Shown here in pieces: positions 1-64,000 of a stretch of 64,000 bases of DNA. The notes below the pieces were generated by a model. The model saw nothing but the letters and a program-made list of their open reading frames with translations, made no database searches and had not been told where the DNA came from. The position numbers and the translations under genes are program-made. The DNA is from Candidatus Parcubacteria bacterium (GTDB taxonomy: Bacteria > Patescibacteriota > Minisyncoccia > Phycocordibacterales > UBA918): contig JAKFXN010000003.1 of assembly GCA_021731405.1 (NCBI GenBank), positions 44,676 to 108,675 on the forward strand, read 5' to 3'. How positions within the stretch are numbered: position 1 is the first letter of the stretch; each line of letters opens with the position of its first letter.

Positions 1-426
1 AAAGATGAAATGATTCACACTCTGCCTGAAGCTTTACAAAGTGCGTATGTAACTCTCGGTGAAGCCGCTAGTGTCATAGTGCCCTTTAAGGTAGATTTCC
101 AAATTTCTCTTGACGCTATCTCTTCAGAGTTGCTTCGAGCACAGCGACAATGTAGTCCGTTTGGTCTTGCTAACCCAAAACCGCTGTATCTTATTTCAAA
201 CGTATTGCCTAAAGAAGTGGTTTCTTTTGGAAAAGCTAAAGAGCATACAAAACTCACGTTTGCGACTACTGGCATTGCCAAAGAAGCAATTGCTTTTTTT
301 CGGACACCAGAACAATTTTCAATTTTGCCGACGACGGAAACTACTGTTTCTTTACTAGTACACCTCGAAGAAAGCTTTTTTATGAATCGTCTACAAACCA
401 GACTGCGGATTGTTGAAATTATCTAA
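1..426 (+). CDS. recJ: C-terminal fragment of RecJ-like single-stranded-DNA exonuclease (5' end outside window)
   Basis: Open frame 1 from window start; motif PFGLANPKP matches the RecJ C-terminal PFGxGNPxP region. Confidence 0.5.
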   Translation, partial: KDEMIHTLPEALQSAYVTLGEAASVIVPFKVDFQISLDAISSELLRAQRQCSPFGLANPKPLYLISNVLPKEVVSFGKAKEHTKLTFATTGIAKEAIAFFRTPEQFSILPTTETTVSLLVHLEESFFMNRLQTRLRIVEII

Positions 427-447
427 CTTCGTCATTTAGCTGATTTT

Positions 448-885
448 TTGCTACACTCAGCTTATATGGAGACAATTATTGCCTATACTGCTGGTGGTTC
501 GCGAGGAAACCCTGGACCCTCTGCTTCTGGGGTATATATCACAACCAGTACTGGAGAGGTGGTGCGTGAAGTAAAAGAAGCTATTGGTAACGCCACCAAC
601 AATTTTGCCGAATACTACGGCGTCATGCTCGCGCTACAAACACTTAAGCAACTATACGGAAAAAAGAGTAATGAGATGCAATTTGAAATTAGGCTTGATA
701 GTGAATTAGTTAAAAAGCAGTTAAGTAATGAGTACCAAATTAAAGAACCAGGGCTCGTCCCGATGTTTATTGAAATCCATAACATGCGCGTGGAGAGTTT
801 TCCTCACATCTTTTTTACCTACATTTCAAGAGAGAATAATAAAGAAGCAGACAGGCTGGCCAATGAAGCTCTTGGCGATAAGTAG
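448..885 (+). CDS. rnhA: Ribonuclease HI
   Basis: IAYTAGGSRGNPGPSASG (RNase H DGG/GNPGP signature) near N-terminus; likely true start at METIIAY (466). Confidence 0.8.
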   Translation: MLHSAYMETIIAYTAGGSRGNPGPSASGVYITTSTGEVVREVKEAIGNATNNFAEYYGVMLALQTLKQLYGKKSNEMQFEIRLDSELVKKQLSNEYQIKEPGLVPMFIEIHNMRVESFPHIFFTYISRENNKEADRLANEALGDK

Positions 886-956
886 ACTCACAACTTTTTA
901 AACTAATCTGTAGTTTTAACTAGGAGAGATAGTTTGTACCTTATAAGGAGTAGAGT

Positions 957-1223
957 ATGCTACAAAAAGCAATATTAGTTCCCGCCCTTTCATCAGAAGA
1001 ACGACAACAAAAAATGTTTTCCGTCCTCCAGTCTGCTCAAGATTTTAATTTTGCTCAAGCCAGTTTAGTAGAGATACAAAGACTGCACGAGTGTTTATGT
1101 GAAGCGGTTGAACTAGGTGAAGCTTCTTCATGGAATAACCAGTTTGTCCTAGCAGAACTAAAATCATGGCGTCTGGCGTGCTGCTGTCGCATTGAAGCGA
1201 AAGAAGCTCTATCCAAAACCTAA
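957..1223 (+). CDS. hypothetical protein (88 aa)
   Basis: ORF followed by hairpin terminator ~1224-1258; no recognisable motif. Confidence 0.35.
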   Translation: MLQKAILVPALSSEERQQKMFSVLQSAQDFNFAQASLVEIQRLHECLCEAVELGEASSWNNQFVLAELKSWRLACCCRIEAKEALSKT

Positions 1224-1343
1224 AGGTCGCAAACACACGTTTGTGGCCTTTATTCCGTCTTTAGAATAGTTGACAAATTGAATATTCATAGTACTATCTT
1301 TTTCAGAAGCACACCCATTGGTGTTGTAAAACAAGGAGATTTC

Positions 1344-1592
1344 ATGGGTAAACCCTCAAACCAACAGCTGGCATCGCTCGTTGACCAGGCCAGCCATTTG
1401 TTGGCAAGAAACCGTTTGGAGCCAGCGACTCTTGATGAAGTCAAGGCGTTGCGCAAAAAGCTGCATCAGGTGGTTGACGATCTGACGGTGAAAGAACCAT
1501 ACAATCGTCACTTGGACATGCTTAAACGCTTCAAGGTTGCACTGAAAACTCGCGAGATGGAGCTAAAAAAAGAGACAGCTACTGAAAGCTGA
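1344..1592 (+). CDS. hypothetical small protein (82 aa)
   Basis: AAGGAG RBS 6 nt upstream of ATG 1344; TTGACA-17-TACTAT-like promoter ~1270-1300; terminator 1610-1640. Confidence 0.5.
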   Translation: MGKPSNQQLASLVDQASHLLARNRLEPATLDEVKALRKKLHQVVDDLTVKEPYNRHLDMLKRFKVALKTREMELKKETATES

Positions 1593-1688
1593 CAAGCGCA
1601 AAAGGCACACAAAAACCACGACTAGCAATCGTGGTTTTGTTATTTTAGGGGGTAGTGATTGCTATACTAAAAGAGTAAGTGTCCTGCG

Positions 1689-3311
1689 ATGAACATAGCG
1701 TACTTTTACGTTGCGACAATAAGTTTCTTTACCGGTGTTTTCATAACAACGTTTTACCCACTGTCGCTGCCTACCATCACATGGCTTATCGGCATTGGGG
1801 TAGTACTTACCCTCATTTTTGCAAAGCAAGCAAAAGCGAGAAATGTCCTCCCGACATTATTTCTTTGTAGTATTGCGATTATATTTTTTGCGCTTGGTGC
1901 GCTTCGAGTTGAGATTTCTGAATGGAGTTTTTCTAAAAACATTTTAGCTGAAAAAGTTGGAGAAAAAGTTTTGCTTGAAGGTGTAGTGGTGAGAGAGCCA
2001 GATGTGCGTGAGCGAACGACGCAGATTACTGTTAAGACAGGAGAAGATAAAGTACTTGTTAGTGTCGACAGGTTCCATGCCGTTGAGTACGGTGATCAGA
2101 TAATTGTATCTGGTACCCTCACAATTCCTGAGACATTTGAAACCGACCTGGGCCGCTCTTTTAACTACGCTACGTATTTAAAAGCAAAAGGCATTTTGTA
2201 TCAGATACCATTTGCTGATGTGCAGATTACTAGGAAAGGGAAAGGCAATTATGTTGTTTCAAAGCTACTTACCTTTAAACAAACATTCCTTACACAGATT
2301 GAGGTTTATTTAGCTGAACCAGCAGCTGGTCTAGGTAAAGGGCTACTTTTGGGGGTCAAAGAAGGTCTAGGAGAGGATTTAGAGTCAGCCTTTCGTAAGA
2401 CTGGGATTATCCATATTGTTGTTCTCTCGGGATACAACATTATGCTCGTGGTTATTTTTGTGATGGCAATTTTAGGTTATTTCTTTTCTAAAAAGATAAG
2501 TGTATTTTTTGGCGTCTTGGGAATCATCGCCTTTGCGCTCATGGTCGGACTATCTTCGACTGTAGTTCGGGCAAGTATCATGGCCTGTCTACTTCTTATG
2601 ACGCAGGTCACCAGTCGCACATATTTGGTAGTCAGGGGACTTGTTCTCGCTGCCTTAATTATGGTTGTACTAAACCCATATTTAATTGCCTATGACATTG
2701 GTTTTCAACTTTCATTTTTAGCTACCTTAGGACTCATTTTCATTACTCCTCACTTTGCTCGTTTATGTGCACGTGTGACTGAAGTAGCTGGAGTACGTTC
2801 TTTCTTGGTGGCTACACTGGGAACACAACTCGCTGTCTTGCCATTACTCCTGTATCAGATTGGAGAACTTTCTATTGTCTCTGTTTTGGTAAATGTGCTC
2901 GTACTTCCAATGGTACCTGTGGCTATGCTCTTAACATTTTGTACGGGTACGCTAGGGTATATCTCAGTCACATTAGCCAGCCTAGCTTCATACCCAACTT
3001 TTCTCTCTTTGTCATACATAACAAAAACAGCTGAGATGTTTGCTGAGCTTCCATTTGCATCGGTGGTAGTGCCACCGTTTCCGTTTTGGGTAGTGGTACT
3101 CGCGTACGCGTTAATGATTTATGTCTTATATAAAAAATATGAACCGATACTCATGGGTAATGTAGGGGAACTGCATGAGCACCTTCTTACTCAAAAGAAA
3201 ATCTCAGATGATATTAATGAAACACTCGCTGGTTGGACTATTGAAGAGGAATTTGATCTGCCACTTCAAAAAGAAACAGTTGTCACAAGGACAACTGTTT
3301 CTAAAGAATAG
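1689..3311 (+). CDS. comEC: ComEC/Rec2 competence protein, N-terminal DUF4131 + competence channel domain (no MBL domain)
   Basis: Polytopic membrane protein; GIIHIVVLSGYNIM matches ComEC competence domain HLLAISGLH region. Confidence 0.75.
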   Translation: MNIAYFYVATISFFTGVFITTFYPLSLPTITWLIGIGVVLTLIFAKQAKARNVLPTLFLCSIAIIFFALGALRVEISEWSFSKNILAEKVGEKVLLEGVVVREPDVRERTTQITVKTGEDKVLVSVDRFHAVEYGDQIIVSGTLTIPETFETDLGRSFNYATYLKAKGILYQIPFADVQITRKGKGNYVVSKLLTFKQTFLTQIEVYLAEPAAGLGKGLLLGVKEGLGEDLESAFRKTGIIHIVVLSGYNIMLVVIFVMAILGYFFSKKISVFFGVLGIIAFALMVGLSSTVVRASIMACLLLMTQVTSRTYLVVRGLVLAALIMVVLNPYLIAYDIGFQLSFLATLGLIFITPHFARLCARVTEVAGVRSFLVATLGTQLAVLPLLLYQIGELSIVSVLVNVLVLPMVPVAMLLTFCTGTLGYISVTLASLASYPTFLSLSYITKTAEMFAELPFASVVVPPFPFWVVVLAYALMIYVLYKKYEPILMGNVGELHEHLLTQKKISDDINETLAGWTIEEEFDLPLQKETVVTRTTVSKE

Positions 3312-3330
3312 AGGGCTCTTCTCATCTTAC

Positions 3331-3909
3331 CTAAGCTACTCGCGCTGCCACTACTTCCCAATTAAGGTTTTGGAAAAAAGCGTCAATATAATTTTTCTTT
3401 TTACTTGGTGGAACATCAAGCATGTATGAGTGTTCCCACATATCAAGGGCAAGTACAATATCCAGATCAGCCAACTGACCTAAGTGCTGTTCATCCACCC
3501 AGGTTTGTACAAGCTGGTTTGTTTTTCGATCAATATAAAGTATGGCCCAGCCTACGCCACGGGTGAGCGCAATACGCAAAAAGCTCTCGTGCCACGCTTC
3601 AACACTACCCCAGCCACTTACAATAAGTTCCTTCAAGGTTCCTTCGGGAAGGGTTTTTGCCCCGCCTTCAAATTGTGCAAAGTAGTATTCGTGGTTTCGC
3701 ATCCCGCCAAACTCAAAGCCAAAGCGTCGCTGCATTTCAGAAATAGCATACGCGTTGTTTTCCATATCATGAGAAAAAGCAGCAATTTTGTCTTGGATAA
3801 GGTTTACGTGTTTAACATAGCCGTTATAAAGACCAAGGTGTTCTTCAATAGTAGATTTTGAAATTCCTGCCAGTTCAGGAATCTCGAATGTTTTTGGAGT
3901 GTAGTACAT
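3331..3909 (-). CDS. sodA: Fe/Mn superoxide dismutase
   Basis: DMWEHSY motif and overall SOD_Fe N/C domain layout, 192 aa. Confidence 0.9.
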   Translation of the reverse strand: MYYTPKTFEIPELAGISKSTIEEHLGLYNGYVKHVNLIQDKIAAFSHDMENNAYAISEMQRRFGFEFGGMRNHEYYFAQFEGGAKTLPEGTLKELIVSGWGSVEAWHESFLRIALTRGVGWAILYIDRKTNQLVQTWVDEQHLGQLADLDIVLALDMWEHSYMLDVPPSKKKNYIDAFFQNLNWEVVAARVA

Positions 3910-3986
3910 AGAGAATATTAAAACAATAACGTATGTAGTATACCAGAAAGTTAAAAGACGGGAGATTTTTTCGCTATACTATACGA

Positions 3987-4874
3987 GTGTCCCTCTCTAC
4001 ATTTTCCATTAGAATCGTAACTATTATTTTTTTGATACTGGTCATTATTTTCTCAACCGCTTCGCAACTTGTTTCGTCTTCAGTCTTACCAGCTGCTCTT
4101 GGTGAAGTAGATGGATTACTCACGGTGGCTTTTCTTGATGTTGGACAAGGAGATGCTATTTTTATCGAAACGCCAGACGGTGCGCAAGTACTCATTGATG
4201 GTGGTCCGGACGGTAGTGTGGTGCGTGAACTGTCAAAGCACATGCCATTTTTTGACCGAACGCTGGATGTAGTTTTGGCCACTCATTCAGACAAAGATCA
4301 TATCGGAGGGCTTATTGAAGTGTTAGAGCGGTATGAAGTAGAGACCATCATTAGAACAGAAAATAAAAATGATACCGAGGTCGCGGCTTTGTTTGATACA
4401 TTTCAAAATACAGAAGATGCAGCGGTTCATTTTGCGCGAGGTGGGCAGCTACTTCAGTTGGGTGCTTCAACTACATTACTCATCTTGTCGCCTGAAGGGG
4501 ATCCTACTGATTGGGAAAGTAACACCGCCTCAATCGTGGCGCAACTTCAGTATGGTGAGAGCACGTTTATGCTCACTGGAGACGCTGGGGTAAATATTGA
4601 AGAGTATCTTTCACAAACATATGGAGAGTTACTGCAGAGCGATGTCTTGAAGCTCGGGCATCATGGTTCGCGTACTTCAAGTGGAGAGATGTTTTTAGAC
4701 ACAGTGTCTCCACAATATGGAATAGTTTCAGCCGCGGCAGATAACAGTTATGGGCACCCACACCGTGAAGTGGTGGAAAATCTTAACGACCGCGGAATAG
4801 AAATGCTTGAAACTGCGAGTGTTGGAACGGTTGTATTTAAAAGTGATGGACGAAACGTATGGAGAGAGGAATAA
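3987..4874 (+). CDS. ComEC-type metallo-beta-lactamase domain protein (separate ORF, N-terminal TM anchor)
   Basis: VAFLDVGQGDAIFIETPDG, HSDKDHIGG, KLGHHGSRTSS = ComEC C-terminal MBL signature. Confidence 0.75.
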   Translation: MSLSTFSIRIVTIIFLILVIIFSTASQLVSSSVLPAALGEVDGLLTVAFLDVGQGDAIFIETPDGAQVLIDGGPDGSVVRELSKHMPFFDRTLDVVLATHSDKDHIGGLIEVLERYEVETIIRTENKNDTEVAALFDTFQNTEDAAVHFARGGQLLQLGASTTLLILSPEGDPTDWESNTASIVAQLQYGESTFMLTGDAGVNIEEYLSQTYGELLQSDVLKLGHHGSRTSSGEMFLDTVSPQYGIVSAAADNSYGHPHREVVENLNDRGIEMLETASVGTVVFKSDGRNVWREE

Positions 4875-4913
4875 TAAAAAAAGCCCGACACCAATTGGTG
4901 TCGGGCTTTTTTA
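4875..4913. terminator. bidirectional rho-independent terminator
   Basis: aaaaaaagcccgacacc-aatt-ggtgtcgggctttttt perfect hairpin between convergent genes. Confidence 0.85.
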
Positions 4914-5156
4914 TTAGACGAGCTTTGCTTCTCTGAGAGTCTTGTAGGCACCGTTCTTTGCGATAGTACGTAGTCCTTTGGTTGAAACCTTGAGAGTCAC
5001 TGACTTTCCGAGTTCCGCTACATAAATACGCTTCTTTTGAAGGTTTGGTGCTCGTTTTGTTTTTCCAGAAGGATTAAACTGAGTTGCACGGGTACGATTA
5101 CTGTACTTTCCGCCCACTTGAGTCTTCTTACCGGTAATGTCGCATTGTTTTGCCAT
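4914..5156 (-). CDS. rpmB: 50S ribosomal protein L28
   Basis: MAKQCDITGKKTQVGGKYSNRTRATQ...PNLQKKRI = L28 consensus. Confidence 0.9.
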   Translation of the reverse strand: MAKQCDITGKKTQVGGKYSNRTRATQFNPSGKTKRAPNLQKKRIYVAELGKSVTLKVSTKGLRTIAKNGAYKTLREAKLV

Positions 5157-5221
5157 ATCGTTGATTTAAGTCCCGCTATACTAGCATGCATACTTGATAT
5201 TGCAAGCTTTCGTAAGTACTA

Positions 5222-5866
5222 TTGGCTCATATGGATCCATTTCAAATTGCTATGATCGTTGCCCTCATCTTCTCGGTGGTTATTCACGAGATGGCACATG
5301 GGTACGCTGCCAACTGGCTGGGTGACCCTACTGCCCGTTTACAGGGTCGTCTTTCAGCGAACCCGCTCGTCCACATCGACCCACTAATGTCAGTTATCTT
5401 GCCTGGATTACTGGTTCTTACTGGTTCACCAATCCTCTTTGGGGCGGCCAAGCCTGTTCCGTACAACCCTTATAACTTCACAAATCAAAAGTGGGGGGAG
5501 GCAATAGTAGCTGCCGCTGGCCCAGCTGCCAATGTCTTCATTGCCCTTGTTTTTGCTATTTTGATTCGCTTATCAGATTTATTGCAGCTTTCTGACACCT
5601 TTATTCAGCTTGCGATCAGCATCATTTTCCTCAATATTTTCCTCGCTTTCTTCAATCTTGTACCAATCCCACCGCTTGATGGGTCAAAGATTCTGCCAAA
5701 GTTCCTTCCGTTTGGTTTGGCTATGAAATACAGCCAATTTCGCCATTTTATGGAGCAAAACATCGCTCTCTCTTTCGGTATCGTGATTATTGCTTTTGTC
5801 CTCTTCCTTGGCGAGCCACTGGCTGTCCTCACTCGTACCATCACTATGCTATTTATAGGAGGGTAG
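5222..5866 (+). CDS. M50 family (site-2 protease-like) membrane metalloprotease
   Basis: HEMAHG zinc motif in TM helix, [13 protein letters not shown] (LDG motif). Confidence 0.8.
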
Positions 5867-5921
5867 GACTTCTCCATTTGGGTTGCAAAAAAAGCTAGAT
5901 ATAGTATTGTACTCGGGCTTT

Positions 5922-6332
5922 ATGGCAACAATACAACAATTAACAAGAAAGAAGCGAGTCGACCCGGTACGAAAGAGTAAGACTGGTGCGTTGCATTCTG
6001 GATTTAACAAAATCGAGAATCATCCAAACTACTATAACTCTCCGTTTAAACGTGGCGTATGTACTCGCGTGACCACTAAGACTCCGCGAAAGCCGAACTC
6101 TGCGATTCGAAAGATTGCTCGAGTTCGTCTAAGTAACGGACAAGAAATCACTGCGTACATTCCTGGTATCAAGCACAGCTTGCAGGAACACTCAGTGGTA
6201 CTTGTACGAGGTGGACGCGTGAAGGACATCGGTGTTCAATACACTATTGTCCGTGGTAAGTACGACGCGACTGGAGTTGCTGAGCGACGAATGGGACGGT
6301 CTCGTTACGGAGCCAAGAAACCCAAGGCTTAG
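5922..6332 (+). CDS. rpsL: 30S ribosomal protein S12
   Basis: [12 protein letters not shown]...[19 protein letters not shown]...RGGRVKD; ORF track starts 39 nt earlier, true start probably at MATIQQL. Confidence 0.95.
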
Positions 6333-6630
6333 TCCAAAAAATTAATTTCTAACGCTATCTACTTTGTTGTGACGTCACTTTTGTCGGTCACGGTAGGATA
6401 TCTACCGCTTCCTCCAAAAGTTAGTCACGCCTCGTAGCTAACGTCATTAATTAATTTTTAAAAAGACGATTACAAATAGTTTATATTCGCTACAGATAAC
6501 GGCCGCGATTCAAGTTGAAAGACTTCGGAATCAAATTATGCGAAGAATGAAGAATGTCATAACACTCCTCATTCTTAATATATGTGTAGCAACACAGAAG
6601 TTATTAAGAAAGTATTTAAGAAAATAAGTC

Positions 6631-7101
6631 ATGCGACGACCAATTAAGAAGCGTCCAGTCGTCAATCCTGACGTGATATACAAGTCAGTTGACGTTGAGC
6701 GACTCATCAACTACATCATGCTCCGCGGTCAAAAAGAGACTGCGCGCAAGATTGTCTACGCAGCGTTTGAAGAAATCAAGAATGCTAAGGAGGCACAAGA
6801 TCCACTAGAAGTGTTCAACACAGCCGTACGAAACGCTGGTCCAATGATGGAAGTTCGCTCACGTCGTGTGGGTGGAGCAAACTATCAGGTCCCACGAGAA
6901 GTGCGTCCAGAGCGCCGAATGGCTCTCGCTCTCCGTTGGATTATTGCAGGAGCACGTGGTCAGAAGGGAGTGCCTATGCACAAAGCTCTAGCCGCTGAGC
7001 TCAAGCTTGCAGCTAAGGAGGAAGGAAATGCTGTGAAGAAGAAGGAAGATACGCACAAGATGGCTGAGGCCAACCGCGCGTTTGCTCACTTCGCTTGGTA
7101 A
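6631..7101 (+). CDS. rpsG: 30S ribosomal protein S7
   Basis: 156 aa, S7 fold motifs (RLINYIMLRGQKETARKIVY... RRVGGANYQVP). Confidence 0.95.
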   Translation: MRRPIKKRPVVNPDVIYKSVDVERLINYIMLRGQKETARKIVYAAFEEIKNAKEAQDPLEVFNTAVRNAGPMMEVRSRRVGGANYQVPREVRPERRMALALRWIIAGARGQKGVPMHKALAAELKLAAKEEGNAVKKKEDTHKMAEANRAFAHFAW

Positions 7102-7134
7102 TTCCATTTTGAACGAGTTACTTCGTTAGGTACA

Positions 7135-7182
7135 CAAAAAAGCCGCTCGACGTACATCTAGGTACGCCTCGCGGCTTTTTTG
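7135..7182 (+). terminator. rho-independent terminator after rpsG
   Basis: aaaaaagccgctcg...cgcggcttttttg hairpin + T-run. Confidence 0.6.
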
Positions 7183-7240
7183 CTACCTGCCTCGTACTTC
7201 ATTTCAAAATGGAATTACCAAAGATGGTTAATATAGATAT

Positions 7241-7280
7241 AGAAAAGCCGTACATACTTTCGTATGTACGGCTTTTGTTG
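7241..7280 (-). terminator. terminator downstream of minus-strand gene 7290-7922
   Basis: agccgtacatac-tttc-gtatgtacggct perfect hairpin flanked by A/T runs. Confidence 0.8.
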
Positions 7281-7289
7281 AACTTGTTC

Positions 7290-7922
7290 TTATGCCTCGA
7301 TGCTCATCCCTGTCGCGTCAGGGAAAAGTGAAGGCACGTTGTATGCCGAAATTTTTGGCATCGGCCTGACGCAATTGGCTATTGCCTCGAGTCGCGAAAT
7401 GTCATTTCCGTGATTTTCAATTGAGGAACCGCCGATGTCGTTTTGCAATTTCTGGGCAAGTTCCGCCTTCTCTTTCTTGATGAGTCCATGACATATCTCA
7501 TACACAGTCTCGGCTACCTTTGAGGGAAGATTCCGGAGATGCTCCTCGTTGTCCAGGCCTTCAGCACGAAGATGTTTAAGGTATGCCTCAATGAGGCGCA
7601 CTTTTTCCTCTTGAGCTTCTTCGTCGACCACAGCAGCGAGGAGACGGTAAAGAGCGGCTTCATAGCGGGCTTTGTCGTTGATTAAGCTGTTCACATGTTT
7701 GGGATTCACGTCGGTGAACAGTATGTGACAAAACCACATGAATAAACCGAACAGAAAAATTACTTGCACGATTCCCCAAGTGGCAGCTGGAAAATCACCG
7801 GTCACAGACTGGTAAACCGCGAGACCGCAGTAAGCGAGGAACAAAACCATCGCTATCCACCGATTCTTCACAAATGGTTGGAGGAGGCCTTCGGGGGAGC
7901 GGTAGGGGTATCTGGACATCAC
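7290..7922 (-). CDS. hypothetical membrane-anchored protein (2 N-terminal TM helices + cytoplasmic helical domain)
   Basis: 210-aa ORF with own terminator; no family recognised. Confidence 0.45.
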   Translation of the reverse strand: MMSRYPYRSPEGLLQPFVKNRWIAMVLFLAYCGLAVYQSVTGDFPAATWGIVQVIFLFGLFMWFCHILFTDVNPKHVNSLINDKARYEAALYRLLAAVVDEEAQEEKVRLIEAYLKHLRAEGLDNEEHLRNLPSKVAETVYEICHGLIKKEKAELAQKLQNDIGGSSIENHGNDISRLEAIANCVRPMPKISAYNVPSLFPDATGMSIEA

Positions 7923-8046
7923 GTTCTCCTAAAAGAGTTGTTTACAAAGGACTAGGCTGAAGCTATAGAACTACAGATACCCTTATGTGTCAATAAATAT
8001 AGAGCTTTCCGATGCGTGATACAATAGATATTATTTAGGTAATGTT

Positions 8047-8364
8047 GTGTGTATGGAAAAGTTTTCAGGTATTGAAGGAGAGACAACAACGTACAATCGC
8101 GAGGCAGTACAGATGATGGCTATGGAAGAAGCTCTTGATCGTCTCGAAGAGAGATTTCCGGGAGTAATCAGTATGCCAACAGCCGAAAAAATCCCCGTTC
8201 TTAAAGAATTAATTACCGAGTTAGGTGCTACAGTAGAAGGGACAGACATTCCACTTCACAATGAGCATCGGCATGTCGTTGAGTCGCTCGCTCGGCTCTT
8301 GCGAGTAGAAGAGTCACGACTAGAATTTGAGTCAGTCTTAGCTCGTCACCCAGAACTCGCCTAA
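8047..8364 (+). CDS. hypothetical acidic protein (105 aa)
   Basis: ORF only; no motif recognised. Confidence 0.35.
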   Translation: MCMEKFSGIEGETTTYNREAVQMMAMEEALDRLEERFPGVISMPTAEKIPVLKELITELGATVEGTDIPLHNEHRHVVESLARLLRVEESRLEFESVLARHPELA

Positions 8365-8387
8365 CCTTACTAGCCCATCTCGTTCTT

Positions 8388-9461
8388 TTGTTCCTCATGT
8401 CCTCATTTGATTTTGATGTAGAAATCGCCAAGCATCTCGACGTGGTGCGTTCACTCCAGAAACCATCTGGTGTCTTTACCGCCTCTGCCCACGACGTAAA
8501 GACTGGCTACGACAAGGCGTGGCTCCGTGACATCTATTTTATGACACTTGGTTTTTTGGAGACAGGAGAACTTTCCGTGGTACAAAAAGCGGCCAAGGCT
8601 CTCCTTACCATGTTTGTGAAGCATAAGGATAAAATCAATTGGGCTATCCAAAATAAGCCACACGAAGCCTGGCAGTACATCCATGCCCGCTTTAATCCCG
8701 AAACCTTTGAAGAGTATTGGGAAGAATGGGGGAATAGTCAGAATGATGCCGTGGGTGAAGTTTTAAATATTTTAGTTGAGCTTGAGCTGCGAGGTGCAAG
8801 TGTGATTGAAACAGACGAAGAGCGTGAAATGGTACAGAAAATAATTGATTATTTGGTCTCGGTAGAATACTGGCAGGACGAAGACAACGGTATTTGGGAA
8901 GAGAACATGGAAGTCCATGCTTCATCAATTGGTTCATGTGTGGCGGCTCTGAAGAAAGCCAAACAGCTCTCGTGGCTTCAGGTTCCGGATGATGCTATAG
9001 CAATGGGTGAGCAGGCTCTGCGTGCTCTCTTGCCGCGGGAGTCAAAAAATAAGTTTGCGGACTTGGCACTCCTTTCTCTCATCTATCCGTTTGCGGTTAC
9101 TACTGAAGAAGAGACGACAGAAATTTTACGCAATGTTGAGTATCACCTGACGCGCGATAAGGGCGTGATTCGCTACAAACTTGATCGTTACTATAATGAA
9201 AACGACGATGGCTATAGTGAAGAAGCAGAGTGGTGTTTTGGATTATCGTGGCTGGCAATTATATATGCAGAGCGTGGCGATACAGACAAAGCCTTTTACT
9301 ACTTACGCCAAGCAGAGAAGACGGTCACCAAAGAAGGGTTGGTGCCAGAGCTGTACTATTCACACACTAATACCCCAAACGGCAATACGCCGCTTGGTTG
9401 GTCAGAGAGTATGTATGTCGTTGCTATGAAGAAAGTGAAGGACTTAAAGGTAGGTGCGTAA
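8388..9461 (+). CDS. glycoside hydrolase family 15-like (glucoamylase/glucodextranase-related) protein
   Basis: KAWLRDIYF and DNGIWEE motifs typical of GH15 (alpha/alpha)6 barrel enzymes. Confidence 0.5.
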   Translation: MFLMSSFDFDVEIAKHLDVVRSLQKPSGVFTASAHDVKTGYDKAWLRDIYFMTLGFLETGELSVVQKAAKALLTMFVKHKDKINWAIQNKPHEAWQYIHARFNPETFEEYWEEWGNSQNDAVGEVLNILVELELRGASVIETDEEREMVQKIIDYLVSVEYWQDEDNGIWEENMEVHASSIGSCVAALKKAKQLSWLQVPDDAIAMGEQALRALLPRESKNKFADLALLSLIYPFAVTTEEETTEILRNVEYHLTRDKGVIRYKLDRYYNENDDGYSEEAEWCFGLSWLAIIYAERGDTDKAFYYLRQAEKTVTKEGLVPELYYSHTNTPNGNTPLGWSESMYVVAMKKVKDLKVGA

Positions 9462-9512
9462 CAAAAAGACGGAGACGCCATCTGGGTCTTTTTGTTTTGT
9501 TATACTGTATAC

Positions 9513-10091
9513 ATGATAAGAGCAATATATATTTTGATAGCTATCGCTGTTGTTGCCGGACTCGCACAACTTCTTATTCCTAAAACCGAAGCGCCTGTCA
9601 CAGAAGAGGGGGCTGTTGCGTGTACGATGGATGCCATGATGTGTCCGGACGGTTCATATGTAGGGCGAAGTGGTCCTAATTGCGAGTTTGTGTGTCCTGC
9701 GGCACCCGAAGTTCCAGCGGACATCCAAGCTCATATTGATGAGAAGGCAGATTTCATTGTCTTATCTTCTCCTGTGCCAAATGGTGTTGTTTCAAATCCA
9801 CTCATGCTTAGTGGACAAGCCCGGGGCTACTGGTATTTTGAAGCCAGTTTCCCAATTACCATCACTAACTGGGACGGGCTGATTATTGGTGAAGGATATG
9901 CAACCGCCGATGGCGATTGGATGACTGAAGAGTTTGTACCGTTTACAGCCACGATAGAGTTTGAGAATCCATACGTAGAAGGGCAGCCAGACTTTATGAA
10001 GCGCGGATTTCTTATTTTGAAAAAGGATAATCCATCTGGTTTACCAGAAAACGATAACGCTCTTGAAATACCCATCTATTTTGCACCGTAA
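9513..10091 (+). CDS. secreted/anchored Gmad2 immunoglobulin-like domain protein
   Basis: N-terminal TM/signal, Cys cluster, YWYFEASFPITITNWDG resembles Gmad2 (GerMN-associated) Ig-like domain. Confidence 0.45.
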   Translation: MIRAIYILIAIAVVAGLAQLLIPKTEAPVTEEGAVACTMDAMMCPDGSYVGRSGPNCEFVCPAAPEVPADIQAHIDEKADFIVLSSPVPNGVVSNPLMLSGQARGYWYFEASFPITITNWDGLIIGEGYATADGDWMTEEFVPFTATIEFENPYVEGQPDFMKRGFLILKKDNPSGLPENDNALEIPIYFAP

Positions 10092-10145
10092 ACAGCATTC
10101 TTGATATAATAGTAGTGAGTTAATTACCAAGCTAACCAAAATCAT

Positions 10146-10214
10146 ATGGCCAAAGGAAATGACATGCGAAAGGAGAAGAAGAAGCCAAAGAAGGATAAGG
10201 AAGTAAAGAAATAA
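10146..10214 (+). CDS. candidate 22-aa lysine-rich mini-ORF (MAKGNDMRKEKKKPKKDKEVKK) or purine-rich sRNA
   Basis: Preceded by extended -10 tgaTATAAT (10104-10112) and followed immediately by a perfect terminator; no clear SD. Confidence 0.25.
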   Translation: MAKGNDMRKEKKKPKKDKEVKK

Positions 10215-10246
10215 ATAAAGCGGTCCATATGGACCGCTTTATTTAT
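10213..10246. terminator. bidirectional terminator
   Basis: aaataaagcggtccatatggaccgctttattt perfect palindrome hairpin. Confidence 0.85.
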
Positions 10247-10623
10247 TTCTTTTTTAAGATACTTCCGATGTCAGCCGGGGAGTAGTTCTCGCCTTTGGTG
10301 GCTTTGTACTCATTATATTCTTTGCTCATATTAGACCGGTGCACTTCAGCAAATATCTCTGGCATTAGATCTTGTAAGCCGTGTTCGAGGATGCTGCCAT
10401 AGGTAGCGTAGAGAATATCGGCCAATTCTTTGGCAATATTTTCAAGGTCTCCTTTCTCGACCCCTTCTTGATACTCTTCCACTTCTTCTGCCATTAGGCG
10501 GTGTCTGAAGTTAGTGCGGTCTTGTGGAATTAGGGTCGGTGTTTTAAGGACCGGACTACCAAATTTTTTGTGAAATTCTGCAACTAAAGAGAGTTCTTTA
10601 TTCATGTTGGTATTATGAAACAT
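10243..10623 (-). CDS. MazG-like nucleotide pyrophosphohydrolase domain protein
   Basis: EELADILYATYG...EHGLQDLMPEIFAEV matches MazG/HisE-type all-alpha NTP-PPase; likely start MNKELSL (10605). Confidence 0.6.
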   Translation of the reverse strand: MFHNTNMNKELSLVAEFHKKFGSPVLKTPTLIPQDRTNFRHRLMAEEVEEYQEGVEKGDLENIAKELADILYATYGSILEHGLQDLMPEIFAEVHRSNMSKEYNEYKATKGENYSPADIGSILKKK

Positions 10624-10661
10624 ATTTCATATTCTAGCAAAATAGTGTATGGTACTGTCCT

Positions 10662-12140
10662 ATGTCACGAAGTGATGGAATTATTGTCTTTAAAGATGTG
10701 TCGTATGAGTACGATGCCACTCGGCCTATTTTGCGTGAGGCGAACTTTGTGGTGCGCCGCGGTGCAAAACTAACGCTGATGGGTCAAAACGGTGCTGGGA
10801 AAAGTACTATCTTCTCACTTATTACCAAAGACCGTCACCCTGATGAAGGGGATATCAATCTTGAGCCACGTACCACTATTGCTATCTCTCGCCAGATTAT
10901 TCCGCGCGCTGAACTGACACTCACCGTCCGTGAATTCTTTGAGAAGTGTTTCTCTGAGAAGGTGTACGACATCGATCCTAAAATTGATGCGGTGCTTGAA
11001 GTGGTAAATCTTACCCCGACCGAGAAGCAGCGTGAGACATTCAAAGAACGTATCGTTGGGAGTTTTTCTGGTGGACAACAAGCCAGGCTTCTTCTTGCGC
11101 AAGCGCTCATTCAAAATCCAGATGTACTTCTTCTAGATGAGCCAACCAACAATCTTGATGTGGCGGGTATTGCGCATCTCACTGCGTTTCTCAAAGAGTA
11201 CCCAAAGACAGTACTGGTGATTTCTCATGATGCAGAGTTCCTAAACTCGTTTACTCAAGGGGTTTTGTATCTCAATACGCAAAAGCGACAAGTCGAACAG
11301 TACAATGGAAACTACCATGCAGTAGTAAAAGATATTGCGGCCCAGGTAGAAAAAGAGCAACGCGAAAACGCTCGCCTTGCCAAGCAAATTCAAGCCGACA
11401 AAGACAAGATTAACTACTTTGCTAACAAGGGAGGAAAGATGCGTCTGGTGGCTAAGCGTATGCGTGATGAAATTGAAGAGGCGGAAGACAACAAAGTAGA
11501 TGTTCGAAAAGAGGATAAAACCATCCGTCCATTTACCATCGAGCCTCATGAAGATGTTCCGCTTGAAGTGGTGCGACTTTCTTCTGTGACGGTGATTAAA
11601 AATCACGAACCAAAAGAAGTAGAAGTAGAAGTAGTGCTCAAACGCGGCATGCACCTACAAATCATTGGCCCAAACGGTATTGGCAAGACTACTCTCCTTG
11701 AGAAGCTGGCGTCAGGACACGCCAAAGGTGAGCACGTGGCTCCAGGGGTAAAGATTGGCTACTACCGTCAAGACTTCTCTAACCTTGAATTTGATAAGAC
11801 GGTACATGAAACACTCATGGACTCAATGCAGCGTAAGGTGGAAGAAGAGATGCGCAGTATCGCCGCTGGCTTCCTGCTCTTCGGAGATGTAATGAAAACA
11901 AAAGTTGGCAACCTTTCTGAAGGACAGAAGGGTTTAGTTGCCTTCGCGAAGCTTTCAATGGAACGCCCAGGACTTTTGATTCTTGACGAACCAACCAACC
12001 ACATTAACTTCCGTCATATCCCAGTGATTGCCAAAGCGCTTCATGACTACAAGGGAGCGATGATTCTCGTTTCCCACGTTCCAGACTTTGTAGAACAGAT
12101 CCATATCGACGAAGTGCTCGACCTTGCCAAGAAGCGATAA
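10662..12140 (+). CDS. ABC-F family ATPase (two ABC cassettes, no TMD)
   Basis: Walker A GQNGAGKST and GPNGIGKTT, signature LSGGQQARL / LSEGQKGLV, charged inter-domain linker. Confidence 0.85.
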   Translation: MSRSDGIIVFKDVSYEYDATRPILREANFVVRRGAKLTLMGQNGAGKSTIFSLITKDRHPDEGDINLEPRTTIAISRQIIPRAELTLTVREFFEKCFSEKVYDIDPKIDAVLEVVNLTPTEKQRETFKERIVGSFSGGQQARLLLAQALIQNPDVLLLDEPTNNLDVAGIAHLTAFLKEYPKTVLVISHDAEFLNSFTQGVLYLNTQKRQVEQYNGNYHAVVKDIAAQVEKEQRENARLAKQIQADKDKINYFANKGGKMRLVAKRMRDEIEEAEDNKVDVRKEDKTIRPFTIEPHEDVPLEVVRLSSVTVIKNHEPKEVEVEVVLKRGMHLQIIGPNGIGKTTLLEKLASGHAKGEHVAPGVKIGYYRQDFSNLEFDKTVHETLMDSMQRKVEEEMRSIAAGFLLFGDVMKTKVGNLSEGQKGLVAFAKLSMERPGLLILDEPTNHINFRHIPVIAKALHDYKGAMILVSHVPDFVEQIHIDEVLDLAKKR

Positions 12141-12157
12141 TAAAACCAGACTAAAAT

Positions 12158-12200
12158 AAAAAAGGCCCCAGTACCTATTTAGGGTACAGGGGCTTTTGGC
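12158..12200 (+). terminator. terminator after ABC-F gene
   Basis: aaaaaaggccccagtaccta-ttta-gggtacaggggcttttgg. Confidence 0.7.
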
Positions 12201-12434
12201 GTCAGGCCTTATTCTCGCCTTTAACCACGAGGAGTGCGAGTACACTCATGATGACAGCCACGAGATTGGGTAGCCATACAAGTGCAAACAGAAGGGAAAG
12301 GAACTCTTTCCACGTGTTGCGAAAAGACGGCATGCCGAAGTAGGTGGCGAAGGACGCGTAAATCACCATGGTGATGACCGAAAGTCCGAGTGCTATCCAG
12401 GCCCTCCGCTAAACAGAGGTAAATTAAGCTTAGT

Positions 12435-13274
12435 TTAGGTATTTTTGATGCTCAAGCGAGCTTCGCGGATTTGCTGTTTCCAGAGTGGCTGCATGATAAA
12501 AAGGAAGATAGTGAGGATAATCAATCCTGAAATAGCAATTGAGTAATAGAGGTTGGCTTCATCAGAGAAGCCGTTCCAGATAGAAAGAATACCAAACCCG
12601 CCAATGACTGATAGTTCAAGATATTTTCCAATAATGGTAAAGCGGGTCACAGAGACTGGGTTTTTGAAGTTTCGGTTGCGTAAGAAGTAAGCAAGGAAGA
12701 GGGCGAGTTCTGCCACTACTGCGACCACAAGTCCGGCGATAGCAAAAGAGAAGACTACTTCCCAGGTACTCCAGTTACCCGCAGTGGCCTGTGCAGCTTT
12801 GGCTGGACCACTCCAAAGCGCATCCCAACTTACCGCGAGGACGGTAATAAACAGGCGAGAGTCTTCTTCCTTGAAACCAAACTTTTTACCAATCCAGTCT
12901 GATATACCAAATATTGGTTCAACCCCAGCAGACTCACAAATAACTTCATATACAAATAGGGTAACGAGCACAAAGCCGATAACACCAAGGATGATCTGTG
13001 CAACCGGCAGGGAAGTTGAAAGTGCCCAGAACATAAAATAACCCAAAGCTGGGAATGAGACATGGGTAATAACCACTGGGATAGTCCAGGTTTTCCACGA
13101 GAGGGCTTTATCACGGTATTTGGCAATAGTGGCGATAAATACATCCATTCCCACTCCAATTCCCATCAGGATACTTGGGATAAGAAACCCAGTTATTCCA
13201 ATAGCAGCCGCATCGCCAAGAAAAGAAGCGAAGTAGCCGATGATGGCAATGTAAAACAGGCGTAAATAATTCAT
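12435..13274 (-). CDS. polytopic membrane protein, DUF204 (MntP/YtaF)-like two-repeat architecture
   Basis: GVGMDVFIATIAKY and later LAVSWDALWSG resemble the duplicated SMDAFA/SLDAMA motifs of MntP/YtaF. Confidence 0.4.
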   Translation of the reverse strand: MNYLRLFYIAIIGYFASFLGDAAAIGITGFLIPSILMGIGVGMDVFIATIAKYRDKALSWKTWTIPVVITHVSFPALGYFMFWALSTSLPVAQIILGVIGFVLVTLFVYEVICESAGVEPIFGISDWIGKKFGFKEEDSRLFITVLAVSWDALWSGPAKAAQATAGNWSTWEVVFSFAIAGLVVAVVAELALFLAYFLRNRNFKNPVSVTRFTIIGKYLELSVIGGFGILSIWNGFSDEANLYYSIAISGLIILTIFLFIMQPLWKQQIREARLSIKNT

Positions 13275-13324
13275 GGCTTAATTATATAATATTAAATTTT
13301 AACGCCTTGAGGTTAGTCACTTTG

Positions 13325-13364
13325 AAAAAAGCGTGACAACCCTTTTGGGTTGTCACGCTTTTCG
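13325..13364. terminator. bidirectional terminator
   Basis: aagcgtgacaaccc-tttt-gggttgtcacgctt perfect hairpin. Confidence 0.85.
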
Positions 13365-13365
13365 T

Positions 13366-13746
13366 TTAAAAATTCTTTCCATCCACCTTCTTAATTTCAA
13401 GTGCGTCGGTATCGAGGTCGTGAATACAGTTGAGGTTTATCGCCACCATGTCACCGCTTTGCGCAAATGATTGTACGCCACAGGTTTTGCAAAACACATG
13501 ATCAATTTGTTTTTTATTAAAATGATATGTCGTTAGTGCATCCTCTCCGCTTTTAAGCGTAAACTGTGTTTTTGGTACAAACGTTAAGAGCATTCCCTTA
13601 CGTTTGCAATGACTACAGTTGCAGGTCATTCCTTCAGTAAAATCTGCTTCTACCTCATATGTCACCGCTCCGCAGTGACAGCTTCCTTGATATGTTTTCA
13701 TGTGAAAAGTATACGCCTTGTGCGTATAGTTGCATATTCTTATCAA
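13366..13746 (-). CDS. GFA (glutathione-dependent formaldehyde-activating / CENP-V) family zinc protein
   Basis: GSCHCGAV...CNCSHC...CKTCG cysteine pattern of GFA domain; probable start MKTYQGSCHCG (13701). Confidence 0.7.
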   Translation of the reverse strand: MIRICNYTHKAYTFHMKTYQGSCHCGAVTYEVEADFTEGMTCNCSHCKRKGMLLTFVPKTQFTLKSGEDALTTYHFNKKQIDHVFCKTCGVQSFAQSGDMVAINLNCIHDLDTDALEIKKVDGKNF

Positions 13747-13763
13747 CCCGTCACAATAGTGGT

Positions 13764-14906
13764 ATGTCGAAACACCAAAAGACGGAGAAACAATTTTTGC
13801 TTAAAGATATGCTCTTTAATGCAAAAAAAGTAGCTAAGCTGGCCAAAGAAATTAAAGCAGTTTACCCCGACTTCAAGCGGTCAGCCTTTGAGAAAAAAGT
13901 TGTTTCAGCGTTTCCCGAAGAAGAGCTCATGGAACGAATTGCCAATATCCGAGATACACTACGCGAATTTTTGCCCAGTGATTACAAAAATGCATTGACG
14001 ATTATTTTGCGTGCCTTACCGCCTGAGTTGGATCATGAAAAAGAAGACAATGATTTTGGTGATTTTATCTATGCACCGTACTCATACTTTGTGGCTAAGT
14101 ATGGTTCTCGTCCCGAGTGTGTTGATATTTCACTTAAAGCGCTTGAAGAGATTACTAAACGTTTTTCAGCGGAAGCTTCACTTCGAGACTTTATAAATGC
14201 TTTTCCAGATAAGACCATGCGGGCAGCAACAGCTTGGACTCGACACAAAAACTACCATGTGCGTAGACTGGCCAGTGAAGGAACCAGACCAAATCTGCCT
14301 TGGGCAAAAAAGATACACACAACGCCTGAAATGATGCTGCCGCTTTTAGATAAGCTCTATAGTGATAAGACGCGGTACGTGACCCGTTCAGTCGCTAACC
14401 ACTTAAATGACATCTCTAAAACAAACCCCGCACTTGTCGTTGCTACTTTGAAGCGTTGGCAGAAAGAAGGGAAGCAAACGGCTTCTGAACTTACGTTTAT
14501 TACTAAGCATGCGCTTCGTACTGCCGTGAAGAAAGGAGATACAGAAGCCCTTAAGCTTTTGGGCTTTGAAAGTCCCGCAGTTGAACTCTTTAATTTGGCA
14601 CTCCTACCTATGCGGGTGAAGGTCGGTGGAGCACTCACGTTTACGTTTACCGTTGAGTCTGTCGCTTCAAAAGAACAAACAGTGCTTATTGATTATCTTA
14701 TTCATTTTAAGAAAGCGAATGGCACATTATCACCAAAAGTATTTAAACTCACTACTGCTAAACTTTCTTCTGCTCAATCGCTCACTTTAAAAAAAGTACA
14801 CCAACTAAAGCCCATGACCACTCGAACGCTCTATTCAGGGGAACACATGCTCGAGATACAAATAAACGGTCAAAGTTTTGGTAAGCATATATTCATTTTA
14901 GTCTAG
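13764..14906 (+). CDS. DNA alkylation repair enzyme (AlkC/AlkD-like HEAT-repeat glycosylase family)
   Basis: WTRHKNYHVRRLASEGTRPNLPWAKK matches the PF08713 DNA_alkylation motif; ORF track start at 13659 overlaps the antisense GFA gene, so the internal ATG 13764 is preferred. Confidence 0.6.
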   Translation: MSKHQKTEKQFLLKDMLFNAKKVAKLAKEIKAVYPDFKRSAFEKKVVSAFPEEELMERIANIRDTLREFLPSDYKNALTIILRALPPELDHEKEDNDFGDFIYAPYSYFVAKYGSRPECVDISLKALEEITKRFSAEASLRDFINAFPDKTMRAATAWTRHKNYHVRRLASEGTRPNLPWAKKIHTTPEMMLPLLDKLYSDKTRYVTRSVANHLNDISKTNPALVVATLKRWQKEGKQTASELTFITKHALRTAVKKGDTEALKLLGFESPAVELFNLALLPMRVKVGGALTFTFTVESVASKEQTVLIDYLIHFKKANGTLSPKVFKLTTAKLSSAQSLTLKKVHQLKPMTTRTLYSGEHMLEIQINGQSFGKHIFILV

Positions 14907-14909
14907 GTT

Positions 14910-15212
14910 ATGAAAAGAAATAGCTACAGCATGACTGAGCAGGTATATCTCTATCCGGGAGAATCTGCCAATTGGCATTTTGTACCAATCACAAAAAAGA
15001 TTGGACAGGAAATAAGAACTACCTACGGCAAGTCAGCGCGTGGTTTTGGAGCGGTAAAGGTAGAGGTGACTATTGGTGGCACGGTATGGCAGACCTCCAT
15101 GTTTCCCGACAAGTATTCAGGGAGTTACATCCTTCCAATCAAAGCAGCGGTACGGAAAAAAGAAGAGATTGAGGCAGGAGAAAAGATTACCTACACTATA
15201 AAACTCATTTAG
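14910..15212 (+). CDS. DUF1905 domain protein
   Basis: ANWHFVPI...RGFGAVKVEVTIGGTVWQTSMFPDKYSGSYILPIKAAVRKK matches the DUF1905 pattern. Confidence 0.55.
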   Translation: MKRNSYSMTEQVYLYPGESANWHFVPITKKIGQEIRTTYGKSARGFGAVKVEVTIGGTVWQTSMFPDKYSGSYILPIKAAVRKKEEIEAGEKITYTIKLI

Positions 15213-17272
15213 ACTTTCTTTGGTAGTTTTGCCGCTACGTGTGAAGCTATAAAGATAATAACCGAGAAAATAATAAATCTAGTATCGATAGCATCAGCAG
15301 TGATGCCATTTTTTATAAACTCCTCGACACTGATCGCTGCGCCAATCGCGACAAAGGTGGCTATACCAAGAAGCGTGCCAACAATTGTCGCTAGGATGAA
15401 GGGAGTAAAAGGGACCCGTACTAGACCCGCGCCATAGTTAACGACATCATACGGAAAAAATGTGAGCCGCATCGTGAGTATGGCCATAAAAGGATTCTTT
15501 TGAAGGAGCTCAATTGAACCCTTCAAGAGTCCAGTGTTTTTGGTGTTTGTACTGAAAAATCTTCCAACCGTGTATGCTAAAGTAGCCGAAAAATTCGCTC
15601 CAATAATGGTGTAGAGAATTCCCCATAAGCCAAAGAAAACACCGGAGAGGATAGTGAGAGCTGTGCCTGGAAAAAAAGTTAGTGGGCGAATTGTGTACGC
15701 GAGAATGTATAAGAGCGGCCCCCAAGCAGTACTCGTGATAAAAGTGAACAGGCTAAGGGCTATTTCACTAAAAGAAAGTCCGCTTACTACTTTTACTTGA
15801 TACAGCCACAAGAGCGCACCTATCCAGATACTAGCGGCACATATTTTTGGAGCTGCTTTCTTACCAAGATTTAAAAGGTCTTCTTTAAGCGAAGCAATTT
15901 GGGTAGCCAGAAAATAATCACCCGCTTTTTTGAGAATGAGTGAATAGGTAGGGTAGGCAAAAATAGTTGAGCGAAGACGATAGAGTGAAATGTTATTTTC
16001 CATCGCGAGCGTGAGGGTGCTTATGAGCTCACCTGCTCGCGGGCCGACAATGTGCGCCCCGAGGATTGTGCCGGATAGTCGCTTAGCAATAATGATTAAA
16101 AGACCAGACGTATCGTCATCAGTTCGAGCACGGTCATTAGCAGCAAAGGAAACTTCAATCCGACGCACTGATTTTTCGCTGTACTGCTCTTGTGCCTCCT
16201 CCCATGACAGTCCTACCTGCGCGATTTCTGGCTCGGTGTAGGTGACTTTAGGGATAGCCTTCTCTTTTACAGAAATGAGTCCCTTGCTGGCAATGTGGGT
16301 AACTACTTGTCTGCCGATATCGTCTGCGACGTGGGTGAACTTCATACGGGCCGAAACGTCTCCAAGAGCATAGATGTCTTTGTTGGTTGTTCGCCAGTTT
16401 CCATCAATCGTGATGCCGAAGGGAGTTGTCTTAACGCCTACGGTATCTAGGCCGCGAGGAATATTTGCTACGCGTCCGACAGCAATAAGTACTTTATCAA
16501 AAGTGACCACCTCAGTTTTTAGTACCGCGCCAGTTTCATTTTTTAGTTCAATCAGAGCATTTTGGCCGGTTACTTTTTTTACCTCAGCATTATTGAGAAT
16601 AGTTATGCCAATATCCAGGAATATTTTTGTAATGATTGAGCTCACTGCTTCATCTTCGAGTTTTGCAAAGCGAGAGTGATTATTGATGAGAGTTACTTGA
16701 CTACCAAGCAGGGCGAGCGCTTGCCCCATTTCCATTCCAATCGGTCCAGCGCCAATAATGAGCGTGCGAGCAGGAATCTCAGTTTGTGAAAATAAATTTT
16801 GGTTAGTGAGAATACGGTCGGTATGTAATCCTTCAATAGGTAGCTGGCGAGGGCTTGAGCCTGTGGCAATAATGGCCTTTTTAAAGTGATAGGTCGTTTC
16901 CCCAACCCGAATCACGCGCTTTCCTGTAAAAACAGCCTCTCCCATCACGACTGTGATACCGAGCTTGGCAAAATGGTCTGCCGTTTCATCAGCTAAGATT
17001 TCTTGTATCTTGGTCGCAACGTACGAAAAAGCTTTTTGGCGGTACTGTTCATTTTTTTCAGTGAGACCTGAGATTTTTGCCGCAAGGGCGTATTGTTTGG
17101 CATGATGAAGGAGAGCTTTACTTGGGATACATCCCGAGTTTGTACATTCTCCGCCGATATGTTCTCTTTCTACCAAAAGTACTTTCTTTCCCACTTTGGT
17201 GAGACCAACTGCTGTAGTGAGTCCACCTGAGCCTGCTCCGATGACGACCGCATCAAATGTATGTGCTTGCAT
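15209..17272 (-). CDS. fusion protein: class-I pyridine nucleotide-disulfide oxidoreductase (dihydrolipoamide dehydrogenase/mercuric reductase-like) + C-terminal DedA/TVP38 membrane domain
   Basis: N-term GAGSGG FAD motif and redox-active GGECTNSGCIPSK disulfide, second GAGPIGME NAD motif, dimerisation region; last ~220 aa are a DedA-type TM domain. Confidence 0.75.
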   Translation of the reverse strand: MQAHTFDAVVIGAGSGGLTTAVGLTKVGKKVLLVEREHIGGECTNSGCIPSKALLHHAKQYALAAKISGLTEKNEQYRQKAFSYVATKIQEILADETADHFAKLGITVVMGEAVFTGKRVIRVGETTYHFKKAIIATGSSPRQLPIEGLHTDRILTNQNLFSQTEIPARTLIIGAGPIGMEMGQALALLGSQVTLINNHSRFAKLEDEAVSSIITKIFLDIGITILNNAEVKKVTGQNALIELKNETGAVLKTEVVTFDKVLIAVGRVANIPRGLDTVGVKTTPFGITIDGNWRTTNKDIYALGDVSARMKFTHVADDIGRQVVTHIASKGLISVKEKAIPKVTYTEPEIAQVGLSWEEAQEQYSEKSVRRIEVSFAANDRARTDDDTSGLLIIIAKRLSGTILGAHIVGPRAGELISTLTLAMENNISLYRLRSTIFAYPTYSLILKKAGDYFLATQIASLKEDLLNLGKKAAPKICAASIWIGALLWLYQVKVVSGLSFSEIALSLFTFITSTAWGPLLYILAYTIRPLTFFPGTALTILSGVFFGLWGILYTIIGANFSATLAYTVGRFFSTNTKNTGLLKGSIELLQKNPFMAILTMRLTFFPYDVVNYGAGLVRVPFTPFILATIVGTLLGIATFVAIGAAISVEEFIKNGITADAIDTRFIIFSVIIFIASHVAAKLPKKV

Positions 17273-17522
17273 ATCGGTCTATAATAGCAAAGTAATTAAT
17301 GTAAAGTAAGCTTTACATACAGGACTTTGGTGATACGTAATTTCTAAAACTAGAAGCGGGCGAGCGGGTAGGCTGTCGTGTTGCTGATTGCCAGTAAATA
17401 CCGTATAGTATCGGCGTTAAGCCTTAATCGGCTTTTTTCTTTTCTCCAAGCCCTTTTTTGGGACGCCTTGATGAAAGGAGTATCACATTATTAAATACAT
17501 ATATAAGTAAGTAGAACAATTT

Positions 17523-19700
17523 ATGGCACGAGAATTTCCAGTAGATCGCATGCGAAACTTCGGTATCGTAGCGCACGTAGATGCGGGTAAAACCACGACT
17601 TCAGAGCGGGTACTTTTCTATACTGGCATGAGTCACAAGATTGGTGAGGTGCACGATGGTGCTACTGTCACTGACTGGATGGAACAGGAACGAGAACGAG
17701 GTATTACTATTACAGCGGCGGCTATTTCATGTAACTGGTCTAAGACTGACGTACTTGATCGAAAGGACAAGTCACAGATGTACAGCTTCAACATTATCGA
17801 CACTCCAGGCCACATCGACTTTACCGCTGAAGTAAAGCGTTCAATGCGTGTGCTCGACGGTGCTGTCGTGGTATTTGACTCGGTAGCGGGTGTAGAACCA
17901 CAATCAGAAACTAACTGGGGTTATGCTGACGAAGCTGGTGTGCCACGTATTTGTTTCATCAACAAGATGGACCGACTCGGCGCTTCTTTTGAAAAATCAT
18001 ACCAGTCAATTCTCGACCGTCTTTCTAAGAAAGCAGTTCGAATCCAACTTCCATGGGGTGCTGAAGACCAATTCCAAGGAGTGGTTGACCTGCTTCGCAT
18101 GAAGGCTTTCGTCTTTGAAGGTGAAATGGGTACTCTTGTTAAACAAGTAGAGATTCCAGAAGAGCTCAAGGCAGATGCTGAAAAGTATCGAGCAGAGCTC
18201 ATTGAACGGGTGGTTGAACATGATGATACTCTCATGGAAGCCTACCTCTCTGGAACTCTCCCAACCGACGAACAACTAAAAACCACTCTCCGAAAGGCAG
18301 TGCTTGCAAACCAACTCTTCCCAGTTATGACTGGATCTGCGCTTAAGAACATTGGTGTACAGCTTGTGCTCGATGGTGTAGTTGATTACCTGCCAGCACC
18401 AACAGACCTTCCACCAATTAAGGGTATCAACCCTAAAGATGAAACTGACATCACTCGTCTTCCAGACGACAATCAGCCATTTTGTGCGCTTGCCTTCAAA
18501 CTTCAGACTGACCCATTTGTGGGACAACTTACCTTCTTCCGCGTGTACTCAGGAGTAGTTAAGGCTGGTAGTTACATCTACAACTCAACTACTGGAGAAA
18601 AGGAACGATTAGGCCGTATTGTACGACTCCAAGCAGACAAGCGAACAGAAATTGAAGAAGTGTACGCTGGAGAAATTGCTGCCGGAGTAGGGCTCAAAGA
18701 AGTAAAGACTTCACACACACTTTGTGATGAAGCAAACCCAATTATCCTCGAACAAATTAAATTCCCAGAGCCAGTGGTGGCGCTACGCGTAGAACCAAAG
18801 ACTAAGGGTGACCAAGAACGTATGGGTGTTGCTTTGAAGAAGCTATCTGATGAAGATCCAACTTTCAAGGTTTCAACTGACGAAGAGACTATGGAAACAA
18901 TTATCGCTGGTATGGGAGAACTTCACTTGGAAATTCTCGTCGACCGAATGAAGCGTGAGTTTAACGTAGAAGCTAACGTTGGTGCTCCACAAGTAGCGTA
19001 CCGAGAAACAATTCAACGAGAAGCTGAAGCTGAATACAAGTACGTAAAGCAGTCAGGAGGTCGTGGACAGTATGGTCACGTGAAGATTCGTATCCGTCCA
19101 ATGAAGCCGCTAGAACTTGCTGAAGGAAAGTCACTTGCTAAGAACATTACCCGTGAAGACCATTACGAATTCATCAACAGTATCAAGGGAGGAGTAATTC
19201 CAGGAGAATTTATTCCAGCTGTTATGAAGGGATGTAAAGAAGCAATGGCACGAGGATTTGTGGCTGGATACAAGATGGAAGACGTTTCAGTAGAGCTTTT
19301 TGACGGTTCATTCCATGATGTTGACTCTTCAGAAATTGCTTTCAAACTCGCTGCTATCTATGCGTTTAAGGAAGCTGCAGCTAAGGCTGGAGCGGTTCTC
19401 CTTGAACCAGTGATGAAGGTTGAAGTTCGTACTCCAGAACAATTCATGGGTGACGTAAACGGAAACATTTCAAGTAAACGAGGACAAGTAGAGGGTATGG
19501 ATGATATCGGAGATAAGAAGGTGATTACTGCTAAGGTTCCACTTTCAGAAATGTTTGGTTACACCAACATGCTCCGTTCTATGACTCAAGGTCGTGCTTC
19601 AATGATGATGGAATTCCATCATTATGACGTGGTTCCGCCAAACGTTGCTAATGAGATCAAGAAGACGAGAGGTGTGAAGGATGTGAATGAAGAAGCGTAG
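17523..19700 (+). CDS. fusA: elongation factor G (725 aa)
   Basis: [16 protein letters not shown]-domain, full five-domain EF-G length. Confidence 0.95.
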
Positions 19701-19720
19701 TTTTCTACCTTCTCTGATCC

Positions 19721-19753
19721 AAAAAGCCCAGCACGTACGTGCTGGGCTTTTTG
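19721..19753 (+). terminator. terminator after fusA
   Basis: aaaaagcccagcacgtacgtgctgggctttttg. Confidence 0.85.
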
Positions 19754-19860
19754 TATGTATTTTCTTTGAAATTAATATTTTCTGTGGTATAAAACGGTGG
19801 GCAATTCGTTGTCCAAAACAGGTCTAAGTTCTTTCAATCATATACTACCGAGGAGTTTTC

Positions 19861-20355
19861 GTGAAAAACGAAGATAACAAATTTTCGGCCCTGTGCCCGT
19901 GCGATATGGGTGCTTCGTGGACAGGGTTCAACTGGGCAAAGTACCCAGGGGGTGTTCAAGTGAGCTTTGCTCTGACCGACGGCAGGCGACTGCTGCTGGT
20001 CAAGCCGACTCGCTGGAACTATGTGATGATGCAGCTGCCTCTGGAGAAGACAGGCAGCCTCGATGGGGTTCTGGCAAAGATGTACACCGAGCTGCGAAAG
20101 GTCGGCATCGCGGTGTCTGGTGTCGGCAAACCAACCGTTCAGCAGGTGCTCGAAAAGACCGGTATTTTCAATGTTTTGGTGGTGGTGCCGTATGCCCAAG
20201 TCTCGGGATCGGCTGCTTCGATGGAATGTGTCGATTCGGCACTGATGTTGCGCGGCTTTTGGGTCTCGAACCCCATGGCCACGTTTGTGCCGCGGCTGCT
20301 CGGTTGGGGTGACGCACACGAGATGCCTGAAGAACAGGTTCTGCAGGCGGCCTAA
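19861..20355 (+). CDS. GC-rich orphan ORF (164 aa, GTG start) of unknown function, compositionally foreign
   Basis: GC ~55-60% vs ~35-44% flanks; strong GC3 bias in this frame; AGGAG 6 nt upstream of GTG; two terminators downstream. Confidence 0.55.
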   Translation: MKNEDNKFSALCPCDMGASWTGFNWAKYPGGVQVSFALTDGRRLLLVKPTRWNYVMMQLPLEKTGSLDGVLAKMYTELRKVGIAVSGVGKPTVQQVLEKTGIFNVLVVVPYAQVSGSAASMECVDSALMLRGFWVSNPMATFVPRLLGWGDAHEMPEEQVLQAA

Positions 20356-20380
20356 TTCCCTGAAGGGGAAATAGCCGAAT

Positions 20381-20466
20381 AAAGCGCATGGACAAAGTCC
20401 GTGCGCTTTTTAATTTGCTTGCATAAACCAAAAAAGCCCGTGAACGCCAGTTCACGGGCTTTTGCT
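20381..20466 (+). terminator. tandem terminators after GC-rich ORF
   Basis: gcgcatggac-aaa-gtccgtgcgcttttt and agcccgtgaac-gcca-gttcacgggcttttg. Confidence 0.75.
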
Positions 20467-20710
20467 TATCAAAGTACTATTTTAAGCCTTCTTTTAACTT
20501 CTTGTTTGAACTTGCAAAAGTTTTCGACTCTGGTACTATTGCCGAACCGCACACAGATTATGTCTGTGCGTGGAGCGAACATAGTATTGCTCTTTCACAC
20601 GTTTCGAGTGTTCATTCTCAGCGCGATTGTTCTCGCCGCTTAGAATGTACGCTCGGACATAGCTTTTTAGTAGCTGTGTGCGGATTATTAAAATAGTATC
20701 TTTCATTAAT

Positions 20711-21904
20711 ATGGCAGAAACATTTGATCGTTCAAAGCCGCACATTAACGTAGGAACCATTGGTCACGTTGACCATGGTAAGACCACGCTTACAGCTGCG
20801 ATTCTTACAGTACTTAACCAAAGAGGTGGTGGTTATAGTGCTACAACAAAGGGCGTTGACGAAATCGACAAGGCCCCAGAAGAAAAAGCACGAGGTATTA
20901 CTATTTCTCTCTCACACTCTGAGTACGAAACTCCAACTCGACACTACGCACACATCGATGCGCCAGGTCACGCGGACTACATTAAGAACATGATTACTGG
21001 TGCTGCACAGATGGACGGTGCTGTACTCGTGGTTGCTGCTACAGACGGTGCGATGCCACAAACACGTGAGCACGTTCTTCTTGCTAAGCAAGTTGGTGTA
21101 CCTAACATCATTGTTTTCCTTAACAAGTGCGACATGGTCGACGATGAGGAAATGATTATGCTCGTGGAAGAGGAACTTCGAGAACTTCTTACTAAGAACG
21201 GCTTTGACGGTGCTAACGCTCCAGTCATCAAGGGTTCTGGTCTACAAGCGCTTGAAAATCCAACTTCAGAATGGGGAGACAAGATTATTGAGCTTGCAAA
21301 CGCAATGGACTCATACTTCCCAACACCAGTTCGAGATCTCGACAAGCCTTTCCTTATGCCAATTGAAGACATTTTCTCAATTGAAGGACGCGGTACTGTA
21401 GTTACAGGTCGTGTAGAACGAGGTGCTGTTAAGGTTGGAGAAGATGTTGAAATCGTTGGTATCAAGGATACTGCGGTGACTACTGTTACAGGAGTTGAAA
21501 TGTTCAACAAGCAACTCGACCGAGCACAAGCTGGAGACAACGCCGGTATTCTACTGCGAGGTACTAAGAAGGAAGACGTACACCGAGGACAGGTTCTTGC
21601 TAAGAAGGGTTCAGTAACTCCACACACAGAATTTGAAGCTGAAGTATACGTACTTTCAAAAGATGAAGGAGGTCGTCACACACCATTCTTCTCTGGTTAC
21701 AAGCCACAGTTCTATATTCGAACAACTGACGTTACCGGAGACGTAACACTCTCTGAAGGAGTTGAAATGATTATGCCAGGTGATACAGCAACCTTTAAGG
21801 TAAAGCTTGTAGCTCCAGTTGCACTTGAAGATCAACAAAACTTTGCGATTCGCGAAGGAGGTAAGACAGTTGGTGCGGGTGTTGTAACAAAGATTGTTGC
21901 CTAA
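20711..21904 (+). CDS. tuf: elongation factor Tu
   Basis: [27 protein letters not shown]; ORF track start 20678 is upstream of the conserved N-terminus. Confidence 0.95.
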
Positions 21905-21934
21905 CCTTATTCACCTCACGGTAACTTACACACT

Positions 21935-22312
21935 ATGGCCACAGATACTACAAAAAAAGAGACCAAAGCCAAAGAAGCAAAAGCTCCAAAGGCTGCTTCA
22001 GGCGAAATTAATAAACTTCGTATTCGCGTCCGTGCTTACGAGCACAAGATTCTTGATGCGAGTATCAAGCAAATTATTGACACTGCACTTCGCTTTGACG
22101 CGAAGGTAGTTGGTCCGATCCCACTTCCGACTGAAATCAAAAAGTATACAGTCAATCGTTCGACGTTCGTTTATAAAGATGCGCGAGAACAATTCGAGAT
22201 GCGAATGCATAAGCGAGTAGTTGATATTCTTAACCCAGGACCAAAGGTAGTAGAGGCTCTAACGAACCTCTCGCTCCCGTCTGGAGTAAATATTGATGTA
22301 AAGATGATGTAG
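21935..22312 (+). CDS. rpsJ: 30S ribosomal protein S10 with ~23-aa Lys-rich N-terminal extension
   Basis: KLRIRVRAYEHKILD...GPIPLPT...VNRSTFVYKDAREQFEMRMHKR. Confidence 0.9.
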   Translation: MATDTTKKETKAKEAKAPKAASGEINKLRIRVRAYEHKILDASIKQIIDTALRFDAKVVGPIPLPTEIKKYTVNRSTFVYKDAREQFEMRMHKRVVDILNPGPKVVEALTNLSLPSGVNIDVKMM

Positions 22313-22326
22313 TATCATCCGCCATT

Positions 22327-22364
22327 AAAACAAAAACCCACTCATTTGAGTGGGTTTTTGTTTT
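22327..22364. terminator. bidirectional terminator after rpsJ
   Basis: aaaacaaaaacccactca-tttg-agtgggtttttgtttt perfect mirror hairpin. Confidence 0.85.
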
Positions 22365-22752
22365 AACCAGGAGAACGTCGCCTATTTTTTGCGATAAACT
22401 CGTATATTTTCTCGCCTAAAATGTTTATTCCGGGCAGGTAGAGAAGTAGTGCAAACGGGGCAGTAAGTGGTAGCTTTAATCCAATTTTTCTGACTGCCTT
22501 AAAACCCCTATAAACAGTACCGTTTCTATCAATAAGATGAATTTCAGAAAGCAGGGAGTTTAGGTTTGAGATTTCTGCTGGGATTTGAGAAAGGGATTTT
22601 TCGTCGTAAACGTTAACTGTTTTAATAACCCCAAACCAGTCTAGTGAAACAATAATATTTCTAGCTCGACCACAGGAGAGACATAGTCCATCATAAAGTA
22701 CGTATGAGTAGGGCATCAACCTCATCATAGCTCTCAAGTACACTGTAGGCAA
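22363..22752 (-). CDS. DCC1-like thiol-disulfide oxidoreductase (DUF393) family protein
   Basis: YVLYDGLCLSCGR = VLFDGxCxLC signature of DUF393/DCC. Confidence 0.65.
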   Translation of the reverse strand: MPTVYLRAMMRLMPYSYVLYDGLCLSCGRARNIIVSLDWFGVIKTVNVYDEKSLSQIPAEISNLNSLLSEIHLIDRNGTVYRGFKAVRKIGLKLPLTAPFALLLYLPGINILGEKIYEFIAKNRRRSPG

Positions 22753-22761
22753 TTCATAAAA

Positions 22762-23571
22762 TTGAGTATTTCTGTCCTGTACAATATACGTACTATGAGC
22801 GATGAGTCGATTGTCACCCCAACAAAAAAATCAAAATTTCTGAAACTGGCACTGCTTGTCATCAGTTTGTTCTGGGTGATTGTTATAGTAGCGTTCCTTT
22901 TTCCTCAGACTCAATATCGAGCCGGAAACATTTTTTTTGGAGAAGTGCCAGCTCTCTATAATCTGACAATCGCTCAGGTACTTTTTACCCATGCTTCTTA
23001 TCCAATTATAGGGGCAGCGCCACAGTTTGCCCACTATCAATTATCTCGTACCTACTTTATTAAAGGAGAATTGTACACTTCATTATTTGAGGCAAAAAAA
23101 GAATTAGAGCTGTACCCGCAAAATAAAAGGACCTATTACATTTTAGGTTTAACGTACGGGTACCTCGGTCAGGAAGAAGAAGCAATTGAGGCTTTTTCAA
23201 GTTTTATCGAGGCTTATCCAGAATCATGGGCGGCTCGCAACGACAAGGCTTGGTTACAGTTTAGGATTGGTGATATAGAAGGGGCGCTTCTGACCATGGC
23301 ACCGGTGACACACCTAGAAAATCCCTGGGTATTAAATACCTACGGAACGCTCCTTCTTAATTCAGATAGGTTACTTGAGGCGAAAGAGGTTTTTTTACAT
23401 GCTGAAGCCGTTGTCCAAAAAATTACCGCTGATGACTGGGGGAGCGCCTATCCTGGTAACGATCCACGGATCTATGAAACAGGTTTAACGGGAATGCGGA
23501 CTTCAATTGAAGAAAATCTACAGATTGTTGAAGACCGCTTATTATCCCCAAACAAGGAGAGCTCAGAGTAG
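22762..23571 (+). CDS. membrane-anchored TPR-repeat protein
   Basis: N-terminal TM helix, TPR-like LGLTYGYLGQEEEAIEAF repeats. Confidence 0.45.
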   Translation: MSISVLYNIRTMSDESIVTPTKKSKFLKLALLVISLFWVIVIVAFLFPQTQYRAGNIFFGEVPALYNLTIAQVLFTHASYPIIGAAPQFAHYQLSRTYFIKGELYTSLFEAKKELELYPQNKRTYYILGLTYGYLGQEEEAIEAFSSFIEAYPESWAARNDKAWLQFRIGDIEGALLTMAPVTHLENPWVLNTYGTLLLNSDRLLEAKEVFLHAEAVVQKITADDWGSAYPGNDPRIYETGLTGMRTSIEENLQIVEDRLLSPNKESSE

Positions 23572-23633
23572 GCCTCTGCTGACGCGTGGTATTATTGAGT
23601 TAGATTATTTTAATTCTTTTTATCATTTTATCT

Positions 23634-24971
23634 ATGAATAACTCATTTTTCCTACAAAAAGTACTTGAGTCATCTCTCCCTCGGCTACTTCTGGCCCTAT
23701 TTCTTCTCCCTGTCGTCCTGATAGCTTTATTTTTTGTTACCGCTGAACAAAATCCACATGCAGCAGAGCTTGCTTTTGCTGAACGCTCGATTGATAAAGA
23801 CATTATCGGCTCTGTGGTCCCGGCCAGCTGTGAAAGTGCTCCGCCGACTAACCATTTTGCAGGAGATTGTGCTGTTCCGCCCACTCCCTCTACGATTACT
23901 GTAGCTTGTGGGGTCCCGGTTAGTCCAGCTGGTCCAAAGACAATTAGTTGGCCAGCTTCAGCACGTGCATCATACTATATGGTTCGTCTTGATTATGTTG
24001 GCGACCCAGCTCCGTACCTAGTACAAAATGATAATTATGGAGCTACTTCATTTACCTTTACCCCTACTCTTGATACCAACTACACAACGTGGGTGCATGC
24101 TTGTAACGTCAGTGGATGTTCAGCTCACCAAGCGGTTAATTTTAATTGCCCATCTCCAGTTGTGGTAGGCATAAGTGCCTCACCATCTCAAGTTGATGCT
24201 GGAAATTCAACTACTATCAACTGGAACGTTACTGGCGCAACGAGCTGCACGGCTTCTGGTGGATGGTTGGGCGCGAAGACGGCTGGATCTGATTCAGAAA
24301 ACTTTAATCCAACCGCTAATACTACCTACACTCTGACCTGTACTGGCCCTGGAGGGACAGTCTCAAATTCCGCTACAGTCCTTGTTCCTTCTGGATATAT
24401 AACTGGCACAAATTGTACGATTCCAACCGGAGCATCTAGTTGTGATGTAAATATTATTTGGCAGTCATACAACTTCTTTTCTACGAGCGAAGTTTTGCAA
24501 GGCGATATCCAGTTTAGCTCCGACACTGTAAATGCTGGAACAGTACGCTCAATTAACCCAAATGACGCAGTCTTCACACTACGGGATAGTGGTGGGTCTT
24601 TTGTCACTACCTACAGCGCCTCGGTAAGTTGTGCTGCTAACAGTGTCTGGACCGGAGTGGGAGGTAGTTGCGTGCCATTACCTGAAATCGATATCACTGC
24701 TGATCCAAACGTGATTCGCAGTGGTGCAACTGCTCCGCTTGAGATTGAGATTGACGCTGGTTATGAGCTTACTTGTACTCTAAACGACGGTGGTGCTTCA
24801 CAAGTGTTTACTCACGATGGTACCCCTTCATCACAGACTTACAGCCGAACAACTCGTCCGCTCAACTCAGCCCAGGTAGTAAGTGTCAGCTGTGTTTCGC
24901 CAACGTATCCAGCAGTTAACGGCGACGCTGATGTACGGGTAAACGTCGTACCAACCATCCAAGAGATCTAA
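23634..24971 (+). CDS. secreted Cys-rich protein with tandem Ig-like beta-sandwich repeats
   Basis: Signal/TM anchor; repeated pattern W..C..SGGW.G......TTYTLTC.GPGG typical of extracellular Ig-like/PKD-like modules. Confidence 0.5.
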   Translation: MNNSFFLQKVLESSLPRLLLALFLLPVVLIALFFVTAEQNPHAAELAFAERSIDKDIIGSVVPASCESAPPTNHFAGDCAVPPTPSTITVACGVPVSPAGPKTISWPASARASYYMVRLDYVGDPAPYLVQNDNYGATSFTFTPTLDTNYTTWVHACNVSGCSAHQAVNFNCPSPVVVGISASPSQVDAGNSTTINWNVTGATSCTASGGWLGAKTAGSDSENFNPTANTTYTLTCTGPGGTVSNSATVLVPSGYITGTNCTIPTGASSCDVNIIWQSYNFFSTSEVLQGDIQFSSDTVNAGTVRSINPNDAVFTLRDSGGSFVTTYSASVSCAANSVWTGVGGSCVPLPEIDITADPNVIRSGATAPLEIEIDAGYELTCTLNDGGASQVFTHDGTPSSQTYSRTTRPLNSAQVVSVSCVSPTYPAVNGDADVRVNVVPTIQEI

Positions 24972-24985
24972 TTCTCATTGAGAAC

Positions 24986-25020
24986 CAAGCAAAAAGCCGC
25001 CTAAAGCGGCTTTTTGCTTG
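24986..25020 (+). terminator. terminator
   Basis: aaaaagccgc-ctaa-agcggcttttt. Confidence 0.8.
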
Positions 25021-25030
25021 GTTTAAATAC

Positions 25031-25058
25031 TTGCCAAACCCTGAAAAATCAGTATACT
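25031..25058 (+). promoter_or_regulatory. sigma70-like promoter for rplC operon
   Basis: TTGCCA-16nt-TATACT; followed by ~280-nt structured leader. Confidence 0.55.
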
Positions 25059-25341
25059 AACCCCAGTTTCTAAAGACCTACGTACAGCTGGTGTAAGCCA
25101 GCTAGACCAATGGGCACAAACCGCGCATCTATGCTTGGACCTTGTGTTCGCGTATATATGCGCGGTTTGTTGTATCGGTCCTCTTAGAACAAGGCTAAAT
25201 TTTGCAGCTGGCAAATTCCTTTGTCAAAACAGCAGATTTTTCCTCACTGTACTCTTGTACAGCTCAGTCAAAATCTTTGTTTTTCCTCGGACTTTTCTCA
25301 GCTTCAGTATTTAGCTAAATTATAAGTATAGTTCACACGTA

Positions 25342-25962
25342 ATGAAATTCATTATTGGAACCAAAGCTGGAATGACACAAGTTTTCGATGAAAACGGTGT
25401 CTGTACAGCAGCCACCATTCTCAAGGTGTCTACAGCCAAAGTTTCACAAGTAAAAAACGTTGAAACTGATGGATATGTTGCGGTACAAATCGCTACCGGT
25501 GAACAAAAAGAGCACCGAGTGGCAAAAGCTCAAAAAGGACATTTCGGCACAGGCGTACGCTTTGTGAAGGAGTTCCGTCCGAAGGTGGGAGATGAAGCAA
25601 CTCTAGATAGTATGGTAAAAGATACTACTTTTGACGCTTCAGTCTTTACTCCAGGAGATTTGATTGCTGTCTCAGCAATCTCAAAAGGTAAGGGCTTCCA
25701 AGGTGTAGTTAAGCGTCACGGCTTTGCTGGAGGACGTCGTACTCACGGACAGAAGCACTCTGAACGAGAACCAGGATCTATTGGAGCAACTGGTCTCAAT
25801 CGAGTTATGAAGGGTCAGCGTATGGCTGGTCGAATGGGATCTGATGCGATTACTATTAAGAACCTCCGTGTTCTTCAGGTAAATCCAACAGAGAACGTTC
25901 TTCTTGTTTCAGGCGCAATTCCAGGTCGGAAAGGAACATTAGTAGAGGTACGTGGTACCTAA
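25342..25962 (+). CDS. rplC: 50S ribosomal protein L3
   Basis: MKFIIGTKAGMTQVF..., 206 aa. Confidence 0.95.
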   Translation: MKFIIGTKAGMTQVFDENGVCTAATILKVSTAKVSQVKNVETDGYVAVQIATGEQKEHRVAKAQKGHFGTGVRFVKEFRPKVGDEATLDSMVKDTTFDASVFTPGDLIAVSAISKGKGFQGVVKRHGFAGGRRTHGQKHSEREPGSIGATGLNRVMKGQRMAGRMGSDAITIKNLRVLQVNPTENVLLVSGAIPGRKGTLVEVRGT

Positions 25963-25976
25963 GTTAGCATACATAT

Positions 25977-26660
25977 ATGGACTCAAAAATATATTCTCAT
26001 GAAGGGAATGAAGTCGGAAAGATCTCTCTTCCAGACGCTGTGTTCGGTCTCCCATGGAACGCTGACTTAGTGCACGAAGTGGTGATTGGTATGCAAGCAA
26101 ACGCTCGCGAATCATCAGCTCATACTAAGGGACGCGGTGATGTACGGGGAGGAGGAAAGAAGCCATGGAAGCAGAAGGGAACAGGACGAGCTCGTCACGG
26201 TTCAAGTCGTTCACCGATTTGGGTTGGTGGTGGAGTATCTCATGGACCAACGAGTGAAAAGAATTACTCTGTAAAGATAAACAAGAAAGTGCGCGCTAAG
26301 GCTTTGGCCGTAGTGCTCTCAAAGAAGTTTGTTGACGCAGAAATCATTTTTGTTGATTCACTCGCGCTTACAGAACCAAAGGCTGCTATGGGGAAGACTA
26401 TCCTTACAGCAATTGCAAAGGGGTCAGGTCAGACTCAGCTCGCTACCAAGCGAAAAAATGCTGCTGTCTTGGTACTTCCAAGTCGAAATGAAGCAATTGA
26501 AAAAAGTTTCCGTAATTTTGGAAATATTGAAGTAATGCAAGCAAAGGACATCAACCCAGTTGATCTTCTTACTTACAAGTATGTAGTGATGACTGAGCCA
26601 CAAAGTACGCTCGAAGTAATCGGAAAGCGTGTTACTGGAACAGTTGCTGCTGCTAAATAA
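25977..26660 (+). CDS. rplD: 50S ribosomal protein L4
   Basis: position after rplC, 227 aa, L4 fold motifs (KPWKQKGTGRARHGS). Confidence 0.95.
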   Translation: MDSKIYSHEGNEVGKISLPDAVFGLPWNADLVHEVVIGMQANARESSAHTKGRGDVRGGGKKPWKQKGTGRARHGSSRSPIWVGGGVSHGPTSEKNYSVKINKKVRAKALAVVLSKKFVDAEIIFVDSLALTEPKAAMGKTILTAIAKGSGQTQLATKRKNAAVLVLPSRNEAIEKSFRNFGNIEVMQAKDINPVDLLTYKYVVMTEPQSTLEVIGKRVTGTVAAAK

Positions 26661-26670
26661 TAATTAACGT

Positions 26671-27042
26671 ATGGCTCTCTTTAGTCGCAAGAAAAAAGCT
26701 GACGCTGAGCAAATTGCTCCAGCTGTTGGCAAAGTTGCCCCAAAGGCACTTTCCACCGACCGAGACCTGACCAGTGTAATCACTGGTCCACGTATCACTG
26801 AGAAGGCAGTAAGTTTAGGCGACAAGAATGTATACACATTCACTGTTCGTGCTAACGCTACAAAGTTCCTCATTGCTGATGCAGTAAAGGCTCTCTACGG
26901 TGTGACGCCGGTGAAAATAAACATCGTGAACAAAAAACCTGCTACTCGTCTTTCTGGATCACGCAACCGTATGGTGAAAGTGTCTGGTCAAAAAAAGGCG
27001 TATGTATATCTTAAAAAAGGTGACACAATTAATCTCGTCTAG
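26671..27042 (+). CDS. rplW: 50S ribosomal protein L23
   Basis: ITGPRITEKA...YTFTVRANATKFLIADAVKALYGVTPVKINIVN. Confidence 0.9.
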   Translation: MALFSRKKKADAEQIAPAVGKVAPKALSTDRDLTSVITGPRITEKAVSLGDKNVYTFTVRANATKFLIADAVKALYGVTPVKINIVNKKPATRLSGSRNRMVKVSGQKKAYVYLKKGDTINLV

Positions 27043-27045
27043 CCT

Positions 27046-27906
27046 ATGAAAAAGTATAAACCTACTTCTGCTGGCCGACGTGATGGATCGGTCATTGAGT
27101 ACAAGAAAAAACTAACATCAACAGCAAGTAAGCCACTTAAGTCTCTGACAGTTGGCAAGCGAAGTACTGGAGGACGAAACAGTTTTGGGCGTACAACTAA
27201 CCTCTACCGAGGTGGTGGTAACAAACAAACGTACCGTCTTGTGGACTTCAAATACGATAAGAAAAATATCCCAGCCCGAGTAGAAACAATTGAATACGAT
27301 CCAAATCGAACTGGATTTATTGCATTGCTTCTCTTTGCTGACGGAGAACGACGATACATTCTTGCTCCACAGACTCTCGCACAACATGACGAAGTGCTGG
27401 TATCTGAGACAGCTAAGATTAAACCAGGAAATCGTCTACCACTCAGCGCAATTCCAATTGGTACCTTTGTGTACAACATTGAAATCAAGCCAGGAGCAGG
27501 AGCAAAAATCGCTCGTTCTGCTGGTAACTACGCTGAAGTAGTGGCGCATGACAACGGATACACCCTTATCAAGATGCCTTCATCTGAAATTCGAAAAGTG
27601 ATTTCAACTAGTTGGGCATCAGTTGGAGCTGTATCAAACGAAGAAAATCGATTGGTTGACCTAGGTAAAGCTGGTCGAGCACGCCATCGAGGTCTTCGTC
27701 CAAAGAACCGTGGTTCTGCTCGAAACGCAGTAGACCACCCGCACGGAGGAGGAGAGGGTCGTTCACCACGTGGACACCGTCGCGCTCGTACCAAGCAAGG
27801 TCGTCCTACTGGAAAGGGGCAAAAGACTCGTTCACCAAAGAAGTACTCAAATGTCTTCATTGTAGAGCGACGAAAACCAGGCCGGTTGATGGGCGGTAAA
27901 AGGTAA
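27046..27906 (+). CDS. rplB: 50S ribosomal protein L2
   Basis: 286 aa, GRNSFGRTTNLYRGGG, HPHGGGEGR motifs. Confidence 0.95.
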   Translation: MKKYKPTSAGRRDGSVIEYKKKLTSTASKPLKSLTVGKRSTGGRNSFGRTTNLYRGGGNKQTYRLVDFKYDKKNIPARVETIEYDPNRTGFIALLLFADGERRYILAPQTLAQHDEVLVSETAKIKPGNRLPLSAIPIGTFVYNIEIKPGAGAKIARSAGNYAEVVAHDNGYTLIKMPSSEIRKVISTSWASVGAVSNEENRLVDLGKAGRARHRGLRPKNRGSARNAVDHPHGGGEGRSPRGHRRARTKQGRPTGKGQKTRSPKKYSNVFIVERRKPGRLMGGKR

Positions 27907-27945
27907 AACAAAAGACCTACGCGTTAAGCGTAGGTCTTTTGTTTT
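27905..27945. terminator. strong terminator immediately after rplB (operon break)
   Basis: aaaacaaaagacctacgc-gttaa-gcgtaggtcttttgtttt perfect hairpin overlapping stop codon. Confidence 0.85.
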
Positions 27946-27975
27946 AGTACTGTGTCTGCGCACAGTACATACCTT

Positions 27976-28036
27976 TTACCGAGTCGCAGGCATGTTTTCT
28001 TCTCTTTCCTATTACCGAAACGCAGACATGTTTTGC
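27976..28036 (+). repeat. two ~23-nt direct repeats (20/23 identical)
   Basis: ttaccgagtcgcaggcatgtttt / ttaccgaaacgcagacatgtttt, preceded by palindrome gtactgtg-tctgcg-cacagtac. Confidence 0.6.
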
Positions 28037-28114
28037 GACCCGTAGTATACAAAACAAAATATTTGTAATACAGTACGAGTAGCTAGTTTTCCTAACCAAA
28101 TTTTGGAGGTTCCC

Positions 28115-28357
28115 ATGGTATCTGAAAAAGCAGAAATTATGGCCTTGTTGAACGACCCTAAAACAGGATTGGTTCCACAGTTAGACCAGCTGTGTGAACA
28201 AATTAAGTCCATGAGAAAGGAATTGAATTATCAGAGTGACCGAATTCAAAGACTCGCAAATAGCCACCCCGCACACCAGTATGGTCAATCTGGTTTCAGC
28301 GACATGATGCGTGCTTGGCAAAGGACTACCAGTCCATGGACTTGCCAGTCGGAATGA
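28115..28357 (+). CDS. hypothetical small protein (80 aa)
   Basis: GGAGG 5 nt upstream of ATG; own terminator 28383-28409. Confidence 0.5.
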   Translation: MVSEKAEIMALLNDPKTGLVPQLDQLCEQIKSMRKELNYQSDRIQRLANSHPAHQYGQSGFSDMMRAWQRTTSPWTCQSE

Positions 28358-28412
28358 GCGTCCTAAGTGGTAAGAGTTGCTCAAAAGCCCCCGCAACGGG
28401 GGCTTTTTCATT

Positions 28413-28967
28413 TCAACAAATATTTGGCGCAATAACTTTCTTGGCTAGTGAAATGGTAGCGAGCATGAGTATTGCTAGTCCTATATATCCAACCTCGAGT
28501 CCTTGGTAGGGCAGAAATCCAAGAATAGATGAGAATCCAACGAGTCCAAGGAGTGTACTTAAAAGTGCCGTTCCACAAGCGGCACAGCCAACACCAAGAA
28601 GGGCAAAAAATAGCCCTATTCCACTATATAAGTTGGTTTTCATAAGTACTTTTGCACGGGTTGTAAAATAGGTGTATGCAAAAGCGAGGTTTATTCCGCT
28701 TAGTACTGAACCAAGAATAACCAAAATAAGACTTCCTAGCGTGAATGAACTTCCAATGTCAAAAAGGTAACTAAAAATAAGGGTAGTTTTTTCCACCCAA
28801 GAAAAGCTCAGCTTTGAAATACTAAGCAAAGTTTCGCTTTTTTCAACTAAAAGAATAGTAAGAAGAAAAAACAGGGTAGACCCCATAAGTACCATACGAC
28901 TGTCCTTTTTCTGGGCTACTACGCGAAGGCTTTTTAAGAAGGCTTTCATGTGTGTATAGTGTACCAA
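28413..28967 (-). CDS. polytopic membrane protein with intramembrane CAAC (CxxC) motif
   Basis: 4-5 TM helices; LLGVGCAACGTALLSTL inside a hydrophobic segment. Confidence 0.45.
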   Translation of the reverse strand: MVHYTHMKAFLKSLRVVAQKKDSRMVLMGSTLFFLLTILLVEKSETLLSISKLSFSWVEKTTLIFSYLFDIGSSFTLGSLILVILGSVLSGINLAFAYTYFTTRAKVLMKTNLYSGIGLFFALLGVGCAACGTALLSTLLGLVGFSSILGFLPYQGLEVGYIGLAILMLATISLAKKVIAPNIC

Positions 28968-29059
28968 CTATAAAAATAGGTACAATCAAAAACTAGTGGT
29001 CTAGTTTACTACAAAGCTGATAAAAAATATGAATATTTGTATAATAAGACGACTTTTGT

Positions 29060-29734
29060 ATGAAGAACGTACTTGTTATCGGAGGGTCATCGGGAATTGG
29101 TTATTCCTGTGTTTCGCTTTTTCATCAGAATAAGTGGAATGTCTTTGCGACGTATTTATCGCACAGCCGAGAAGGTGACAGGAGAGCTGTTTGGCAAAAG
29201 GTAGATATAACTGATAGTACACAAACTGATGTTTATCTAAACTCCTTACCAAAGCTAGATGCTGTTATTGTCTGCGCCGCAAAAAACAAAACTACAAAAC
29301 TAGAGGGAGTCTCTGCAGAAATTGAGGCAGTATTCAATACAAATCTTATTTCCCAAATACGGTTAATGGTTCCTCTGAAAGTGAAACTTAAAAAAAATTC
29401 ATCAATCATTTTTTTTGGTTCTATTACTGGACAGATTGGATCAGAACATCGAATTGCCTACAGTAGCTCTAAAGCTGCCATAACAGGACTGGTAAAGTCT
29501 TTGTCTCGTGAGCTTGCTCCGCATACTCGTGTGAATGCAATTTCTCCTGGGTATATAAAAACAAAACAATATAGCTTGAATAGTTCGATGAGTGATTCCG
29601 AGAGAACAAAAAAAATATTACTTAAGCGACTAGGAAGACCTGAGGAGGTTGCTGAGTTAGCTCTCTTTCTTTCCTCCGATACTGGGGGTTATATAAACGG
29701 ACAGATCATAAGTATTGATGGAGGTGTCATATAA
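29060..29734 (+). CDS. short-chain dehydrogenase/reductase (SDR)
   Basis: N-terminal VIGGSSGIGYS Rossmann motif, catalytic YSSSK (YxxxK). Confidence 0.85.
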   Translation: MKNVLVIGGSSGIGYSCVSLFHQNKWNVFATYLSHSREGDRRAVWQKVDITDSTQTDVYLNSLPKLDAVIVCAAKNKTTKLEGVSAEIEAVFNTNLISQIRLMVPLKVKLKKNSSIIFFGSITGQIGSEHRIAYSSSKAAITGLVKSLSRELAPHTRVNAISPGYIKTKQYSLNSSMSDSERTKKILLKRLGRPEEVAELALFLSSDTGGYINGQIISIDGGVI

Positions 29735-29736
29735 GT

Positions 29737-30405
29737 ATGCAGAAAAAAGACACTGCAATCATTGTGCTCGGAGGTGGAAAAGGGGAACGCTTTGGTTCAC
29801 TTAAACAGTTTACAAAAATTAAGGGAAAGACCCTTTTGTGTATTGTTGTTGATACACTGCTGGGATATAAGTTAAGTTCAACGCTAGTTCTGGTGGTTCC
29901 AAAAGACAATGTATCGGCTGCAGAGCAGCTGTATAAAAACAATTCTGAAGTTGTAGTGTTAGCTGGCGGGACAAGTCGCTTTGAGAGTACCAAGATAGCT
30001 TTGGATTACCTGCATGAAAAAAAATGTCAGTTCGTTTTTATTCATGATGCGGTACGACCATTTGTTCGAAAGGTAGACTTTCTAAGCCTGCACAAAGCAA
30101 TGGCAAAAGAGAATACCGAAGGCGCAGTATTATTTTTGCCAATAACTGACTCCGTTGTTTCTTCTGGGACTAAAAAAAATCAAATAGTACACCTTGATAA
30201 TACTAAATTGCGAGCTACCCAGACGCCACATCTTTATAAATACAAAACACTTGCTGCGACCTTTGCGTCAACTCGTAAGAAAGTAGAGAACGCAAAATTG
30301 ATGGAGTCTTCTGGGTACCAACTATCTTATGTACTAGGGTCACGTTTCAATATTAAAATTACGCATCAAATAGACATGCCGCTGTTTAAGTACTGGTCTC
30401 TATGA
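29737..30405 (+). CDS. IspD/TarI-like sugar-alcohol-phosphate cytidylyltransferase
   Basis: AIIVLGGGKGERFG...LKQF and IHDAVRP motifs of IspD/TarI family. Confidence 0.7.
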   Translation: MQKKDTAIIVLGGGKGERFGSLKQFTKIKGKTLLCIVVDTLLGYKLSSTLVLVVPKDNVSAAEQLYKNNSEVVVLAGGTSRFESTKIALDYLHEKKCQFVFIHDAVRPFVRKVDFLSLHKAMAKENTEGAVLFLPITDSVVSSGTKKNQIVHLDNTKLRATQTPHLYKYKTLAATFASTRKKVENAKLMESSGYQLSYVLGSRFNIKITHQIDMPLFKYWSL

Positions 30406-32465
30406 AAAAAATATCATTTATCGTTTATTATCCCTACCAGTGGTTTATTTATAAAAATGTTTACAATAAACTCGATCCAACTAAAAGAGAAATTATTGTC
30501 GATCTAGGCTTCCAGCCGCTGCTACAGAATAAAGATCTCGAACAAAGTATCGTTGCTTTACTGACTGAGAACAATGTCACATTTCGAACTTTACAGCATA
30601 TTGATTTTGTACGAGAGAAATACTTAGAAGATTTTTTCTCAAATGTTGAGGTCATTGTGTCTTGTTGGGAAGCCTCCTCGGTGGCGATTCCACAAACGGA
30701 GCATATTAAGAAAGTGGGTATGACCTATGGCATTGCCAAGGAACTAACGTTACTTCGGCCAACTCGTTCAATATACGACGTCATACTTGCTTACGGCGAG
30801 CGCGACAAGAAGCTGTTTGAGTTGATGACAAAATCCATTGCTATCGGTAACCCAAGAGCGGATGCGTTTTACCTAGGTGAAAAGCATGTCACGCCTGATA
30901 TCGCAGCTATTAATACTTTTATTGCCGGAGGCAAACCCTCAGTGTTATATGTACCAACACACGGTGACCTGAGCTCTCTCTCGACTATGAGGGAGACAAT
31001 AGCTAGTCTTGCTCCAAGGTATAACATAATAGTTAAACCCCATTACTACACACTGCGTGAAGACGCGGCTCTTGTCGGGAAGTACAGAGACATACCTGAG
31101 GTACTTGTAGTTGACGATACCGTCGATACCTTTGACGCCATAGCAGCTGTTGATGTTGTACTAAGTGACAATTCTAGTGTCATATTTGACGCTATGCAGG
31201 CAGGTAAGGATATCATCGTGTCTGACTTTTTGTCGCCACACTTCTTAGATACACTTCATAAAAATTTACGCTTTTCAAAGCGAGGACTCATTGGTGCTTC
31301 AACCTATTCAAAAAGTATTGAACAAGAAATTAAGGACAATGATTTAGTGGCTGTTATCAAAAAGCCTGAAGAGTTGGAAACTTTACTGAAAGATATTGCT
31401 GCCATCAATGCAAAATATACAACTAAGCAAGCAGAAATTGTGCGCGAAAATTTTGCTTATACGGACGGACATTCATCTGATAGAGCGGTGAAAATAATTA
31501 ATGAGGTATATGTTGAACCTCGCAATTACACTCCAGGAATTCTCCACCATGCGTATCAGGCGTTTGGAAACAGACTATACCGTACGCTTGTAAACAAAAA
31601 AGAAGAGGACGAAAGATTGAATGCTTCGGGCAAAGATCTGATTGTCTGGATTATTGCCACAACTAAGACCGAAGAAAAAGAGTTGCAGGCAACAGTATAT
31701 TCCGCCTTAGGGAATCCTACCGTCAGTCAGGTATATGTCAGCGGTTTTCCGCGGAAAATTTTCGGAGATAGTGAAAAAGTGCATGAGATGACCCATGATG
31801 AGGTATTAAAGGCTCTCTATGAGACCCTCTCTCTAGAAGCTGATCTTTGTATTACGACACCAAATACCTTACTTAAAAATCTCAGTGCTGCGACAGTATT
31901 TAAGCAAGTAAATGCCAAAGAAGCTTTGTTTTTTGCAGAAAATGGTAGCGCAAAACCATCTCAAGTGTCACAGACACTTGATGTAAGCCTCTTGCTAAAA
32001 AATGAAATATTGAACTACGAAACTGTTTGGCGGGATATATTGCTTGATGTTTCCTATGCTCAAGTTAAATCTTTAGAGAAGTGTGCCGTACTTATTGGGG
32101 TTGAAACACTGCGAGCGCAGCCGCGTATTGATTTCAAGAACATTTCTTTTGAACAGATAAGCGCCTATTGTATAGAAATATATCGTTTGCAGGCTATGCC
32201 TTTTTACGTGATGCCAAACTTCTTTCAAGTACATACAAACCCTGATCCTGAGAGGATGTTTAGTAAATTATCAAACCGTGCGATTTATCTAGAAAAAGAT
32301 GGGCTTAGTGTGTGGCAATGGGCTGATTTCAAGCCAGGTAAGTATATATGGAAATGTGTACGAGGTGATTTAAGGTATGCAAAGCTCCTTCGTCTTTTGC
32401 TGATTAAAGTATTCATTTACACAAAAGTACATTTGCACACAAAAGGTTATATTAAAAGGCTGTAG
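30402..32465 (+). CDS. TagF/TarL-like CDP-alditol phosphotransferase domain protein with ~280-aa C-terminal extension
   Basis: KPSVLYVPTHGD...IIVKPHYYT...VVLSDNSSVIFDAMQAGKDII resemble Glyphos_transf catalytic core; 4-nt overlap with upstream gene. Confidence 0.55.
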   Translation: MKKISFIVYYPYQWFIYKNVYNKLDPTKREIIVDLGFQPLLQNKDLEQSIVALLTENNVTFRTLQHIDFVREKYLEDFFSNVEVIVSCWEASSVAIPQTEHIKKVGMTYGIAKELTLLRPTRSIYDVILAYGERDKKLFELMTKSIAIGNPRADAFYLGEKHVTPDIAAINTFIAGGKPSVLYVPTHGDLSSLSTMRETIASLAPRYNIIVKPHYYTLREDAALVGKYRDIPEVLVVDDTVDTFDAIAAVDVVLSDNSSVIFDAMQAGKDIIVSDFLSPHFLDTLHKNLRFSKRGLIGASTYSKSIEQEIKDNDLVAVIKKPEELETLLKDIAAINAKYTTKQAEIVRENFAYTDGHSSDRAVKIINEVYVEPRNYTPGILHHAYQAFGNRLYRTLVNKKEEDERLNASGKDLIVWIIATTKTEEKELQATVYSALGNPTVSQVYVSGFPRKIFGDSEKVHEMTHDEVLKALYETLSLEADLCITTPNTLLKNLSAATVFKQVNAKEALFFAENGSAKPSQVSQTLDVSLLLKNEILNYETVWRDILLDVSYAQVKSLEKCAVLIGVETLRAQPRIDFKNISFEQISAYCIEIYRLQAMPFYVMPNFFQVHTNPDPERMFSKLSNRAIYLEKDGLSVWQWADFKPGKYIWKCVRGDLRYAKLLRLLLIKVFIYTKVHLHTKGYIKRL

Positions 32466-32489
32466 TTACCTTTTGGTATACTTATCTCT

Positions 32490-33359
32490 ATGTTAGAAAG
32501 TTGGTACGCAGCTCTCCTGAAATTTAAAACATATACATTACTTTGTTTTGATCTTATTAATGATCTCCGTCTGCATGTAATCTTTAACTATTTTCTCGTC
32601 GTTTCGTGGTTTTTGTATGCGTCTGGACTTTCGGCCTCTCGCTCGGTTAGTTACGCCGCGCTTATGGCTTGTTTGGCAGGGTTTAGCTATTTACTCAATC
32701 GCTATACAGACTATAGCTACGATGTGATTGTTGATAGAGGACTAGCAAAAGTATCTCCAAAAGTATATTTAGTATTGTCAGCTTGTTTTTTTGTTTGCGG
32801 ACTCGTTTTGGTCTATGTGTATCCTCAGTATCTTTTCCCAATTATATTGGGAACCTGTCTGGGGATTTTTTATAGTGTGAAGACGATTTTTAAATACCCG
32901 CTTAAGAATTATTTTGTAACAAAAAATTTATTTGCCGCTTTTTCAAAATACTTGGGCACTATGATTGGAGTGCTGCTGGTCATTCCGTTTTCCGAAGGCC
33001 TGCTTATTCGCAGTATTTCGATGTTTGCTTTTCATCTTATCTATGAAATTTTGTGGGACATACGTGACATTGAGTCTGATAGGGCTGGAAATGTTTCAAC
33101 TATTCCAAACAGATATGGCAAGACATTAGCTCTCGTTGTCTGTGTCTTAATATGGCTTATAAGCTTTCAGGCTCAATATTTTGTGGTAAACCATTCGGAA
33201 TACTTCTTTATAAAATATGCTGTTGTGTTATCGATTATATTTTCACTCATTTTTATTACAACGGTGCGCTGGTACCACGTGGCGATTTATATCCACATTG
33301 TTCTTTCACTCATTTTTATCAATAAAGAAGTTATTTTGTTTATACGAAGTCTCTTGTAA
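32490..33359 (+). CDS. UbiA-superfamily prenyl/phosphoribosyl transferase (membrane)
   Basis: LNRYTDYSYDVIVDRG = NxxxDxxxD Asp-rich motif in polytopic membrane protein. Confidence 0.6.
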   Translation: MLESWYAALLKFKTYTLLCFDLINDLRLHVIFNYFLVVSWFLYASGLSASRSVSYAALMACLAGFSYLLNRYTDYSYDVIVDRGLAKVSPKVYLVLSACFFVCGLVLVYVYPQYLFPIILGTCLGIFYSVKTIFKYPLKNYFVTKNLFAAFSKYLGTMIGVLLVIPFSEGLLIRSISMFAFHLIYEILWDIRDIESDRAGNVSTIPNRYGKTLALVVCVLIWLISFQAQYFVVNHSEYFFIKYAVVLSIIFSLIFITTVRWYHVAIYIHIVLSLIFINKEVILFIRSLL

Positions 33360-33362
33360 TCT

Positions 33363-33390
33363 TTGACATTTACAGATAGTAAGGTAGAAT
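33363..33390 (+). promoter_or_regulatory. sigma70-like promoter for GC-rich ORF
   Basis: TTGACA-16nt-TAGAAT. Confidence 0.45.
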
Positions 33391-33466
33391 ATAACCATCT
33401 TTTATAACACTTGGGGTAAGGTACCTTAGGTGGGGAATCATAAAAGAGTTCTTTTAGGAGATTTTC

Positions 33467-33949
33467 ATGAAGCGTCAATCTGCATGCAAAGGACTCTTTG
33501 CATCTCTCGCCATCTCGTTCCTGTGCCTCATCGGCACGTCCGCTTTCGCGCAGGAATCTGGTGTCAAGGCCGTTTCGACCAACAGCGATCCCATGGCACA
33601 AGTGGTGCTGACGGAAGCCGAGGTCCGCGCCCTCGTCACCGACAAGTCGGTCACTTGGGAAGCTGGCCAGTGGGGCCTCTGCCGGAATGACTTCAAGGCT
33701 GACGGTACGTTCACTTTCGAGTGCAACGGCAGCAACAACAAGTACTACGACACCGGCAAGTGGTACTTCAAGGACCACGAGTCCGAGCCTCGTCGCATGA
33801 TCTGTCGTGACTACGACAAGCAGAAAAAGGGGAGTTGTATGTCCATGGCCAGAAGTGAGGCTGGGGAGACCTTCTACTTCTTTGGGTTGTCCAAGAAAAA
33901 ACAAAATAAGGTCACTCGCGTCACCGAACTCGTGCAGGTTCCCATGTGA
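33467..33949 (+). CDS. GC-rich orphan ORF encoding secreted Cys-containing protein (160 aa)
   Basis: GC ~58%; signal peptide MKRQSACKGLFASLAISFLCLIGTSAFA|QE; AGGAG 6 nt before ATG; perfect terminator 33967-33995. Confidence 0.55.
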   Translation: MKRQSACKGLFASLAISFLCLIGTSAFAQESGVKAVSTNSDPMAQVVLTEAEVRALVTDKSVTWEAGQWGLCRNDFKADGTFTFECNGSNNKYYDTGKWYFKDHESEPRRMICRDYDKQKKGSCMSMARSEAGETFYFFGLSKKKQNKVTRVTELVQVPM

Positions 33950-33966
33950 ACAGGCTCGAGCCGAGC

Positions 33967-33995
33967 AAACCGCCAACCCAGTTGGCGGTTTTTTC
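33967..33995 (+). terminator. terminator
   Basis: aaaccgccaac-cca-gttggcggttttttc. Confidence 0.85.
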
Positions 33996-34033
33996 TTGTC
34001 CAAATTTGATGGTACACTGCGTCTAAGACAATT

Positions 34034-35272
34034 ATGAACTGGCTAGAAAAAATATTTCACCATTCAGAACTTTTTACCCAAAGAAGTATCCAAGCGCTAT
34101 ACGTCATCTTGTTTTTTGATCTTGTCTTTACGTTCAACAGCTGGACTTCACAAGGATACCTAACAGTACAAAGTGTAAAAGAAAATGACGCAATCTGCTG
34201 GCCATATTTTCAGAATTGTTTGGATCTGTATGTTTTTCAAGCCATACCGCAAGGCTATAGTTTGGGTATTCTGTACATGGTAATAGGAGGTTTCCTGTTT
34301 ACCTCGCTATATTTTTCCTACAGAGAAAAGTGGGACAAGGCACTGCTTTTTTTAGCAATACCAGCTCTGTTTAAGTTTTTGATGTTGTACGTGTTCTCCT
34401 ATCTGCCAATTGGTAATTACCATGTACTCGGATTGGTATTTGTACTCCTCCTCCTATTTGCTAAGCACAAATTATTCGCACTAAAGGTTGCAGTAACCGT
34501 TTTTTATTTTTGTGCTGCCGCCCTCAAAATTAACGCTGGCTATATTTCAGGCTCAATCTTTTCTTCCTTAGCGCTCGGCGTGCCAATTTTCCCGAATAGT
34601 TTGTTACCGTATTACGGCCTCGTCTTCATACTTATAGTTGTAGCGGTACCCTTTTTCCTCTGGTCGGCTGAATTACGAGTACGTATTATGGCTGTGAGTA
34701 TTTTGGCAGCGTTTCATGTGTATAGTATTACCCTCGTAGGGTTTCGTTTTGCGGCTCTTTGTATACCAATATTGTTTATACTTTTTATACTATCTGATTA
34801 TGAAAAATTCTCTTTCAAGAAAATACGGACAGATGTTTTTTCCTTCATTCTGATTAGTCTGATTATTTTAGGGCAAAGTCTACCTATTATAATTGCCGGT
34901 GATGAAAGAATCACCAGTGAAGGTGAAAAATACGGTTTTTATATGTATACCGCTAATCGACAGTGTATCAGAACGATAAATGTACATTACAAAGATGGCA
35001 CGAGCGCTGAAAATACCTACGAAGACAGAAAGGGGATGAGACGCTGTGACCCCTATGAAGATTGGTTCAGGATTCAGCAAGCGTGTAAGCAAGATACCGT
35101 TTCTCGAATAGAGTGGATTTTTAACGTAAGTATCAATGGGTCCTACTTCTATACTCTGGTTGATGTTCCAAATGCTTGTGTCATAACTGAATATAAGGCT
35201 TTTTCACACAATGACTGGCTAAAAACCGACATTCAAGATACGAGTCTTCCAGTATTAAAAAATAGTATTTAA
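34034..35272 (+). CDS. polytopic membrane protein (~8 TM) with C-terminal extracytoplasmic Cys-containing domain; possible membrane glycosyltransferase
   Basis: Hydropathy only; context next to UbiA/TagF genes. Confidence 0.4.
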   Translation: MNWLEKIFHHSELFTQRSIQALYVILFFDLVFTFNSWTSQGYLTVQSVKENDAICWPYFQNCLDLYVFQAIPQGYSLGILYMVIGGFLFTSLYFSYREKWDKALLFLAIPALFKFLMLYVFSYLPIGNYHVLGLVFVLLLLFAKHKLFALKVAVTVFYFCAAALKINAGYISGSIFSSLALGVPIFPNSLLPYYGLVFILIVVAVPFFLWSAELRVRIMAVSILAAFHVYSITLVGFRFAALCIPILFILFILSDYEKFSFKKIRTDVFSFILISLIILGQSLPIIIAGDERITSEGEKYGFYMYTANRQCIRTINVHYKDGTSAENTYEDRKGMRRCDPYEDWFRIQQACKQDTVSRIEWIFNVSINGSYFYTLVDVPNACVITEYKAFSHNDWLKTDIQDTSLPVLKNSI

Positions 35273-35328
35273 CTACATAAGTGCATAATTTTGCTATCCG
35301 CTAAAATCATTGTGATACCATTAAGGTA

Positions 35329-35598
35329 ATGATAAATAGTATTCCAAAGAAAATAGGGTATCTATTGCTAGCTTTAGCAGTAACTGCTTTAGGGTTTATT
35401 TTATCTCTAATTCCGGCGGGGCAAAAAGCGACCGCTGACGTAGCTATGACAAATGCCGACTATTGTGGCGTTGGTGGTCCTGGATACATGTCAGAATATT
35501 GTTATTCAATTGGATTTTATTATTACACTGACAGCGGTGGCGACGCTGCTGCTGCTTGCGGCGACGCCGCTGGAGCTGACTGTTGCTCTGCTAGTTGA
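35329..35598 (+). CDS. small secreted Cys/Gly/Tyr-rich peptide precursor (89 aa, 6 Cys in C-terminal 45 aa)
   Basis: N-terminal hydrophobic leader then DYCGVGGPGYMSEYCYSIGFYYYTDSGGDAAAACGDAAGADCCSAS. Confidence 0.5.
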   Translation: MINSIPKKIGYLLLALAVTALGFILSLIPAGQKATADVAMTNADYCGVGGPGYMSEYCYSIGFYYYTDSGGDAAAACGDAAGADCCSAS

Positions 35599-35617
35599 TT
35601 GTTCTAAAACTTAATAT

Positions 35618-36667
35618 ATGAAAAGCCCTGTTTTTATTGCCATTGTCCTCGTTCTAATAGCAGTTGTTGTCTTTGCGGCGAGATTGTTTCTTCTTGATCG
35701 AGAAATCACAATGCAAGCTGTGCCTCCTGCTCAAACCGAAGAAGGGAACAACGATGGTTTTGTAGATATTACTAAACAGGCAGTTGAGACAAACTCTGAT
35801 TTACAGGAAGGTATTCGACTTATAGAAAATGGTAGATTTGCCGACGCTCGAGTTTATTTACAAAAAGCGGTAGAAACAGAAACTGACCCAAATACCAAAT
35901 CAGTGGCTGACCTGACATTCGCAAGTACTTACTTTAGGGATAATCAGCCTGAGTTAGCCGCTGAAAACTTATTGCGTGTTGCCAACGAGCCATCGTATCC
36001 TAGCTCTACTCGTGCTTTTGCACTGACGACAATTGTGCAGCAGTATAATGCCACAAAAGACATCTCACTTCTCAAAGTCTTTGGAGACACTGAAGAATTT
36101 AACACCAGCTATTTACTACAGGGAGCACACAGACAAATCGTTACCCTCTTTCCAATGGGTCTGTCAGTCGCATACCTAGCAAGAATCGATATGGATAGAT
36201 TTGCGGATAAAGCTGAAATCACGTATCAAGAGGCAATTGAGAAGATTGACGCAGACATCATTTTTCAAAACAAGGGCCTAGAAAGTAATTATCTTGTACC
36301 GAATATAATGATTGCAAAAGCAAATCTGATGGCTAAAGCAGAAGGCCTTGGGTTTGAAGATCGGCGTGAAGTAATTAAAGCTTATAAAGACGCAATTACT
36401 ACCGCTAAAGAAAAGCTTCAGGCAACTACTGCTCAGTTTGCCATGCTCCAGTACATGAACTACTTGGGTAAAAATGTTGAAGAAAATACGGTACTTATCG
36501 ATGAAGCCCTCGCAATCTTTGAAGCAGAGAAACTAACTGAAATGGTCGTCAATCACTTGGGACGAGAAGAGGTTGTCTACGAGTGGCCAGGGATTATTGC
36601 TATTGCACGAGTAAATGAAGCATACGTTACATTCTTCTCCCAATATGTTCCAGTTCCCCAACAGTAA
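35618..36667 (+). CDS. membrane-anchored helical-repeat (TPR-like) protein
   Basis: N-terminal TM helix, alpha-helical repeats; no catalytic motif. Confidence 0.4.
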   Translation: MKSPVFIAIVLVLIAVVVFAARLFLLDREITMQAVPPAQTEEGNNDGFVDITKQAVETNSDLQEGIRLIENGRFADARVYLQKAVETETDPNTKSVADLTFASTYFRDNQPELAAENLLRVANEPSYPSSTRAFALTTIVQQYNATKDISLLKVFGDTEEFNTSYLLQGAHRQIVTLFPMGLSVAYLARIDMDRFADKAEITYQEAIEKIDADIIFQNKGLESNYLVPNIMIAKANLMAKAEGLGFEDRREVIKAYKDAITTAKEKLQATTAQFAMLQYMNYLGKNVEENTVLIDEALAIFEAEKLTEMVVNHLGREEVVYEWPGIIAIARVNEAYVTFFSQYVPVPQQ

Positions 36668-37184
36668 AGTGTACGCGCTTATTGCCCTAACTCTCGTTTT
36701 AGGGATATTAGTAGCGCTCAGTTTTCGTATTGTTCGCTATACAGACCTCTTGCCCCCACAGATAGTCGACATAAGCCCCGTTGAGGCGTATGAAAACATT
36801 CTTGGTAATCCCGAAAAATACATTCTCATAGATGTTCGCTCTGGTTCTGAGTACCAAAACGCCCACGCTACAGGTTCGGTAAACTTACCGATACATTATC
36901 TCTATGATGATATGCACGGTTTGCCTAATGAACTACGTGTTCCTGTACCAAAAAATACCGATCAGGAGATATACCTTTTATGTACTGGAGGTAGATTGGC
37001 GGGTGTAGCCTATGGATATCTTGAACACCATGGCTATCGAAACATTAAACGAATCGAAGGAGGTATTGCAAACTGGGCAAAAAGTGGGCTCCCGATTATA
37101 ACCAAGTCCCTCTTTTCTGGGACAGAAGTAGATTTTAATACTGCGACAGAGGGTGAGCTCGATAGACCGTATGTTCAAGAATAA
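36645..37184 (+). CDS. membrane-anchored rhodanese-domain sulfurtransferase
   Basis: ILIDVRSGSEYQNAH...LLCTGGRLAG (active-site Cys loop). Confidence 0.75.
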   Translation: MFQFPNSKVYALIALTLVLGILVALSFRIVRYTDLLPPQIVDISPVEAYENILGNPEKYILIDVRSGSEYQNAHATGSVNLPIHYLYDDMHGLPNELRVPVPKNTDQEIYLLCTGGRLAGVAYGYLEHHGYRNIKRIEGGIANWAKSGLPIITKSLFSGTEVDFNTATEGELDRPYVQE

Positions 37185-37884
37185 GGGCTTAATTCTTTTT
37201 CTCCTCGTCGTATTTTTTATAGGATCGGGTTTATTTCTTTATACAAATGAGGAAAGAGTACCAGAACAAGAAATAAACCTAAGTGAGACACTGACTATCC
37301 GTGAGAACGAACATTATCTTAGCTTTGCAGAGGATTCAGAATACACTGTTGTTGAATACCTAGACTTTGACTGCGTTTTTTGCAGGCGGTTACATCTGGA
37401 ATTAGACAAAGGAGGAGTCGATTATTCTAAAATTACCTATATCATCAGAAGTTTTCCAAGCACAGGCGTAGTCTTGTATTCAAAAAAAGCCTTAATTGCT
37501 GAATGTATATATGACCAAAGTGGAGACGCAGGGTACTTAGCCTTTATTGATTTGTACTTTAAGACCTGGGGTAATAAAAATGACCTTACTTGGGCAACTA
37601 AGATTGCGGAAAATCTTGTGACTGACAAGGACGCTTTATACAATTGTTTAGAAAACAACCAAGCAATAAAAGATACTATCAGTAGTAATTTTACGCTTGA
37701 TAGTATTGCTGGCGTTACGCAGACTCCTTCGTTTTATGTTTATAAAAACAATGTACTTGAACAAAAGTTTGTTGGACTTGGAGCAAAGACATACCGAAAC
37801 TTAATGAGGTATTACTCTCGAAATAGTAGGGGGTATTTAAATACCTGGACGACGCTCCCGCTTTTTGAAAATGTACGCCGATAA
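37171..37884 (+). CDS. DsbA-like thioredoxin-fold thiol:disulfide oxidoreductase (membrane anchored)
   Basis: N-terminal TM helix; LDFDCVFCRRLH CxxC active site. Confidence 0.7.
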   Translation: MFKNKGLILFLLVVFFIGSGLFLYTNEERVPEQEINLSETLTIRENEHYLSFAEDSEYTVVEYLDFDCVFCRRLHLELDKGGVDYSKITYIIRSFPSTGVVLYSKKALIAECIYDQSGDAGYLAFIDLYFKTWGNKNDLTWATKIAENLVTDKDALYNCLENNQAIKDTISSNFTLDSIAGVTQTPSFYVYKNNVLEQKFVGLGAKTYRNLMRYYSRNSRGYLNTWTTLPLFENVRR

Positions 37885-38157
37885 TTTTTTCTGCTCTCCA
37901 AGCGCATGAAATATATGGGGCGCAATATCTGGGTTGCAGTGCACTGCCACTTTTTGAACGCCTTGCCCTGATATCAAAAGTTCCATCCCAGCGTTAGTAA
38001 AAACAGCAGTGACCCTTCTCTTGCCGCTCTTGCTTTTTCCTTGCGTAATAATACCTGGTGAAACAAGAGTTACTCCAGGTATTTTTTCAAGGAGAACAAC
38101 TACTTCCTCGGCGGTCTCGGTCAGAGTTGAGTGGGTACCACCACGAATGTTCTTCAT
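37837..38157 (-). CDS. hypothetical protein (106 aa)
   Basis: ORF only. Confidence 0.35.
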   Translation of the reverse strand: MKNIRGGTHSTLTETAEEVVVLLEKIPGVTLVSPGIITQGKSKSGKRRVTAVFTNAGMELLISGQGVQKVAVHCNPDIAPHIFHALGEQKKLSAYIFKKRERRPGI

Positions 38158-38249
38158 TACTTAAGTGTAGCAAAAATGGACTGTCTTTGCTTATGTATTC
38201 CAGTTTAGCCCCTTAACCTTTTTCTTAACAAATGACATACTAGAGGGTA

Positions 38250-38846
38250 ATGGAAGACGATGTGCTATATGTAAATAGATGTAAAGCTGGTGACACAGAA
38301 GCTTTTGGCGTATTGTACGATCGGTACATAGATAAAATCTATCGATTTGTTTTTTATAAAACGTTTGTTAAAGAAGTGGCGGAAGATATCACAAGTGATG
38401 TATTTCATAAGGCACTGCAAAAGATTAATTCTTACGAAGCTGACAGGGGCGTATTTAGCGCTTGGATATATCGTATCGCCCGCAATAATGTGATTGATTA
38501 TTACCGCAGTCAGAAAGGAGACGTACCGCTTGAGGATGTATTTGACGTTGGGTTTGATGAACGTACTCCCGAATCGCTCGACGCCATTGCGGCCCTTGAT
38601 AAAGTGAATGTGTATCTTGAGACTTTGAGTAGTAAGCAGCGGGAGATCATCACCCTTCGGGTTTGGGAAGAGCTGCCTTACCTCGAAATTGCCGAGATTG
38701 TGGGCGGTACGGAAGATAGTGTAAAGATGGCTTTTTCTCGCAGTATCCGTGAATTGCGTGAAAAGTGTGGACCCATTTCACCCCTACTTCTCTTTGTGGC
38801 GGTTGGGTTTTCAGAGCAGGCGTTACTTTTTCATGATTTTACGTAA
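38250..38846 (+). CDS. ECF (extracytoplasmic function) RNA polymerase sigma factor
   Basis: sigma-70 region 2 (YDRYIDKIYRFVFYK...DITSDVF) and region 4 (LSSKQREIITLRVWEELPYLEIAEIVG). Confidence 0.85.
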   Translation: MEDDVLYVNRCKAGDTEAFGVLYDRYIDKIYRFVFYKTFVKEVAEDITSDVFHKALQKINSYEADRGVFSAWIYRIARNNVIDYYRSQKGDVPLEDVFDVGFDERTPESLDAIAALDKVNVYLETLSSKQREIITLRVWEELPYLEIAEIVGGTEDSVKMAFSRSIRELREKCGPISPLLLFVAVGFSEQALLFHDFT

Positions 38847-38856
38847 TACATAGTAT

Positions 38857-39648
38857 ATGAAGGATTCGCTTGAATTAATTATTAAAGACATCTATACCCT
38901 TGATCCGTCGCTCGTAGAGCAAGACGGTGAGGTACGGGCTTTGGTGAGTGCTCTTTCGGAGCAGAAACCAGTAGTCGTGATAGATGCTGCTTTTGTGCAA
39001 TCTTTGCGCGCTGACTTAGTGAAACCTGCTCGGGTGATGCCTGTTGTTGCCCCAACACCGTCAGCTTGGTGGATGGTATATGGAGCACCAGTTGGGGTTC
39101 TGGCACTCTTGCTGATTATGCTTATACCGAAGACGGAGCCTATGCGCAATGAAGTTCCAACCATTGCCCCTTCGCCAGTAAGAGAAGCAGATATGTATCT
39201 TGAGTCTTCGGATGGGGCGCAAGAGACTAAGCGTTCAGCTCCCGCCAGTGGCGCTGCCGAGTCAATGATGATGGAAGCAGATACTATGATGATGTCAGCT
39301 CCGGTGTCTGGAGACACCTTCCAAATCAGTACCCAAGCGCCTGGAGACACGGTCGTAGTAGACTTTGCCTCCCTTGAACAAGCGGGGTACTTAGTTATTC
39401 AAGCTTATACAGAAGAAGGTCCAGGAGAAATCCTTGGTACTAGTCCGCTCTTGGCTGCCGGTATGATAGAGCAGGTTCAAATTGTCTTGAATTTAACCAC
39501 AGAGCCTGACCAAACCTTCTTTGCGGTCCTATATCGAGACGATGGCGATGGGTTGTTCTCACTTGAAGCAGACATGATGGTCTATGACCAAAGTGGTACG
39601 GTACCGTTCTCACAAATGTTCTCAACTACACCGGCTCCACTCCCATAA
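38857..39648 (+). CDS. putative anti-sigma factor (single-pass membrane protein)
   Basis: Immediately downstream of ECF sigma, cytoplasmic N-term + one TM (WWMVYGAPVGVLALLLIMLI) + extracytoplasmic domain. Confidence 0.55.
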   Translation: MKDSLELIIKDIYTLDPSLVEQDGEVRALVSALSEQKPVVVIDAAFVQSLRADLVKPARVMPVVAPTPSAWWMVYGAPVGVLALLLIMLIPKTEPMRNEVPTIAPSPVREADMYLESSDGAQETKRSAPASGAAESMMMEADTMMMSAPVSGDTFQISTQAPGDTVVVDFASLEQAGYLVIQAYTEEGPGEILGTSPLLAAGMIEQVQIVLNLTTEPDQTFFAVLYRDDGDGLFSLEADMMVYDQSGTVPFSQMFSTTPAPLP

Positions 39649-39691
39649 TAGTGTTACCCTTAAGCTACAACTGCGTAGTACAAAAGAGGAA

Positions 39692-39729
39692 AGAAATTGC
39701 TTATGTCCTTGGGACATAAGCAATTTTCT
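39692..39729 (+). terminator. terminator
   Basis: aaattgcttatgtcc-ttgg-ggacataagcaatttt. Confidence 0.8.
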
Positions 39730-39771
39730 AAATGAGCATATTTTCTTAATAAAAATAATAGTAATAATCAT

Positions 39772-40785
39772 ATGGAATTTATCAAAAAGATTGATTGGAG
39801 TAAGCCAGGAATACAGCTCGCGTTTGTGGGTCTGTTTGGCGTATTCGCTTTTATAGTATTGTCGGGTACCAGTATTCAAAACCCAATGCCTTCATTCTCT
39901 AAGGACAGTGAAGAAGCGATGTATTATGGCGATGGCTATGCGGTTTCGTCAGATATGGGCATGGGATATGGACAAGAACTTTCTCTTCGTAATGTAGAAG
40001 GAAGCATCATGCCACCAATGCCAGATTTTGCCCCAGGCAATGACGCTGAAGCGTATGAGGTAAAGCAGTACTCAGCTACTATCGAAACTAGAAACCTAGA
40101 AGAGGATTGTTCTACTGTACGTTCACTCATGGAGCGCGAAGATGTTATCTTTCAAAATAAAAATGAATACGAACAAGGATGTTCATATAGTTTTAAGGTA
40201 GAGAAGGAGAGCGTTGAGGAAGTGCTAGCTATCTTAGAAGCGCTTGATCCAAAAGATCTTAGTGAAAACTCCTACACCATTAAGCGTGAAGTGGCTGATT
40301 ACACGGGAGAGATTGAAATTCTCGAGAAGAAGCTCGCTACGCTAGACCAGACTCTGACCCAATCGCTCGCCAGTTATGACACCCTAAGTGCACAAGCAAC
40401 TGCTCGAGGCGACGTAGCAACGCTCGCTCAGATTACTGAAAGTAAGATAACCCTTATTGAGCGCCTAACTATCACTCGTATTGATACTGTCGGACAACTC
40501 GATAGACTAGCTCGAGCGAAAGCTGAAGCGCTTGACCAGCTCGTGTACACAAACTTCTACGTAAATATTTACGAAAACACCTTCGTAAACGGTGAAGAGA
40601 TTAAGACTTCGTGGATAGAAGCGGTTAAAGAATTGGTGCGAGAGATCAACACCTTCGCACAAGAGGTAAGTCTTGGGTTTGTAGCACTCTTGTTTATGGT
40701 AGTGAAATATTCACTTTACGGTATCGTACTACTCTTTGTAGCTCGCTTTGCCTACTCATTCGCTCGAAAAGTCTGGACTTCATAG
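39772..40785 (+). CDS. DUF4349-like protein (N-terminal TM, coiled coil, C-terminal TM)
   Basis: Architecture and position next to ECF/anti-sigma pair. Confidence 0.45.
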   Translation: MEFIKKIDWSKPGIQLAFVGLFGVFAFIVLSGTSIQNPMPSFSKDSEEAMYYGDGYAVSSDMGMGYGQELSLRNVEGSIMPPMPDFAPGNDAEAYEVKQYSATIETRNLEEDCSTVRSLMEREDVIFQNKNEYEQGCSYSFKVEKESVEEVLAILEALDPKDLSENSYTIKREVADYTGEIEILEKKLATLDQTLTQSLASYDTLSAQATARGDVATLAQITESKITLIERLTITRIDTVGQLDRLARAKAEALDQLVYTNFYVNIYENTFVNGEEIKTSWIEAVKELVREINTFAQEVSLGFVALLFMVVKYSLYGIVLLFVARFAYSFARKVWTS

Positions 40786-40846
40786 TCAAATAGACCCAAT
40801 CGGTAAGATATTGCAGGATGCTCCGTCAACGTAAATAACAAACACT

Positions 40847-41059
40847 ATGTACGAAAAAGCTAAAACATTTACACTTTCAAAACCACTTCTCAAAAAGATA
40901 GTTGGTGGAGTGTTGGTGCTGATTGGCTTTGTGGCTCTTATCACGCCATTGACACCAGGAGCTATACTCTTCCTCTTCGTGGGCTTTGAGTTTCTTGGCC
41001 TCAGGTTTATGTTCCTCGACCGCCTTATTGGACGAAAACCAGCCTCTGCCTTAGAATAA
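40847..41059 (+). CDS. small membrane protein (70 aa, two TM)
   Basis: ORF + terminator 41088-41120. Confidence 0.45.
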   Translation: MYEKAKTFTLSKPLLKKIVGGVLVLIGFVALITPLTPGAILFLFVGFEFLGLRFMFLDRLIGRKPASALE

Positions 41060-41121
41060 TTGCAAAGGAGAACCCTAGGTAAAACGTAAAAGCCGCAAAT
41101 CCTATGGATTTGCGGCTTTTA

Positions 41122-41219
41122 CTATGCAAAATAAGACTCGATTGAGCATAATTATTGACTTTACTCATAAATTATGCTATTATACTAGCAGTACAGTCTC
41201 ATCCCGAGACTAAAGGAGT
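41122..41219 (+). repeat. copy A of 97-nt promoter-operator-RBS module
   Basis: 94/97 identical to 41508-41605; contains TTGACT-17-TATTAT, inverted repeat gcataattat/ataaattatgc around -35, hairpin agtctc-atccc-gagact, AAAGGAG SD. Confidence 0.9.
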
Positions 41220-41224
41220 TCGTC

Positions 41225-41440
41225 ATGTTGCACCCCGAAGCAAAAAACTTGCCCGCTACCAAGGAAGAAACACTCACAATGATCGAAATTGTGAAGTCGA
41301 CACTCGTTTTCGACAAGGAGGCTCTTGCAGATGCCGTCGATGAAGGTGACTACTACAAAATTCTGGAAGAGCAGCGCGAAGTCGCTGATTCCGAAAAGGA
41401 CCTCGCCGCGCTCGAAGCACATCTCTTGACCTTCCAGTGA
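41225..41440 (+). CDS. cassette A cargo: acidic 71-aa helical protein
   Basis: ATG 6 nt after SD of the repeat module; terminator 41447-41490. Confidence 0.55.
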   Translation: MLHPEAKNLPATKEETLTMIEIVKSTLVFDKEALADAVDEGDYYKILEEQREVADSEKDLAALEAHLLTFQ

Positions 41441-41507
41441 AAGATTTACCGCCTTTAAGACAAAACCTGTCTTCGGGCGGTTTTGTTTTGTCTAAAAGCA
41501 GCTCCTG

Positions 41508-41605
41508 CTATGCAAAATAAGACTCGATTGAGCATAATTATTGACTTTACCCATAAATTATGCTATTATATTAGCAGTACAGTCTCATTCCGAGACTAAA
41601 GGAGT
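41508..41605 (+). repeat. copy B of 97-nt promoter-operator-RBS module
   Basis: see copy A. Confidence 0.9.
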
Positions 41606-41609
41606 TCCC

Positions 41610-41900
41610 ATGAAATTTGTCCTGAACCTTGTTGCTGCCACCCTTGCTGCAATTGGCGCCATCACGCTGATTAATCTCGGTGTTGAAGGCTTCTCGAGAG
41701 AGAAAGCTATCGTCAAAACTGAAAAGTTCGAACCGTCCCGATATGTTCACAGAAATGGGCTTGATAAAGCACAGCTTCTCTGTGAAAAATATGGTGGCAT
41801 TCTCTCCATTGGAGGCATGTATATCCAAGATGGCGTGAGGTATGAGCTCATGTGTATGTATGGGAAGGAGATGACGTTTGAAATCTTGCTTTCAAAATGA
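41610..41900 (+). CDS. cassette B cargo: 96-aa secreted/anchored Cys-containing protein
   Basis: ATG 41610 right after module SD (ORF track offers upstream in-frame start 41541 inside the module); signal-like MKFVLNLVAATLAAIGAITL; terminator 41902-41940. Confidence 0.55.
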   Translation: MKFVLNLVAATLAAIGAITLINLGVEGFSREKAIVKTEKFEPSRYVHRNGLDKAQLLCEKYGGILSIGGMYIQDGVRYELMCMYGKEMTFEILLSK

Positions 41901-42153
41901 CCGCCTTCAGACAAGACTGTCTAAGGCGGTTTTGTTTTGTCTAAAAGACCCCAAAAGGTTGACTTTTCCTCACCATTTGGTACTGTAGGCGGGTTCCAAC
42001 CTCACGCGGGATTGAAGTGTCACCCGCACAAAAGTAGCAGAAGCACAGGTTATTAAGGGTTGGGAATCTCTGTTAAGGACGGCCGTTACCTTTCTTTACA
42101 AGAGATTCTCACAGAGGCGCCACAAGCGCTTATTTATTCGTTGTTAGAAAAAC

Positions 42154-42495
42154 ATGTCACGTTCACTCTATAAAGGACCATACATAGACGAAAAGCTACT
42201 GAAGAAGATCGCCGGCAAGAAAGCCGGAGAGAGTGTAGTCATCAAGACCTGGTCACGCGATAGTGTTATCGCTCCAGAAATGGTGGGATTCACATTTGGC
42301 GTACACAACGGTAAGGATCATATTCCAGTTACCGTCGCCGAAGAAATGGTAGGTCACCGATTAGGGGAGTTCTCTCCAACTAAGAAGTTCCACCGACACG
42401 GAGGAAAGATGCAGAAGGAACTAGAGCAGAAGAAGAAGGAAGCAGAAATCTCAGCCGCAAAAGCAGCTAAGACAACTTCAGCAACTAAGAAGTAG
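42154..42495 (+). CDS. rpsS: 30S ribosomal protein S19 with Lys-rich C-terminal extension
   Basis: [19 protein letters not shown]...[17 protein letters not shown]. Confidence 0.95.
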
Positions 42496-42507
42496 GGTAT
42501 ATACATT

Positions 42508-42831
42508 ATGAAAGCAATTCTAAAAAATTACCGCCAATCACCTCGAAAAGTCCGCTTAATTGCTGACGTTGTTCGCGGAAAGAAGGTAGGAGAAGCCCTC
42601 GCGATGTTGAAGTTTGTAGATAAGCGCGCATCAGGTCCATTTGCTAAGGTAGTTGAATCTGCACTTGCAAACGCTATCCACGCTGGAAAGCAACCTGAAC
42701 GTCTTTTCATCAAGAAAGTTTCAGTCGACAAAGGAACCATTATCAAGCGCTTTATGCCACGTGCCCGCGGTTCAGCATCACGTATTAACAAGCGAAATAG
42801 TCACATCTCAGTCGAACTCGGCGAGAAATAA
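42508..42831 (+). CDS. rplV: 50S ribosomal protein L22
   Basis: MKAILKNYRQSPRKVRLIADVVRGKKV. Confidence 0.9.
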   Translation: MKAILKNYRQSPRKVRLIADVVRGKKVGEALAMLKFVDKRASGPFAKVVESALANAIHAGKQPERLFIKKVSVDKGTIIKRFMPRARGSASRINKRNSHISVELGEK

Positions 42832-42836
42832 TACCT

Positions 42837-43553
42837 ATGACACACGTAGCACATCCATATGTACAGCGCATTGGTGTAAACCGCGACTGGAAGAGTCGAT
42901 GGTTCACAACTGATCCAAAGAAGTTCCGCGAGTACATTCGCGCAGACGCAGCAGTTCGAAAGCTTCTTGAAAAGAAACTTAAGGGAATGTCAGTTGATAC
43001 GGTAGAGATTGAACGAAGTCAAAAAGAACTTCGCATTATCGTAAAGACAGCACGACCAGGTCTCGTTATTGGCCGCAGTGGAGAAGGTGCAACCAAGCTC
43101 AAGAAAGAGATTGATATGCTCCTGCGAACACTTAAGCTCACTGACAAGGCAGAAATCAAGCTTGATGTTGAAGAAGTTCGTTCTCCAGAATCTAGTGCCA
43201 ACATCGTTGGTCAGATGATTGCCGAAGGACTTGAGAAGCGTCTTACTTTCCGTCGAGTGATGAAGCAAACTATTGAAAAAGTAATGGCTAACCGAGATGT
43301 AGAAGGAGTACGTATTATTCTTTCAGGTCGTCTTGGAGGAGCTGATATGGCTCGAAAAGAAGAACTAAAGAAAGGACGAATCCCACTACAAACCCTACGC
43401 GCTGATATTGATTTTGCACGAGTAACGGCTCGTCTCCCATACGGCGCAATTGGTATCAAGGTTTGGATCTATCGAGGACAAGTGTTTGCAGACCGAAAAG
43501 CTAACCCAGCTGAGGCCGCACCACGAACACCACGACCTACTCGCAACGCATAA
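42837..43553 (+). CDS. rpsC: 30S ribosomal protein S3
   Basis: HPYVQRIGVNRDWKSRWF, KH domain, 238 aa. Confidence 0.95.
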   Translation: MTHVAHPYVQRIGVNRDWKSRWFTTDPKKFREYIRADAAVRKLLEKKLKGMSVDTVEIERSQKELRIIVKTARPGLVIGRSGEGATKLKKEIDMLLRTLKLTDKAEIKLDVEEVRSPESSANIVGQMIAEGLEKRLTFRRVMKQTIEKVMANRDVEGVRIILSGRLGGADMARKEELKKGRIPLQTLRADIDFARVTARLPYGAIGIKVWIYRGQVFADRKANPAEAAPRTPRPTRNA

Positions 43554-43563
43554 TTGAATCAGT

Positions 43564-43998
43564 ATGTTATTTCCTAAAAAAGTAAAACACCGAAAGTGGC
43601 AAAATGGCCGAATGAGTGAAGAAAAGCGTTCTACGCCAGACACTCGAGGCATCACTGTGTCTTTTGGTTCATATGGACTAAAAGCTACCTCAGCTTCACG
43701 AGTACGTTCAAACCAAATCGAAGCGGCTCGTCGAGTAATCTCAAGAACACTCGGTAAGACTGGAAAAATTTGGATTCGTATTTTCCCAGACAGACCAATT
43801 ACAAAGAAAGCTGCTGAACTACCGATGGGTAAAGGAAAAGGAGATCCAGATCACTTCGTATTTGAAGTGAAGCCAGGAAGAATTATCTTTGAGGTAGAAG
43901 GAGTCACAGAAGATTTGGCGAAAGAAGCTTTCCGTAAGGCTACTGCTAAGCTTCCATTAAAAGGTAACCTCGTGCGTCGTGAAGACACACGCGCGTAA
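43564..43998 (+). CDS. rplP: 50S ribosomal protein L16
   Basis: MLFPKKVKHRKWQNGRM, 144 aa. Confidence 0.95.
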   Translation: MLFPKKVKHRKWQNGRMSEEKRSTPDTRGITVSFGSYGLKATSASRVRSNQIEAARRVISRTLGKTGKIWIRIFPDRPITKKAAELPMGKGKGDPDHFVFEVKPGRIIFEVEGVTEDLAKEAFRKATAKLPLKGNLVRREDTRA

Positions 43999-44010
43999 TA
44001 TTCTAGCTAT

Positions 44011-44211
44011 ATGACAAACATGTCAGAAATCAGAAAGAAAACTGAAGCCGAACTCGTAGAGTTGGTGAACACCACTCGGGAGACACTTCGTGCTGAACGT
44101 TTCAAGGATAAGTTCAGCCGAAAGGCGAGCGTTATCACTGGTGCAAAGCGAGAAATTGCCCGCGCGCTTACACTGCTCTCAGCACGACGAAATAATAAAG
44201 ACGCACAATAA
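44011..44211 (+). CDS. rpmC: 50S ribosomal protein L29
   Basis: 66 aa, position between rplP and rpsQ. Confidence 0.9.
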   Translation: MTNMSEIRKKTEAELVELVNTTRETLRAERFKDKFSRKASVITGAKREIARALTLLSARRNNKDAQ

Positions 44212-44213
44212 GT

Positions 44214-44474
44214 ATGACAACTGAAAACACAACAGTATCAAGCCGTCGTACCCTTCGTGGAACTGTGATCGCTTCAAAAATGCAAGACACTATTACGGTA
44301 GCAGTCGAGCGATACGTGAAGCATCCAAAGTACAAGAAGTTTATGCGCCGCACGAAAAAATTCTTGGTACATGACGCAGGCAACACAGCAAAGGTCGGAG
44401 CAGTAGTAGACATAAGGGAGATTCGCCCAATGTCAAAGCGAAAGCATTTTGAGCTAGTAATCAACACAAAATAG
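44214..44474 (+). CDS. rpsQ: 30S ribosomal protein S17
   Basis: RRTLRGTVIASKMQDTITVAVERYVKHPKYKK. Confidence 0.95.
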   Translation: MTTENTTVSSRRTLRGTVIASKMQDTITVAVERYVKHPKYKKFMRRTKKFLVHDAGNTAKVGAVVDIREIRPMSKRKHFELVINTK

Positions 44475-44475
44475 T

Positions 44476-44847
44476 ATGATTCAGCCACAAACAATAGTGA
44501 AAATCACTGACAACTCTGGCGCTAAAGTCGGACGAGTATTTAAGGTGCTCGGCGGCTCTAAGAAGCGTTATGCAGAGTTAGGAGAGATGGTGGTATTGTC
44601 AGTACAAACAGCAGAGCCACGAAAGCAAGTGAAGAAGAAGGACGTGGTATACGGTGTAGTAGTACGACAACGAAAGCCGTTTCGACGAAAGGATGGATCG
44701 TACGTCAGTTTTGACGACAATGCAGTAGTGCTTATTGATAAAGCAAAGAAGGAGCCTCGCGCAAACCGCGTCTTTGGTCCGATTCCGCGTGAAATCTCTG
44801 AAGCTGGTTATCAGAAAATAGTTTCATTGGCGCCAGAAGTGGTGTAA
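44476..44847 (+). CDS. rplN: 50S ribosomal protein L14
   Basis: MIQPQTIVKITDNSGAK. Confidence 0.95.
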   Translation: MIQPQTIVKITDNSGAKVGRVFKVLGGSKKRYAELGEMVVLSVQTAEPRKQVKKKDVVYGVVVRQRKPFRRKDGSYVSFDDNAVVLIDKAKKEPRANRVFGPIPREISEAGYQKIVSLAPEVV

Positions 44848-44869
44848 TGAGACAACTAACTATTTCACT

Positions 44870-45181
44870 ATGAAAATCAGAAAAGGAGACACCGTACAGG
44901 TAACTACTGGAAAAGATAAAGGCAAGAAGGGGACAGTCCTTGTTGTTCTTGCTAAGTCAGAACAAGTAGTAGTAGAGGGGCTTAATATTGCAAAGCGACA
45001 CCAGAAGAGTAAGCGAACTCGTTCACAAGGTCAGATTATTGAAAAGAGTGCACCAATCCACGTATCAAACGTTTCTCTTCTTGAAGGGGACAAGCCGGTA
45101 CGAGTAGGGTACGCCTTTGAAGGCGAAGGCGACAAGCGAAAGAAGGTTCGCGTCGCTCGTCCTAGTGGTAAGAAATTATAA
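44870..45181 (+). CDS. rplX: 50S ribosomal protein L24
   Basis: MKIRKGDTVQVTTGKDKGKKGTVL. Confidence 0.95.
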   Translation: MKIRKGDTVQVTTGKDKGKKGTVLVVLAKSEQVVVEGLNIAKRHQKSKRTRSQGQIIEKSAPIHVSNVSLLEGDKPVRVGYAFEGEGDKRKKVRVARPSGKKL

Positions 45182-45185
45182 TAGT

Positions 45186-45719
45186 ATGGAAACGACAATA
45201 ACTCGACTCGGGAGCGTCTATACAGCACTCAAAAGTGACTTCGGTTACAAGAATGTGATGCAGGCCCCGAAGTTAGAAAAGATAGTGATTTCAGTTGGTA
45301 CTGGTCGCGTTCAAGATAAGGCAAAGATTGCTCTTATCCAAGATCGTCTCGCTCGTATCACTGGTCAAAAAGCCTCAGCTCGTCCAGCTAAGCAATCAAT
45401 CGCTTCATTCAAGCTTCGTGAAGGAGATATCGTAGGATATCAAATCACGCTGCGAGGTAAGCGTATGATTCACTTCATGGACAAGCTCACTCACATTGCT
45501 CTACCGCAAACTCGCGACTTTCGTGGGCTTAAGGTCTCAGCAATTGATGAAATGGGTAACTACACTATGGGTATCAAAGAACACTCTATTTTCCCAGAAT
45601 GTGGTGACGAAGACACCAAAGATGTATTTTCATTTGCAGTTACACTGGTAACTACAGCGAAAACAAAGCCGGAAGCAGAAGCTTTCTTGCGTCACATCGG
45701 CGTTCCGCTTCAAAAATAA
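45186..45719 (+). CDS. rplE: 50S ribosomal protein L5
   Basis: METTITRLGSVYTALKSDFGYKNVMQAPKLEKIVISVGTG; ORF track start 45117 overlaps rplX. Confidence 0.95.
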   Translation: METTITRLGSVYTALKSDFGYKNVMQAPKLEKIVISVGTGRVQDKAKIALIQDRLARITGQKASARPAKQSIASFKLREGDIVGYQITLRGKRMIHFMDKLTHIALPQTRDFRGLKVSAIDEMGNYTMGIKEHSIFPECGDEDTKDVFSFAVTLVTTAKTKPEAEAFLRHIGVPLQK

Positions 45720-45997
45720 GCTCTGCTTATTTTTAGAAAGCAAAGAGTTTTGCTTTCGGAAGAGGAACGAGACGGAGACATGTTTGGCTATGACTAATGC
45801 CAAACAGTCGAGTCCGGGGTGAGGAAGAGTCAAAACTCTTCCGCAAGACTTCTTGAGATATTTGAAGAATGAAAATATCCAAGAAGTGGACAGCTTCTGT
45901 AAGAAGGAAGTTCTTAGTGAGCGCAGCGAACTTAGAAACTTGACCCTACCTTTGCAGAAACCAGCTGAAGCTAAGTAACCTTAGTAAAGCAAAACAA

Positions 45998-46031
45998 CAA
46001 AACCCCGCGCCTCAGGCGCGGGGTTTTGTTG
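45998..46031 (+). terminator. terminator
   Basis: aaaaccccgcgcc-tca-ggcgcggggttttgttg. Confidence 0.85.
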
Positions 46032-46098
46032 TTGACATAGCAAAGATAAGTTGGTTTTATAAGTAAGGAACCTGTCCTTACTAACTTCTGGAGGTGTT

Positions 46099-46428
46099 AT
46101 GCCTAAAATCACTGACGATCACGCAAAGGCAGGCGGGCATTCAGCTGCCGCGTCAAAAGCGAATGCTTTTTCGACTCCACCCAAGCGAGATGAGGCGCTT
46201 ACTGAGCGGATTTTGCTTAGTGGCGGCGGCTACAAGGTGGTGTTTCCTCCCGACTGGCACAAGAAAAATGGCCGCAAAGGGGGAGAAGAAACGCTGTCTT
46301 CAGCTGAAAGTGGTGCGCCTCGGTTTAAATTGGGTGACCACCCACTTGATGTTGATGTGCTTACGCGACTCAATTTTCTTCCTGTTCACCGTCATGGCTT
46401 TGCAAAAGACAAAAAACAGCGCTCTTAG
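46099..46428 (+). CDS. GC-shifted orphan ORF (109 aa, basic, unknown function)
   Basis: GC ~52% vs ~42% neighbours; GGAGG 5 nt before ATG; perfect terminator 46427-46465; alternative-frame ORF 46094-46468 in track is considered spurious. Confidence 0.5.
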   Translation: MPKITDDHAKAGGHSAAASKANAFSTPPKRDEALTERILLSGGGYKVVFPPDWHKKNGRKGGEETLSSAESGAPRFKLGDHPLDVDVLTRLNFLPVHRHGFAKDKKQRS

Positions 46429-46465
46429 ACAAACACTCGCTTCGGCGAGTGTTTCTTTTTGTTTG
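46427..46465 (+). terminator. terminator
   Basis: aaacactcgc-ttcg-gcgagtgtttctttttgtttg. Confidence 0.85.
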
Positions 46466-46645
46466 TAAGTAAAGGTAAAGCAGTTTCTCTTGACTTTAAG
46501 CCATTTTTTGGTACTCTTGCGGGCAAGGCGAGGCACTTAGAAATCTCAAAATATCTTAGTGTCCGCTGCTTGGCCGTAGGCTAGGCGATTATCAGGGGAT
46601 GAGTTGCGAATAACTACGCAATACCATCTCATAAAACACATATTT

Positions 46646-46831
46646 GTGGCACGTAAATCAGTAATACTGCGCTCAGTGCGCGAACCAAAGTATGCTTGCC
46701 AAGTCGTAAGACGCTGCAAGCTGTGTGCTCGAAAGCGAGGATATATGCGAGACTTTGATCTCTGCCGTATCTGTTTCCGCGAACTAGCACATGAAGGACA
46801 TATACCAGGAATAAAGAAATCATCATGGTAG
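46646..46831 (+). CDS. rpsZ: 30S ribosomal protein S14 type Z (zinc-binding, 61 aa; GTG start)
   Basis: MARKSVILRSVREPKYAC...CKLCARKRGYMRDFDLCRICFRELAHEGHIPGIKKSSW matches the S14Z consensus; ORF track TTG at 46604 is less likely. Confidence 0.85.
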   Translation: MARKSVILRSVREPKYACQVVRRCKLCARKRGYMRDFDLCRICFRELAHEGHIPGIKKSSW

Positions 46832-47223
46832 GCGATACAATTGGCGATTTCATTATCCGTTTGAAGAACGCAGGTATGGTTGGAAAGAAAGAAGTTTCTC
46901 TTCCATACTCAAAGCTCCGTCACGCAATTGCTGACAAGCTCGTTCTCGCTGGATACATCGAAAAAGCAGAGCAACAAGGAAAGAAGGATAAGGTTCAAAA
47001 GACACTTGCGGTAACCCTTAAGTACGAAGCTGGAAAGCATCGTATCAACGGTGTGAAGCGTGTTTCAAAGCCAGGACGTCGTTTGTACACAAAGGTCGCA
47101 GATATTCATCGAGTTAAGTTTGGTAACGGGCACATGATCCTTTCTACACCAGCTGGCATCCTCACCAATGAGGAAGCGCGAGCGCAAAATGTAGGTGGAG
47201 AGCAGCTCTTTATCATTTGGTAA
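46825..47223 (+). CDS. rpsH: 30S ribosomal protein S8
   Basis: DTIGDFIIRLKNAGMVGKK. Confidence 0.95.
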   Translation: MVGDTIGDFIIRLKNAGMVGKKEVSLPYSKLRHAIADKLVLAGYIEKAEQQGKKDKVQKTLAVTLKYEAGKHRINGVKRVSKPGRRLYTKVADIHRVKFGNGHMILSTPAGILTNEEARAQNVGGEQLFIIW

Positions 47224-47224
47224 T

Positions 47225-47755
47225 ATGAGTCGTTTAGGAAAACAACCAGTAACAATTCCAGCCGGCGTCACTGTTACTTTTGAAGACGGACTACTTACAG
47301 TAGTTGGTCCAAAAGGAACACTGACCCGTGTCATTAAATCAGATGTGGCTATTCTCGTTGCTGACGGTCAAGTAACTTTGACTCCAGGAACTACTCCAGA
47401 CGCACCAGCGCTTTGGGGAACATATGCAGCCCATGTTCGAAACATGATTAAGGGAGTTACTGAAGGATTTACCAAGATTTTGGAAATCGAAGGAGTTGGT
47501 TACCGTGCAGAGCTTAAGGGTACAAACCTAACACTCAGTGTTGGATTTTCACACCCAGTTCTACTTGAAGTACCAGCCGGTATTACCGCATTGGTAGAAA
47601 AGAGTGTGGTGACGCTCACTGGTGCCGACAAAGATTTGCTCGGTCAGTTTGCTGCTAACGTTCGAAAGGTAAAGAAGCCAGAACCATACAAGGGTAAGGG
47701 TATTCGTTACCGAGGAGAGTTTATTATTCGCAAACAAGGTAAGAAGGCTGCGTAG
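47225..47755 (+). CDS. rplF: 50S ribosomal protein L6
   Basis: MSRLGKQPVTIPAGVTVTFEDG. Confidence 0.95.
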   Translation: MSRLGKQPVTIPAGVTVTFEDGLLTVVGPKGTLTRVIKSDVAILVADGQVTLTPGTTPDAPALWGTYAAHVRNMIKGVTEGFTKILEIEGVGYRAELKGTNLTLSVGFSHPVLLEVPAGITALVEKSVVTLTGADKDLLGQFAANVRKVKKPEPYKGKGIRYRGEFIIRKQGKKAA

Positions 47756-47776
47756 GCCCGTAATTCGAATTGAAAT

Positions 47777-48127
47777 ATGGAAAAAACACAGTACAAATCA
47801 ACTAAACGAGTTGCTCGACACAATCGTATTCGAGCAAAAGTTTCAGGTACCGCTACGCGACCTCGTCTTGCTATCTTTCGTAGTAACCGCTTCGTGTATG
47901 CGCAGCTTATTGACGATGTGGCAGGGAAGACTCTTGCAGCGGTAGATACAAGGTCTCAAAAGGGAGGAACACTTAGTGAACGTTCAGCTGCAGTCGGGAC
48001 AGAAATGGCCAAGAAGGCAGTTGCCGCTGGGGTTACAGAAGTAGTCTTTGACCGCGGTGGATTCCGTTACCAGGGTACTATCGCAGCTTTGGCTGACGGT
48101 GCCCGAAGTGGTGGACTTAAGTTCTAA
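47777..48127 (+). CDS. rplR: 50S ribosomal protein L18
   Basis: RHNRIRAKVSGTATRPRLAIFRSNRFVYAQLIDD. Confidence 0.95.
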   Translation: MEKTQYKSTKRVARHNRIRAKVSGTATRPRLAIFRSNRFVYAQLIDDVAGKTLAAVDTRSQKGGTLSERSAAVGTEMAKKAVAAGVTEVVFDRGGFRYQGTIAALADGARSGGLKF

Positions 48128-48192
48128 GGAAAGTTTATTTAAAAGCAGTTAGAAGGTAGTGAAGCATTCGCTACCTTCATAAGAAAATAATA

Positions 48193-48849
48193 ATGTCAGA
48201 AACAAAACAGCAGGAAGCTACAACTGGCGTAACGCCAGAGCCAGAAGTGTCGACAGCGACACCTTCTACCGATGCACCCGCTGTGTCTGAATCAGGAGCA
48301 GCTGCGGGAGCAGCAGGAGCAACTGACGGACGCGGTCGCGGAACACGAAGTCAGGGGGGGAATGATCGGCGAAATCAACGACGTCCACGTCGTGGTGGTC
48401 GTCCAGAACGAGTTCGACCTGAATTCGACCAGAAGATTATCTCTATCCGTCGCGTAACTCGTGTTATGGCCGGAGGCCGTCGTTTCAGTTTCTCAGTTGC
48501 CATGGTGATTGGAGATAGACGTGGAAAGGTAGGTGTTGGTATTGGAAAGGCTGGTGATACACAACTTGCGATTGAAAAGGCCGTCCGTGATGCAAAGAAG
48601 CACATGATCACTGTTTCAATGAACAAGGAAGGTCACTTGCCACACGATGTTCACACCAAGTACGCTTCAAGTGAAGTAATGATGATGCCAGCACCAGGTC
48701 GTGGACTTGTGGCCGGTTCATCTGTACGTACCGTACTTGAACACGCTGGAGTAAAAGACGTTACTGCAAAGATTTTCTCTCGCAGTAAGAACAAACTTAA
48801 TAATGCCCGCGCTGCCGTCGAAGCGCTTAAACTTCTAAAGAAAAACTAG
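48193..48849 (+). CDS. rpsE: 30S ribosomal protein S5 with ~75-aa low-complexity N-terminal extension
   Basis: IISIRRVTRVMAGGRRFSFSVAMVIGDRRGKVGVGIGKA. Confidence 0.9.
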   Translation: MSETKQQEATTGVTPEPEVSTATPSTDAPAVSESGAAAGAAGATDGRGRGTRSQGGNDRRNQRRPRRGGRPERVRPEFDQKIISIRRVTRVMAGGRRFSFSVAMVIGDRRGKVGVGIGKAGDTQLAIEKAVRDAKKHMITVSMNKEGHLPHDVHTKYASSEVMMMPAPGRGLVAGSSVRTVLEHAGVKDVTAKIFSRSKNKLNNARAAVEALKLLKKN

Positions 48850-48850
48850 T

Positions 48851-49303
48851 ATGCAGCTACATGAACTAAAACCAACTGCTGTCAAAAAGACAGCAAAGCG
48901 CATCGGTCGCGGTGGTAAGCGTGGTAAGACATCTGGTCGTGGAGGAAAGGGTCAGACAGCTCGAACGGGTAACAGTACTCGTCCAGAAATGCGAGACTTC
49001 ATCAAGAAGCTTCCAAAGCTTCGTGGTCACGGTGTAAACCGTTCACGAACTGTAAACGGCGAACGTGTGCTTGCAGTAGCAGTTAACCTCAACAAAATTG
49101 AGGTAGCGTACACTGCTGGTGAAACTGTGTCTCCAAAGACATTGGTACTTAAGGGTGTTATCAGCTCAGTTGCAAAACGAGCACCATTGGTAAAAATCCT
49201 CGCTACTGGCGAAATTACTAAGAAACTGACTATTGAGGGATGCCAGGTTTCAAAGTCTGCTCAAGCTAAAATTGAGCAAGCTGGCGGAACGGTCTCAAAA
49301 TAG
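48851..49303 (+). CDS. rplO: 50S ribosomal protein L15 (no rpmD between rpsE and rplO)
   Basis: MQLHELKPTAVKKTAKRIGRGGKRGKTSGRGGKGQ. Confidence 0.95.
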   Translation: MQLHELKPTAVKKTAKRIGRGGKRGKTSGRGGKGQTARTGNSTRPEMRDFIKKLPKLRGHGVNRSRTVNGERVLAVAVNLNKIEVAYTAGETVSPKTLVLKGVISSVAKRAPLVKILATGEITKKLTIEGCQVSKSAQAKIEQAGGTVSK

Positions 49304-49309
49304 GTAGTA

Positions 49310-50593
49310 TTGAGTCACTATATGCAAAAATTCTTTCACAAGCTGACTCTTATCTTCACTGAACCGGCGATTCGAAACCGTATCCTCTTTGTACTCGGGG
49401 CTCTCGTTATTTTCCGATTGCTCGCTACAATTCCGATTCCGGGAGTAGATCAGACCGTTCTTCAACAATTCTTTAGTAACAACCAATTCCTCGGACTACT
49501 CAACATTTTCTCAGGGGGTGGACTCGCTAATCTTTCGATTGTGATGCTTGGTGTAGGGCCGTTCATTACGGCTTCTATCATCATGCAGCTCATGACCGTG
49601 ATGTCGAGTAGACTAAAGACGATGTATACCGAAGACGGTGAAGCGGGAAGAGCTAAATTTACTCAGTACGGACGAATGCTCACACTTCCACTCGCGATTC
49701 TACAAGGGTTTGGTTTCCTTACCTTACTGCAGAGTCAGGGTGTTATCACGGGGCTTTCAACCTTTGAGTTTATTGTAAACGTTGTACTGATTGTAGCTGG
49801 ATCAATCCTACTGATGTGGATTGGAGAGCTCGTAACAGAATACGGTATTGGTAATGGTGTTTCTATCCTTATCTTCGCCGGAATCGTGGCCACTCTTCCA
49901 GCAACCCTCAGTCAGCTCCTCTTTACGTTTGACGCCTCACAACTTCCGTTGTATATCGGATTTGCGTTTGTAGCACTCGCTATCATTTACGCAGTTATCA
50001 TTATGACTGAAGCAGAGCGTCCAGTGCCGATTACGTATGCAAAGCAAAGTCGGGGGACAACTACCTATGGTGGAAGTTCTTCATACTTGCCACTCCGCCT
50101 TAATCAGGCTGGTGTGATTCCAATCATCTTTGCTCTCTCTATTCTTTTGCTGCCACAGATGGTCCTCAATATCCTTACGGCCTTTGATTTACCATGGGTA
50201 GCAGGAGCAAATGAGACGGTAACAGCTCTCTTGAGTAACCAGGTTCTCTACGGAGCCGTGTACTTCACGCTCGTATTCCTCTTTACCTTCTTCTATACCG
50301 CGGTAACATTTGACCCAGATGCAATTGCAAAGAACTTGCAGCGAAATGGAGCGTTTATTCCAGGTATTAGACCAGGAGCACACACTTCAGAGTATCTTGG
50401 TAGTCTCATCACCCGTTTGACGCTTGTGGGTGCGGGTTTCCTTGGACTCATTGCGGTCTTACCGATTGGTATGCAAATAGCAACCGGTATTGCCGCTCTG
50501 GCAATCGGAGGAACAGCGGTACTAATTGTGGTGTCAGTGGTGCTTGATTTGATACGACGTATCGACGCACAGCTTTCACTCCGCGAGTACTAA
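49310..50593 (+). CDS. secY: preprotein translocase SecY
   Basis: 427 aa, 10 TM, position after rplO. Confidence 0.95.
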   Translation: MSHYMQKFFHKLTLIFTEPAIRNRILFVLGALVIFRLLATIPIPGVDQTVLQQFFSNNQFLGLLNIFSGGGLANLSIVMLGVGPFITASIIMQLMTVMSSRLKTMYTEDGEAGRAKFTQYGRMLTLPLAILQGFGFLTLLQSQGVITGLSTFEFIVNVVLIVAGSILLMWIGELVTEYGIGNGVSILIFAGIVATLPATLSQLLFTFDASQLPLYIGFAFVALAIIYAVIIMTEAERPVPITYAKQSRGTTTYGGSSSYLPLRLNQAGVIPIIFALSILLLPQMVLNILTAFDLPWVAGANETVTALLSNQVLYGAVYFTLVFLFTFFYTAVTFDPDAIAKNLQRNGAFIPGIRPGAHTSEYLGSLITRLTLVGAGFLGLIAVLPIGMQIATGIAALAIGGTAVLIVVSVVLDLIRRIDAQLSLREY

Positions 50594-50718
50594 AATTTTA
50601 GTAAAATCATTGCATCTGCTTCGTTAAGCTTCGGTAAAATATTCCTCATCGTACGTCTTGTACGACTCAAAATATTTTCCTTGCTTGGCCTCGCATCTAC
50701 AATAATTTTTCAAAAATT

Positions 50719-50759
50719 AAACAAAAAGCGCGGTCCCTAGGGACCGCGCTTTTTGTTTG
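50719..50759. terminator. bidirectional terminator after secY
   Basis: aaacaaaaagcgcggtccc-ta-gggaccgcgctttttgtttg. Confidence 0.85.
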
Positions 50760-50893
50760 CCTGACTTAAATTTTGAAAACCACTACGGGCAAGCAGATAC
50801 GCGAAGCTTAAGAAAAAAGACCCGAGACGTACTAATCGTACGACGAGGGTCTTTTTTCGTAAGGCGACAAAGTAGCTGCTGTTCGTAGTGGTT

Positions 50894-51538
50894 TTAATAT
50901 TGGTTCTTGAAAGAAAAGCCCAAAGGTACCGAACTCGTCTCGCGCTTCCAGGTTGTGGTCTTAAGCCAACGGCGGTAGGTATCAAAGATAGTAAGCGCTA
51001 CAGTTTGAGGGCTGTGACGAGAGGTGTCGATAACAAGGTCAAAGTGTTCTGAGTTGTATGGATCAACACCGTAAAGGTTCTTAAAACGGCCCTGTTCTGT
51101 CTCCATGCGACTTTGCACCTGCTTAGCTACCAAATCAAGTGAATCAGCTAATTCTCCGCCTTTGGTGCGCATGTTGTTGCTCATGGCGTCTTTAAAGATA
51201 CGAACAGTCGCTACCTGCATATTAAGGTCCAAGTACACCTTAAAAGATTCAGGTATCCAATAAAAGCCGAGGCGAGAGTCAATAACAATGTCATTTTTGG
51301 TGCGAAGATTACGCAAAAAGGTGTCTATCTTCTCATCAAGGGCGTGGTCGTCCACAGCCTGTTTGTTGTATTCAGCTAGGGTGAGGTGTTCGCGCGCGAG
51401 CATATTTCGAACCATGTCTCCAGAAGAGTAGCGGGTGTAGTTTAAGAGCTCCGCTACCTTATCTGCGGTCGAAGATTTACCACTACCTGGTTTGCCAGAA
51501 ATAGTAATAATGTGCTTTTTTTCCATACCCTGTAGCAT
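50894..51538 (-). CDS. cytidylate kinase-like (d)NMP kinase
   Basis: ITISGKPGSGKSS P-loop, ~210 aa NMP-kinase fold; antisense to flanking operon. Confidence 0.55.
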   Translation of the reverse strand: MLQGMEKKHIITISGKPGSGKSSTADKVAELLNYTRYSSGDMVRNMLAREHLTLAEYNKQAVDDHALDEKIDTFLRNLRTKNDIVIDSRLGFYWIPESFKVYLDLNMQVATVRIFKDAMSNNMRTKGGELADSLDLVAKQVQSRMETEQGRFKNLYGVDPYNSEHFDLVIDTSRHSPQTVALTIFDTYRRWLKTTTWKRETSSVPLGFSFKNQY

Positions 51539-51586
51539 AGCATATTGGTTGCGCGCGCTAGTAAAAACTGTTACCCTCGTATCGAT

Positions 51587-52156
51587 ATGGACTATAAGAC
51601 AAAATTTCAGAGTATCGTACTGATGGGCAAGATAGCGTCAGGTAAAGGTACACAAGCAAACGCAATTTTGAGCCACTTTGGTGGTGTGATGTATTCAAAC
51701 GGAAATAAGGTGCGCGAGACAGCCCAGATGCCGTCAGTGTTTGGAAAGAAGATGAAAGAGATGTATGAAGGCGGATATCTTATTCCAGAATGGATTGCCT
51801 CGTACTGGATGACGCACGCCCTTGTGAGTCAGTTTGAGCAAGAGCGAGTGGTGTTTGAGGCGGTGGCCAAAAAACCAAATGAAGCGGAGTTATTTCACGA
51901 AATACACGAATGGATTGGCCGACCGTACGTAGTCTTTAATCTAGAGATTAGCGATGAAGAAGTCCGTTCTCGCAGCGCTGCTCGAGCTCGGGATGTCGTG
52001 GATGCTCCAAAGTCAGTTGAGAAGCGCTTAGAGGAATACCATACGTACACGGAGCGTTCAGTTGAATTTTTCCGCAAGCAAGGTACGCTCATAGATATCG
52101 ACGGCAGTGCCAGTCCTGAAGTAGTACAAGAAAAAATCTTTACGTACCTTATTTAA
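51587..52156 (+). CDS. divergent adenylate kinase-family paralogue
   Basis: IVLMGKIASGKGTQANAI (degenerate P-loop), NMP-binding and short LID regions. Confidence 0.5.
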   Translation: MDYKTKFQSIVLMGKIASGKGTQANAILSHFGGVMYSNGNKVRETAQMPSVFGKKMKEMYEGGYLIPEWIASYWMTHALVSQFEQERVVFEAVAKKPNEAELFHEIHEWIGRPYVVFNLEISDEEVRSRSAARARDVVDAPKSVEKRLEEYHTYTERSVEFFRKQGTLIDIDGSASPEVVQEKIFTYLI

Positions 52157-52174
52157 TTTTTTACAGTAGGCGTT

Positions 52175-52774
52175 ATGCAAAATCCGTACACAGTTATATT
52201 TATCGGTCCACAGGGAAGTGGAAAAGGAACTCAGATTGAGAAGCTTAAAACCGTGCTTGAGGCGAGTGATGAACGTAGACGAGTGGTAGACATCCAGACC
52301 GGACGTCGCTTCCGTTCGCTCGCTGCCAAGCAAGAAACCTTTGCGGAAGATAAGGTGGCAGAGACCCTTAATGTCGGTTCTTTGCAGCCAGACTTTTTAT
52401 CTGCGGTGTTGTGGGGTCAGGCGATGGTTGACCAGCTTGATCCGAAGAGTCATCTTCTTATCGACGGTTTCCCGCGCACGGTAGCTCAGATTCCGGATCT
52501 GGAAGACGCCTTTCATTTTTTTGAGCGTGGACAGGTTGAGGTAATGAACCTCGTGACCCCAGAAGAGGTGGTGCGTGCACGTATGCAAGGCCGTGCTCGA
52601 GCTGACGATACGGTAGAGTCTATTGAAGAGCGTTTGCGTTGGTATCGTGAAGATACGCTCCCTGTGGTTGAGTATTATCGTACTCGCGCTAACACGATTG
52701 TGCACAATATCGATGGAACTGATACGATTGATGGAGTACACGAACAAATCCTTAAAGCTCTTAAACTACATTAA
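52175..52774 (+). CDS. adk: adenylate kinase (short-LID type)
   Basis: IFIGPQGSGKGTQ, LIDGFPRT, 199 aa, position before map. Confidence 0.9.
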   Translation: MQNPYTVIFIGPQGSGKGTQIEKLKTVLEASDERRRVVDIQTGRRFRSLAAKQETFAEDKVAETLNVGSLQPDFLSAVLWGQAMVDQLDPKSHLLIDGFPRTVAQIPDLEDAFHFFERGQVEVMNLVTPEEVVRARMQGRARADDTVESIEERLRWYREDTLPVVEYYRTRANTIVHNIDGTDTIDGVHEQILKALKLH

Positions 52775-52776
52775 TT

Positions 52777-53547
52777 ATGATTACCAAAAAAACACCAGAA
52801 GAAATTGAAATCCTTAAAGAAGGGGGTGCTATTTTGGCTAAGATCTTAAAAGAGTTGGCTAAGGAAGCGGTTCCTGGTAATACCACACTAGATATCGACG
52901 ACCGAGCCATGGAGCTCGTTGAAGATTTTGGTGTTGAACCAGCGCTTCTCGGCTATCACCCTAGTTTTGCTGAGTATCCTTTTCCAGCGTCTGTCTGTGT
53001 GTCAGTCAACGACTGTGTGCAGCATGGTATTCCTGATGACACTATTACTCTCAAAGAAGGAGATGTGGTCAATATAGACATGGTCATTGGCTATAAAGGG
53101 TTTGTGGTCGATTCTGGCATCACTGTTGGCGTTGGACAGATTTCGGATGAAGCGAAGAAGCTACTGGCGGTCACACAAGAAGCACTCGCTCATGGTATTA
53201 AGGCAGCAAAGCCAGGCAATCATATTGGCGACATAAGTGCCGCTATCCAAACATTTGTAGAAGGCCGTGGACTCTCAGTCGTTGAGGTCTTGTGCGGGCA
53301 CGGTGTCGGATACCAAGTACACGAAGAGCCAACTATTCCCAACTTTGGTAGAGCGGGCACAGGACCGCTGATTGAGGTCGGACATGTGTATGCCATTGAG
53401 CCAATTGTAAATCTCGGCAAAAAAGACGTCTATTTTGACGATGAAGGGGACGGATATAGTGTTTATACCAAAGACAAGTCTTGGTCAGCTCATTTTGAGC
53501 ATACTGTAGCGATTACACCCCAAGGAGCAGTAATACTCACTAAATAG
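52777..53547 (+). CDS. map: methionine aminopeptidase type I
   Basis: 256 aa, pita-bread fold motifs (VCHGIPDD-like CVQHGIPDD, metal ligands D/H/E). Confidence 0.9.
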   Translation: MITKKTPEEIEILKEGGAILAKILKELAKEAVPGNTTLDIDDRAMELVEDFGVEPALLGYHPSFAEYPFPASVCVSVNDCVQHGIPDDTITLKEGDVVNIDMVIGYKGFVVDSGITVGVGQISDEAKKLLAVTQEALAHGIKAAKPGNHIGDISAAIQTFVEGRGLSVVEVLCGHGVGYQVHEEPTIPNFGRAGTGPLIEVGHVYAIEPIVNLGKKDVYFDDEGDGYSVYTKDKSWSAHFEHTVAITPQGAVILTK

Positions 53548-53607
53548 ATAAAAGCCTTGAATAAAGCGCTTCTAAACGCTATACTGCGGCATACGTAATA
53601 ATTCCAT

Positions 53608-54213
53608 ATGAAAAAATACCCACACCAAGAACGAACTTTTGTTATTCTAAAGCCTGATACCGTACAGCGCAGTCTTATTGGCGAAGTCATTAAGCGCTTT
53701 GAGAAGACTGGTCTTAAATGCACAGCGATGAAGATGTTTGTGCCAGATGAGGAACGACTAATTCAGCACTACAACAAGAGTGATGAATGGTTCCTTAAGA
53801 AGGGAACAAACGTCGTCAACGACTTGATGGCCCAAGGCCTGCCAATTGATAAAGAGCCAATGGAATACGGGAAAGACATTATCCGCACCATTGTAAAATA
53901 CATGACAGCTGCTCCAGTTATTGCTATGGTTTGGGAAGGTAATCAGGCAGTAAATGTAGTTACTAAGATTGTTGGTACTACTGAGCCAGCTACGTCAGAT
54001 GTAGGTACACTCCGCGGCGATTACACTATCGATTCATATGGACACGCTTCGTTTGAAAATCGGGCCGTTCGAAACCTCGTACACTGCTCTGATGCAGTCT
54101 CAGAAGCTGAACGAGAAATTGCTATCTGGTTTAAAGAAGACGATGTTATGAAGTACAGTACTGCTCAAGAACGAATCATGTACGACGTAAATCTCGACGG
54201 TTCAGCTGAATAA
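53608..54213 (+). CDS. ndk: nucleoside diphosphate kinase (long form, ~200 aa)
   Basis: ERTFVILKPDTVQRSLIGEVIKRFEKTGLKCTAMK, catalytic His region NLVHCSD. Confidence 0.85.
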   Translation: MKKYPHQERTFVILKPDTVQRSLIGEVIKRFEKTGLKCTAMKMFVPDEERLIQHYNKSDEWFLKKGTNVVNDLMAQGLPIDKEPMEYGKDIIRTIVKYMTAAPVIAMVWEGNQAVNVVTKIVGTTEPATSDVGTLRGDYTIDSYGHASFENRAVRNLVHCSDAVSEAEREIAIWFKEDDVMKYSTAQERIMYDVNLDGSAE

Positions 54214-54221
54214 TAAAAATA

Positions 54222-54257
54222 ACAAAAAAGCCAGTCATAGGACTGGCTTTTTTGTTA
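54222..54257 (+). terminator. terminator after ndk
   Basis: aaaaaagccagtc-atag-gactggcttttttgtt. Confidence 0.85.
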
Positions 54258-54545
54258 TCACTCGTCAACTTATTTTTTCCATGTATACTTACAGATGGAA
54301 CCACATTTACGTATGTTCCCTTTAAACTATTGTTCAGGGCTGCCGGAATTCGTAGAAGAATATGAGAACCCTTTGGGATTTCAGACCTCGACTAGATATG
54401 GTGCCCACCTGGTCTTTTTCCAGGAACATACGTTGGTGGTTCCCTTTGAAACGGCGTCTTCTTTAGAAGGCGCTTTTTCATATCTTTTAATTTTTGGAAA
54501 TTTTTTTGTTGTGTAATGGAATGTTTGTGATTAAACTAAATACAA

Positions 54546-55133
54546 ATGAGTAATAGAATTAAATTAATATACGACAAACTATATAAAGATAACCCGACCA
54601 TTTTTGGGGAGGGGAGCTTAGTGTTTTTAAAAAGTGTTTTAGAGAAGAATATAATGAAGCAGGGTCGAGCGCTCGATATTGGGGCTGGTGAGGGTCGGAC
54701 AAGTGCTTATTTAGCTAGCGTCGGTTTTGTTGTTGATGCGGTTGATTTATCAGACGAAGCATTTAAGTCTGTTGAGTCAGATAAAAACATTTTTCTTCAC
54801 CATATCTCAATAACTGATTTTGAAATCAAGTACACATACAGCTTAGTTAATATAGCTTTGGTGATTCATCATATACCAAAAGAGAGCATGTTTTCAGTTA
54901 TAAAAAACCTGCAGCAAAATACTGAGAAAGAAGGTATTCATTTGTATAGACTATTTACTACTAACAGCACATTTTATAAGCAGTCTGAAGGTAGAGGATA
55001 CTACGATGATTTTAAGAATCTGAATGAATTATATGATGGTTGGGAGATTGTTTTTGATGAAGCATTTATTGGAAAAGCGTCGACTCAAGATGTACAAAAC
55101 GAAGTGAGACAAGTGGCTTTTAGGAAGAAGTAG
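54546..55133 (+). CDS. class I SAM-dependent methyltransferase (TehB-like)
   Basis: ALDIGAGEGRTSAYLA motif I; very AT-rich gene. Confidence 0.65.
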   Translation: MSNRIKLIYDKLYKDNPTIFGEGSLVFLKSVLEKNIMKQGRALDIGAGEGRTSAYLASVGFVVDAVDLSDEAFKSVESDKNIFLHHISITDFEIKYTYSLVNIALVIHHIPKESMFSVIKNLQQNTEKEGIHLYRLFTTNSTFYKQSEGRGYYDDFKNLNELYDGWEIVFDEAFIGKASTQDVQNEVRQVAFRKK

Positions 55134-55182
55134 TCGTGGAGTAGAGCATTTTGACTCTCTCAGCTAAGGTACAATAAAGTAC

Positions 55183-56544
55183 ATGAAAACAACCTTAGGC
55201 TTTTACGGCGGAGTCGGATCAGTTACTGGTGCTAACTTTATGCTTGATACCGGGAAGGTGGCTATATTAGTCGACTGCGGTCTTATTCAGGGAGATAAGT
55301 TTGCTGCGACATTAAACTCAGTTCCGTTTGTCTATAACCCAGCTGAAGTTGATGTGCTCCTAGTGACCCATGCCCATGCCGATCATATCGGCCGAATCCC
55401 TAAGCTCGTGAAGGATGGTTTTAAAGGTCCCATCTACAGCACCACCGCTACCAAAGAACTTTCGCAGACCATGCTCCACGATGCACTTAAGGTGATGGAG
55501 TACGAAGCGCAGCGCTATGGTTATGAACCTCTCTATCAAGTAGAAGATATCGCCACCGCGATGGCCAACTGGAAGACAGTTGAATACGAAGAACGGTTTA
55601 GTCCTGGAGATGATATCGAAGCGTGGTACACGGACGCTGGGCATATTCTTGGCTCGGGCATGATTCATCTCACTCGTAACGGAAAGAAGGTAGTCTTTAC
55701 CGGTGATATCGGGAATGTGCCGCAACCACTCTTAAGCGCACCAGTGATACCAAAAGACTATGACTACATGGTGATGGAGAGTGTATATGGGGACCGACTG
55801 CACGAGCAGGTAGCCGAACGCACGGCACTTCTGCGTTCTTATATTGAAGAGACGCAACAGAAGAACGGTACACTTATTATCCCTGCTTTTTCTCTCGAGC
55901 GCACCCAAGCATTACTATTTGAAATTAATAATCTCATTGAAAGAGGGGAGATAAAGCCATTGCCAGTATTTCTAGATTCTCCGCTCGCAATTACTGTTAC
56001 CAATGTGTATCGAAGCTTTACCCGTTACTTACGTCCTGATGTACAAGCGCAGATAGAAGGGGGAGATGATATTTTTGATTTTAGTGGTCTTAAGTTTACG
56101 AGTACTACCTCTGAGTCGCAGGCTATCAAAGCGCAGAAAGGGGCAAAGATTATCATTGCTGGCTCAGGTATGAGTCACGGTGGTCGCATTAGACGACACG
56201 AAAAAGAATACCTTGATGACAAATCAACAATATTACTCTTGGTTGGTTATCAGTCAGTCGGCAGTATTGGCCGGGTTCTCCAGGATGGCGCCAAGACCGT
56301 CATGATTGATGGTGATAAGGTAAAGGTGCGGGCGAAGATTGCCATGATTCGTGGCTTCTCAGGACATGCTGATAGAGACCAACTTATCAATTTGGTAGCG
56401 GGCGGTGCAGACAAAGCCAAAGGCATCTTTGTGGTAATGGGGGAGGAACGTTCTTCGCTCTTCTTGACCCAGCGCCTCCGAGACTATCTGAACCTCAATG
56501 CCATTGCTCCCGAACCAAACCAAGAAGTGGAAATTGATTTTTAG
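55183..56544 (+). CDS. beta-CASP/MBL-fold RNA-metabolising metallo-hydrolase (RNase J / CPSF-like)
   Basis: LVTHAHADHIG (HxHxDH), beta-CASP layout, C-terminal RNA-specificity region. Confidence 0.75.
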   Translation: MKTTLGFYGGVGSVTGANFMLDTGKVAILVDCGLIQGDKFAATLNSVPFVYNPAEVDVLLVTHAHADHIGRIPKLVKDGFKGPIYSTTATKELSQTMLHDALKVMEYEAQRYGYEPLYQVEDIATAMANWKTVEYEERFSPGDDIEAWYTDAGHILGSGMIHLTRNGKKVVFTGDIGNVPQPLLSAPVIPKDYDYMVMESVYGDRLHEQVAERTALLRSYIEETQQKNGTLIIPAFSLERTQALLFEINNLIERGEIKPLPVFLDSPLAITVTNVYRSFTRYLRPDVQAQIEGGDDIFDFSGLKFTSTTSESQAIKAQKGAKIIIAGSGMSHGGRIRRHEKEYLDDKSTILLLVGYQSVGSIGRVLQDGAKTVMIDGDKVKVRAKIAMIRGFSGHADRDQLINLVAGGADKAKGIFVVMGEERSSLFLTQRLRDYLNLNAIAPEPNQEVEIDF

Positions 56545-56580
56545 CTTTTTGTTGAAAGGTATCAAAAACAATAAGCGGTC

Positions 56581-56608
56581 TTTTATGTATCATTAATGAT
56601 ACATAAAA
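56581..56608. promoter_or_regulatory. perfect 28-bp palindrome TTTTATGTATCATT|AATGATACATAAAA
   Basis: Exact inverted repeat seen in sequence between RNase-J-like gene and rplT terminator. Confidence 0.6.
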
Positions 56609-56689
56609 GATACGGGTTAGAGTCTATGTAGAGATATGTCCATTCTGCTTTGCAATATGATTTGTTTCTATGACCATAATAATACAAAT

Positions 56690-56723
56690 AAAAAAACCGC
56701 ACCCCTAGGGGTGCGGTTTTTTT
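56690..56723. terminator. bidirectional terminator (end of infC-rpmI-rplT operon)
   Basis: aaaaaaaccgcaccccta-ggggtgcggttttttt. Confidence 0.85.
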
Positions 56724-56737
56724 AAAAGTATTACGTA

Positions 56738-57082
56738 TTACTTTGTGCTTTCTACCAATCGAGCAAACGCTTCTGGTCGGTCTTTTGCTAGTGTAGCGAG
56801 AACCTTTCGGTCGAGCTCAATGTTCTTAGTCTTAAGAGTATTGATGAATCGACTGTACTTGAGTCCAAAGCCCATGAGAGCGGCGTTGATTCGAACGGTC
56901 CAGAGACGACGGAAGTCGTTCTTCTTGTCCTTTCGGTGAGCGAAAGCGTAGAGTTGTGCGTGATAAATCGCTTCTCGAGCTACTCGCTTCTTCTTTGATC
57001 GTTGGAGTCGGTATCCTTTAACCTCGTCGAGGATGTTACGACGACGCTTTTGCGCCATCAATCCTCCTTTTACACGTGCCAT
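56738..57082 (-). CDS. rplT: 50S ribosomal protein L20
   Basis: MARVKGGLMAQKRRRNILDEVKGYRL... Confidence 0.95.
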   Translation of the reverse strand: MARVKGGLMAQKRRRNILDEVKGYRLQRSKKKRVAREAIYHAQLYAFAHRKDKKNDFRRLWTVRINAALMGFGLKYSRFINTLKTKNIELDRKVLATLAKDRPEAFARLVESTK

Positions 57083-57115
57083 ATGTTATTGATTATTGAA
57101 ATTACTGATAATGGA

Positions 57116-57307
57116 CTAAGCACCGGTCTTTGGAAGAAAGCGGCGGGTAATACGCTTGCTGAGGGTAAGAAGCTGAGTTCGCTTGCGGCGAAGTCGCTGT
57201 TGTCCAGTCTGGCGAGCATTGAAGTGGTTCTGTCCAGCCTTGCGAGCAACCAGCTTGCCATTCTTTGTTACCTTGATGCGCTTTGAAAATGATTTATTTG
57301 TCTTCAT
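57116..57307 (-). CDS. rpmI: 50S ribosomal protein L35
   Basis: MKTNKSFSKRIKVTKNGKLVARKAGQNHFNARQ; ORF track start 57343 extends upstream of the conserved Met. Confidence 0.85.
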   Translation of the reverse strand: MKTNKSFSKRIKVTKNGKLVARKAGQNHFNARQTGQQRLRRKRTQLLTLSKRITRRFLPKTGA

Positions 57308-57384
57308 AATTAATGTTACTAGGCTCCCGCCGAAGTGCCGCAACTATAGCGTATACGGGCGTCTCTGTCAAAATTTTCGAGGGC

Positions 57385-58059
57385 CTAAATCATGCCTCCT
57401 GCGAGGAGGTCATCTAGGTCTTTCTTCTTGCTCTTTTGGCCTGGGGTAGAAACGGGCTTTTCAGCTGGTATTTCAACCACCTCATGCTTTTTAGGCATTT
57501 TGGCTGTATAGGTACCTTTACTGCCCGGAATACGCTCCAAAGTGATGGTAAAGCCCTTAGGACTGCGTTTTATCTCATCAGCTATCTTATATTCGGTCGG
57601 AATAACCCGAAGAAAGCGGTCTAGGCGCTCCTTAAGAAACGCCTCTTCCATGTACTTGTATCGTCCCCAAAGGAACAAGTCTACCTTTACGCGGTGTCCC
57701 TCTTCGAGCCATTCAGCAGTGCGACGAGCCTTGAGTTGTTGGTCATGGTCACCAGTTCCGATCTTTACCTGCACGTTCTTGGTCTCGGTCACGTGCGACT
57801 TTGCTTTCATTTCACTCGCTTTTCGGCCAGCTTGGTAGCGGAACTTACCAAAGTCCATAATCTTCGCCACCGGCGGCTTCGCCTTAGGTGAGATTTCAAT
57901 CAAGTCGAGGTTAAACGACTCCGCTGCCTTAAGGGCATCAGCGATAGTGAGGAGACCAAGGTTTTCACCTTCTGGTCCAACCACACGAAGCTCTGTCGCC
58001 TTGATAGCGTGATTGATACGAGTCTTAATATTGGTTTGGCTTGAATAGTTCTTTAACAA
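57385..58059 (-). CDS. infC: translation initiation factor IF-3 with Lys-rich C-terminal extension
   Basis: RINHAIKATELRVVGPEGENLGLLTIADALKAAESFNLDLIEI. Confidence 0.9.
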   Translation of the reverse strand: MLKNYSSQTNIKTRINHAIKATELRVVGPEGENLGLLTIADALKAAESFNLDLIEISPKAKPPVAKIMDFGKFRYQAGRKASEMKAKSHVTETKNVQVKIGTGDHDQQLKARRTAEWLEEGHRVKVDLFLWGRYKYMEEAFLKERLDRFLRVIPTEYKIADEIKRSPKGFTITLERIPGSKGTYTAKMPKKHEVVEIPAEKPVSTPGQKSKKKDLDDLLAGGMI

Positions 58060-58222
58060 GAAAATGGTGCTTATGTGATAAAAGTCGGCTCGGTCTTAGT
58101 TGAGTGATGCCTGTGAACCTCGTAGAGATACGAGGCTTCCAACGTTTGGCAACTATTGGTACCAAGAATTTACCATATTGCTGGCTTTTAGCAACTACAA
58201 TGAAGTGCTTTTTCTGGGGTAT

Positions 58223-59683
58223 TTACCCGTTTAGGTACTGCAAAGCGACTTTTTGGTACACTTCTTTTTTAGCCGGATCCATTTTGGCCAACAGTCTTGG
58301 CATCATTGAGAGGCGGTGGTTTGAGAGAAAGAAATGTTGTTGGTCATTGATGAAGTTCCAATACAAGCTCGTCCATACTTCCTCCCAGTTCCCAGTGGGA
58401 AAGTCAGACATTTTTTTGAGATAGTTGCTACCACTAATATATGGCTTGGTGGCAAAGAGTCCGCCATCAGCAAACTGGCTCATGCCATAGACGTTTGGCA
58501 CCATTACCCAATCATAGGCGTCTACATACATTGCCATAAACCACCGGTAGACTTGGTCGGGGTCAGTTTTTGAGAGAAGCATGAAGTTCCCGAGCACCAT
58601 CAGTCTATCGATATGGTGATTGTACCCATATTTGAGAGCCTTAGTAATGGCGGTATCAATGGGGAAGATGTTGGTTGTGCCAGTCCAAAAACTAGGTGGT
58701 AGTGAGCGTTTGTGTTTAAAGAAATTTGTACTACGCATCTTTCGTCCATCTACCGCGTAGGCGGCGCGAATAAACTCGCGCCAGCCTAGTATCTGGCGCA
58801 CAAAACCCTCAAGTGAGTTCATGGGGACGTCATGCTTTTGTGCGTAGGTGATTGCTTCATTGATAACTTCAGTTGGGTTTAAGAGTCCGATATTGAGGAG
58901 GGGAGAGATGGCTGAGTGAAATAGTCGTACCTGTGAAGTCACTAGGGCATCTTCATATGGTCCAAATTGTGAAAAGCGGGTTTCTAGAAAATCAACCAAG
59001 AACAGCTTAGCGTCTTTCCGTGTATAGGGTATCCAAACATTTGGTACTCCATAGTGCTCACCTGGAAGCTCAGTCAGCCACGCTTGTGCGGCAGCGACCC
59101 GCTCGTCTTTGATGAAAGTAATGTCTACGGGAATCTCAACAGTCTTTGGCATCTTCTGTCTATTCTCATCATCAAAGCTCCATTTGCCACCGCGTGGCGT
59201 ACCGTCAATTTCAAGCAATATCTTATAATCTTGGCGCAGTGTTTTATAAAAGCGAGCCATCAGACGCCCTGATTTCTGGTAACGCTCAGCAAAATCAGAC
59301 TTAAGTATAAAAAGTTCAGAGGGATAGAAGGTACGAGTAATCCCGAATTGAGCCGAGTAGAGTTCAATTCGTTGTTCGAGCCAATCGTCAGTAGTATCAG
59401 CGCAGTGTATTTCAGTTATTCCGTCAGCGGCTAATTTTTTGAAGACAGCCTCTGTTGTAGTGTATTCACGAACATCAAAATATCTGACCGTAAACCCAGA
59501 CGCCTCGAGTTCTTGCTTGTATGCCTGAAGCGAGAGACGGTGGAGCAGAAGTTTTTGACGATGGACAAGAAATTCAGTGAGGAACAAAGATTCTTCTACG
59601 AGATATACAGGGTGTGCTAGGTTAAAACCAGCGAAGGTTGTTTCGTATAGTTGATGGGGGTAGATAAGAGTCGCAGAAGACAT
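58223..59683 (-). CDS. cryptochrome/photolyase-related protein (COG3046 / FeS-BCP (6-4) photolyase-like)
   Basis: 486 aa; GWREFIR and C-terminal YISGSNY-type region characteristic of the photolyase-related family. Confidence 0.6.
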   Translation of the reverse strand: MSSATLIYPHQLYETTFAGFNLAHPVYLVEESLFLTEFLVHRQKLLLHRLSLQAYKQELEASGFTVRYFDVREYTTTEAVFKKLAADGITEIHCADTTDDWLEQRIELYSAQFGITRTFYPSELFILKSDFAERYQKSGRLMARFYKTLRQDYKILLEIDGTPRGGKWSFDDENRQKMPKTVEIPVDITFIKDERVAAAQAWLTELPGEHYGVPNVWIPYTRKDAKLFLVDFLETRFSQFGPYEDALVTSQVRLFHSAISPLLNIGLLNPTEVINEAITYAQKHDVPMNSLEGFVRQILGWREFIRAAYAVDGRKMRSTNFFKHKRSLPPSFWTGTTNIFPIDTAITKALKYGYNHHIDRLMVLGNFMLLSKTDPDQVYRWFMAMYVDAYDWVMVPNVYGMSQFADGGLFATKPYISGSNYLKKMSDFPTGNWEEVWTSLYWNFINDQQHFFLSNHRLSMMPRLLAKMDPAKKEVYQKVALQYLNG

Positions 59684-59704
59684 TGATACTTTATACTAGC
59701 AGAT

Positions 59705-59845
59705 ATGGCTACAAAAGAAACGAAGCTCTGCCTCGCGTGCAAAAAGCCGTTTTCAAATAGAAAATCTTGGAAGCTTCGAAACCAGTGGGAGCAAGTACTG
59801 TACTGCAGTACCCGCTGCAAAAACGGCAAAAGTAAAACAGTCTAA
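59705..59845 (+). CDS. unannotated 46-aa DUF2256-like C4 zinc-ribbon protein
   Basis: MATKETKLCLACKKPFSNRKSWKLRNQWEQVLYCSTRCKNGKSKTV: CxxC...CxxRC spacing and the usual photolyase-adjacent position of DUF2256; below the ORF-track length cut-off. Confidence 0.55.
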   Translation: MATKETKLCLACKKPFSNRKSWKLRNQWEQVLYCSTRCKNGKSKTV

Positions 59846-60690
59846 TTCCGTGGCGGTAGGGGAATGAAGTAACTTGTCTTCCTCATATAGGCACGGTACT
59901 CCTCGCCGTACTTTTCAATAAAAATATTTTCGAGCATTGGACCCGTGACCTTGGTAACAATATAAGTAATCAGAAGCGGGCTCAAAAGAGCTAGTGGTCC
60001 ATAAGGAAGAGGCAATACAATAAGAGCCAGTCCCCACCAGATCAGTGTTTCACCAAAATAATTTGGTCGGCGGCTATATCTGAAGAGTCCTGTCACCATA
60101 AGATTGTTTGGTTCAGTCCCCGCTTTTTTGCGTGCAATAAAACTATCCAGTTGGTAGTCAGCGGTACTTTCAATAGTAAGACCAAGCAAAAAGACCAAGA
60201 GACCGAGATACAAAAACGTCTCATTTACCGCAGGCGCTCCCAGACTAATAATGAACGGGAGTGAAACAATAACAATAATCACGCCTTGCAGGATATTGAT
60301 CTGGAGATAACTGCGAAGCAAAAAGTACCACTGGCCCTTTTGGCTCCACGCAGTTCGCCAAGCAGCATATCGAGCATCTTCTGGCATCCCATGATTCTTT
60401 TTGTATATGCGGAAGCCAAGTCGTAGTGACCAGAGTGCTATAGCAGCCAAAATATAGAGAGAAACAGTTGACCTGCTGCCAATGATAATAAAAGTGCTCA
60501 AACTAGCTGCGAGGAAAAGTGGCCCGTAGGCAATGTCCATGATGCTGTTGTCTTTTTTTAGTAGTGCCAATAGAAAAACGCCGGTTACTAGGGCGAGTAA
60601 AACTCCACTAAAAATACTGATGTTGAAAAGAAATGATTCCATAGTTATAGAAATAGTGTACCATCTGTTACAATAATCTTGATATGCCAA
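59842..60690 (-). CDS. DUF1295 / steroid 5-alpha-reductase-like membrane protein
   Basis: GLFRYSRRPNYFGE motif in polytopic membrane protein; likely start MESFLFN (60642). Confidence 0.6.
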   Translation of the reverse strand: MAYQDYCNRWYTISITMESFLFNISIFSGVLLALVTGVFLLALLKKDNSIMDIAYGPLFLAASLSTFIIIGSRSTVSLYILAAIALWSLRLGFRIYKKNHGMPEDARYAAWRTAWSQKGQWYFLLRSYLQINILQGVIIVIVSLPFIISLGAPAVNETFLYLGLLVFLLGLTIESTADYQLDSFIARKKAGTEPNNLMVTGLFRYSRRPNYFGETLIWWGLALIVLPLPYGPLALLSPLLITYIVTKVTGPMLENIFIEKYGEEYRAYMRKTSYFIPLPPRN

Positions 60691-61286
60691 AAGTCAGTAC
60701 CGAGACAACTGAGGCTCCAAAACGTGCTCCTCGCAAGCGCGCCGTTCGTCGAGTAGTTTCAAGTGACGATGCTCCAGTACGGAGAACACGCGTGACTGCA
60801 CCAGCAAGAGAAGCTGTTGAGACTGCTTCAGTCCGCCGCGCCCCTACGAGAATGGTTAGTACCGAGCGCAAAAATCGTAACAAGCTTTATGCCAGTCTTG
60901 CGGTTACTGTTTTTATAGCAGGCGCAGCAACTTGGATCGGGGTGTCTGATGCCGGAGTGATTGATGTGGACGCACGTATTACTGAAATGAATGAACGAGC
61001 TGCACAAAACGCCAGCGAAAATCAAACTGACCAAAACGGTGAAACGCGCAGTGTTGAGATTCCTGTCCAAAATACTCCGCCGGTGGTACCAGTCTCTAGT
61101 TTACGAGGACGGGGAGTGGGTACTGCTGCAGTAGAACAGCCCGCCCCAGTTGTGGACGAATCAGCTACAACCACCGAAGAAACAACTGACGCCGCTGCTG
61201 AAGAAGGTGAGGCACCAGTAGAGGAAACAGCGAGTGAAGAAGTACCAGCTGAAGGAGAAAGTGCAGAAGCGACACTGGCACAATAA
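60684..61286 (+). CDS. low-complexity, GC-shifted protein with basic N-terminus, one TM and acidic Glu/Thr/Ala-rich tail
   Basis: Composition only; terminator 61300-61330. Confidence 0.4.
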   Translation: MPKVSTETTEAPKRAPRKRAVRRVVSSDDAPVRRTRVTAPAREAVETASVRRAPTRMVSTERKNRNKLYASLAVTVFIAGAATWIGVSDAGVIDVDARITEMNERAAQNASENQTDQNGETRSVEIPVQNTPPVVPVSSLRGRGVGTAAVEQPAPVVDESATTTEETTDAAAEEGEAPVEETASEEVPAEGESAEATLAQ

Positions 61287-61299
61287 AATAGTAGTACAT

Positions 61300-61330
61300 A
61301 AAAAAGCGGTGCTTAAGCACCGTTTTTTTT
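61300..61330. terminator. bidirectional terminator
   Basis: aaaaaagcggtgcttaagcaccgtttttttt. Confidence 0.85.
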
Positions 61331-61721
61331 ATTTCCGCTTCTCACTACACTTCTCACAGCCGCAGCCATCTTTACCAATAAGGTCATCGAAGTACATTTT
61401 TCCGTAGTCATAGGTAAGTTCTTCTCCTACCTTTATATTACGTTTTGCAAAAATAAAGATATGCTCTTCCTTTTCGTCTAGTTCAGGGTAACAGTTTGGC
61501 CGACAGGAGTGGTTAAGGTAACGTGCTTTGTTTTCTCGACCCTTGCCGTCTATTGTCCAATTGTCATTAAGTTCAAAGAGATATTTTCCACCACGACGAT
61601 TGGCTTCTTCTTCAGTAATTTTTTCACCAGTGTATTCAATCACGAGGTCACCTTTCTTAAATGTCTCTCCGGCAAACAAACCAAGACCGCTACTACTTTT
61701 TTTAACTGTGACATTTTTCAT
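61329..61721 (-). CDS. SET-domain protein (putative protein-lysine methyltransferase)
   Basis: NHSCRPNC, ELTYDYG and C-terminal Cys cluster CGCEKC (post-SET) motifs. Confidence 0.8.
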   Translation of the reverse strand: MKNVTVKKSSSGLGLFAGETFKKGDLVIEYTGEKITEEEANRRGGKYLFELNDNWTIDGKGRENKARYLNHSCRPNCYPELDEKEEHIFIFAKRNIKVGEELTYDYGKMYFDDLIGKDGCGCEKCSEKRK

Positions 61722-61801
61722 CGTACCAGTATAACGAATAAAATTTTGTTTTGAACAGCAAGCTGAGGGAAAGTTTCTGTAAATTTTGTTACCATAGCAA
61801 T

Positions 61802-64000
61802 ATATGAATCAGTCCCTTTCCAAGTTCATTCGAGCGGCAGACTATTTGTCTGCCGCTCAAATTTATCTACGCGATAATTTTTTACTAACTGAGCCGCTGA
61901 AGCCAGAGCATATCAAGCCACGCTTGCTCGGTCACTGGGGCACCTGTCCTGGTGTTAACTTCACCTACGCTCATCTCAATCGCGCAATTATTGAGCATGA
62001 TCTTGATATGATGTTTGTCCTTGGGCCAGGCCATGGTTTCCCAGCAGTGCAGTCAAATCTATTTTTGGAGGGTACGCTTTCAAAATATTACCAGAATATT
62101 TCTCGTGACAAAAACGGTATTGCTGACATGTCCAAGCTATTTAGCTGGCCGTATGGTTTCCCGAGTCACAGTAACCCAGAAGCTCCTGGAGTGATTCTTG
62201 AAGGTGGGGAGCTGGGGTATGCGCTCGCTACCTCCTATGGAGCAGTACTTGATAACCCGAGTCTGATCGTCTCTTGTCTCATCGGTGACGGAGAAGCGGA
62301 GACTGGGCCAACCGCCACTGCGTGGCACCTGAGCAAGCTTGTTGATCCTGGGAAAAATGGCGCGGTGTTGCCAATCCTTCATCTCAATGGCTACAAGATT
62401 TCTGGGCCAACATTATATGGTCGAATGAACAACGACGAGCTCAGATCCCTCTTTATTGGCTACGGGTACGACCCAATTTTTGTGGATGCCTATGAAGGAG
62501 ATGACGTGCATGATCAAATGCGAGCGGCACTTGATAAAGCAGTGACTGACATTCGCTTTACCCAGCACTGCGCGCGTGAGATGACTCTCAAAGAGAACCC
62601 TCGTTGGCCGATGATTATTTTGCGTACCCCAAAAGGGTGGCACAGTATCAAACAGATCCGCGAAAAGAGAATCGAAGATAATCACTATTCTCACCAAGTA
62701 ATTGCCGAAGGCGCTGTCCATAATGAGGAAGAATTTCGTCTACTTGAAGAGTGGCTTCGCTCATACCGCTTTGAAGAGCTTTTTGACGGTGAGAAATTCG
62801 ACCAAGACATCGAATCTCTGGTTCCTCGACTAGATAGACGCATGGGTGATAATCCTCGGGCACATGGTGGTTCAACCTATCGTGCACTCAAGCTACCTGA
62901 CCTACAAAACTATAGTACTTCTGCCACCTGCAATCTTGACGACCCTATTTGTGGGGAAGTGAGTAGTATGGAGAAGATTGGTGAGTATCTCCGCGACATT
63001 ATGCGCATGAATGAAGACGAGAGAAATATTCGCCTCTTTTCACCAGATGAAACGTACTCCAACAAACTACAGGCTGTCTTTGAATACACTAAGCGGACGT
63101 TTGTATGGCCGCATCGAGAATGGGATAAGGACCTTGCTTGGGACGGGAGAGTAATGGAAATGCTTTCTGAACATAGTCTCCAGGGTCTTATTCAGGGGTA
63201 CATACTTACTGGCCGTCACGGTCTGTTTGTTTCCTATGAAGCTTTTGTGCAAATTGTAGCCAGTATGGCCGATCAATACGCAAAATTCTTAAAAATTGCC
63301 CGTGAGGTTCCTTGGCGAGGAACTATCTCATCATTGAACTATATTTTGACTTCAACTGGTTGGCGCCAAGAGCATAATGGTTTCTCTCATCAGAACCCAG
63401 GCTTCATAGATGGCGTGCTTCAGCGACAAGGATGCTTCACAAATGTGTATTTTCCAGCTGATGCCAACATTGCGCTGGCTACCTTTCATAAGATGATGAG
63501 TTCTACTCGTGAAATCAACGTGATGGTGTGCGAGAAGAGGCCGCTACCAATTTGGCGTACGCTTGAAGAAGCAGAAAAAGATGTGCGTGACGGACTATCA
63601 ATTTGGAACTTTGCGAGTGATGAAGACCCACACATTGTTATTGCTTCAGCCGGTGACTATCCAACACAAGAAGCATTGGCGGCAGTGAGTATTATTCGCA
63701 CCAAATTGCCTGAGCTCAGGATTCGTTTTGTGAACATCACTTCATTATCTGCGCTCGGAATGGGTAACTCTGAGTGTCGCGTGTTAGCACATGATTTTGC
63801 TGAATATTTCACAAAAGACAAACCAATCATCATCAACTTCCACGGCTACCCACAAACGATGAAGCAGGTGTTGTTTGATTATGGGTGTGATTCTAAACGG
63901 GTGAGTATTCATGGATATGAGGAGGTTGGCTCAACTACCACTGCCTTTGATATGATGGTTCGCAATCGTGTTGACCGGTACCATCTTGCTATGGAGGCGT
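61802..64000 (+). CDS. xfp: xylulose-5-phosphate/fructose-6-phosphate phosphoketolase (3' end outside window)
   Basis: LGHWGTCPG, EGGELGYAL, GDGEAETG TPP-binding motifs; frame open to window end, so absent from the complete-ORF track. Confidence 0.9.

Follow-up and report, generated by a model that had tools for sequence, protein, structure and literature searches.

The ORF at 19861..20355 of the window, by which we mean the whole 64,000-nt stretch of DNA analysed here, belongs to Candidatus Saccharibacteria and is a genuine protein-coding gene, inherited vertically and evolving fast. It has a slot of its own, bounded by the terminator of fusA on one side and by the promoter and leader of tuf on the other, and is transcribed independently there. 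With a probability of roughly 0.55, we favour an overall reading in which a resident slot gene encodes a pseudo-Nudix binding protein with a degron-like tail, the coding body is subject to exchange, and the raised GC3 is maintained.

In related Saccharibacteria, homologues that are 25-77% identical sit at this position between fusA and tuf, the slot gene being found there in L001-L011, L017, L022, L023, L025, L029, L030, L032, L034, L035 and L041. The order fusA-ORF-tuf is seen in no fewer than 13 independent assemblies, and this speaks against an artefact of assembly. Between the window and L017, dS is 0.71 for the ORF, 0.81 for fusA and 0.40 for tuf, and four-fold-site divergence is likewise 0.30-0.44 in the ORF and 0.29-0.43 in the flanks. 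The dN/dS of the ORF ranges from 0.17 to 0.46, in contrast to 0.02-0.05 for fusA and tuf. Since the dS of the ORF matches that of its neighbours, the site is the same in relatives and dN/dS stays at 0.17-0.46, the gene is a resident, fast-evolving one.

The genomes of Saccharibacteria, like those of other CPR bacteria, are tiny (about 1 Mb) and rich in unannotated genes, and these bacteria live as obligate epibionts on a molecular basis that is largely obscure. A phylum-restricted family with a confident predicted Nudix fold and no catalytic motif could offer a testable handle on this epibiotic biology.

Layout of the fusA-tuf interval

The features of the interval are as follows.

17523..19700, + strand: fusA (EF-G, 725 aa; ORF listing), conserved left flank of the slot
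19717..19756, + strand: intrinsic terminator of fusA, a bidirectional-looking hairpin with a T run (terminator scan 19720-19753; inverted repeat I1, 20-nt arms)
19766..19793, + strand: putative ORF promoter, TTGAAA, 16-nt spacer, TGG-TATAAA (extended -10), placed by conservation
19799..19860, + strand: short 5' UTR comprising a reduced form of hairpin H2 (19800-19814, GGCAA-TTCG-TTGTC) and a GAGGAG Shine-Dalgarno sequence (SD; 19850-19855)
19861..20355, + strand: family-A slot gene, GTG start, 164 aa, predicted Nudix fold without a Nudix box, C-terminus ...EEQVLQAA
20356..20370, + strand: small hairpin TTCCC-TGAA-GGGGAA directly 3' of the ORF stop
20381..20409, + strand: terminator T1 of the ORF unit, conserved in relatives (terminator scan)
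20432..20463, no strand assigned: second terminator hairpin T2, bidirectional-looking (terminator scan; inverted repeat I2, 14-nt perfect arms)
20512..20539, + strand: putative tuf promoter, TTGCAA, 16-nt spacer, TGG-TACTAT (extended -10), placed by conservation
20546..20710, + strand: conserved structured tuf 5' leader (core 20547-20683)
20711..21904, + strand: tuf (EF-Tu, 397 aa, ATG at 20711, no SD; ORF listing), conserved right flank

Both flanking genes are strongly conserved. The fusA of the window is 94-97% identical at the amino acid level to those of L001 and L017, the former of which carries recorded Pfam EF-G domains, and its tuf is 98% identical to the tuf of L017. The spacer between fusA and the ORF is 160 nt in the window. 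The terminator scan returned three sites (19720-19753, 20381-20409 and 20432-20463), compared with 1.4±1.1 in shuffled sequences, which bears out the initial annotation in placing one terminator after fusA and two after the ORF. A hairpin homologous to T1 shows compensatory changes in L017, L001 and L011, and T2 is lineage-specific, being unalignable in L017 or L004. The hairpin after the stop codon is found at the same position, again with compensatory changes, in loci of subfamilies A and B.

The ORF promoter was not called by the promoter scan at the consensus threshold of that scan. Its block, TTTGAA...TGGTATAAA, is unchanged across five aligned loci, and the same promoter stands upstream of the slot ORFs in every subfamily. 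The tuf promoter block, CTTGCAAA...CTCTGGTACTATTGCCG, is invariant in every locus, even in the distant L022 and L025. The earlier description of the ORF as a self-contained unit between fusA and tuf is thus supported by its own extended -10 promoter, SD and conserved terminator, together with a separate promoter for tuf. The slot leader of the relatives consists of two hairpins, H1 and a terminator-like H2 (CGGGCAAT..ATTGCCCG), followed by a U tract, of which the window and L011 have kept H2 alone, without the U tract.

The single hairpin that had been noted in the tuf leader does exist (about 20548-20570), though it proved to be a single arm within a far larger fold (MFE -61.4 kcal/mol, z -5.3 relative to shuffles). 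It corresponds to helix P2 (20552-20558 with 20562-20568) of a conserved 5' UTR of about 140-165 nt that also comprises an invariant P3 (20572-20592), a long P4 and P5, with a closing or alternative long-range helix formed by 20547-20556 and 20674-20683. The fold was evaluated on 17 distinct sequences, a biased sample in that 16 loci had been retrieved by requiring 21 nt of P3 to match exactly. Paired cells make up 94.9%, whereas sliding the partners lowers this to 21-56%. Double changes occur at eight pairs, and none of 500 shuffles reaches the observed covariation score. An alternative fold pairs 92.8% of cells. The leader does not contain a conserved reading frame, since P4 carries a 2-nt indel. 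Searching the window and six loci against Rfam 15, at the gathering threshold and at E<=10, yielded only sub-threshold, terminator-like noise.

The region between promoter and start accordingly qualifies, on its covariation, as a structured and putatively cis-regulatory 5' UTR. Like the leaders of ribosomal-protein and translation-factor genes known from Rfam (S10/L4, L20), the tuf-rpsJ leader is multi-helix and covarying, has its own promoter and can adopt two competing folds. Unlike them, it has no Rfam match and no evident terminator or SD-sequestering helix, and tuf itself lacks an SD. The interval has two conserved structured 5' leaders absent from Rfam, one of which may control tuf-rpsJ.

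Variable bodies between conserved ends

Among relatives, some have nothing in the gap between fusA and tuf, some have a member of family A, and some have other GC-rich ORFs for which no relationship to that family can be detected in sequence. A comparison of slot families A and B by hhalign gave a probability of 2.4%, and the profile of A7 found no match in the PDB. The slot is empty in L028 and L033, where tuf retains its own conserved promoter and leader.

The evidence for a swap comes from one clean pair of loci, L013 and L038. Their left flanks share 97.1% identity along 204 nt, as far as GTGAAC (codon 2), and their right flanks share 96.0% along 278 nt from GAGAAGGTTCTCCAGGCGGCCTAA, in the last seven codons (EKVLQAA). 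In sharp contrast, the bodies in between (~460 nt) are unrelated and unalignable. Near-identical flanks around unrelated bodies indicate that slot content has been exchanged or replaced among relatives. One part of the earlier idea of acquisition survives at the level of the locus, but not as a recent or engineered insert in the window, for which no near-identical genome with another allele was found. The ends of the slot are conserved, namely promoter, structured 5' leader, start context, C-terminal tail (..VLQAA, generally ..AA), post-stop hairpin and terminator, and the coding body is hypervariable. This is evidence that small proteins with common regulatory ends and a degron-like tail turn over rapidly at one tight site beside the most conserved genes of the cell.

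Hypervariable or idiomorphic loci set between conserved flanks are familiar from the agr specificity groups and from capsule and O-antigen loci. The slot resembles them in its sharp borders, with flanks 96-97% identical around unalignable centres, and in having several allelic families as well as empty sites. It differs in that the unit is a single ORF of ~0.5 kb, that all alleles are GC-rich, and that the breakpoints are intragenic, one following codon 2 and the other preceding the last 7 codons, which gives unrelated bodies the same translation start and the same C-terminal tail. Saccharibacteria are naturally competent and recombine with arms of roughly 1 kb (PMC10633639). Homologous recombination might swap the bodies, acting through the slot ends and the ultra-conserved flanking genes fusA and tuf, and a conflict related to host or phage, by imposing diversifying or balancing selection, could account for their hypervariability.

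We next consider the shared tail. A C-terminal Ala-Ala is present in 15 of 21 family members, compared with 2 of 73 ORFs of the window, and the codons for these alanines vary synonymously among members; the tail is absent from subfamilies D and E and from a few family-A sequences. Residues 160-164 of the ORF model have a pLDDT below 50, and the family shows the terminal (L/x)AA on an exposed tail that characterizes an ssrA-like degron. Degrons of the ssrA/tmRNA type end in ..LAA-COOH and are read by ClpXP or ClpAP. The slot proteins share with these a terminal Ala-Ala on a low-confidence tail, often after L, Q, E or M, yet their tail is genetically encoded instead of being added by tmRNA, and the residue at -3 varies. 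No Clp, Lon or tmRNA gene lies within the window, and a motif scan of the window for Clp, FtsH and Nudix returned none. The exposed, ssrA-like end may be read by an AAA+ protease, which would hold the abundance of the protein low or adjustable, and the slot leader, attenuator-like in the relatives, might act in the same direction.

A bolder and tentative proposal, which we hold to be possible though doubtful, is that the fusA-tuf gap works as an expression slot, in which a fixed promoter, an attenuator-like leader, the start context, a shared degron-like tail and a terminator would serve unrelated GC-rich bodies (pseudo-Nudix and others) swapped by recombination through the translation-factor genes. 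If so, ultra-small epibionts would have an undescribed way to rotate short-lived proteins for conflict or host interaction, paired with two undescribed structured RNA leaders, those of the slot and of tuf-rpsJ.

The same features could be read, though this seems unlikely to us, as those of a labile antidote or immunity gene, one half of a conflict module in which the partner would be the divergent small gene or genes between fusA and the ORF in L022, L023, L025, L027, L029 and L030, the window holding an orphan antidote. Homologous minus-strand partner genes do adjoin the ORF (m147 versus m166, blastp E 4e-9), a RelE/ParE-type TA pair sits at the same site in L031, the Ala-Ala tail would suit a protease-labile antitoxin, and hypervariability with allele replacement is typical of immunity genes. 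However, partner and ORF are divergent and not co-transcribed, and the adjacent, usually co-transcribed partner of type II TA and immunity systems is not found in the window. The partner is also missing from L011, L017, L032 and L034/L035, and in all of these, as in the window, the ORF is still under purifying selection. Neither protein matches PADLOC, PHROGs, NCBIfam or Pfam.

Persistent GC3 and the predicted fold

The initial annotation described a GC-rich outlier with a GTG start and an SD, and this description holds. The ORF has a GC content of 0.568 and a GC3 of 0.673, whereas the 73 non-overlapping ORFs of the window average 0.447 (sd 0.039) and 0.412 (sd 0.081), so that z is ~3 for both measures; the SD reads GAGGAG. 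The sole other ORF of the window with a similarly high GC is that at 33467-33949. Importantly, GC3 is raised in every locus (0.54-0.84 in the family versus 0.34-0.50 in flanking genes) and is thus a trait of the whole family, beyond the copy in the window. Calls of foreign DNA based on base composition would mislabel this resident ORF.

Such an excess might be the scar of an ancient transfer, in which the ancestor of the clade received the gene from a high-GC donor, for example an actinobacterial epibiont host, and amelioration is not yet complete. The gap in GC3 between family and flanks is what this history would leave, and a tblastn scan seeded by the pattern ASWTGFDW recovered Streptomyces LanB genes, to which a shallow alignment gave an hhalign probability of 86% (PF04738, Lant_dehydr_N). 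With the 21-sequence profile, however, the probability of a LanB origin fell to 36% and the candidate was rejected, and an exhaustive profile search of 1.84 billion representatives returned neither LanB nor any other non-slot protein. Moreover, a high GC persists in family members of 25-30% identity, in which synonymous sites must have reached saturation. Polarised third-position singletons comprise 18 S>W and 14 W>S changes (32 sites), near balance, whereas decay toward a fusA-like composition is expected to give S>W to W>S of about 3:1. An ancient transfer is, on these grounds, distinctly unlikely. Under the favoured reading of a maintained excess, either selection or GC-biased gene conversion acting at a hot spot of recombination would keep GC3 high, and the excess would not be the residue of a recent transfer; GC-biased conversion as the source is a hypothesis only. 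A stable high GC3 would be a compositional anomaly beyond neutral amelioration.

The 164-aa product starts MKNEDNKFSALCPC... and, as the initial annotation had it, is unlike anything recognisable: the ORF, the alternative slot ORFs and the minus-strand partner genes have no match in Pfam, NCBIfam, PADLOC or PHROGs. The exhaustive HMM search of the same 1.84 billion representatives found 18 proteins at E<1e-10, all of 115-194 aa, and profile searching yields about 20 small relatives in total. By these searches the family is uncharacterised and restricted to one locus in one phylum (Saccharibacteria). Literature searches for Saccharibacteria with Nudix, or with fusA and tuf, gave nothing relevant.

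We modelled the protein with AF2 from a 21-sequence alignment and obtained a pLDDT of 86.9 and a pTM of 0.82, superseding a model from 6 sequences with a pLDDT of 50.7. A Foldseek search of the PDB returned Nudix-family entries for each of the 50 top-ranked matches, among them RppH, NudC and ADP-ribose pyrophosphatase, with MutY (9bs2_A) at rank 39; the leading canonical hydrolases score E 7e-5 to 1e-3 at probability 1.0. Most named matches in BFVD are Nudix proteins as well, and over both databases the strongest matches have E about 1e-4 and probability 1.0. The fold match is moderate (TM 0.35-0.5, identity 10-20%). The protein is accordingly predicted to adopt a Nudix alpha/beta/alpha sandwich, preceded by an N-terminal W/F/W-YPGG extension. 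A non-canonical active site is a residual possibility for a predicted fold of this kind.

Whether the protein is an active hydrolase turns on the Nudix box. Helix 67-80, LDGVLAKMYTELRKVG, has no conserved RExxEE in its columns, of which the family alignment keeps only L and G, and a regular-expression search of the window for GX5EX7REUXEEXGU found none. None of the 21 family members matches Pfam NUDIX (PF00293) even at E<=10, a PDB profile search of the family gave only 3id9 at E 1.5, and hhalign of the family with MutT gave a probability of 0.4%. Canonical Nudix hydrolases (PF00293; ADP-ribose pyrophosphatase, GDP-mannose hydrolase, NudC, RppH) match the model best in structure, yet the ORF protein stands apart from them in lacking the box and an HMM match and in its low TM and identity. 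An active, highly divergent Nudix hydrolase with a housekeeping role, in nucleotide sanitation or in RNA 5'-end processing linked to translation genes, would fit the uniformly Nudix fold matches and the conserved position beside translation factors. We consider it improbable, because the box residues are unconserved, no member is recognised by the Pfam profile, the gene is dispensable in relatives with empty or replaced slots, and dN/dS is 10-fold above that of the neighbours.

Non-catalytic Nudix-fold domains include the MutY C-terminal domain, the effector domain of NrtR, TRPM2 NUDT9-H and the Nudix-like domain of DBC1. The predicted sandwich without a functional box is common to these and the ORF protein, and would lead one to expect binding rather than hydrolysis. 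The ORF protein differs in being a stand-alone 164-aa protein with the N-terminal extension and the Ala-Ala tail, and in having no detectable sequence relationship to them. Taken together, the product is probably a non-catalytic, proteolytically unstable binding protein, and it might serve as a ligand-binding module (a pseudo-Nudix sensor, decoy or adaptor) instead of a hydrolase.

Recent insertion and coding status

The initial annotation had also proposed a recent horizontal acquisition or an engineered insertion, that is, a foreign cassette placed between co-transcribed fusA and tuf. In its favour are an ORF ~3 sd from the local composition, a self-contained unit with its own terminators and a protein that is a sequence orphan. 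It is not supported and appears very improbable, given the same-site orthologues in many relatives, the dS equal to that of fusA and tuf and the family-wide GC excess. No flanking direct repeats, mobility genes or tRNA were found around the ORF, and a tblastn search of 50,697 phage records found no phage homologue. Even where the slot is empty, tuf has a conserved promoter and leader of its own. Published engineered cassettes in Saccharibacteria carry hph or reporter genes and lie at a different site (PMC10633639). Among the usual marks of an islet or insert, only the atypical composition is present; absence from relatives, decoupled divergence and mobility signatures are not. The homologues between fusA and tuf instead make the ORF a normal resident gene of its lineage, the very outcome that the annotation had named as speaking against its proposal.

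That the GC-rich stretch is a structured RNA or a chance ORF can be dismissed as having a negligible probability: GC-rich islands in AT-rich genomes are often RNAs, and the window (161-165 codons) and L001 both have an open antisense frame as well, but only the + frame is open in all orthologues, codon-position variability, a dN/dS below 0.5, the conserved SD and GTG and the confident AF2 fold obtained from the family alignment indicate coding, and Rfam has no match to the stretch. Specifically, the + frame is open in 6 of 6 orthologues and the antisense frame carries a stop in 4 of 6, and variable columns at codon positions 1, 2 and 3 number 77, 62 and 113, respectively. The deposited start of the ORF (ATG, 149 aa) is probably wrong, since sequence conservation supports the GTG start and a product of 164 aa.

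The fusA–tuf gap and its resident gene

The slot ORF, a GC-rich ORF lying between fusA and tuf, is accompanied by the following signals in the window:

19720–19753, fusA terminator
19850–19855, Shine-Dalgarno (SD) sequence GAGGAG, 5' of the GTG start
19861–20355, + strand, slot ORF, GTG start, 164 aa
20381–20409 and 20432–20463, two hairpin terminators 3' of the slot ORF

Sliding-window GC was 0.55–0.58 within the ORF against 0.40–0.46 around it. Its overall GC (0.568) and GC3 (0.673) both lie about 3 s.d. above the means of 73 non-overlapping window ORFs (0.447 ± 0.039 and 0.412 ± 0.081), among which only 33467–33949 is similarly GC-rich. Together with a terminator scan, these data bear out the initial annotation in describing a GTG-started, SD-preceded ORF of raised GC and GC3 with the fusA terminator 5' and two terminators 3', a self-contained and compositionally odd region. 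Neither tRNA genes nor Rfam families at gathering score were found in the window. Directly 3' of the stop codon stands a hairpin, TTCCC-TGAA-GGGGAA (20356–20370), which recurs at the same position in the related loci L017, L001, L034, L035, L038 and L039, and whose structure is kept by compensatory changes in both family A, to which the slot ORF belongs, and family B, a separate small family.

The slot ORF is a protein gene under selection rather than a non-coding element. A word-index search returned only six related proteins (60–100% identity), none with a Pfam domain or a name. All six orthologous DNAs keep the same frame open and the GTG start, the variable columns of their alignment number 77, 62 and 113 by codon position, and the antisense ORF is broken in four of the six. 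By the Nei-Gojobori method dN/dS is 0.17–0.46, compared with 0.02–0.05 for fusA and tuf. The deposited protein (P0001, 149 aa) takes an internal ATG as its start (window 19906 vs 19861). Because the 15 codons 5' of that ATG (NKFSxLCPC), the GTG and the SD are all conserved, the 164-aa form is favoured, which indicates GTG as the probable true start.

The copy in the window was inherited and resides in a slot specific to Saccharibacteria. In a genome-collection scan, a Candidatus Saccharibacteria MAG (L017) showed fusA, slot ORF and tuf in unchanged order, and members at 25–77% identity occupy the same position in L001–L011, L022, L023, L025, L029, L030, L032, L034, L035 and L041. Recurrence of this arrangement across independent assemblies makes a chimeric contig improbable. 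When the window is compared with L017, amino-acid identity is 97% for fusA, 98% for tuf and 65% for the slot ORF, with four-fold-site divergence of 0.42, 0.29 and 0.30 and dS of 0.81, 0.40 and 0.71, respectively; the last two measures resemble those of the neighbours, so the slot ORF diverged alongside them, faster only at the protein level. The region had been proposed to be a foreign cassette, either recently acquired or engineered. The odd composition speaks for such an origin, and slot content is indeed exchanged among relatives, but a recent or engineered insertion of this copy is contradicted by the homologues at the same site, which mark it as a normal resident gene of the lineage, by flank-like dS, by the family-wide GC excess, and by the lack of flanking repeats or mobility genes and of phage homologues.

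An ancient high-GC transfer would have left a residual excess. Every family member has a GC3 of 0.54–0.84, compared with 0.34–0.50 in fusA and tuf from those contigs, and members with saturated synonymous sites are still GC-rich. Relaxation to fusA-like GC3 predicts about 3:1 among polarised third-position singletons, whereas family A gave 18 S>W to 14 W>S (rough binomial p about 0.01, n = 32), compared with 47:54 in fusA. Given GC-richness despite saturation and balanced singletons, the excess looks maintained rather than residual, with GC-biased gene conversion at a recombination-prone site and selection on the mRNA as candidate causes.

Predicted fold and C-terminal tail

When 1.84 billion representative proteins were searched exhaustively with an HMM, 18 matches reached E<1e-10, all of them small (115–194 aa); three weaker matches were repeat-rich and look like noise. 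In one protein, P0023, the family match is fused to the EF-Tu N-terminus, again a distant member beside tuf. AlphaFold with A2, a 21-sequence alignment, gave a model of pLDDT 86.9 and pTM 0.82, with low confidence at residues 1–7 and 160–164; an earlier model from 6 sequences was poor. The top 50 Foldseek PDB matches were all Nudix-family entries, including ADP-ribose pyrophosphatase, GDP-mannose hydrolase, NudC, NUDT12, MutT2, RppH and the MutY Nudix-like domain (E 7e-5 to 1e-3, most probabilities 1.0, but TM only 0.35–0.5 and identity 10–20%), and matches in a viral structure library were mostly Nudix proteins too.

These structural matches would also suit a divergent active Nudix hydrolase. 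However, PF00293 matched no family member, the best PDB sequence match, a MutT/Nudix protein in the expected register, reached only E 1.5, and RExxEE is not conserved in the Nudix-box columns of the family alignment (helix 67–80, LDGVLAKMYTELRKVG). With a fold match lacking a sequence-level Nudix signal, we filed the predicted product as Nudix-fold, not Nudix hydrolase, and would expect it to bind rather than catalyse. A seeming link to LanB dehydratases of Streptomyces, from a pattern-seeded scan, was discarded when its probability fell from 86% to 36% with a deeper profile.

Ala-Ala ends 15 of the 21 family members (..LQAA, ..RLAA, ..AEAA) and only 2 of the 73 window ORFs (Ala frequency 0.083). 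Synonymous variation at both terminal Ala codons from locus to locus places the constraint on the protein; the low-confidence tail of the model is consistent with disorder. ClpXP and ClpAP recognise the ssrA degron, which has a terminal ..LAA-COOH as its core. By this resemblance, proteolytic instability would be the most economical reading of the tail. The window holds no protease or tmRNA genes.

Exchange of slot contents

With 16 additional loci retrieved via the invariant tuf-leader hairpin, the gap was found in several states:

Empty, 388 nt: L028, L033
Family A
Other GC-rich ORFs, 155–196 aa, same strand: L027, L036, L038, L039, L040
Unrelated low-GC ORFs: L037, L042
Preceded by a toxin-antitoxin pair: L031, 238–742

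The L031 pair, upstream of the tuf leader and read from translations by eye, comprises a putative CopG/RHH-like antitoxin and a RelE/ParE-like toxin, replacing the Nudix-like gene.

All slot occupants share a promoter, TTTGAA..TGGTATAAA. In all subfamilies the 5' leader carries two hairpins: H1, whose sequence varies, and after it H2 (CGGGCAAT..ATTGCCCG), which is conserved, resembles a terminator and precedes a U tract. In L017, H2 and this tract together are scored as an intrinsic terminator. This layout suggests attenuation control of slot genes. The leader lies at:

L017, 2715–2760
L038, 675–745
L025, 712–760
window, 19800–19814 (reduced; H1 and the U tract are lost, as in L011)

The clearest case pairs L038 with L013. 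Over 204 nt that end with GTGAAC (start plus one codon) they are 97.1% identical, and identity is 96.0% over the 278 nt that run from GAGAAGGTTCTCCAGGCGGCCTAA (last seven codons, EKVLQAA, and stop) across the terminator and the tuf leader. The bodies between these ends (456 and 462 nt) are unalignable, that of L038 belonging to family B, with no homology to family A detectable by hhalign (probability 2.4%). The same slot thus expresses unrelated bodies with the same tail. Natural competence is known in Saccharibacteria, as is integration of DNA via homology arms of roughly 1 kb (PMC10633639), so slot contents may plausibly be exchanged by recombination that runs through fusA, tuf and the ends of the slot.

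We propose, with a probability of roughly 0.55 for the whole, that the slot ORF product would have a Nudix fold and bind without catalysing, that a promoter and leader of its own drive its expression, that the Ala-Ala tail makes it short-lived, and that it belongs to a changing repertoire of proteins encoded in the slot, on which diversifying selection acts. Confidence is high in the parts directly shown, while the function assigned is tentative and rather doubtful. A less likely rival account casts the slot ORF as an orphan antidote.

Several relatives carry, between fusA and the slot ORF, one or two divergently transcribed small genes that belong to another orphan family, with none in the window. 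These are GC-rich, bear the motifs WW[LI]VP.. and [IV]SI[IV]xG, and matched nothing in Pfam, NCBIfam, PADLOC or PHROGs:

L022, 5263–5706, −
L025, 66–566, −
L023, 2057–2919, −, two genes
L029, 1493–2035, −
L027, 3146–4010, −

The tuf leader and neighbouring loci

The promoter and leader of tuf map as follows:

window, 20512–20539, conserved tuf promoter (TTGCAA, 16 nt, TGG-TACTAT)
window, 20546–20710, +, tuf leader
L017, 3480–3650, tuf leader
L022, 6700–6868, tuf leader
L025, 1400–1526, tuf leader

The hairpin initially noted in this leader is present, but forms only helix P2 of a larger conserved element. The leader (about 140–165 nt) is near-invariant even where the slot ORF is only 25–30% identical, and its fold has an MFE of −61.4 kcal/mol (z −5.3). 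Across 17 distinct sequences, a five-helix junction pairs 94.9% of cells versus 21–56% with partners slid. Double changes occur at eight pairs, most of them in the long P4 hairpin and a single one in each of P2 and P5; the leaders were sampled through a match to the P3 hairpin, and the invariance of P3 is therefore built in. A competing fold, with a 10–15-bp long-range helix (20547–20556 with 20674–20683), comes close with 92.8% paired and is the minimum-free-energy structure of many relatives. A 2-nt indel means that no reading frame is conserved, tuf has no SD, and the leader matched nothing in Rfam 15. It may be a new RNA motif of Saccharibacteria, and we regard it as a candidate leader with a cis-regulatory or stabilising role for tuf-rpsJ.

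Elsewhere in the window, a better candidate than the slot ORF for foreign DNA is the 160-aa ORF at 33467–33949 (+; GC 0.551, GC3 0.727). It has a signal-peptide-like N-terminal segment, matches DUF995 weakly (E 7e-4) and is surrounded by low-GC membrane and glycosyltransferase-like genes. fusA is detached from rpsL/rpsG, with a divergent Pyr_redox/VTT fusion gene upstream (15209–17272). The S10 operon is split (21935–25962): rpsJ directly follows tuf and is separated from rplC (25342) and rplD (25977) by three ORFs:

22363–22752, −, DCC1-like oxidoreductase
22762–23571, TPR protein
23634–24971, 445-aa ORF without assigned identity

Follow-up and report, generated by a model that had tools for sequence, protein, structure and literature searches.

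An insulated operon break between rplB and rpsS in Paceibacteria as a likely hotspot of gene accretion

Known multigene insertions in the ribosomal protein gene cluster, the most conserved cluster of bacteria, separate its parts between the classical operons, and a site once opened undergoes further separation (2019, PMC6735719). Such insertions enter sites of the cluster that are already punctuated, again with further separation afterwards (PMC8046335). Hotspots that lack mobile elements also occur between core genes (Oliveira et al. 2017, PMC5635113).

The locus described here lies in a 64,000-nt stretch of DNA (the window) from a Paceibacteria (Parcubacteria/CPR) bacterium. As in the insertions of PMC6735719, parts of the ribosomal cluster have been separated and an opened site has separated further; unlike those insertions, the open sites fall inside the S10 and spc operons (rplB|rpsS and rplE|rpsN), are fixed lineage-wide and each carry a new terminator and promoter/leader. 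As in the hotspots of PMC5635113, gene turnover is concentrated in one interval between persistent genes, no mobile elements are recognisable, and homologous recombination can make use of the conserved flanks. Here, however, the flanking genes encode ribosomal proteins and usually belong to a single operon, the comparison covers species and genera rather than a species pan-genome, and the recombination is inferred. We consider it likely that rplB|rpsS is an insulated break in the operon and serves as a hotspot of gene accretion.

A sequence-only reading of the window had reported that 14.2 kb of DNA splits rplB from rpsS. Pfam confirms both genes, L2 ending at 27906 and S19 starting at 42154, with a gap of 14,247 nt. 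The genes for L3, L4 and L23 lie immediately 5′ of rplB, and rpsS is followed by L22 (42508–42831, + strand; Pfam) and then by S3, L16, L29, S17, L14, L24 and L5, all tightly spaced. The gene content of the block given in that reading (envelope-polymer, redox, ECF sigma and cassette genes) agrees with the Pfam results. The features are as follows.

27046–27906, + strand: rplB (L2; Pfam Ribosomal_L2_N and L2_C), closing the rplC-rplD-rplW-rplB unit
27904–27946, + strand: intrinsic terminator, arms 27904–27922 and 27928–27946, 19 bp and perfect, with a 5-nt loop
27944–28053, + strand: truncated copy, lacking hairpin 3, of a structured ‘operon-end’ element of ~155 nt (model R2, 44 bits, E 1e-9)
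28115–28410, + strand: small window-specific ORF (80 aa) and a bidirectional terminator of its own (28384–28409)
28413–28949, − strand: 178-aa multi-pass membrane protein with homologues in the rplB-rpsS gap of relatives
29060–33359, + strand: SDR, IspD-like cytidylyltransferase, TagF-like Glyphos_transf protein (687 aa) and UbiA prenyltransferase (Pfam), in tight or overlapping genes
33363–33991, + strand: high-GC cassette with a promoter, a 160-aa secreted DUF995-like ORF (33467–33949) and a terminator (33967–33991)
34034–37884, + strand: 412-aa membrane protein, 89-aa ORF, 349-aa TPR-like protein, rhodanese and DsbA-like Thioredoxin_4 protein (Pfam), in overlapping ORFs
37837–38157, − strand: DUF2103-like gene, the antisense ‘anchor’ of the gap, conserved in relatives
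38250–40785, + strand: ECF sigma factor, putative anti-sigma factor (TM and DUF7282) and DUF4349-like membrane protein (Pfam)
40847–41122, + strand: 70-aa membrane ORF, with homologues in relatives, and a perfect 17-bp terminator (41086–41122)
41112–41947, + strand: two cassettes with unrelated ORFs, 71 aa (41225–41440) and 96 aa (41610–41900)
~41959–41990, + strand: sigma-70-like rpsS promoter, TTGACT-17-TACTGT
41992–42153, + strand: rpsS leader, ~160 nt, with P0, a variable P1, a conserved P2, and P3 with a U-run
42154–42495, + strand: rpsS (S19; Pfam Ribosomal_S19), opening the rpsS-to-rplE unit

The source assembly comes from an uncultured organism, and the contigs of four relatives (L001, L002, L003 and L029) end inside the same gap, so that unrelated contigs might have been fused between rplB and rpsS. 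Against such a chimera, an independent 756,721-bp contig of a close relative (L091, GCA_040384005.1; rplB 98.6% identical in amino acids) carries rplB, the matching series of genes and then rpsS, and is collinear with the window over 28415–41221 at 81% nucleotide identity, the ribosomal flanks matching at 93–94%. A further relative, L092 (rplB 99.3% identical in amino acids), runs from rplB on into the block. Contigs of three independent Logan read assemblies (SRR10388053, SRR10388057 and SRR10388054) match positions 36436–39620 at 99.8–100% identity, crossing the Thioredoxin_4/DUF2103 junction, and the genes at the junctions are all full length. Mis-assembly is thereby excluded, and we give a chimera next to no credence.

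The perfect terminator claimed at the end of rplB holds up: the stop codon (27904–27906) forms the first three bases of the inverted repeat, and the fold reaches −30.2 kcal/mol (z = −8.85 against shuffles). A- and T-runs flank the hairpin, and given this symmetry it is probably bidirectional. An equivalent terminator-like hairpin, different in sequence, stands behind rplB in 55 of the 78 relatives compared, against 52 of 1500 random windows (3.5%), and in L004 a convergent DUF2103 gene ends ~60 nt past it.

Directly behind the terminator lies the truncated ‘operon-end’ element. Its family is multi-copy, in places tandem, orientation-specific and located 3′ of highly expressed genes; in 1.39 Mb it was found only after rplB, rplE, fusA and an ABC-F gene and, weakly, after secY. 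Compensatory changes occur in 25 of its 36 pairs. REP/BIME, BOX and ERIC are small structured intergenic repeats found after operon ends, and the element resembles them in this respect while differing in its three-hairpin architecture, strong covariation and unrelated sequence.

On the rpsS side, the promoter-like element and structured leader proposed from the sequence were both recovered. Of 65 relatives, 58 have a promoter-like site ahead of rpsS, as against 91 of 1500 random windows (6%), and the architecture TTGACTTT...GGTAYTCT or CCGTACTATAG recurs in 18 relatives. In the leader, P0 is formed by a 5′ motif, GUUCCAACCUC, that pairs with 42057–42063. The P2 hairpin (42061–42111; −21.7 kcal/mol, z = −4.75) has 18 pairs, seven of them with compensatory changes, and 94.8% of cells are paired, a result equalled by 0 of 500 shuffles. 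P3 with its U-run (42115–42140) is terminator-like, although its U-runs are not perfect and, in the window, it folds no better than shuffles (z −1.26). Across the 1.36 Mb searched, all matches of the leader model R1 lie 5′ of rpsS, one per locus, and with filters off the window gives a single match. No Shine-Dalgarno sequence was found in the leader, no Rfam family matches it, and P2 has no detected similarity to E. coli rRNA. On this comparative sequence evidence, the leader is a previously undescribed structured RNA.

L4 and S8 are the classical regulators of ribosomal protein operons in E. coli; the rpsS-to-rplE unit carries the gene for neither. Like the E. coli S10 leader, which acts through L4-mediated attenuation, and other ribosomal protein leaders (Rfam; Eckert & Weinberg 2020, PMC7247131), the rpsS leader is a conserved structured 5′UTR with a hairpin and U-run just before the first gene. 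It differs from the S10 leader in sequence and structure and in preceding rpsS rather than rpsJ, and a putative ligand would have to be other than L4, since the L4 gene sits in the upstream unit. The 20 motifs of PMC7247131 include no S19 or CPR leader. The rpsS leader may act as an attenuation-type feedback operator for a ribosomal protein of its own unit. From these signals on both sides we infer that the rplB and rpsS sides would be separate transcripts.

The same break recurs among relatives, sampled as the best 80 L2 matches only (closest L2, 91% identity). The rplB-rpsS gap (median 1.2 kb, maximum 8.1 kb) exceeds 60 nt in 63 of 65 related Paceibacteria genomes, the genes being adjacent (<60 nt) in the other two; it reaches at least 1 kb in 38 of the 65. 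Within the clade of L2 identity ≥69%, none of the 26 gaps is shorter than 260 nt (median 2.4 kb). Only three of the 18 junctions of the tuf-S10-spc cluster ever open, namely rpsJ|rplC, rplB|rpsS and rplE|rpsN: in the close clade, distances above 300 nt occur from S10 to L3 in 100%, from L2 to S19 in 96% and from L5 to S8 in 93% of loci, and at the other 15 junctions in 0%. On these comparisons the break is both old and lineage-wide in Paceibacteria rather than a one-off disruption. The sequence-only reading, which saw an otherwise intact operon disrupted by one 14-kb accessory block, is not sustained here, since relatives share the break and the cargo is layered.

A related possibility is that one recent, horizontally acquired genomic island integrated into an S10 operon that was intact until then, carrying the punctuation with it. 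GC content is 0.40 in the insert (29060–37836) and 0.44–0.45 in the backbone, a weak signal; one ORF has a GC3 of 0.73; the polymer segment is missing from L001, L002, L029 and L004; and the SDR-IspD-TagF module is also found in L094 in an unrelated context. Yet relatives without this cargo also have the break with its terminator, promoter and leader, among them L023 and L024, whose gaps (260 and 411 nt) keep the punctuation and hold no cargo gene. At least four layers of different age can be told apart in the cargo, the tetranucleotide deviation of the block is within the range of the remaining window, and neither an integrase, a transposase nor a tRNA was found at the block, nor any flanking direct or att repeat. 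A single island is therefore very improbable and, with respect to the entire block, has largely been refuted.

The preferred reading, an insulated break that accretes genes, would work as follows. The lineage partitions its tuf-S10-spc series at the three fixed junctions; at rplB|rpsS the strong A/T-symmetric terminator closes the upstream unit, and the rpsS-to-rplE unit begins behind a conserved sigma-70-type promoter and a conserved structured leader of its own. DNA inserted at a junction that already carries such punctuation would interrupt no transcript, so that the interval would tolerate gene gain, loss and replacement. The two nearly invariant core genes flanking the gap can serve as recombination anchors, and homologous recombination in these flanks would drive cargo turnover.

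The 14.2 kb in the window may accordingly be read as a mosaic in layers, made up of some eight transcription units that are each self-contained. One old layer would be the antisense DUF2103-like gene, found between rplB and rpsS, always antisense, in 22 of the first 80 loci and in L091. It has 159 homologues, and its AF2 model (pLDDT 82.6) had no significant match in the PDB. A second, genus-level layer would comprise the ECF sigma/anti-sigma/DUF4349-like module, whose order is kept only in L001, L002, L029 and L091, and a membrane protein. The 70-aa membrane ORF has homologues in L001 (71%), L002 and L091 (96%); the 178-aa membrane protein has homologues in the same gap of L029 (49%), L091 (84%) and L092 (64%).

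The third layer would be an 8.8-kb alditol-phosphate-polymer and thiol-redox segment, carried by the window, L091 and L092 only and dating to the common ancestor of these three closest genomes. It would have been inserted between two formerly adjacent minus-strand genes, gain being distinguished from loss by the L2 identity ranking; in L029 the minus-strand membrane gene directly adjoins DUF2103, without the segment. A promoter-like site (29017–29045) precedes the SDR gene, and the SDR-to-UbiA genes, with NCBIfam matches below equivalog cut-offs, probably form a CDP-alditol/alditol-phosphate polymer operon. The cassette behind them (GC 0.55, GC3 0.73; promoter matched at 11 of 12 positions) encodes a DUF995-like ORF with 86% amino-acid identity in L091. 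The genes at 34034–37884, conserved in L091 with amino-acid identities of 69–88%, probably form a thiol-redox/envelope operon.

Capsule and O-antigen loci hold variable surface-polymer genes between conserved flanking genes. L092 is similar in that its flanks are near-identical to those of the window (rplB 99.3%) while the polymer genes are 54–74% identical (TagF 54%) and partly replaced or inverted, SDR and IspD being inverted and non-orthologous. As a difference, no export or priming genes were found in the block, and the comparison covers three genomes only.

The cargo might instead be sited for co-regulation or dosage, coupled to the ribosomal genes through read-through or shared growth-rate control. 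Most cargo genes share the ribosomal orientation, the rplB terminator could leak, and the DUF2103-like gene holds its position in at least 22 species. This conserved anchor is antisense, however, each cargo unit comes with promoter-like and terminator-like sites of its own, no cargo protein carries a translation-related domain, and the cargo functions of relatives are entirely different (PG-binding, DUF3298, histidine kinase, MacAB-type ABC, PhoH-PIN and IS200-like proteins). Functional coupling is thus improbable.

The fourth layer would be the small cassettes on both sides of the block, in which even sister genomes differ. Divergence between the window and L091 in the block (81% nucleotide identity) is not above that of the rpsJ|rplC island (73%), so the evidence for faster turnover is confined to the edges of the block and to L092. 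The 80-aa ORF on the left has no homologue in any locus, L091 included; on the right, none of the compared loci has the 71-aa ORF, and the 96-aa ORF is 39% identical in L091. The two right-edge cassettes share a duplicated 110-nt promoter/5′UTR (repeats D1 and D2, 41112–41221 and 41498–607; 94% identity; promoters 41155–41183 and 41541–41569), and their terminator tail is duplicated as well.

The genes for L3, L4, L23 and L2 form a close-packed series by ORF listing and Pfam assignment, and 14,247 nt past L2 the series resumes with S19, followed by L22, S3, L16, L29, S17, L14, L24 and L5. The classical order rpsJ-rplC-rplD-rplW-rplB-rpsS-rplV-rpsC-rplP-rpmC-rpsQ is preserved in the window; its contiguity is broken twice, by 3,029 nt between rpsJ and rplC and by the 14,247 nt between rplB and rpsS. 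This second split, together with a terminator at the end of rplB and a promoter-like element and structured leader before rpsS, had been described in the sequence-only reading, and all three were borne out. L2 and S19 are Pfam-identified on either side, a perfect 19-bp inverted repeat begins with the rplB stop codon, and a TTGACT-17-TACTGT site precedes a ~160-nt leader. As a classical operon the S10 series would be read as one transcript from a promoter/leader upstream of rpsJ; here the predictions place a terminator and a further promoter/leader inside it.

Features of the window at and around the three breaks in the ribosomal series.
21935-22312: rpsJ (S10)
22313-25341: first break, with a DCC1-like thiol oxidoreductase gene (minus strand), a TPR protein and a 445-aa unknown
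25342-25962: rplC (L3)
27046-27906, plus strand: rplB (L2)
27904-27946: rplB terminator
27944-28053 (truncated), 45733-45834 (weak) and 50725-50875 (possible), in gene direction: copies of a ~155-nt operon-end element
28413-28949: membrane protein gene
33363-33991: DUF995-like cassette
37837-38157, minus strand: DUF2103-like gene
41112-41947: two adjacent small cassettes
about 41959-41990: rpsS promoter
41992-42153: rpsS leader
42154-42495, plus strand: rpsS (S19)
45720-46647: third break, between rplE and rpsN, with operon-end element, terminator, 109-aa ORF cassette, promoter and leader
46099-46428: the 109-aa ORF

The rplB-rpsS split is not an assembly artefact, a concern that accompanied its first description. 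A homology search with the TagF-like protein of the block found an 88%-identical protein on GCA_040384005.1 (L091, a sister genome), whose 756,721-bp contig carries rplC-rplD-rplW-rplB, the block genes in the same series, and then rpsS-rplV. This contig is collinear with window positions 28415-41221 at 81% nucleotide identity, with ribosomal flanks at 93-94%; all block proteins except two small ORFs are kept, at 39-98% identity. On a contig from an ENA metagenome (L092), rplB (99.3% amino acid identity) continues into the block, and three Logan per-run assemblies (SRR10388053, SRR10388057, SRR10388054) match window positions 36436-39620 at 99.8-100% identity, crossing the overlap between the Thioredoxin_4 and DUF2103 genes. 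When L2, S19, the 178-aa membrane protein, the 96-aa ORF and the TagF-like protein of the window were looked up as exact proteins, no record came back.

A scan of a genome collection with L2 yielded 80 species-level loci, all from Paceibacteria/Parcubacteria-type MAGs. The rplB-rpsS spacer could be measured in the 65 loci holding both genes, where it ranges from 14 to 8,120 nt (median 1,222); it is below 60 nt in 2/65, at least 300 nt in 51/65 and at least 1 kb in 38/65. Within the clade with L2 identity of at least 69% (26 loci), every spacer is at least 260 nt, with a median of 2.4 kb. In three loci the ~10 kb past rplB contain no rpsS, and several contigs stop inside the gap, among them those of four of the closest relatives. 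A survey of each of the 18 consecutive junctions between tuf and S5 showed that only three ever exceed 300 nt.

Share of loci with more than 300 nt at each junction.
S10 to L3: close clade 100%, more distant group 48%
L2 to S19: close clade 96%, more distant group 67%
L5 to S8 (across S14): close clade 93%, more distant group 90%
The other 15 junctions: close clade 0%, more distant group 0%

The window breaks at the same three junctions, by 3,029, 14,247 and 1,105 nt. The rpsJ|rplC junction is open in 23/23 close-clade loci (median 2.2 kb), and in the window a terminator (~24990-25015) closes its genes, after which a promoter-like site and an untranslated leader of ~290 nt lead into rplC. The rplE|rpsN junction is open in ~90% of relatives; here the 109-aa ORF has its own promoter and terminator and no Pfam hit, and the rpsN promoter (TTGACTTT...GGTACTCT) is followed by a ~130-nt leader and a short Zn-type S14. 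The view of a single block disrupting an intact ribosomal operon therefore does not hold, since relatives carry the same break, which is old and regulated. The original observation stands firmly, and its interpretation has to be turned round: instead of interrupting the operon, the block has built up at an ancient, regulated break point.

The rplB terminator has perfect 19-bp arms, a 5-nt loop and a folding energy of -30.2 kcal/mol (z = -8.85). With A- and T-runs on its two sides, it has the GC-rich stem and U-run at a gene 3' end that characterise an intrinsic terminator. The terminator scan itself missed this hairpin, probably since the A/T runs pair into the stem. Of 78 relatives, 55 have a terminator-like hairpin no more than 100 nt from the rplB stop, compared with 52/1500 random windows; their stems vary in sequence between loci and keep the A-run/stem/T-run symmetry. 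In L004, one of these relatives, a convergent DUF2103 gene ends ~60 nt beyond rplB with only the hairpin between, which explains the bidirectional design. A TTGACN-spacer-(-10) site occurs within 400 nt upstream of rpsS in 58/65 loci versus 91/1500 random windows. Terminator, promoter and a short hairpin leader are still there in the most distant relatives, with spacers of 110-150 nt, and the punctuation is present with no cargo gene in L023 (260 nt) and L024 (411 nt). What is conserved in this punctuation is its function; its sequence is not.

In the close clade, the rpsS leader begins with a predicted transcript start at a conserved GUUCCAACCUC motif, followed by a variable hairpin (P1), a conserved 51-nt hairpin (P2) and a short GC hairpin with a U-rich tail (P3). 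Across 15 sequences, P2 has 18 pairs, with 94.8% of cells paired and compensatory changes at seven; its covariation score is 0.33 versus 0.19 in shuffles (0/500 reach it), slid controls all score clearly lower, and its G-U pairs agree with the plus strand. A covariance model of P2 (R1) finds exactly one match per locus in 17 loci, always upstream of rpsS, and no further match elsewhere in 1.36 Mb. With filters off it gives one match in the window, the next best scoring 11 bits. One match is cut by the contig end of L001, the closest GTDB relative, and places the gap of that genome at ~4.9 kb. The 5' motif can also pair with bases just 5' of P2 (P0); this pairing is present in the MFE fold, in most loci its duplex energy beats that of shuffles by 2-3 SD, and a few compensations occur, in L030, L031 and L034.

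P3 scored as terminator-like and is weak alone (z -1.26). In a subclade (L005, L006, L007, L013, L016, L018 and L034), an extra long imperfect hairpin of ~110 nt, 130-160 nt before rpsS, lies between P3 and the start codon, which argues against P3 acting on translation initiation alone. In the window, rpsS lacks a Shine-Dalgarno sequence (42120-42156), its start codon following an A/U-rich stretch directly past P3, unlike the small cassette ORFs nearby, which have clear GGAG sites. In E. coli these operons are classically regulated by L4 and S8. Both are missing from the rpsS-rplE unit, which makes a new feedback operator plausible. The leader is a plausible candidate for this role, with a conserved and position-specific 5'UTR structure, supported by covariation, before a ribosomal-protein gene. 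An Rfam search assigned it to no family, with noise only at E up to 10 in 40780-42160, and the whole window gave 0 hits at the gathering threshold. A comparison with E. coli genomes gave no match, hence no easy lead towards rRNA mimicry; a 5S-rRNA-like or 16S-3'-end-like reading of the leader motifs was dropped, as no tool result supported it. Among the 20 ribosomal leader motifs of Eckert & Weinberg, none is for S19 or CPR (PMC7247131).

A second RNA element of ~155 nt lies directly after the rplB terminator in 15 loci, with three hairpins and compensatory changes at 25/36 pairs. The matches include L011 (3455-3615), L029 (10902-11062) and 20 others. The element follows rplE in seven loci, weakly so in the window, fusA in L024 and an ABC-F gene in L022. 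The window copy after rplB is without hairpin 3, and a possible further copy, at 50725-50875, follows secY. The element is always co-oriented with genes, just past terminators, and sometimes in tandem; Rfam returned only noise for it at permissive E-values.

The block had been said to contain envelope-polymer synthesis, redox/peptide, ECF sigma and cassette genes, and the 19 ORFs between rplB and rpsS agree with this.

Gene content of the block.
Polymer-type genes (Pfam): SDR, IspD-like, TagF-like (Glyphos_transf), UbiA
Redox genes (Pfam): rhodanese and Thioredoxin_4
Regulatory and associated ORFs: ECF sigma, TM/DUF7282 protein, DUF4349-like protein
Other ORFs: DUF995-like secreted protein, membrane and TPR-like unknowns, small cassettes

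This cargo is layered. The DUF2103-like gene occupies the same gap, always antisense, in 22/80 loci and in L091; its homologues in databases number 159, of which the few with a named source are from Parcubacteria/Paceibacterota/Nomurabacteria. The series of ECF sigma, DUF7282 and DUF4349-like genes with a 70-aa ORF is common only to the window, L001, L002, L029 and L091. In L029 the membrane protein gene adjoins DUF2103; in the window, L091 and L092 the pair is separated by 8.8 kb carrying the polymer and redox genes. These three genomes share L2 identity of at least 98.6%, and genomes at 85-91% are without the 8.8-kb segment. The simplest reading is that it was gained in the common ancestor of the three. 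The SDR-IspD-TagF module also turns up in L094, where it is part of a polysaccharide-type locus remote from ribosomal genes.

The block is youngest at its two edges. Even L091 lacks the 80-aa ORF that follows rplB and the 71-aa cassette that precedes rpsS, and its version of the 96-aa cassette ORF is just 39% identical. The two cassettes at 41112-41947 have in common a terminator tail and a 110-nt promoter/5'UTR (94% identical) in which a small hairpin lies ahead of the Shine-Dalgarno sequence. Their ORFs are unrelated (71 aa, acidic; 96 aa with an N-terminal TM), and L091 has one such unit. An integron cassette array was considered for this region and rejected: there is no IntI and no attC, and the shared flanks are promoter/5'UTR and terminator. 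The DUF995-like cassette encodes a 160-aa ORF with a signal peptide between a near-consensus promoter and a terminator, at a GC of 0.55 and GC3 of 0.73 in a 0.40-GC neighbourhood. Its ORF is 86% identical in L091, where the public gene call is an antisense ORF and probably a mis-call.

In L092 the cargo has diverged between near-identical flanks. Nucleotide identity is 89% in the flanks and 65-70% in the cargo; TagF and UbiA are 54% and 74% identical while rplB is 99.3%, and the SDR and IspD-like genes (3560-4968) are on the opposite strand and not orthologous (IspD 27%, no SDR match). Such a pattern is reminiscent of allelic replacement at loci for surface polymers. Among relatives, 198 of the 294 gap ORFs are single-locus clusters. 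The gap contents of relatives are unrelated to those of the window and include PG-binding, DUF3298, histidine kinase, YdjM, HlyD/ABC/FtsX and PhoH-PIN families, with an IS200-like transposase in two loci. The same core-gene interval therefore holds different gene sets in relatives, as in a hotspot.

Searches for known mobile classes gave no integrase, recombinase or transposase among the block ORFs (Pfam, PHROGs, PADLOC), no phage or defence family in the unknown ORFs (PHROGs, PADLOC), no flanking direct or att-like repeats at the block or the 8.8-kb segment, and no tRNA in the window. The composition shift is mild, with a block GC of 0.40 versus 0.44-0.45 and a tetranucleotide distance no greater than elsewhere in the window; a single ORF deviates strongly. 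In a metagenome scan, homologues of the central 412-aa membrane protein reached at most 37% identity and were unlinked to other block genes, so that this gene is not part of a travelling cassette. For a Tar/Tag-type pathway, IspD-family, reductase and TagF Pfam domains are present, NCBIfam matches fall far below equivalog cut-offs, and neither the priming enzymes TagO/TagA/TagB nor a TagGH exporter is encoded among the block ORFs.

The interval is a fixed break with conserved terminator, promoter and leader, filled by a layered cargo of self-contained units. The two ribosomal units would be transcribed separately, the insulated interval would tolerate insertions, and the conserved flanks would promote exchange by homologous recombination. 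Precedents for this have been described in hotspots without mobile elements (PMC5635113) and in insertions into the conserved ribosomal cluster (PMC8046335). Both an operon break with internal promoter and a core-gene-flanked hotspot are known kinds. The literature searched contained no description of the break position inside the S10 and spc operons, of fixation at three junctions across a lineage, or of the two RNA motifs.

A wider reading, which we regard as possible rather than probable, would join these results. In Paceibacteria the S10-spc series would have been re-partitioned into four modules under autonomous control (tuf-rpsJ, rplC-rplB, rpsS-rplE and rpsN-secY), each starting with a lineage-specific promoter/structured leader and ending with a terminator and the ~155-nt element. 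P0-P3 would form a new attenuator bound by a ribosomal protein, with S19, L22, S3, L16, L29, S17, L14, L24 and L5, never known as autoregulators, as candidate ligands. The three breaks would be the main sites at which these reduced genomes vary envelope and regulatory genes.

The S10-spc series is the textbook case of unchanging gene order, and its 16 proteins are a standard phylogenetic and binning marker for uncultured bacteria. Lineage-wide cuts at three fixed junctions, separated by kilobases of variable genes, show that constraint acts on sub-operon modules, not on the whole cluster, and explain frequent contig breaks inside the marker block. They also mark a defined place in which to seek surface and regulatory genes that vary between strains of these very small genomes, and the rpsS leader and operon-end element are two candidate new RNA motifs open to direct testing.

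Two smaller observations were made in the window. The DUF2103-like protein is predicted with confidence to have an alpha/beta fold (pLDDT 82.6), for which the PDB offers no significant neighbour; its weak structural matches are mostly to one small chain of the eukaryotic large-subunit ribosome (TM ~0.5, target length). Upstream, no rpsL/rpsG is visible directly before fusA (before 17523), and the fusA-tuf interval of ~980 nt (19701-20677) holds one ORF without a Pfam hit, so that the str operon in the window may also be fragmented.

Follow-up and report, generated by a model that had tools for sequence, protein, structure and literature searches.

In the teichoic acid systems of Staphylococcus and Bacillus (TarI/TarJ/TarL and TagD/TagF), an IspD-family cytidylyltransferase and a reductase are found beside a GT-B phosphotransferase of family PF04464. 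Bcs1/Acs1 of Haemophilus influenzae likewise combines an IspD-like cytidylyltransferase with a reductase, in one fused polypeptide whose cytidylyltransferase domain is N-terminal; its reductase part is an SDR, as Pereira and Brown are said to have reported in 2004. By this enzyme, ribulose-5-phosphate is reduced with NADPH and activated with CTP to CDP-ribitol (PMC10299916), and CDP-glucitol and CDP-mannitol are also made by pairs of a cytidylyltransferase and an SDR (PMC10918830). In the capsule polymerases Cps3D, Cps7D and Bcs3 of Gram-negative pathogens (Litschko 2018 mBio; Cifuente 2023 Nat Chem Biol), a TagF-like domain is fused to an active GT-fold domain for synthesis of a glycosyl-alditol-phosphate repeat, and C-terminal amphipathic helices are present. 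The closest annotated relative of the TagF-like domain studied here, in the collections searched, is E. coli UJL12869.1 (CP054241.1; 812 aa, 25% identity over 366 residues, E 4e-24), a GT2+TagF-like fusion encoded in a lateral-flagella (Flag-2) locus beside a lysine-N-methylase and a small cytidylyltransferase. The mycobacterial decaprenyl-phospho-arabinose (DPA) pathway employs the UbiA-type enzyme Rv3806c, the PAP2 phosphatase Rv3807c and the SDR DprE2.

The window, i.e. the whole stretch of 64,000 nucleotides that was analysed, contains a four-gene unit at 29060-33359 coding for an SDR, an IspD-family cytidylyltransferase, a 687-aa TagF-like phosphotransferase and a divergent UbiA-family transferase (Table 1). 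We consider it reasonably probable that an envelope glycoconjugate containing alditol-phosphate is the product of this operon, which belongs to a Patescibacteria/CPR-type bacterium; the operon's likeliest function is to synthesise a CDP-alditol and to pass alditol-phosphate from it to an acceptor linked to a lipid. The pathway is most likely a teichoic-acid-like surface pathway with an unusual enzyme architecture. All six open reading frames called by an earlier sequence-only reading of the region were recovered with the same boundaries. Of the overlaps claimed there, the one between the IspD and TagF genes was found (4 nt, ATGA), but the SDR and IspD genes are separated by 2 nt and the TagF and UbiA genes by 24 nt. 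The promoter-like sites in the region are in total not more numerous than expected from shuffled sequence, and an Rfam scan of the window gave no matches.

Table 1 Features of the four-gene unit and its 3' flank, with positions counted from the first letter of the window
Feature	Position	Strand	Evidence or remark
Weak promoter-like site, CTGATA-17-TATAAT	29017..29045	+	15 nt 5' of SDR start codon; consensus match only
Classical SDR, 224 aa	29060..29734	+	PF13561, E 5.5e-39; putative ketose-phosphate (or CDP-ketose) reductase giving alditol
IspD/TarI-family cytidylyltransferase, 222 aa	29737..30405	+	PF01128, E 7e-35, 121 bits; putative alditol-phosphate cytidylyltransferase
TagF-like phosphotransferase, whole gene, 687 aa	30402-32465		
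TagF-like GT-B phosphotransferase domain, residues 1-375 of 687 aa	30402..31526	+	PF04464
Predicted degenerate GT-A (GT2-like) domain, residues ~413-632	31638..32297	+	AF2 model, Foldseek
C-terminal basic amphipathic helices, residues ~645-687, KLLRLLLIKVFIYTKVHLHTKGYIKRL	32334..32465	+	Putative peripheral membrane anchor
Divergent UbiA-superfamily integral membrane transferase, 289 aa	32490..33359	+	PF01040, E 1.7e-15
Near-consensus promoter-like site	33363-33390		Belongs to 160-aa gene after UbiA
Strong terminator-like hairpin	33967-33991		412-aa gene comes after

The SDR matched FabG/YmfI-like models of NCBIfam, all below their equivalog cut-offs, and has kept the motifs G8GSSGIG14, S121 and Y134xxxK138. 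The sequence-only reading had regarded an SDR in place of the MDR enzyme TarJ as non-canonical; this view is not upheld, given the precedent of H. influenzae Bcs1 and the cytidylyltransferase-SDR pairs making CDP-glucitol and CDP-mannitol. Judged by analogy, Bcs1 is the direct precedent for an SDR instead of TarJ; unlike the fused Bcs1, two separate genes are present here, in the order SDR, then cytidylyltransferase.

In the IspD-like protein, the catalytic motifs G12GGKGERFG20, K23, H103DAVRP108 and N205IKIT209 (K207) are kept, with lysine residues which we take to map to K27 and K213 of E. coli IspD. It scored 135.4 bits against the ispD equivalog model TIGR00453 (cut-off 181.3) and 69 bits against the ribitol-5-phosphate cytidylyltransferase model NF001183 (TarI; cut-off 166), and because the latter score lies below the cut-off, the substrate is not assignable from sequence. 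The best PDB relatives were IspDs, with 4cvh, 4jis and 2vsh also among the matches, and the nearest annotated plasmid relatives were all ~26-30% identical, a range in which IspD and TarI are not separable. A scan of 30 window ORFs revealed no MEP genes (dxs, dxr, ispE, ispF, ispG, ispH), and none occurs in the related loci, as judged by their gene tables.

The match of the TagF-like protein to PF04464 (49 bits, cut-off 22.1, E 5.9e-13) covers residues 137-270 only, and the family was detected in all 25 homologues. The donor-side motifs PTxxD, KxH and SDxSSxxFD and the second catalytic His are shared with TarL and TagF; the motifs read G149NPR, P185THGD, K212PH214YY and S255DNSSVIFD263. Among 165 relatives, H214, D256 and S258 are each kept in at least 160 (H214 in 162). 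In contrast to these shared motifs, overall similarity to TarL and TagF is so low that phmmer and family-profile searches of the PDB matched no chain of either, and the link to the solved enzymes was instead made through the E. coli relative and a paralogue encoded at locus L004, which directly matches Cps3D (8qoy) and TarL (8va1). In the alignment made via this paralogue, the counterparts of KPHYY (H214) are 'KMHPF' in TarL and 'RGHHL' in Cps3D, and H214 corresponds to the second catalytic His (TarL H433, TagF H584), which contacts the alpha-phosphate of the CDP donor.

The Trp-His dyad (TarL W299-H300; TagF H444) appears as W89-E90, so that the first catalytic His would be replaced by Glu; the assignment of E90 was made by alignment and spacing (59 residues from E90 to GNPR, compared with ~58 in TarL). 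In relatives of 30-40% identity this position is variable (H, F, M, Q, W, S, K, N, L), with W-H found in five; the E. coli relative carries Y-H. As far as can be read from the alignment, the mechanism may differ, or some members may be inactive. Absence of the catalytic His/Asp, which the sequence-only reading had named as evidence against a TagF-type enzyme, thus applies to the first His, replaced by Glu, and not to the second His (H214), which is conserved. The protein is without the N-terminal accessory domain of polymerising TagF enzymes, and no TM segment was found in it.

The C-terminal extension of the TagF-like protein, previously put at ~280 aa and called unexplained, is real, measures ~290-310 aa and is kept in 13 homologues; it can now be explained as a degenerate GT-A-like domain. 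Its AF2 model (pLDDT 83, pTM 0.81) was matched by Foldseek to PDB entries of WrtF, CgT, TarP, RmlT, TarS and hyaluronan synthase, the 50 matches listed having E values of 2.5e-6 to 4e-4 and probabilities of 0.99-1.00 with TM values of only 0.35-0.47. According to this model, the extension is a GT-A (GT2/TarP/TarS-like) fold from which the acidic DxD and DD motifs have been lost. The sequence 'FFAEN' (residues A-E-N) stands at the DxD column of alignment A1 and, in a position read by eye, 'VYVSG' (V-S-G) where the GT2 motif 'VVDDG' is expected. Pfam gave no match, including PF00535, on 15 C-terminal regions; distant homologues bear PF00535 at the position of this domain. The core contains few polar invariant residues. 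The acidic nucleotide-sugar and metal motifs are lost, and the domain more probably binds the acceptor or serves as a scaffold than works as a glycosyltransferase.

The extension ends in helices (H270-278 and H283-311 of the model), and residues ~645-687 have the highest helical hydrophobic moment in the TagF-like protein. TarL and Bcs3 are anchored by analogous amphipathic helices, and as in TarL, membrane association would be brought about by these rather than by TM segments. Unlike the Tar/Tag enzymes, with MDR TarJ as reductase and H300 in TarL, the system described here has an SDR and, from the alignment, Glu at the H300 position; no Ig-like or other N-terminal domain is present and a predicted degenerate GT-A domain is found at the C-terminus instead. 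Fusion of a TagF-like domain to a GT-fold domain and the C-terminal amphipathic helices are common to Cps3D, Cps7D and Bcs3, whereas the GT-A domain of the present protein lacks DxD and DD, and unlike in Gram-negative capsule loci an ABC export locus of the kps type is lacking; the host is a monoderm-like CPR bacterium. Likewise, UJL12869.1 combines GT2 and TagF-like domains in one protein with a cytidylyltransferase gene nearby, but its GT2 domain is N-terminal and recognised by Pfam, the aromatic-His dyad is kept, and the gene lies in a flagellar cluster with neither a UbiA nor an SDR partner.

The UbiA-family protein scored 57.5 bits against PF01040 (cut-off 34.2) and has at least 6 strongly hydrophobic segments. 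The NxxxDxxxD motif that had been noticed before was confirmed as N70xxxD74xxxD78(xxxD82), and a second motif, D190xxD193xxxD197, was found; N70xxxD74xxxD78 and D193xxxD197 do not vary among 20 homologues. The family comprises 26 members with a mean column identity of 59%. Its best NCBIfam matches were archaeal-type prenyltransferase and DGGGP synthase models, all far below their cut-offs (best: PRK12884 prenyltransferase, 47 bits, cut-off 269), and no decaprenyl-phosphate phosphoribosyltransferase model matched in NCBIfam at E ≤ 0.1. Placement in a solved subfamily was tried and discarded: a profile search of the PDB returned chlorophyll synthase only, with a non-significant E value of 0.3, and did not find Rv3806c.

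In 12 loci examined, apparently all of Patescibacteria, the IspD-like gene lies directly 5' of the TagF homologue without exception, and all homologues bearing organism names belong to Patescibacteria MAGs. Identity across these loci is 28-63% for IspD and 40-88% for TagF. An SDR gene was found in 11 loci, in 9 of them as the immediate neighbour of the IspD-like gene and in 2 with a single gene in between. Seven of the 12 TagF loci have a UbiA gene and, conversely, 7 of the 8 contexts of UbiA that were examined include the trio; of the five loci missing UbiA, four (L004, L006, L007, L008) are flanked by ~10 kb on either side. The assignment of SDR, IspD-like and TagF-like proteins to a CDP-alditol/alditol-phosphate transfer module is thus supported by a contiguous block conserved in 11/12 loci. 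In the window and in its 88%-identical relative, the module is located between rplB and rpsS, and elsewhere it adjoins secDF; the module therefore moves as a unit.

In some related genomes the module forms part of larger glycopolymer clusters, of which one holds a second TagF and two GT2 genes, another a second IspD+SDR+TagF set and a third an LCP ligase gene nearby. At loci L010 and L011 the UbiA homologue adjoins a PAP2_C (sphingomyelin-synthase/PDCT-like) gene, and L011 also codes for a member of the fatty-acid-hydroxylase family and for a conserved multi-TM protein of ~200-230 aa. None of the accessory families adjoining the trio elsewhere (~400-aa 'DAYFxTHRYxDNGGN' proteins, the ~220-aa multi-TM protein, PAP2_C) was found in the window, and the window ORFs scanned contained no TagO/TagA/TagB-type primers, TagGH transporter or LCP ligase. 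Unlike the Tar/Tag systems, the present module thus has no TagO/A/B/GH or LCP genes nearby and includes a UbiA-family gene.

The genes 3' of UbiA had been included in one cluster with the others, which holds for 29060-33359 only. A 160-aa gene, GC-rich at 0.54, and the 412-aa gene were considered as cluster members and rejected on the basis of comparative context and of the promoter and terminator signals: the 412-aa gene lies behind the terminator, and elsewhere it is accompanied by another set of genes, which does not include the TagF trio. The claim of cluster conservation accordingly stands for the SDR/IspD/TagF block and the recurrent UbiA gene, but not for the 412-aa gene, which belongs to a separate conserved module. 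Of the large extracytoplasmic domain proposed for the 412-aa protein, the predicted structure supports a multi-helix membrane protein, and the domain seen in it is C-terminal and beta-rich. A GT-C fold, which had been suggested, was not borne out, as the predicted fold matches vitamin-K-dependent gamma-glutamyl carboxylase only: all 15 Foldseek matches at E ≤ 0.001 were human GGCX chains (TMq 0.51-0.62), followed by one more GGCX chain at E 0.019 and the next target at E 0.23, and no GT-C structure was among the 50 matches listed. Pfam found no match (PF05090/HTTM was sought) on 10 family members, the family profile found none in the PDB, and comparison by hhalign with a bona fide HTTM protein encoded next to it gave a probability of 0.2. 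Going by the model, the protein has the vitamin-K gamma-carboxylase fold, with likeness to GGCX in fold only. In place of the false GT-C lead there is now a membrane protein of predicted gamma-carboxylase fold, whose context is of the thiol-redox/peptide type.

A different product of the same chemistry would be a single alditol-phosphate (or glycerol-phosphate) cap, not a polymer, on a protein- or lipid-linked glycan, e.g. of pilins or S-layer proteins; such a system would resemble flagellin-glycan modification islands and mammalian FKTN/FKRP. The nearest annotated TagF relative being the Flag-2 fusion of E. coli, the missing polymerase-typical N-terminal domain and a window without ABC exporter or LCP ligase all agree with this, and ISPD, FKTN and FKRP are reportedly a precedent for single ribitol-phosphate additions (PMC4873967). 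We nevertheless hold it to be unlikely: the recurrent UbiA and, in L010 and L011, the PAP2-type genes suggest that the acceptor is linked to a lipid, additional TagF and GT2 genes, as are typical of polymer clusters, occur in some loci, and no candidate target protein conserved beside the module was found in the loci examined. A novel polar lipid, in which a DGGGP-synthase-like UbiA makes a prenyl-ether lipid and the CDP-alditol/TagF pair adds an alditol-phosphate head group, appears distinctly improbable. The archaeal-type and DGGGP synthase models matched best by UbiA would fit it, as would PAP2_C beside UbiA in L010 and L011 and the FA-hydroxylase-family and multi-TM proteins of L011, yet all UbiA scores are far under the NCBIfam cut-offs, the PAP2_C and FA-hydroxylase genes are not in the window, a polyprenyl-PP or GGPP synthase was not seen nearby, and TagF-like enzymes are known for glycolipid or polymer ends, not for bare lipids.

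We regard as highly improbable an isoprenoid cluster with a true MEP-pathway IspD, UbiA as aromatic or lipid prenyltransferase, a tailoring SDR and a functionally unrelated TagF. Although the IspD-like protein matches the ispD equivalog-domain model best (135 bits) and has IspDs as best PDB relatives, and UbiA is matched best by prenyltransferase models, the ispD score stays under the curated cut-off of 181 bits, and CDP-ribitol is the product of human ISPD and bacterial TarI in spite of their IspD-like sequences. Moreover, IspD is directly 5' of TagF in 12/12 loci, with the 4-nt overlap in the window, whereas UbiA is absent from 5, and the scanned window ORFs and related-locus tables were devoid of dxs, dxr, ispE, ispF, ispG and ispH. 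The DPA pathway also combines a UbiA-superfamily enzyme with an SDR in an envelope-glycan context, and the UbiA-PAP2 adjacency in L010 and L011 mirrors the Rv3806c-Rv3807c pair; in contrast to that pathway, a DprE1-like FAD oxidase was present in none of the loci. A DPA-like role of UbiA is conjecture, and the position of the SDR gene, 2 nt 5' of the cytidylyltransferase gene, fits a nucleotide-alditol role better than a DPA-type one.

For the favoured envelope glycoconjugate, the intact donor-side motifs of TagF with the conserved H214, the IspD-TagF overlap and the 12/12 linkage support the operon function, as do the movement of the module as a unit, the larger glycopolymer clusters of some genomes, the GT-A fold predicted for the extension, the linkage of UbiA and the precedents of Bcs1, the cytidylyltransferase-SDR pairs and TarL. 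Counted on the opposite side were the absent His base, the family profile that matched no TagF or TarL chain in the PDB, the preference of the IspD-like protein for the ispD over the TarI model, the lack of primers, transporter and LCP in the window, the missing N-terminal accessory domain, the absence of UbiA from 5/12 loci and its lack of affinity to decaprenyl-phosphate phosphoribosyltransferase models. In the pathway proposed from homology and precedent, the SDR would use NAD(P)H to reduce a ketose phosphate, in the simplest case ribulose-5-phosphate to ribitol-5-phosphate, and from this product and CTP the IspD-family enzyme would form a CDP-alditol, CDP-ribitol being the most likely, in likeness to the Bcs1 CDP-ribitol synthase reaction; the reverse order, as for CDP-glucitol synthesis, is possible. 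The alditol is probably ribitol; the preference for ribitol over other alditols and for a polymer over a single addition is conjecture. The TagF-like GT-B domain, on the cytoplasmic side and attached to the membrane through the C-terminal amphipathic helices, would then move the alditol-phosphate to a hydroxyl of a membrane-linked acceptor, with CMP being freed; H214 would act in the role of TarL H433, and E90 would replace the usual base His. From its linkage to the trio, UbiA would probably make or prime a polyprenyl-based lipid acceptor from a diphosphate-activated donor (polyprenyl-PP or PRPP). A more far-reaching version, which we put forward as doubtful, is a Patescibacteria-specific lipid-anchored alditol-phosphate route that bypasses the TagO/TagA/TagB linkage unit, with the anchor made by a so far uncharacterised UbiA subfamily, ribitol-phosphate added by a TagF-like enzyme with a carboxylate base at E90, and the dead GT-A domain serving acceptor recognition. 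UbiA could there catalyse an Rv3806c-like phosphoribosylation of polyprenyl phosphate, with PAP2 partners in some genomes, or else the prenylation of a polyol phosphate.

Patescibacteria are ultrasmall episymbionts that attach to host bacteria by way of their surface, and to our knowledge almost nothing has been learned by experiment about their envelope glycopolymers. The compact, mobile four-gene CDP-alditol/alditol-phosphate module would offer a tractable entry point, and its proteins suit in vitro reconstitution. If the proposed function is true, the TagF-like family would gain a branch without the 'invariant' catalytic His, and the UbiA superfamily would be tied to teichoic-acid-type chemistry, the first such link found in the literature searched.

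All six ORFs on which a sequence-only reading had built a TarIJL-like glycopolymer cluster at 29060-35272 were recovered in place, and the four domain assignments (SDR, IspD-family, TagF-like and UbiA) were borne out by Pfam and NCBIfam searches. The SDR motifs G8GSSGIG and Y134xxxK138 and the cytidylyltransferase motifs GGGKGERFG, K23, HDAVRP and NIKIT were readable in the sequence. The genes had been described as overlapping, which holds for the IspD-like and TagF-like genes (ATGA, 4 nt) but not for the SDR/IspD and TagF/UbiA pairs, separated by gaps of 2 nt and 24 nt, respectively.

Features of the glycopolymer unit and of the adjoining cassette, with positions in the window.
Feature	Position	Strand	Match or content
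Promoter-like site	29017-29045	+	5′ of the SDR gene
Classical SDR	29060-29734	+	PF13561, E 5.5e-39
IspD-family cytidylyltransferase	29737-30405	+	PF01128, E 7e-35
TagF-like protein, 687 aa	30402-32465	+	PF04464, E 5.9e-13, residues 137-270 only
UbiA-superfamily protein	32490-33359	+	PF01040, E 1.7e-15
Self-contained GC-rich cassette	33363-33991		Promoter-like site, 160-aa signal-peptide gene, terminator hairpin

A single cluster reaching to 35272 was not sustained, as the 160-aa cassette and its terminator intervene before the gene of the 412-aa membrane protein (34034-35272), and this gene occurs elsewhere without the trio of SDR, IspD-like and TagF-like genes. When every protein of the island was searched against related loci by tblastn, the SDR, IspD and TagF proteins were widespread, UbiA was found in a subset, and the 412-aa protein recurred in L003 only, the 88%-identical relative of the window. 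In L012, from which the trio is absent, a 412-aa homologue stands in the series DCC1-like protein, 410-aa protein, small peptide, 339-aa protein, rhodanese and thioredoxin_4, a gene order matching that of window 34034-37884; in L013 a homologue lies two genes away from a canonical HTTM protein. Based on this context, the promoter and terminator signals and the tblastn recurrence, the glycopolymer unit was delimited to four genes, 29060-33359, and the 412-aa gene is a member of another module. Divergent from the operon, a 184-aa multi-TM protein with a membrane-embedded GCAACG (CxxC) motif is encoded at 28413-28967 (−); it had no Pfam or NCBIfam match and was conserved only in L003.

The cassette opens directly 3′ of UbiA with a near-consensus promoter-like site (33363-33390, TTGACA-16-TAGAAT) and closes with a strong terminator hairpin (33967-33991, 11-bp stem), 3′ of which the 412-aa gene begins. 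Its GC content was 0.54 in 33400-33799 vs 0.34-0.40 in neighboring windows, and its 160-aa protein matched DUF995 weakly (E 6.7e-4). The cassette is probably of horizontal origin. Its high GC seems to have generated, as a by-product, a 238-aa ORF on the minus strand (33287-34003); in L003 the gene calls list this minus-strand ORF in place of the 160-aa gene.

The TagF-like family is small, with 25 clusters at 90% identity; in a representative library of 1.84 billion proteins, 555 representatives were matched at E ≤ 1e-3, of which 87 reached E ≤ 1e-30. Relatives bearing organism names were Patescibacteria MAGs (Nomurabacteria, Saccharibacteria and 'Patescibacteria group'). Twelve loci were compared (the window, L001-L004, L006-L009, L011, L015 and L016), and each had the IspD-like gene immediately 5′ of the TagF-like gene. 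The SDR was adjacent in nine loci and one gene off in two, with a methyltransferase between, while a peptidase-U32-like protein took its place in one. The UbiA homologues, a tight family of 26 with a mean column identity of 59%, fell inside the module in 7/12 loci, and, of eight UbiA contexts examined, all but L010 contained the module; in L010 UbiA is paired with a PAP2_C protein, a neighbor shared by the UbiA of L011. The cluster conservation asked of comparative genomics was thus seen across the 12 loci, with the trio kept as a block in most and UbiA recurrent. In other genomes the module usually sits near secDF and a YcaO/nitroreductase/PQQ-propeller set, whereas in the window and L003 it is contained in a ~14-kb insert that separates rplB from rpsS in the S10 ribosomal-protein operon; this different chromosomal site indicates that the four genes move as a group, evidence in favor of functional coupling.

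Around the trio of L002, L004, L007, L009, L015 and L016, a YcaO protein, a nitroreductase, a PRTase-PQQ beta-propeller fusion and a Hint-domain protein were observed, along with one or two single-TM proteins of ~385-410 aa (conserved motifs 'DAYFxTHRYxDNGGNIYELYD ... VPEFKxWLxxNGWxExDF'), for which the gene tables record no Pfam family. A conserved multi-TM protein of ~200-230 aa adjoins UbiA in L009, L011, L015 and L016. None of these recurrent neighbors was found in the window. Variants of the module were also seen: L007 (12166-17647) carries a second SDR/IspD/TagF set including a 525-aa SDR-containing protein, the SDR of L008 (8287-12229) is replaced by a peptidase-U32-family protein, and in L001 (5633-7498) an LtaS/sulfatase-type membrane protein (PF00884) is encoded directly 3′ of the TagF-like gene.

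PDB sequence searches with the TagF-like protein gave no match even when the family profile was used, so the domain is very divergent. It was bridged to known structures by a 451-aa paralogue from L004, which matches Cps3D (8qoy) and TarL (8va1) and whose 'PTW', 'KxH' and 'TDxSSxxxD' align with P185THGD, K212PH214 and S255DNSSVIFD263 of the window protein. In TarL two histidines are invariant and essential, H300 acting as the base, stacked on W299, and H433 contacting the donor alpha-phosphate (cryo-EM, PMC10901376). The presence of the catalytic histidines, on which the sequence-only reading had let its assignment depend, was confirmed for the second, since H214 corresponds to H433 and is kept in 162/165 relatives, but not for the first, which is replaced by E90. 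The TarL W-H position is occupied by W89-E90, where the E. coli Flag-2 relative has an exactly aligned 'Y-H' and five relatives have W-H; the spacing from E90 to GNPR is 59 residues vs about 58 in TarL. The glutamate is invariant among the extension-bearing subgroup, and the position is highly variable in relatives of 30-40% identity. Judged from these alignments, the donor-binding half of the domain is canonical and the acceptor-activating residue non-canonical, with E90 a plausible but unproven carboxylate base.

The C-terminal extension (residues 376-687), previously called unexplained, is real and can now be accounted for. An AlphaFold model built with 15 homologues was confident (pLDDT 83, pTM 0.81) and gave 80 Foldseek matches in the PDB at E ≤ 0.001, led by the GT-A glycosyltransferases WrtF, CgT, TarP, TarS, RmlT and hyaluronan synthase (best E 2.5e-6; probability 0.99-1.00 and TM 0.35-0.47 among the 50 of 80 matches listed). 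TarP, TarS and RmlT are ribitol-phosphate WTA glycosyltransferases. A Pfam search of the extension found no match in the window subgroup, and PF00535 was recognizable at this position in more distant family members; only three full-length representatives in the library shared the extension. In the window subgroup A-E-N stands at the DxD column and S-G at the acidic pair that follows beta-2, and invariant polar residues are nearly absent from the core. Basic amphipathic helices make up the last ~45 residues, where the hydrophobic moment of the protein is highest; the protein has no TM segments. The helices resemble the membrane anchors of TarL and Bcs3. Taken together, the GT-A-like fold, the lost motifs and the helices identify a degenerate GT-A-like domain with a membrane anchor; this extension probably binds the acceptor or acts as a scaffold instead of catalyzing glycosyl transfer.

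The IspD-like protein missed the curated cut-off for ispD (135 vs 181 bits) as well as that for ribitol-5-P cytidylyltransferase (69 vs 166 bits) and was equidistant from annotated relatives at ~26-30% identity. A CDP-alditol role is favored, because its gene is always directly upstream of the TagF-like gene, overlaps it by 4 nt in the window, and no MEP gene was found among the scanned window ORFs or in the related loci. An SDR in place of TarJ, regarded earlier as non-canonical, has precedents in Bcs1 of H. influenzae and in CT+SDR pairs. The Bcs1 reductase is reportedly an SDR (Pereira and Brown, 2004); Zolli (2001) is cited alongside that work. Bcs1 reduces ribulose-5-P with NADPH and then activates the product with CTP to CDP-ribitol (PMC10299916), and CT+SDR pairs yield CDP-6-D-glucitol and CDP-mannitol via CDP-fructose (PMC10918830). 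Ribitol would be the most economical guess for the alditol.

In UbiA the motifs N70xxxD74xxxD78 and D193xxxD197 are intact and invariant, so the enzyme is expected to use Mg2+ and a diphosphate leaving group. Archaeal-type prenyltransferases gave the best model matches, far below their cut-offs, and the best solved relative was chlorophyll synthase (E 0.3); no specific similarity to decaprenyl-phosphate phosphoribosyltransferase was detected. The PAP2-superfamily neighbors in L010 and L011 recall mycobacterial Rv3806c-Rv3807c, a neighboring UbiA/PAP2 pair, and no DprE1-like gene was found in any locus. Its gene linkage suggests for UbiA a role in providing or priming an acceptor based on a polyprenyl lipid.

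The ~14.2-kb block 27907-42153 splits the S10 operon between rplB (27046-27906) and rpsS (42154-42495), an arrangement also seen in L003 (756-kb contig of GCA_040384005.1); its GC content was about 0.39-0.41 over 28-38 kb vs ~0.45 in the flanks. The 412-aa protein, raised earlier as a possible GT-C enzyme, instead has in its model (pLDDT 75.6) the fold of human vitamin-K-dependent gamma-glutamyl carboxylase (GGCX), whose chains accounted for all 15 Foldseek matches at E ≤ 0.001 (best E 2.5e-8, TMq 0.51-0.62). At the sequence and profile level it showed no similarity to HTTM or GGCX; CWPYFQxC, K146, K165, H228, R238 and RCDPY are invariant in the family (n = 10). Its companions, a small Cys-rich secreted peptide (35329-35598), a 349-aa protein, a rhodanese and a DsbA-like thioredoxin_4, are arranged identically in L012 and L003, and this module (34034-37884) may function in peptide modification or thiol redox chemistry. 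Also encoded in the block are an ECF-type sigma factor (38250-38846) and, after it, a 263-aa protein (38857-39648) with a DUF7282-containing homologue in L003. A 110-nt direct repeat (41112-41221 and 41498-41607, 94% identity) looks like a duplicated promoter and 5′UTR, with promoter-like TTGACT...TATTAT and a hairpin (AGTCTC...GAGACT) in both copies and, immediately ahead of a small ORF starting at 41225 or ~41611, the Shine-Dalgarno sequence AAAGGAG; an Rfam search of the repeats gave no match. Outside the block, 15209-17272 (−) encodes a 687-aa fusion in which a pyridine-nucleotide-disulphide oxidoreductase (Pyr_redox_2 and its dimerisation domain) is followed C-terminally by a membrane domain of the VTT/DedA type. 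In L014, the E. coli Flag-2 locus (CP054241.1), an 812-aa 'glycosyltransferase' (7591-10029) is a GT2 + TagF-like fusion adjoining a lysine-N-methylase and a small cytidylyltransferase in the lateral-flagella cluster, which suggests CDP-polyol-dependent flagellin glycan modification.

In the proposed pathway, the SDR would reduce a ketose phosphate to an alditol phosphate, which the IspD-like enzyme would convert to a CDP-alditol; the peripheral-membrane TagF-like enzyme would then transfer alditol phosphate to a lipid-linked acceptor made or primed by UbiA, and the product would be exported. The domain identities, the conserved motifs, the operon structure, the gene linkage and the GT-A fold are demonstrated here, while the substrates, the functions of E90 and UbiA, and the choice between polymer and single addition are inferred. 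As an alternative, the TagF-like enzyme may add one unit only or modify a glycoprotein, a reading kept alive by the lack of an N-terminal accessory domain in the protein and of TagGH or LCP genes in the window, and by its nearest annotated relative sitting in a flagellin-modification island. What stands of the sequence-only reading is the CDP-alditol/teichoic-acid-like module, less its 412-aa 'GT-C' part and the novelty of its SDR. No published description of such a module was found in literature searches. Three of its features are unusual, namely the loss of the base histidine, the C-terminal fusion of a dead GT-A domain and the recurrent UbiA-family partner, and the four genes form a genuine module of the teichoic-acid/CDP-alditol type that is conserved in Patescibacteria.
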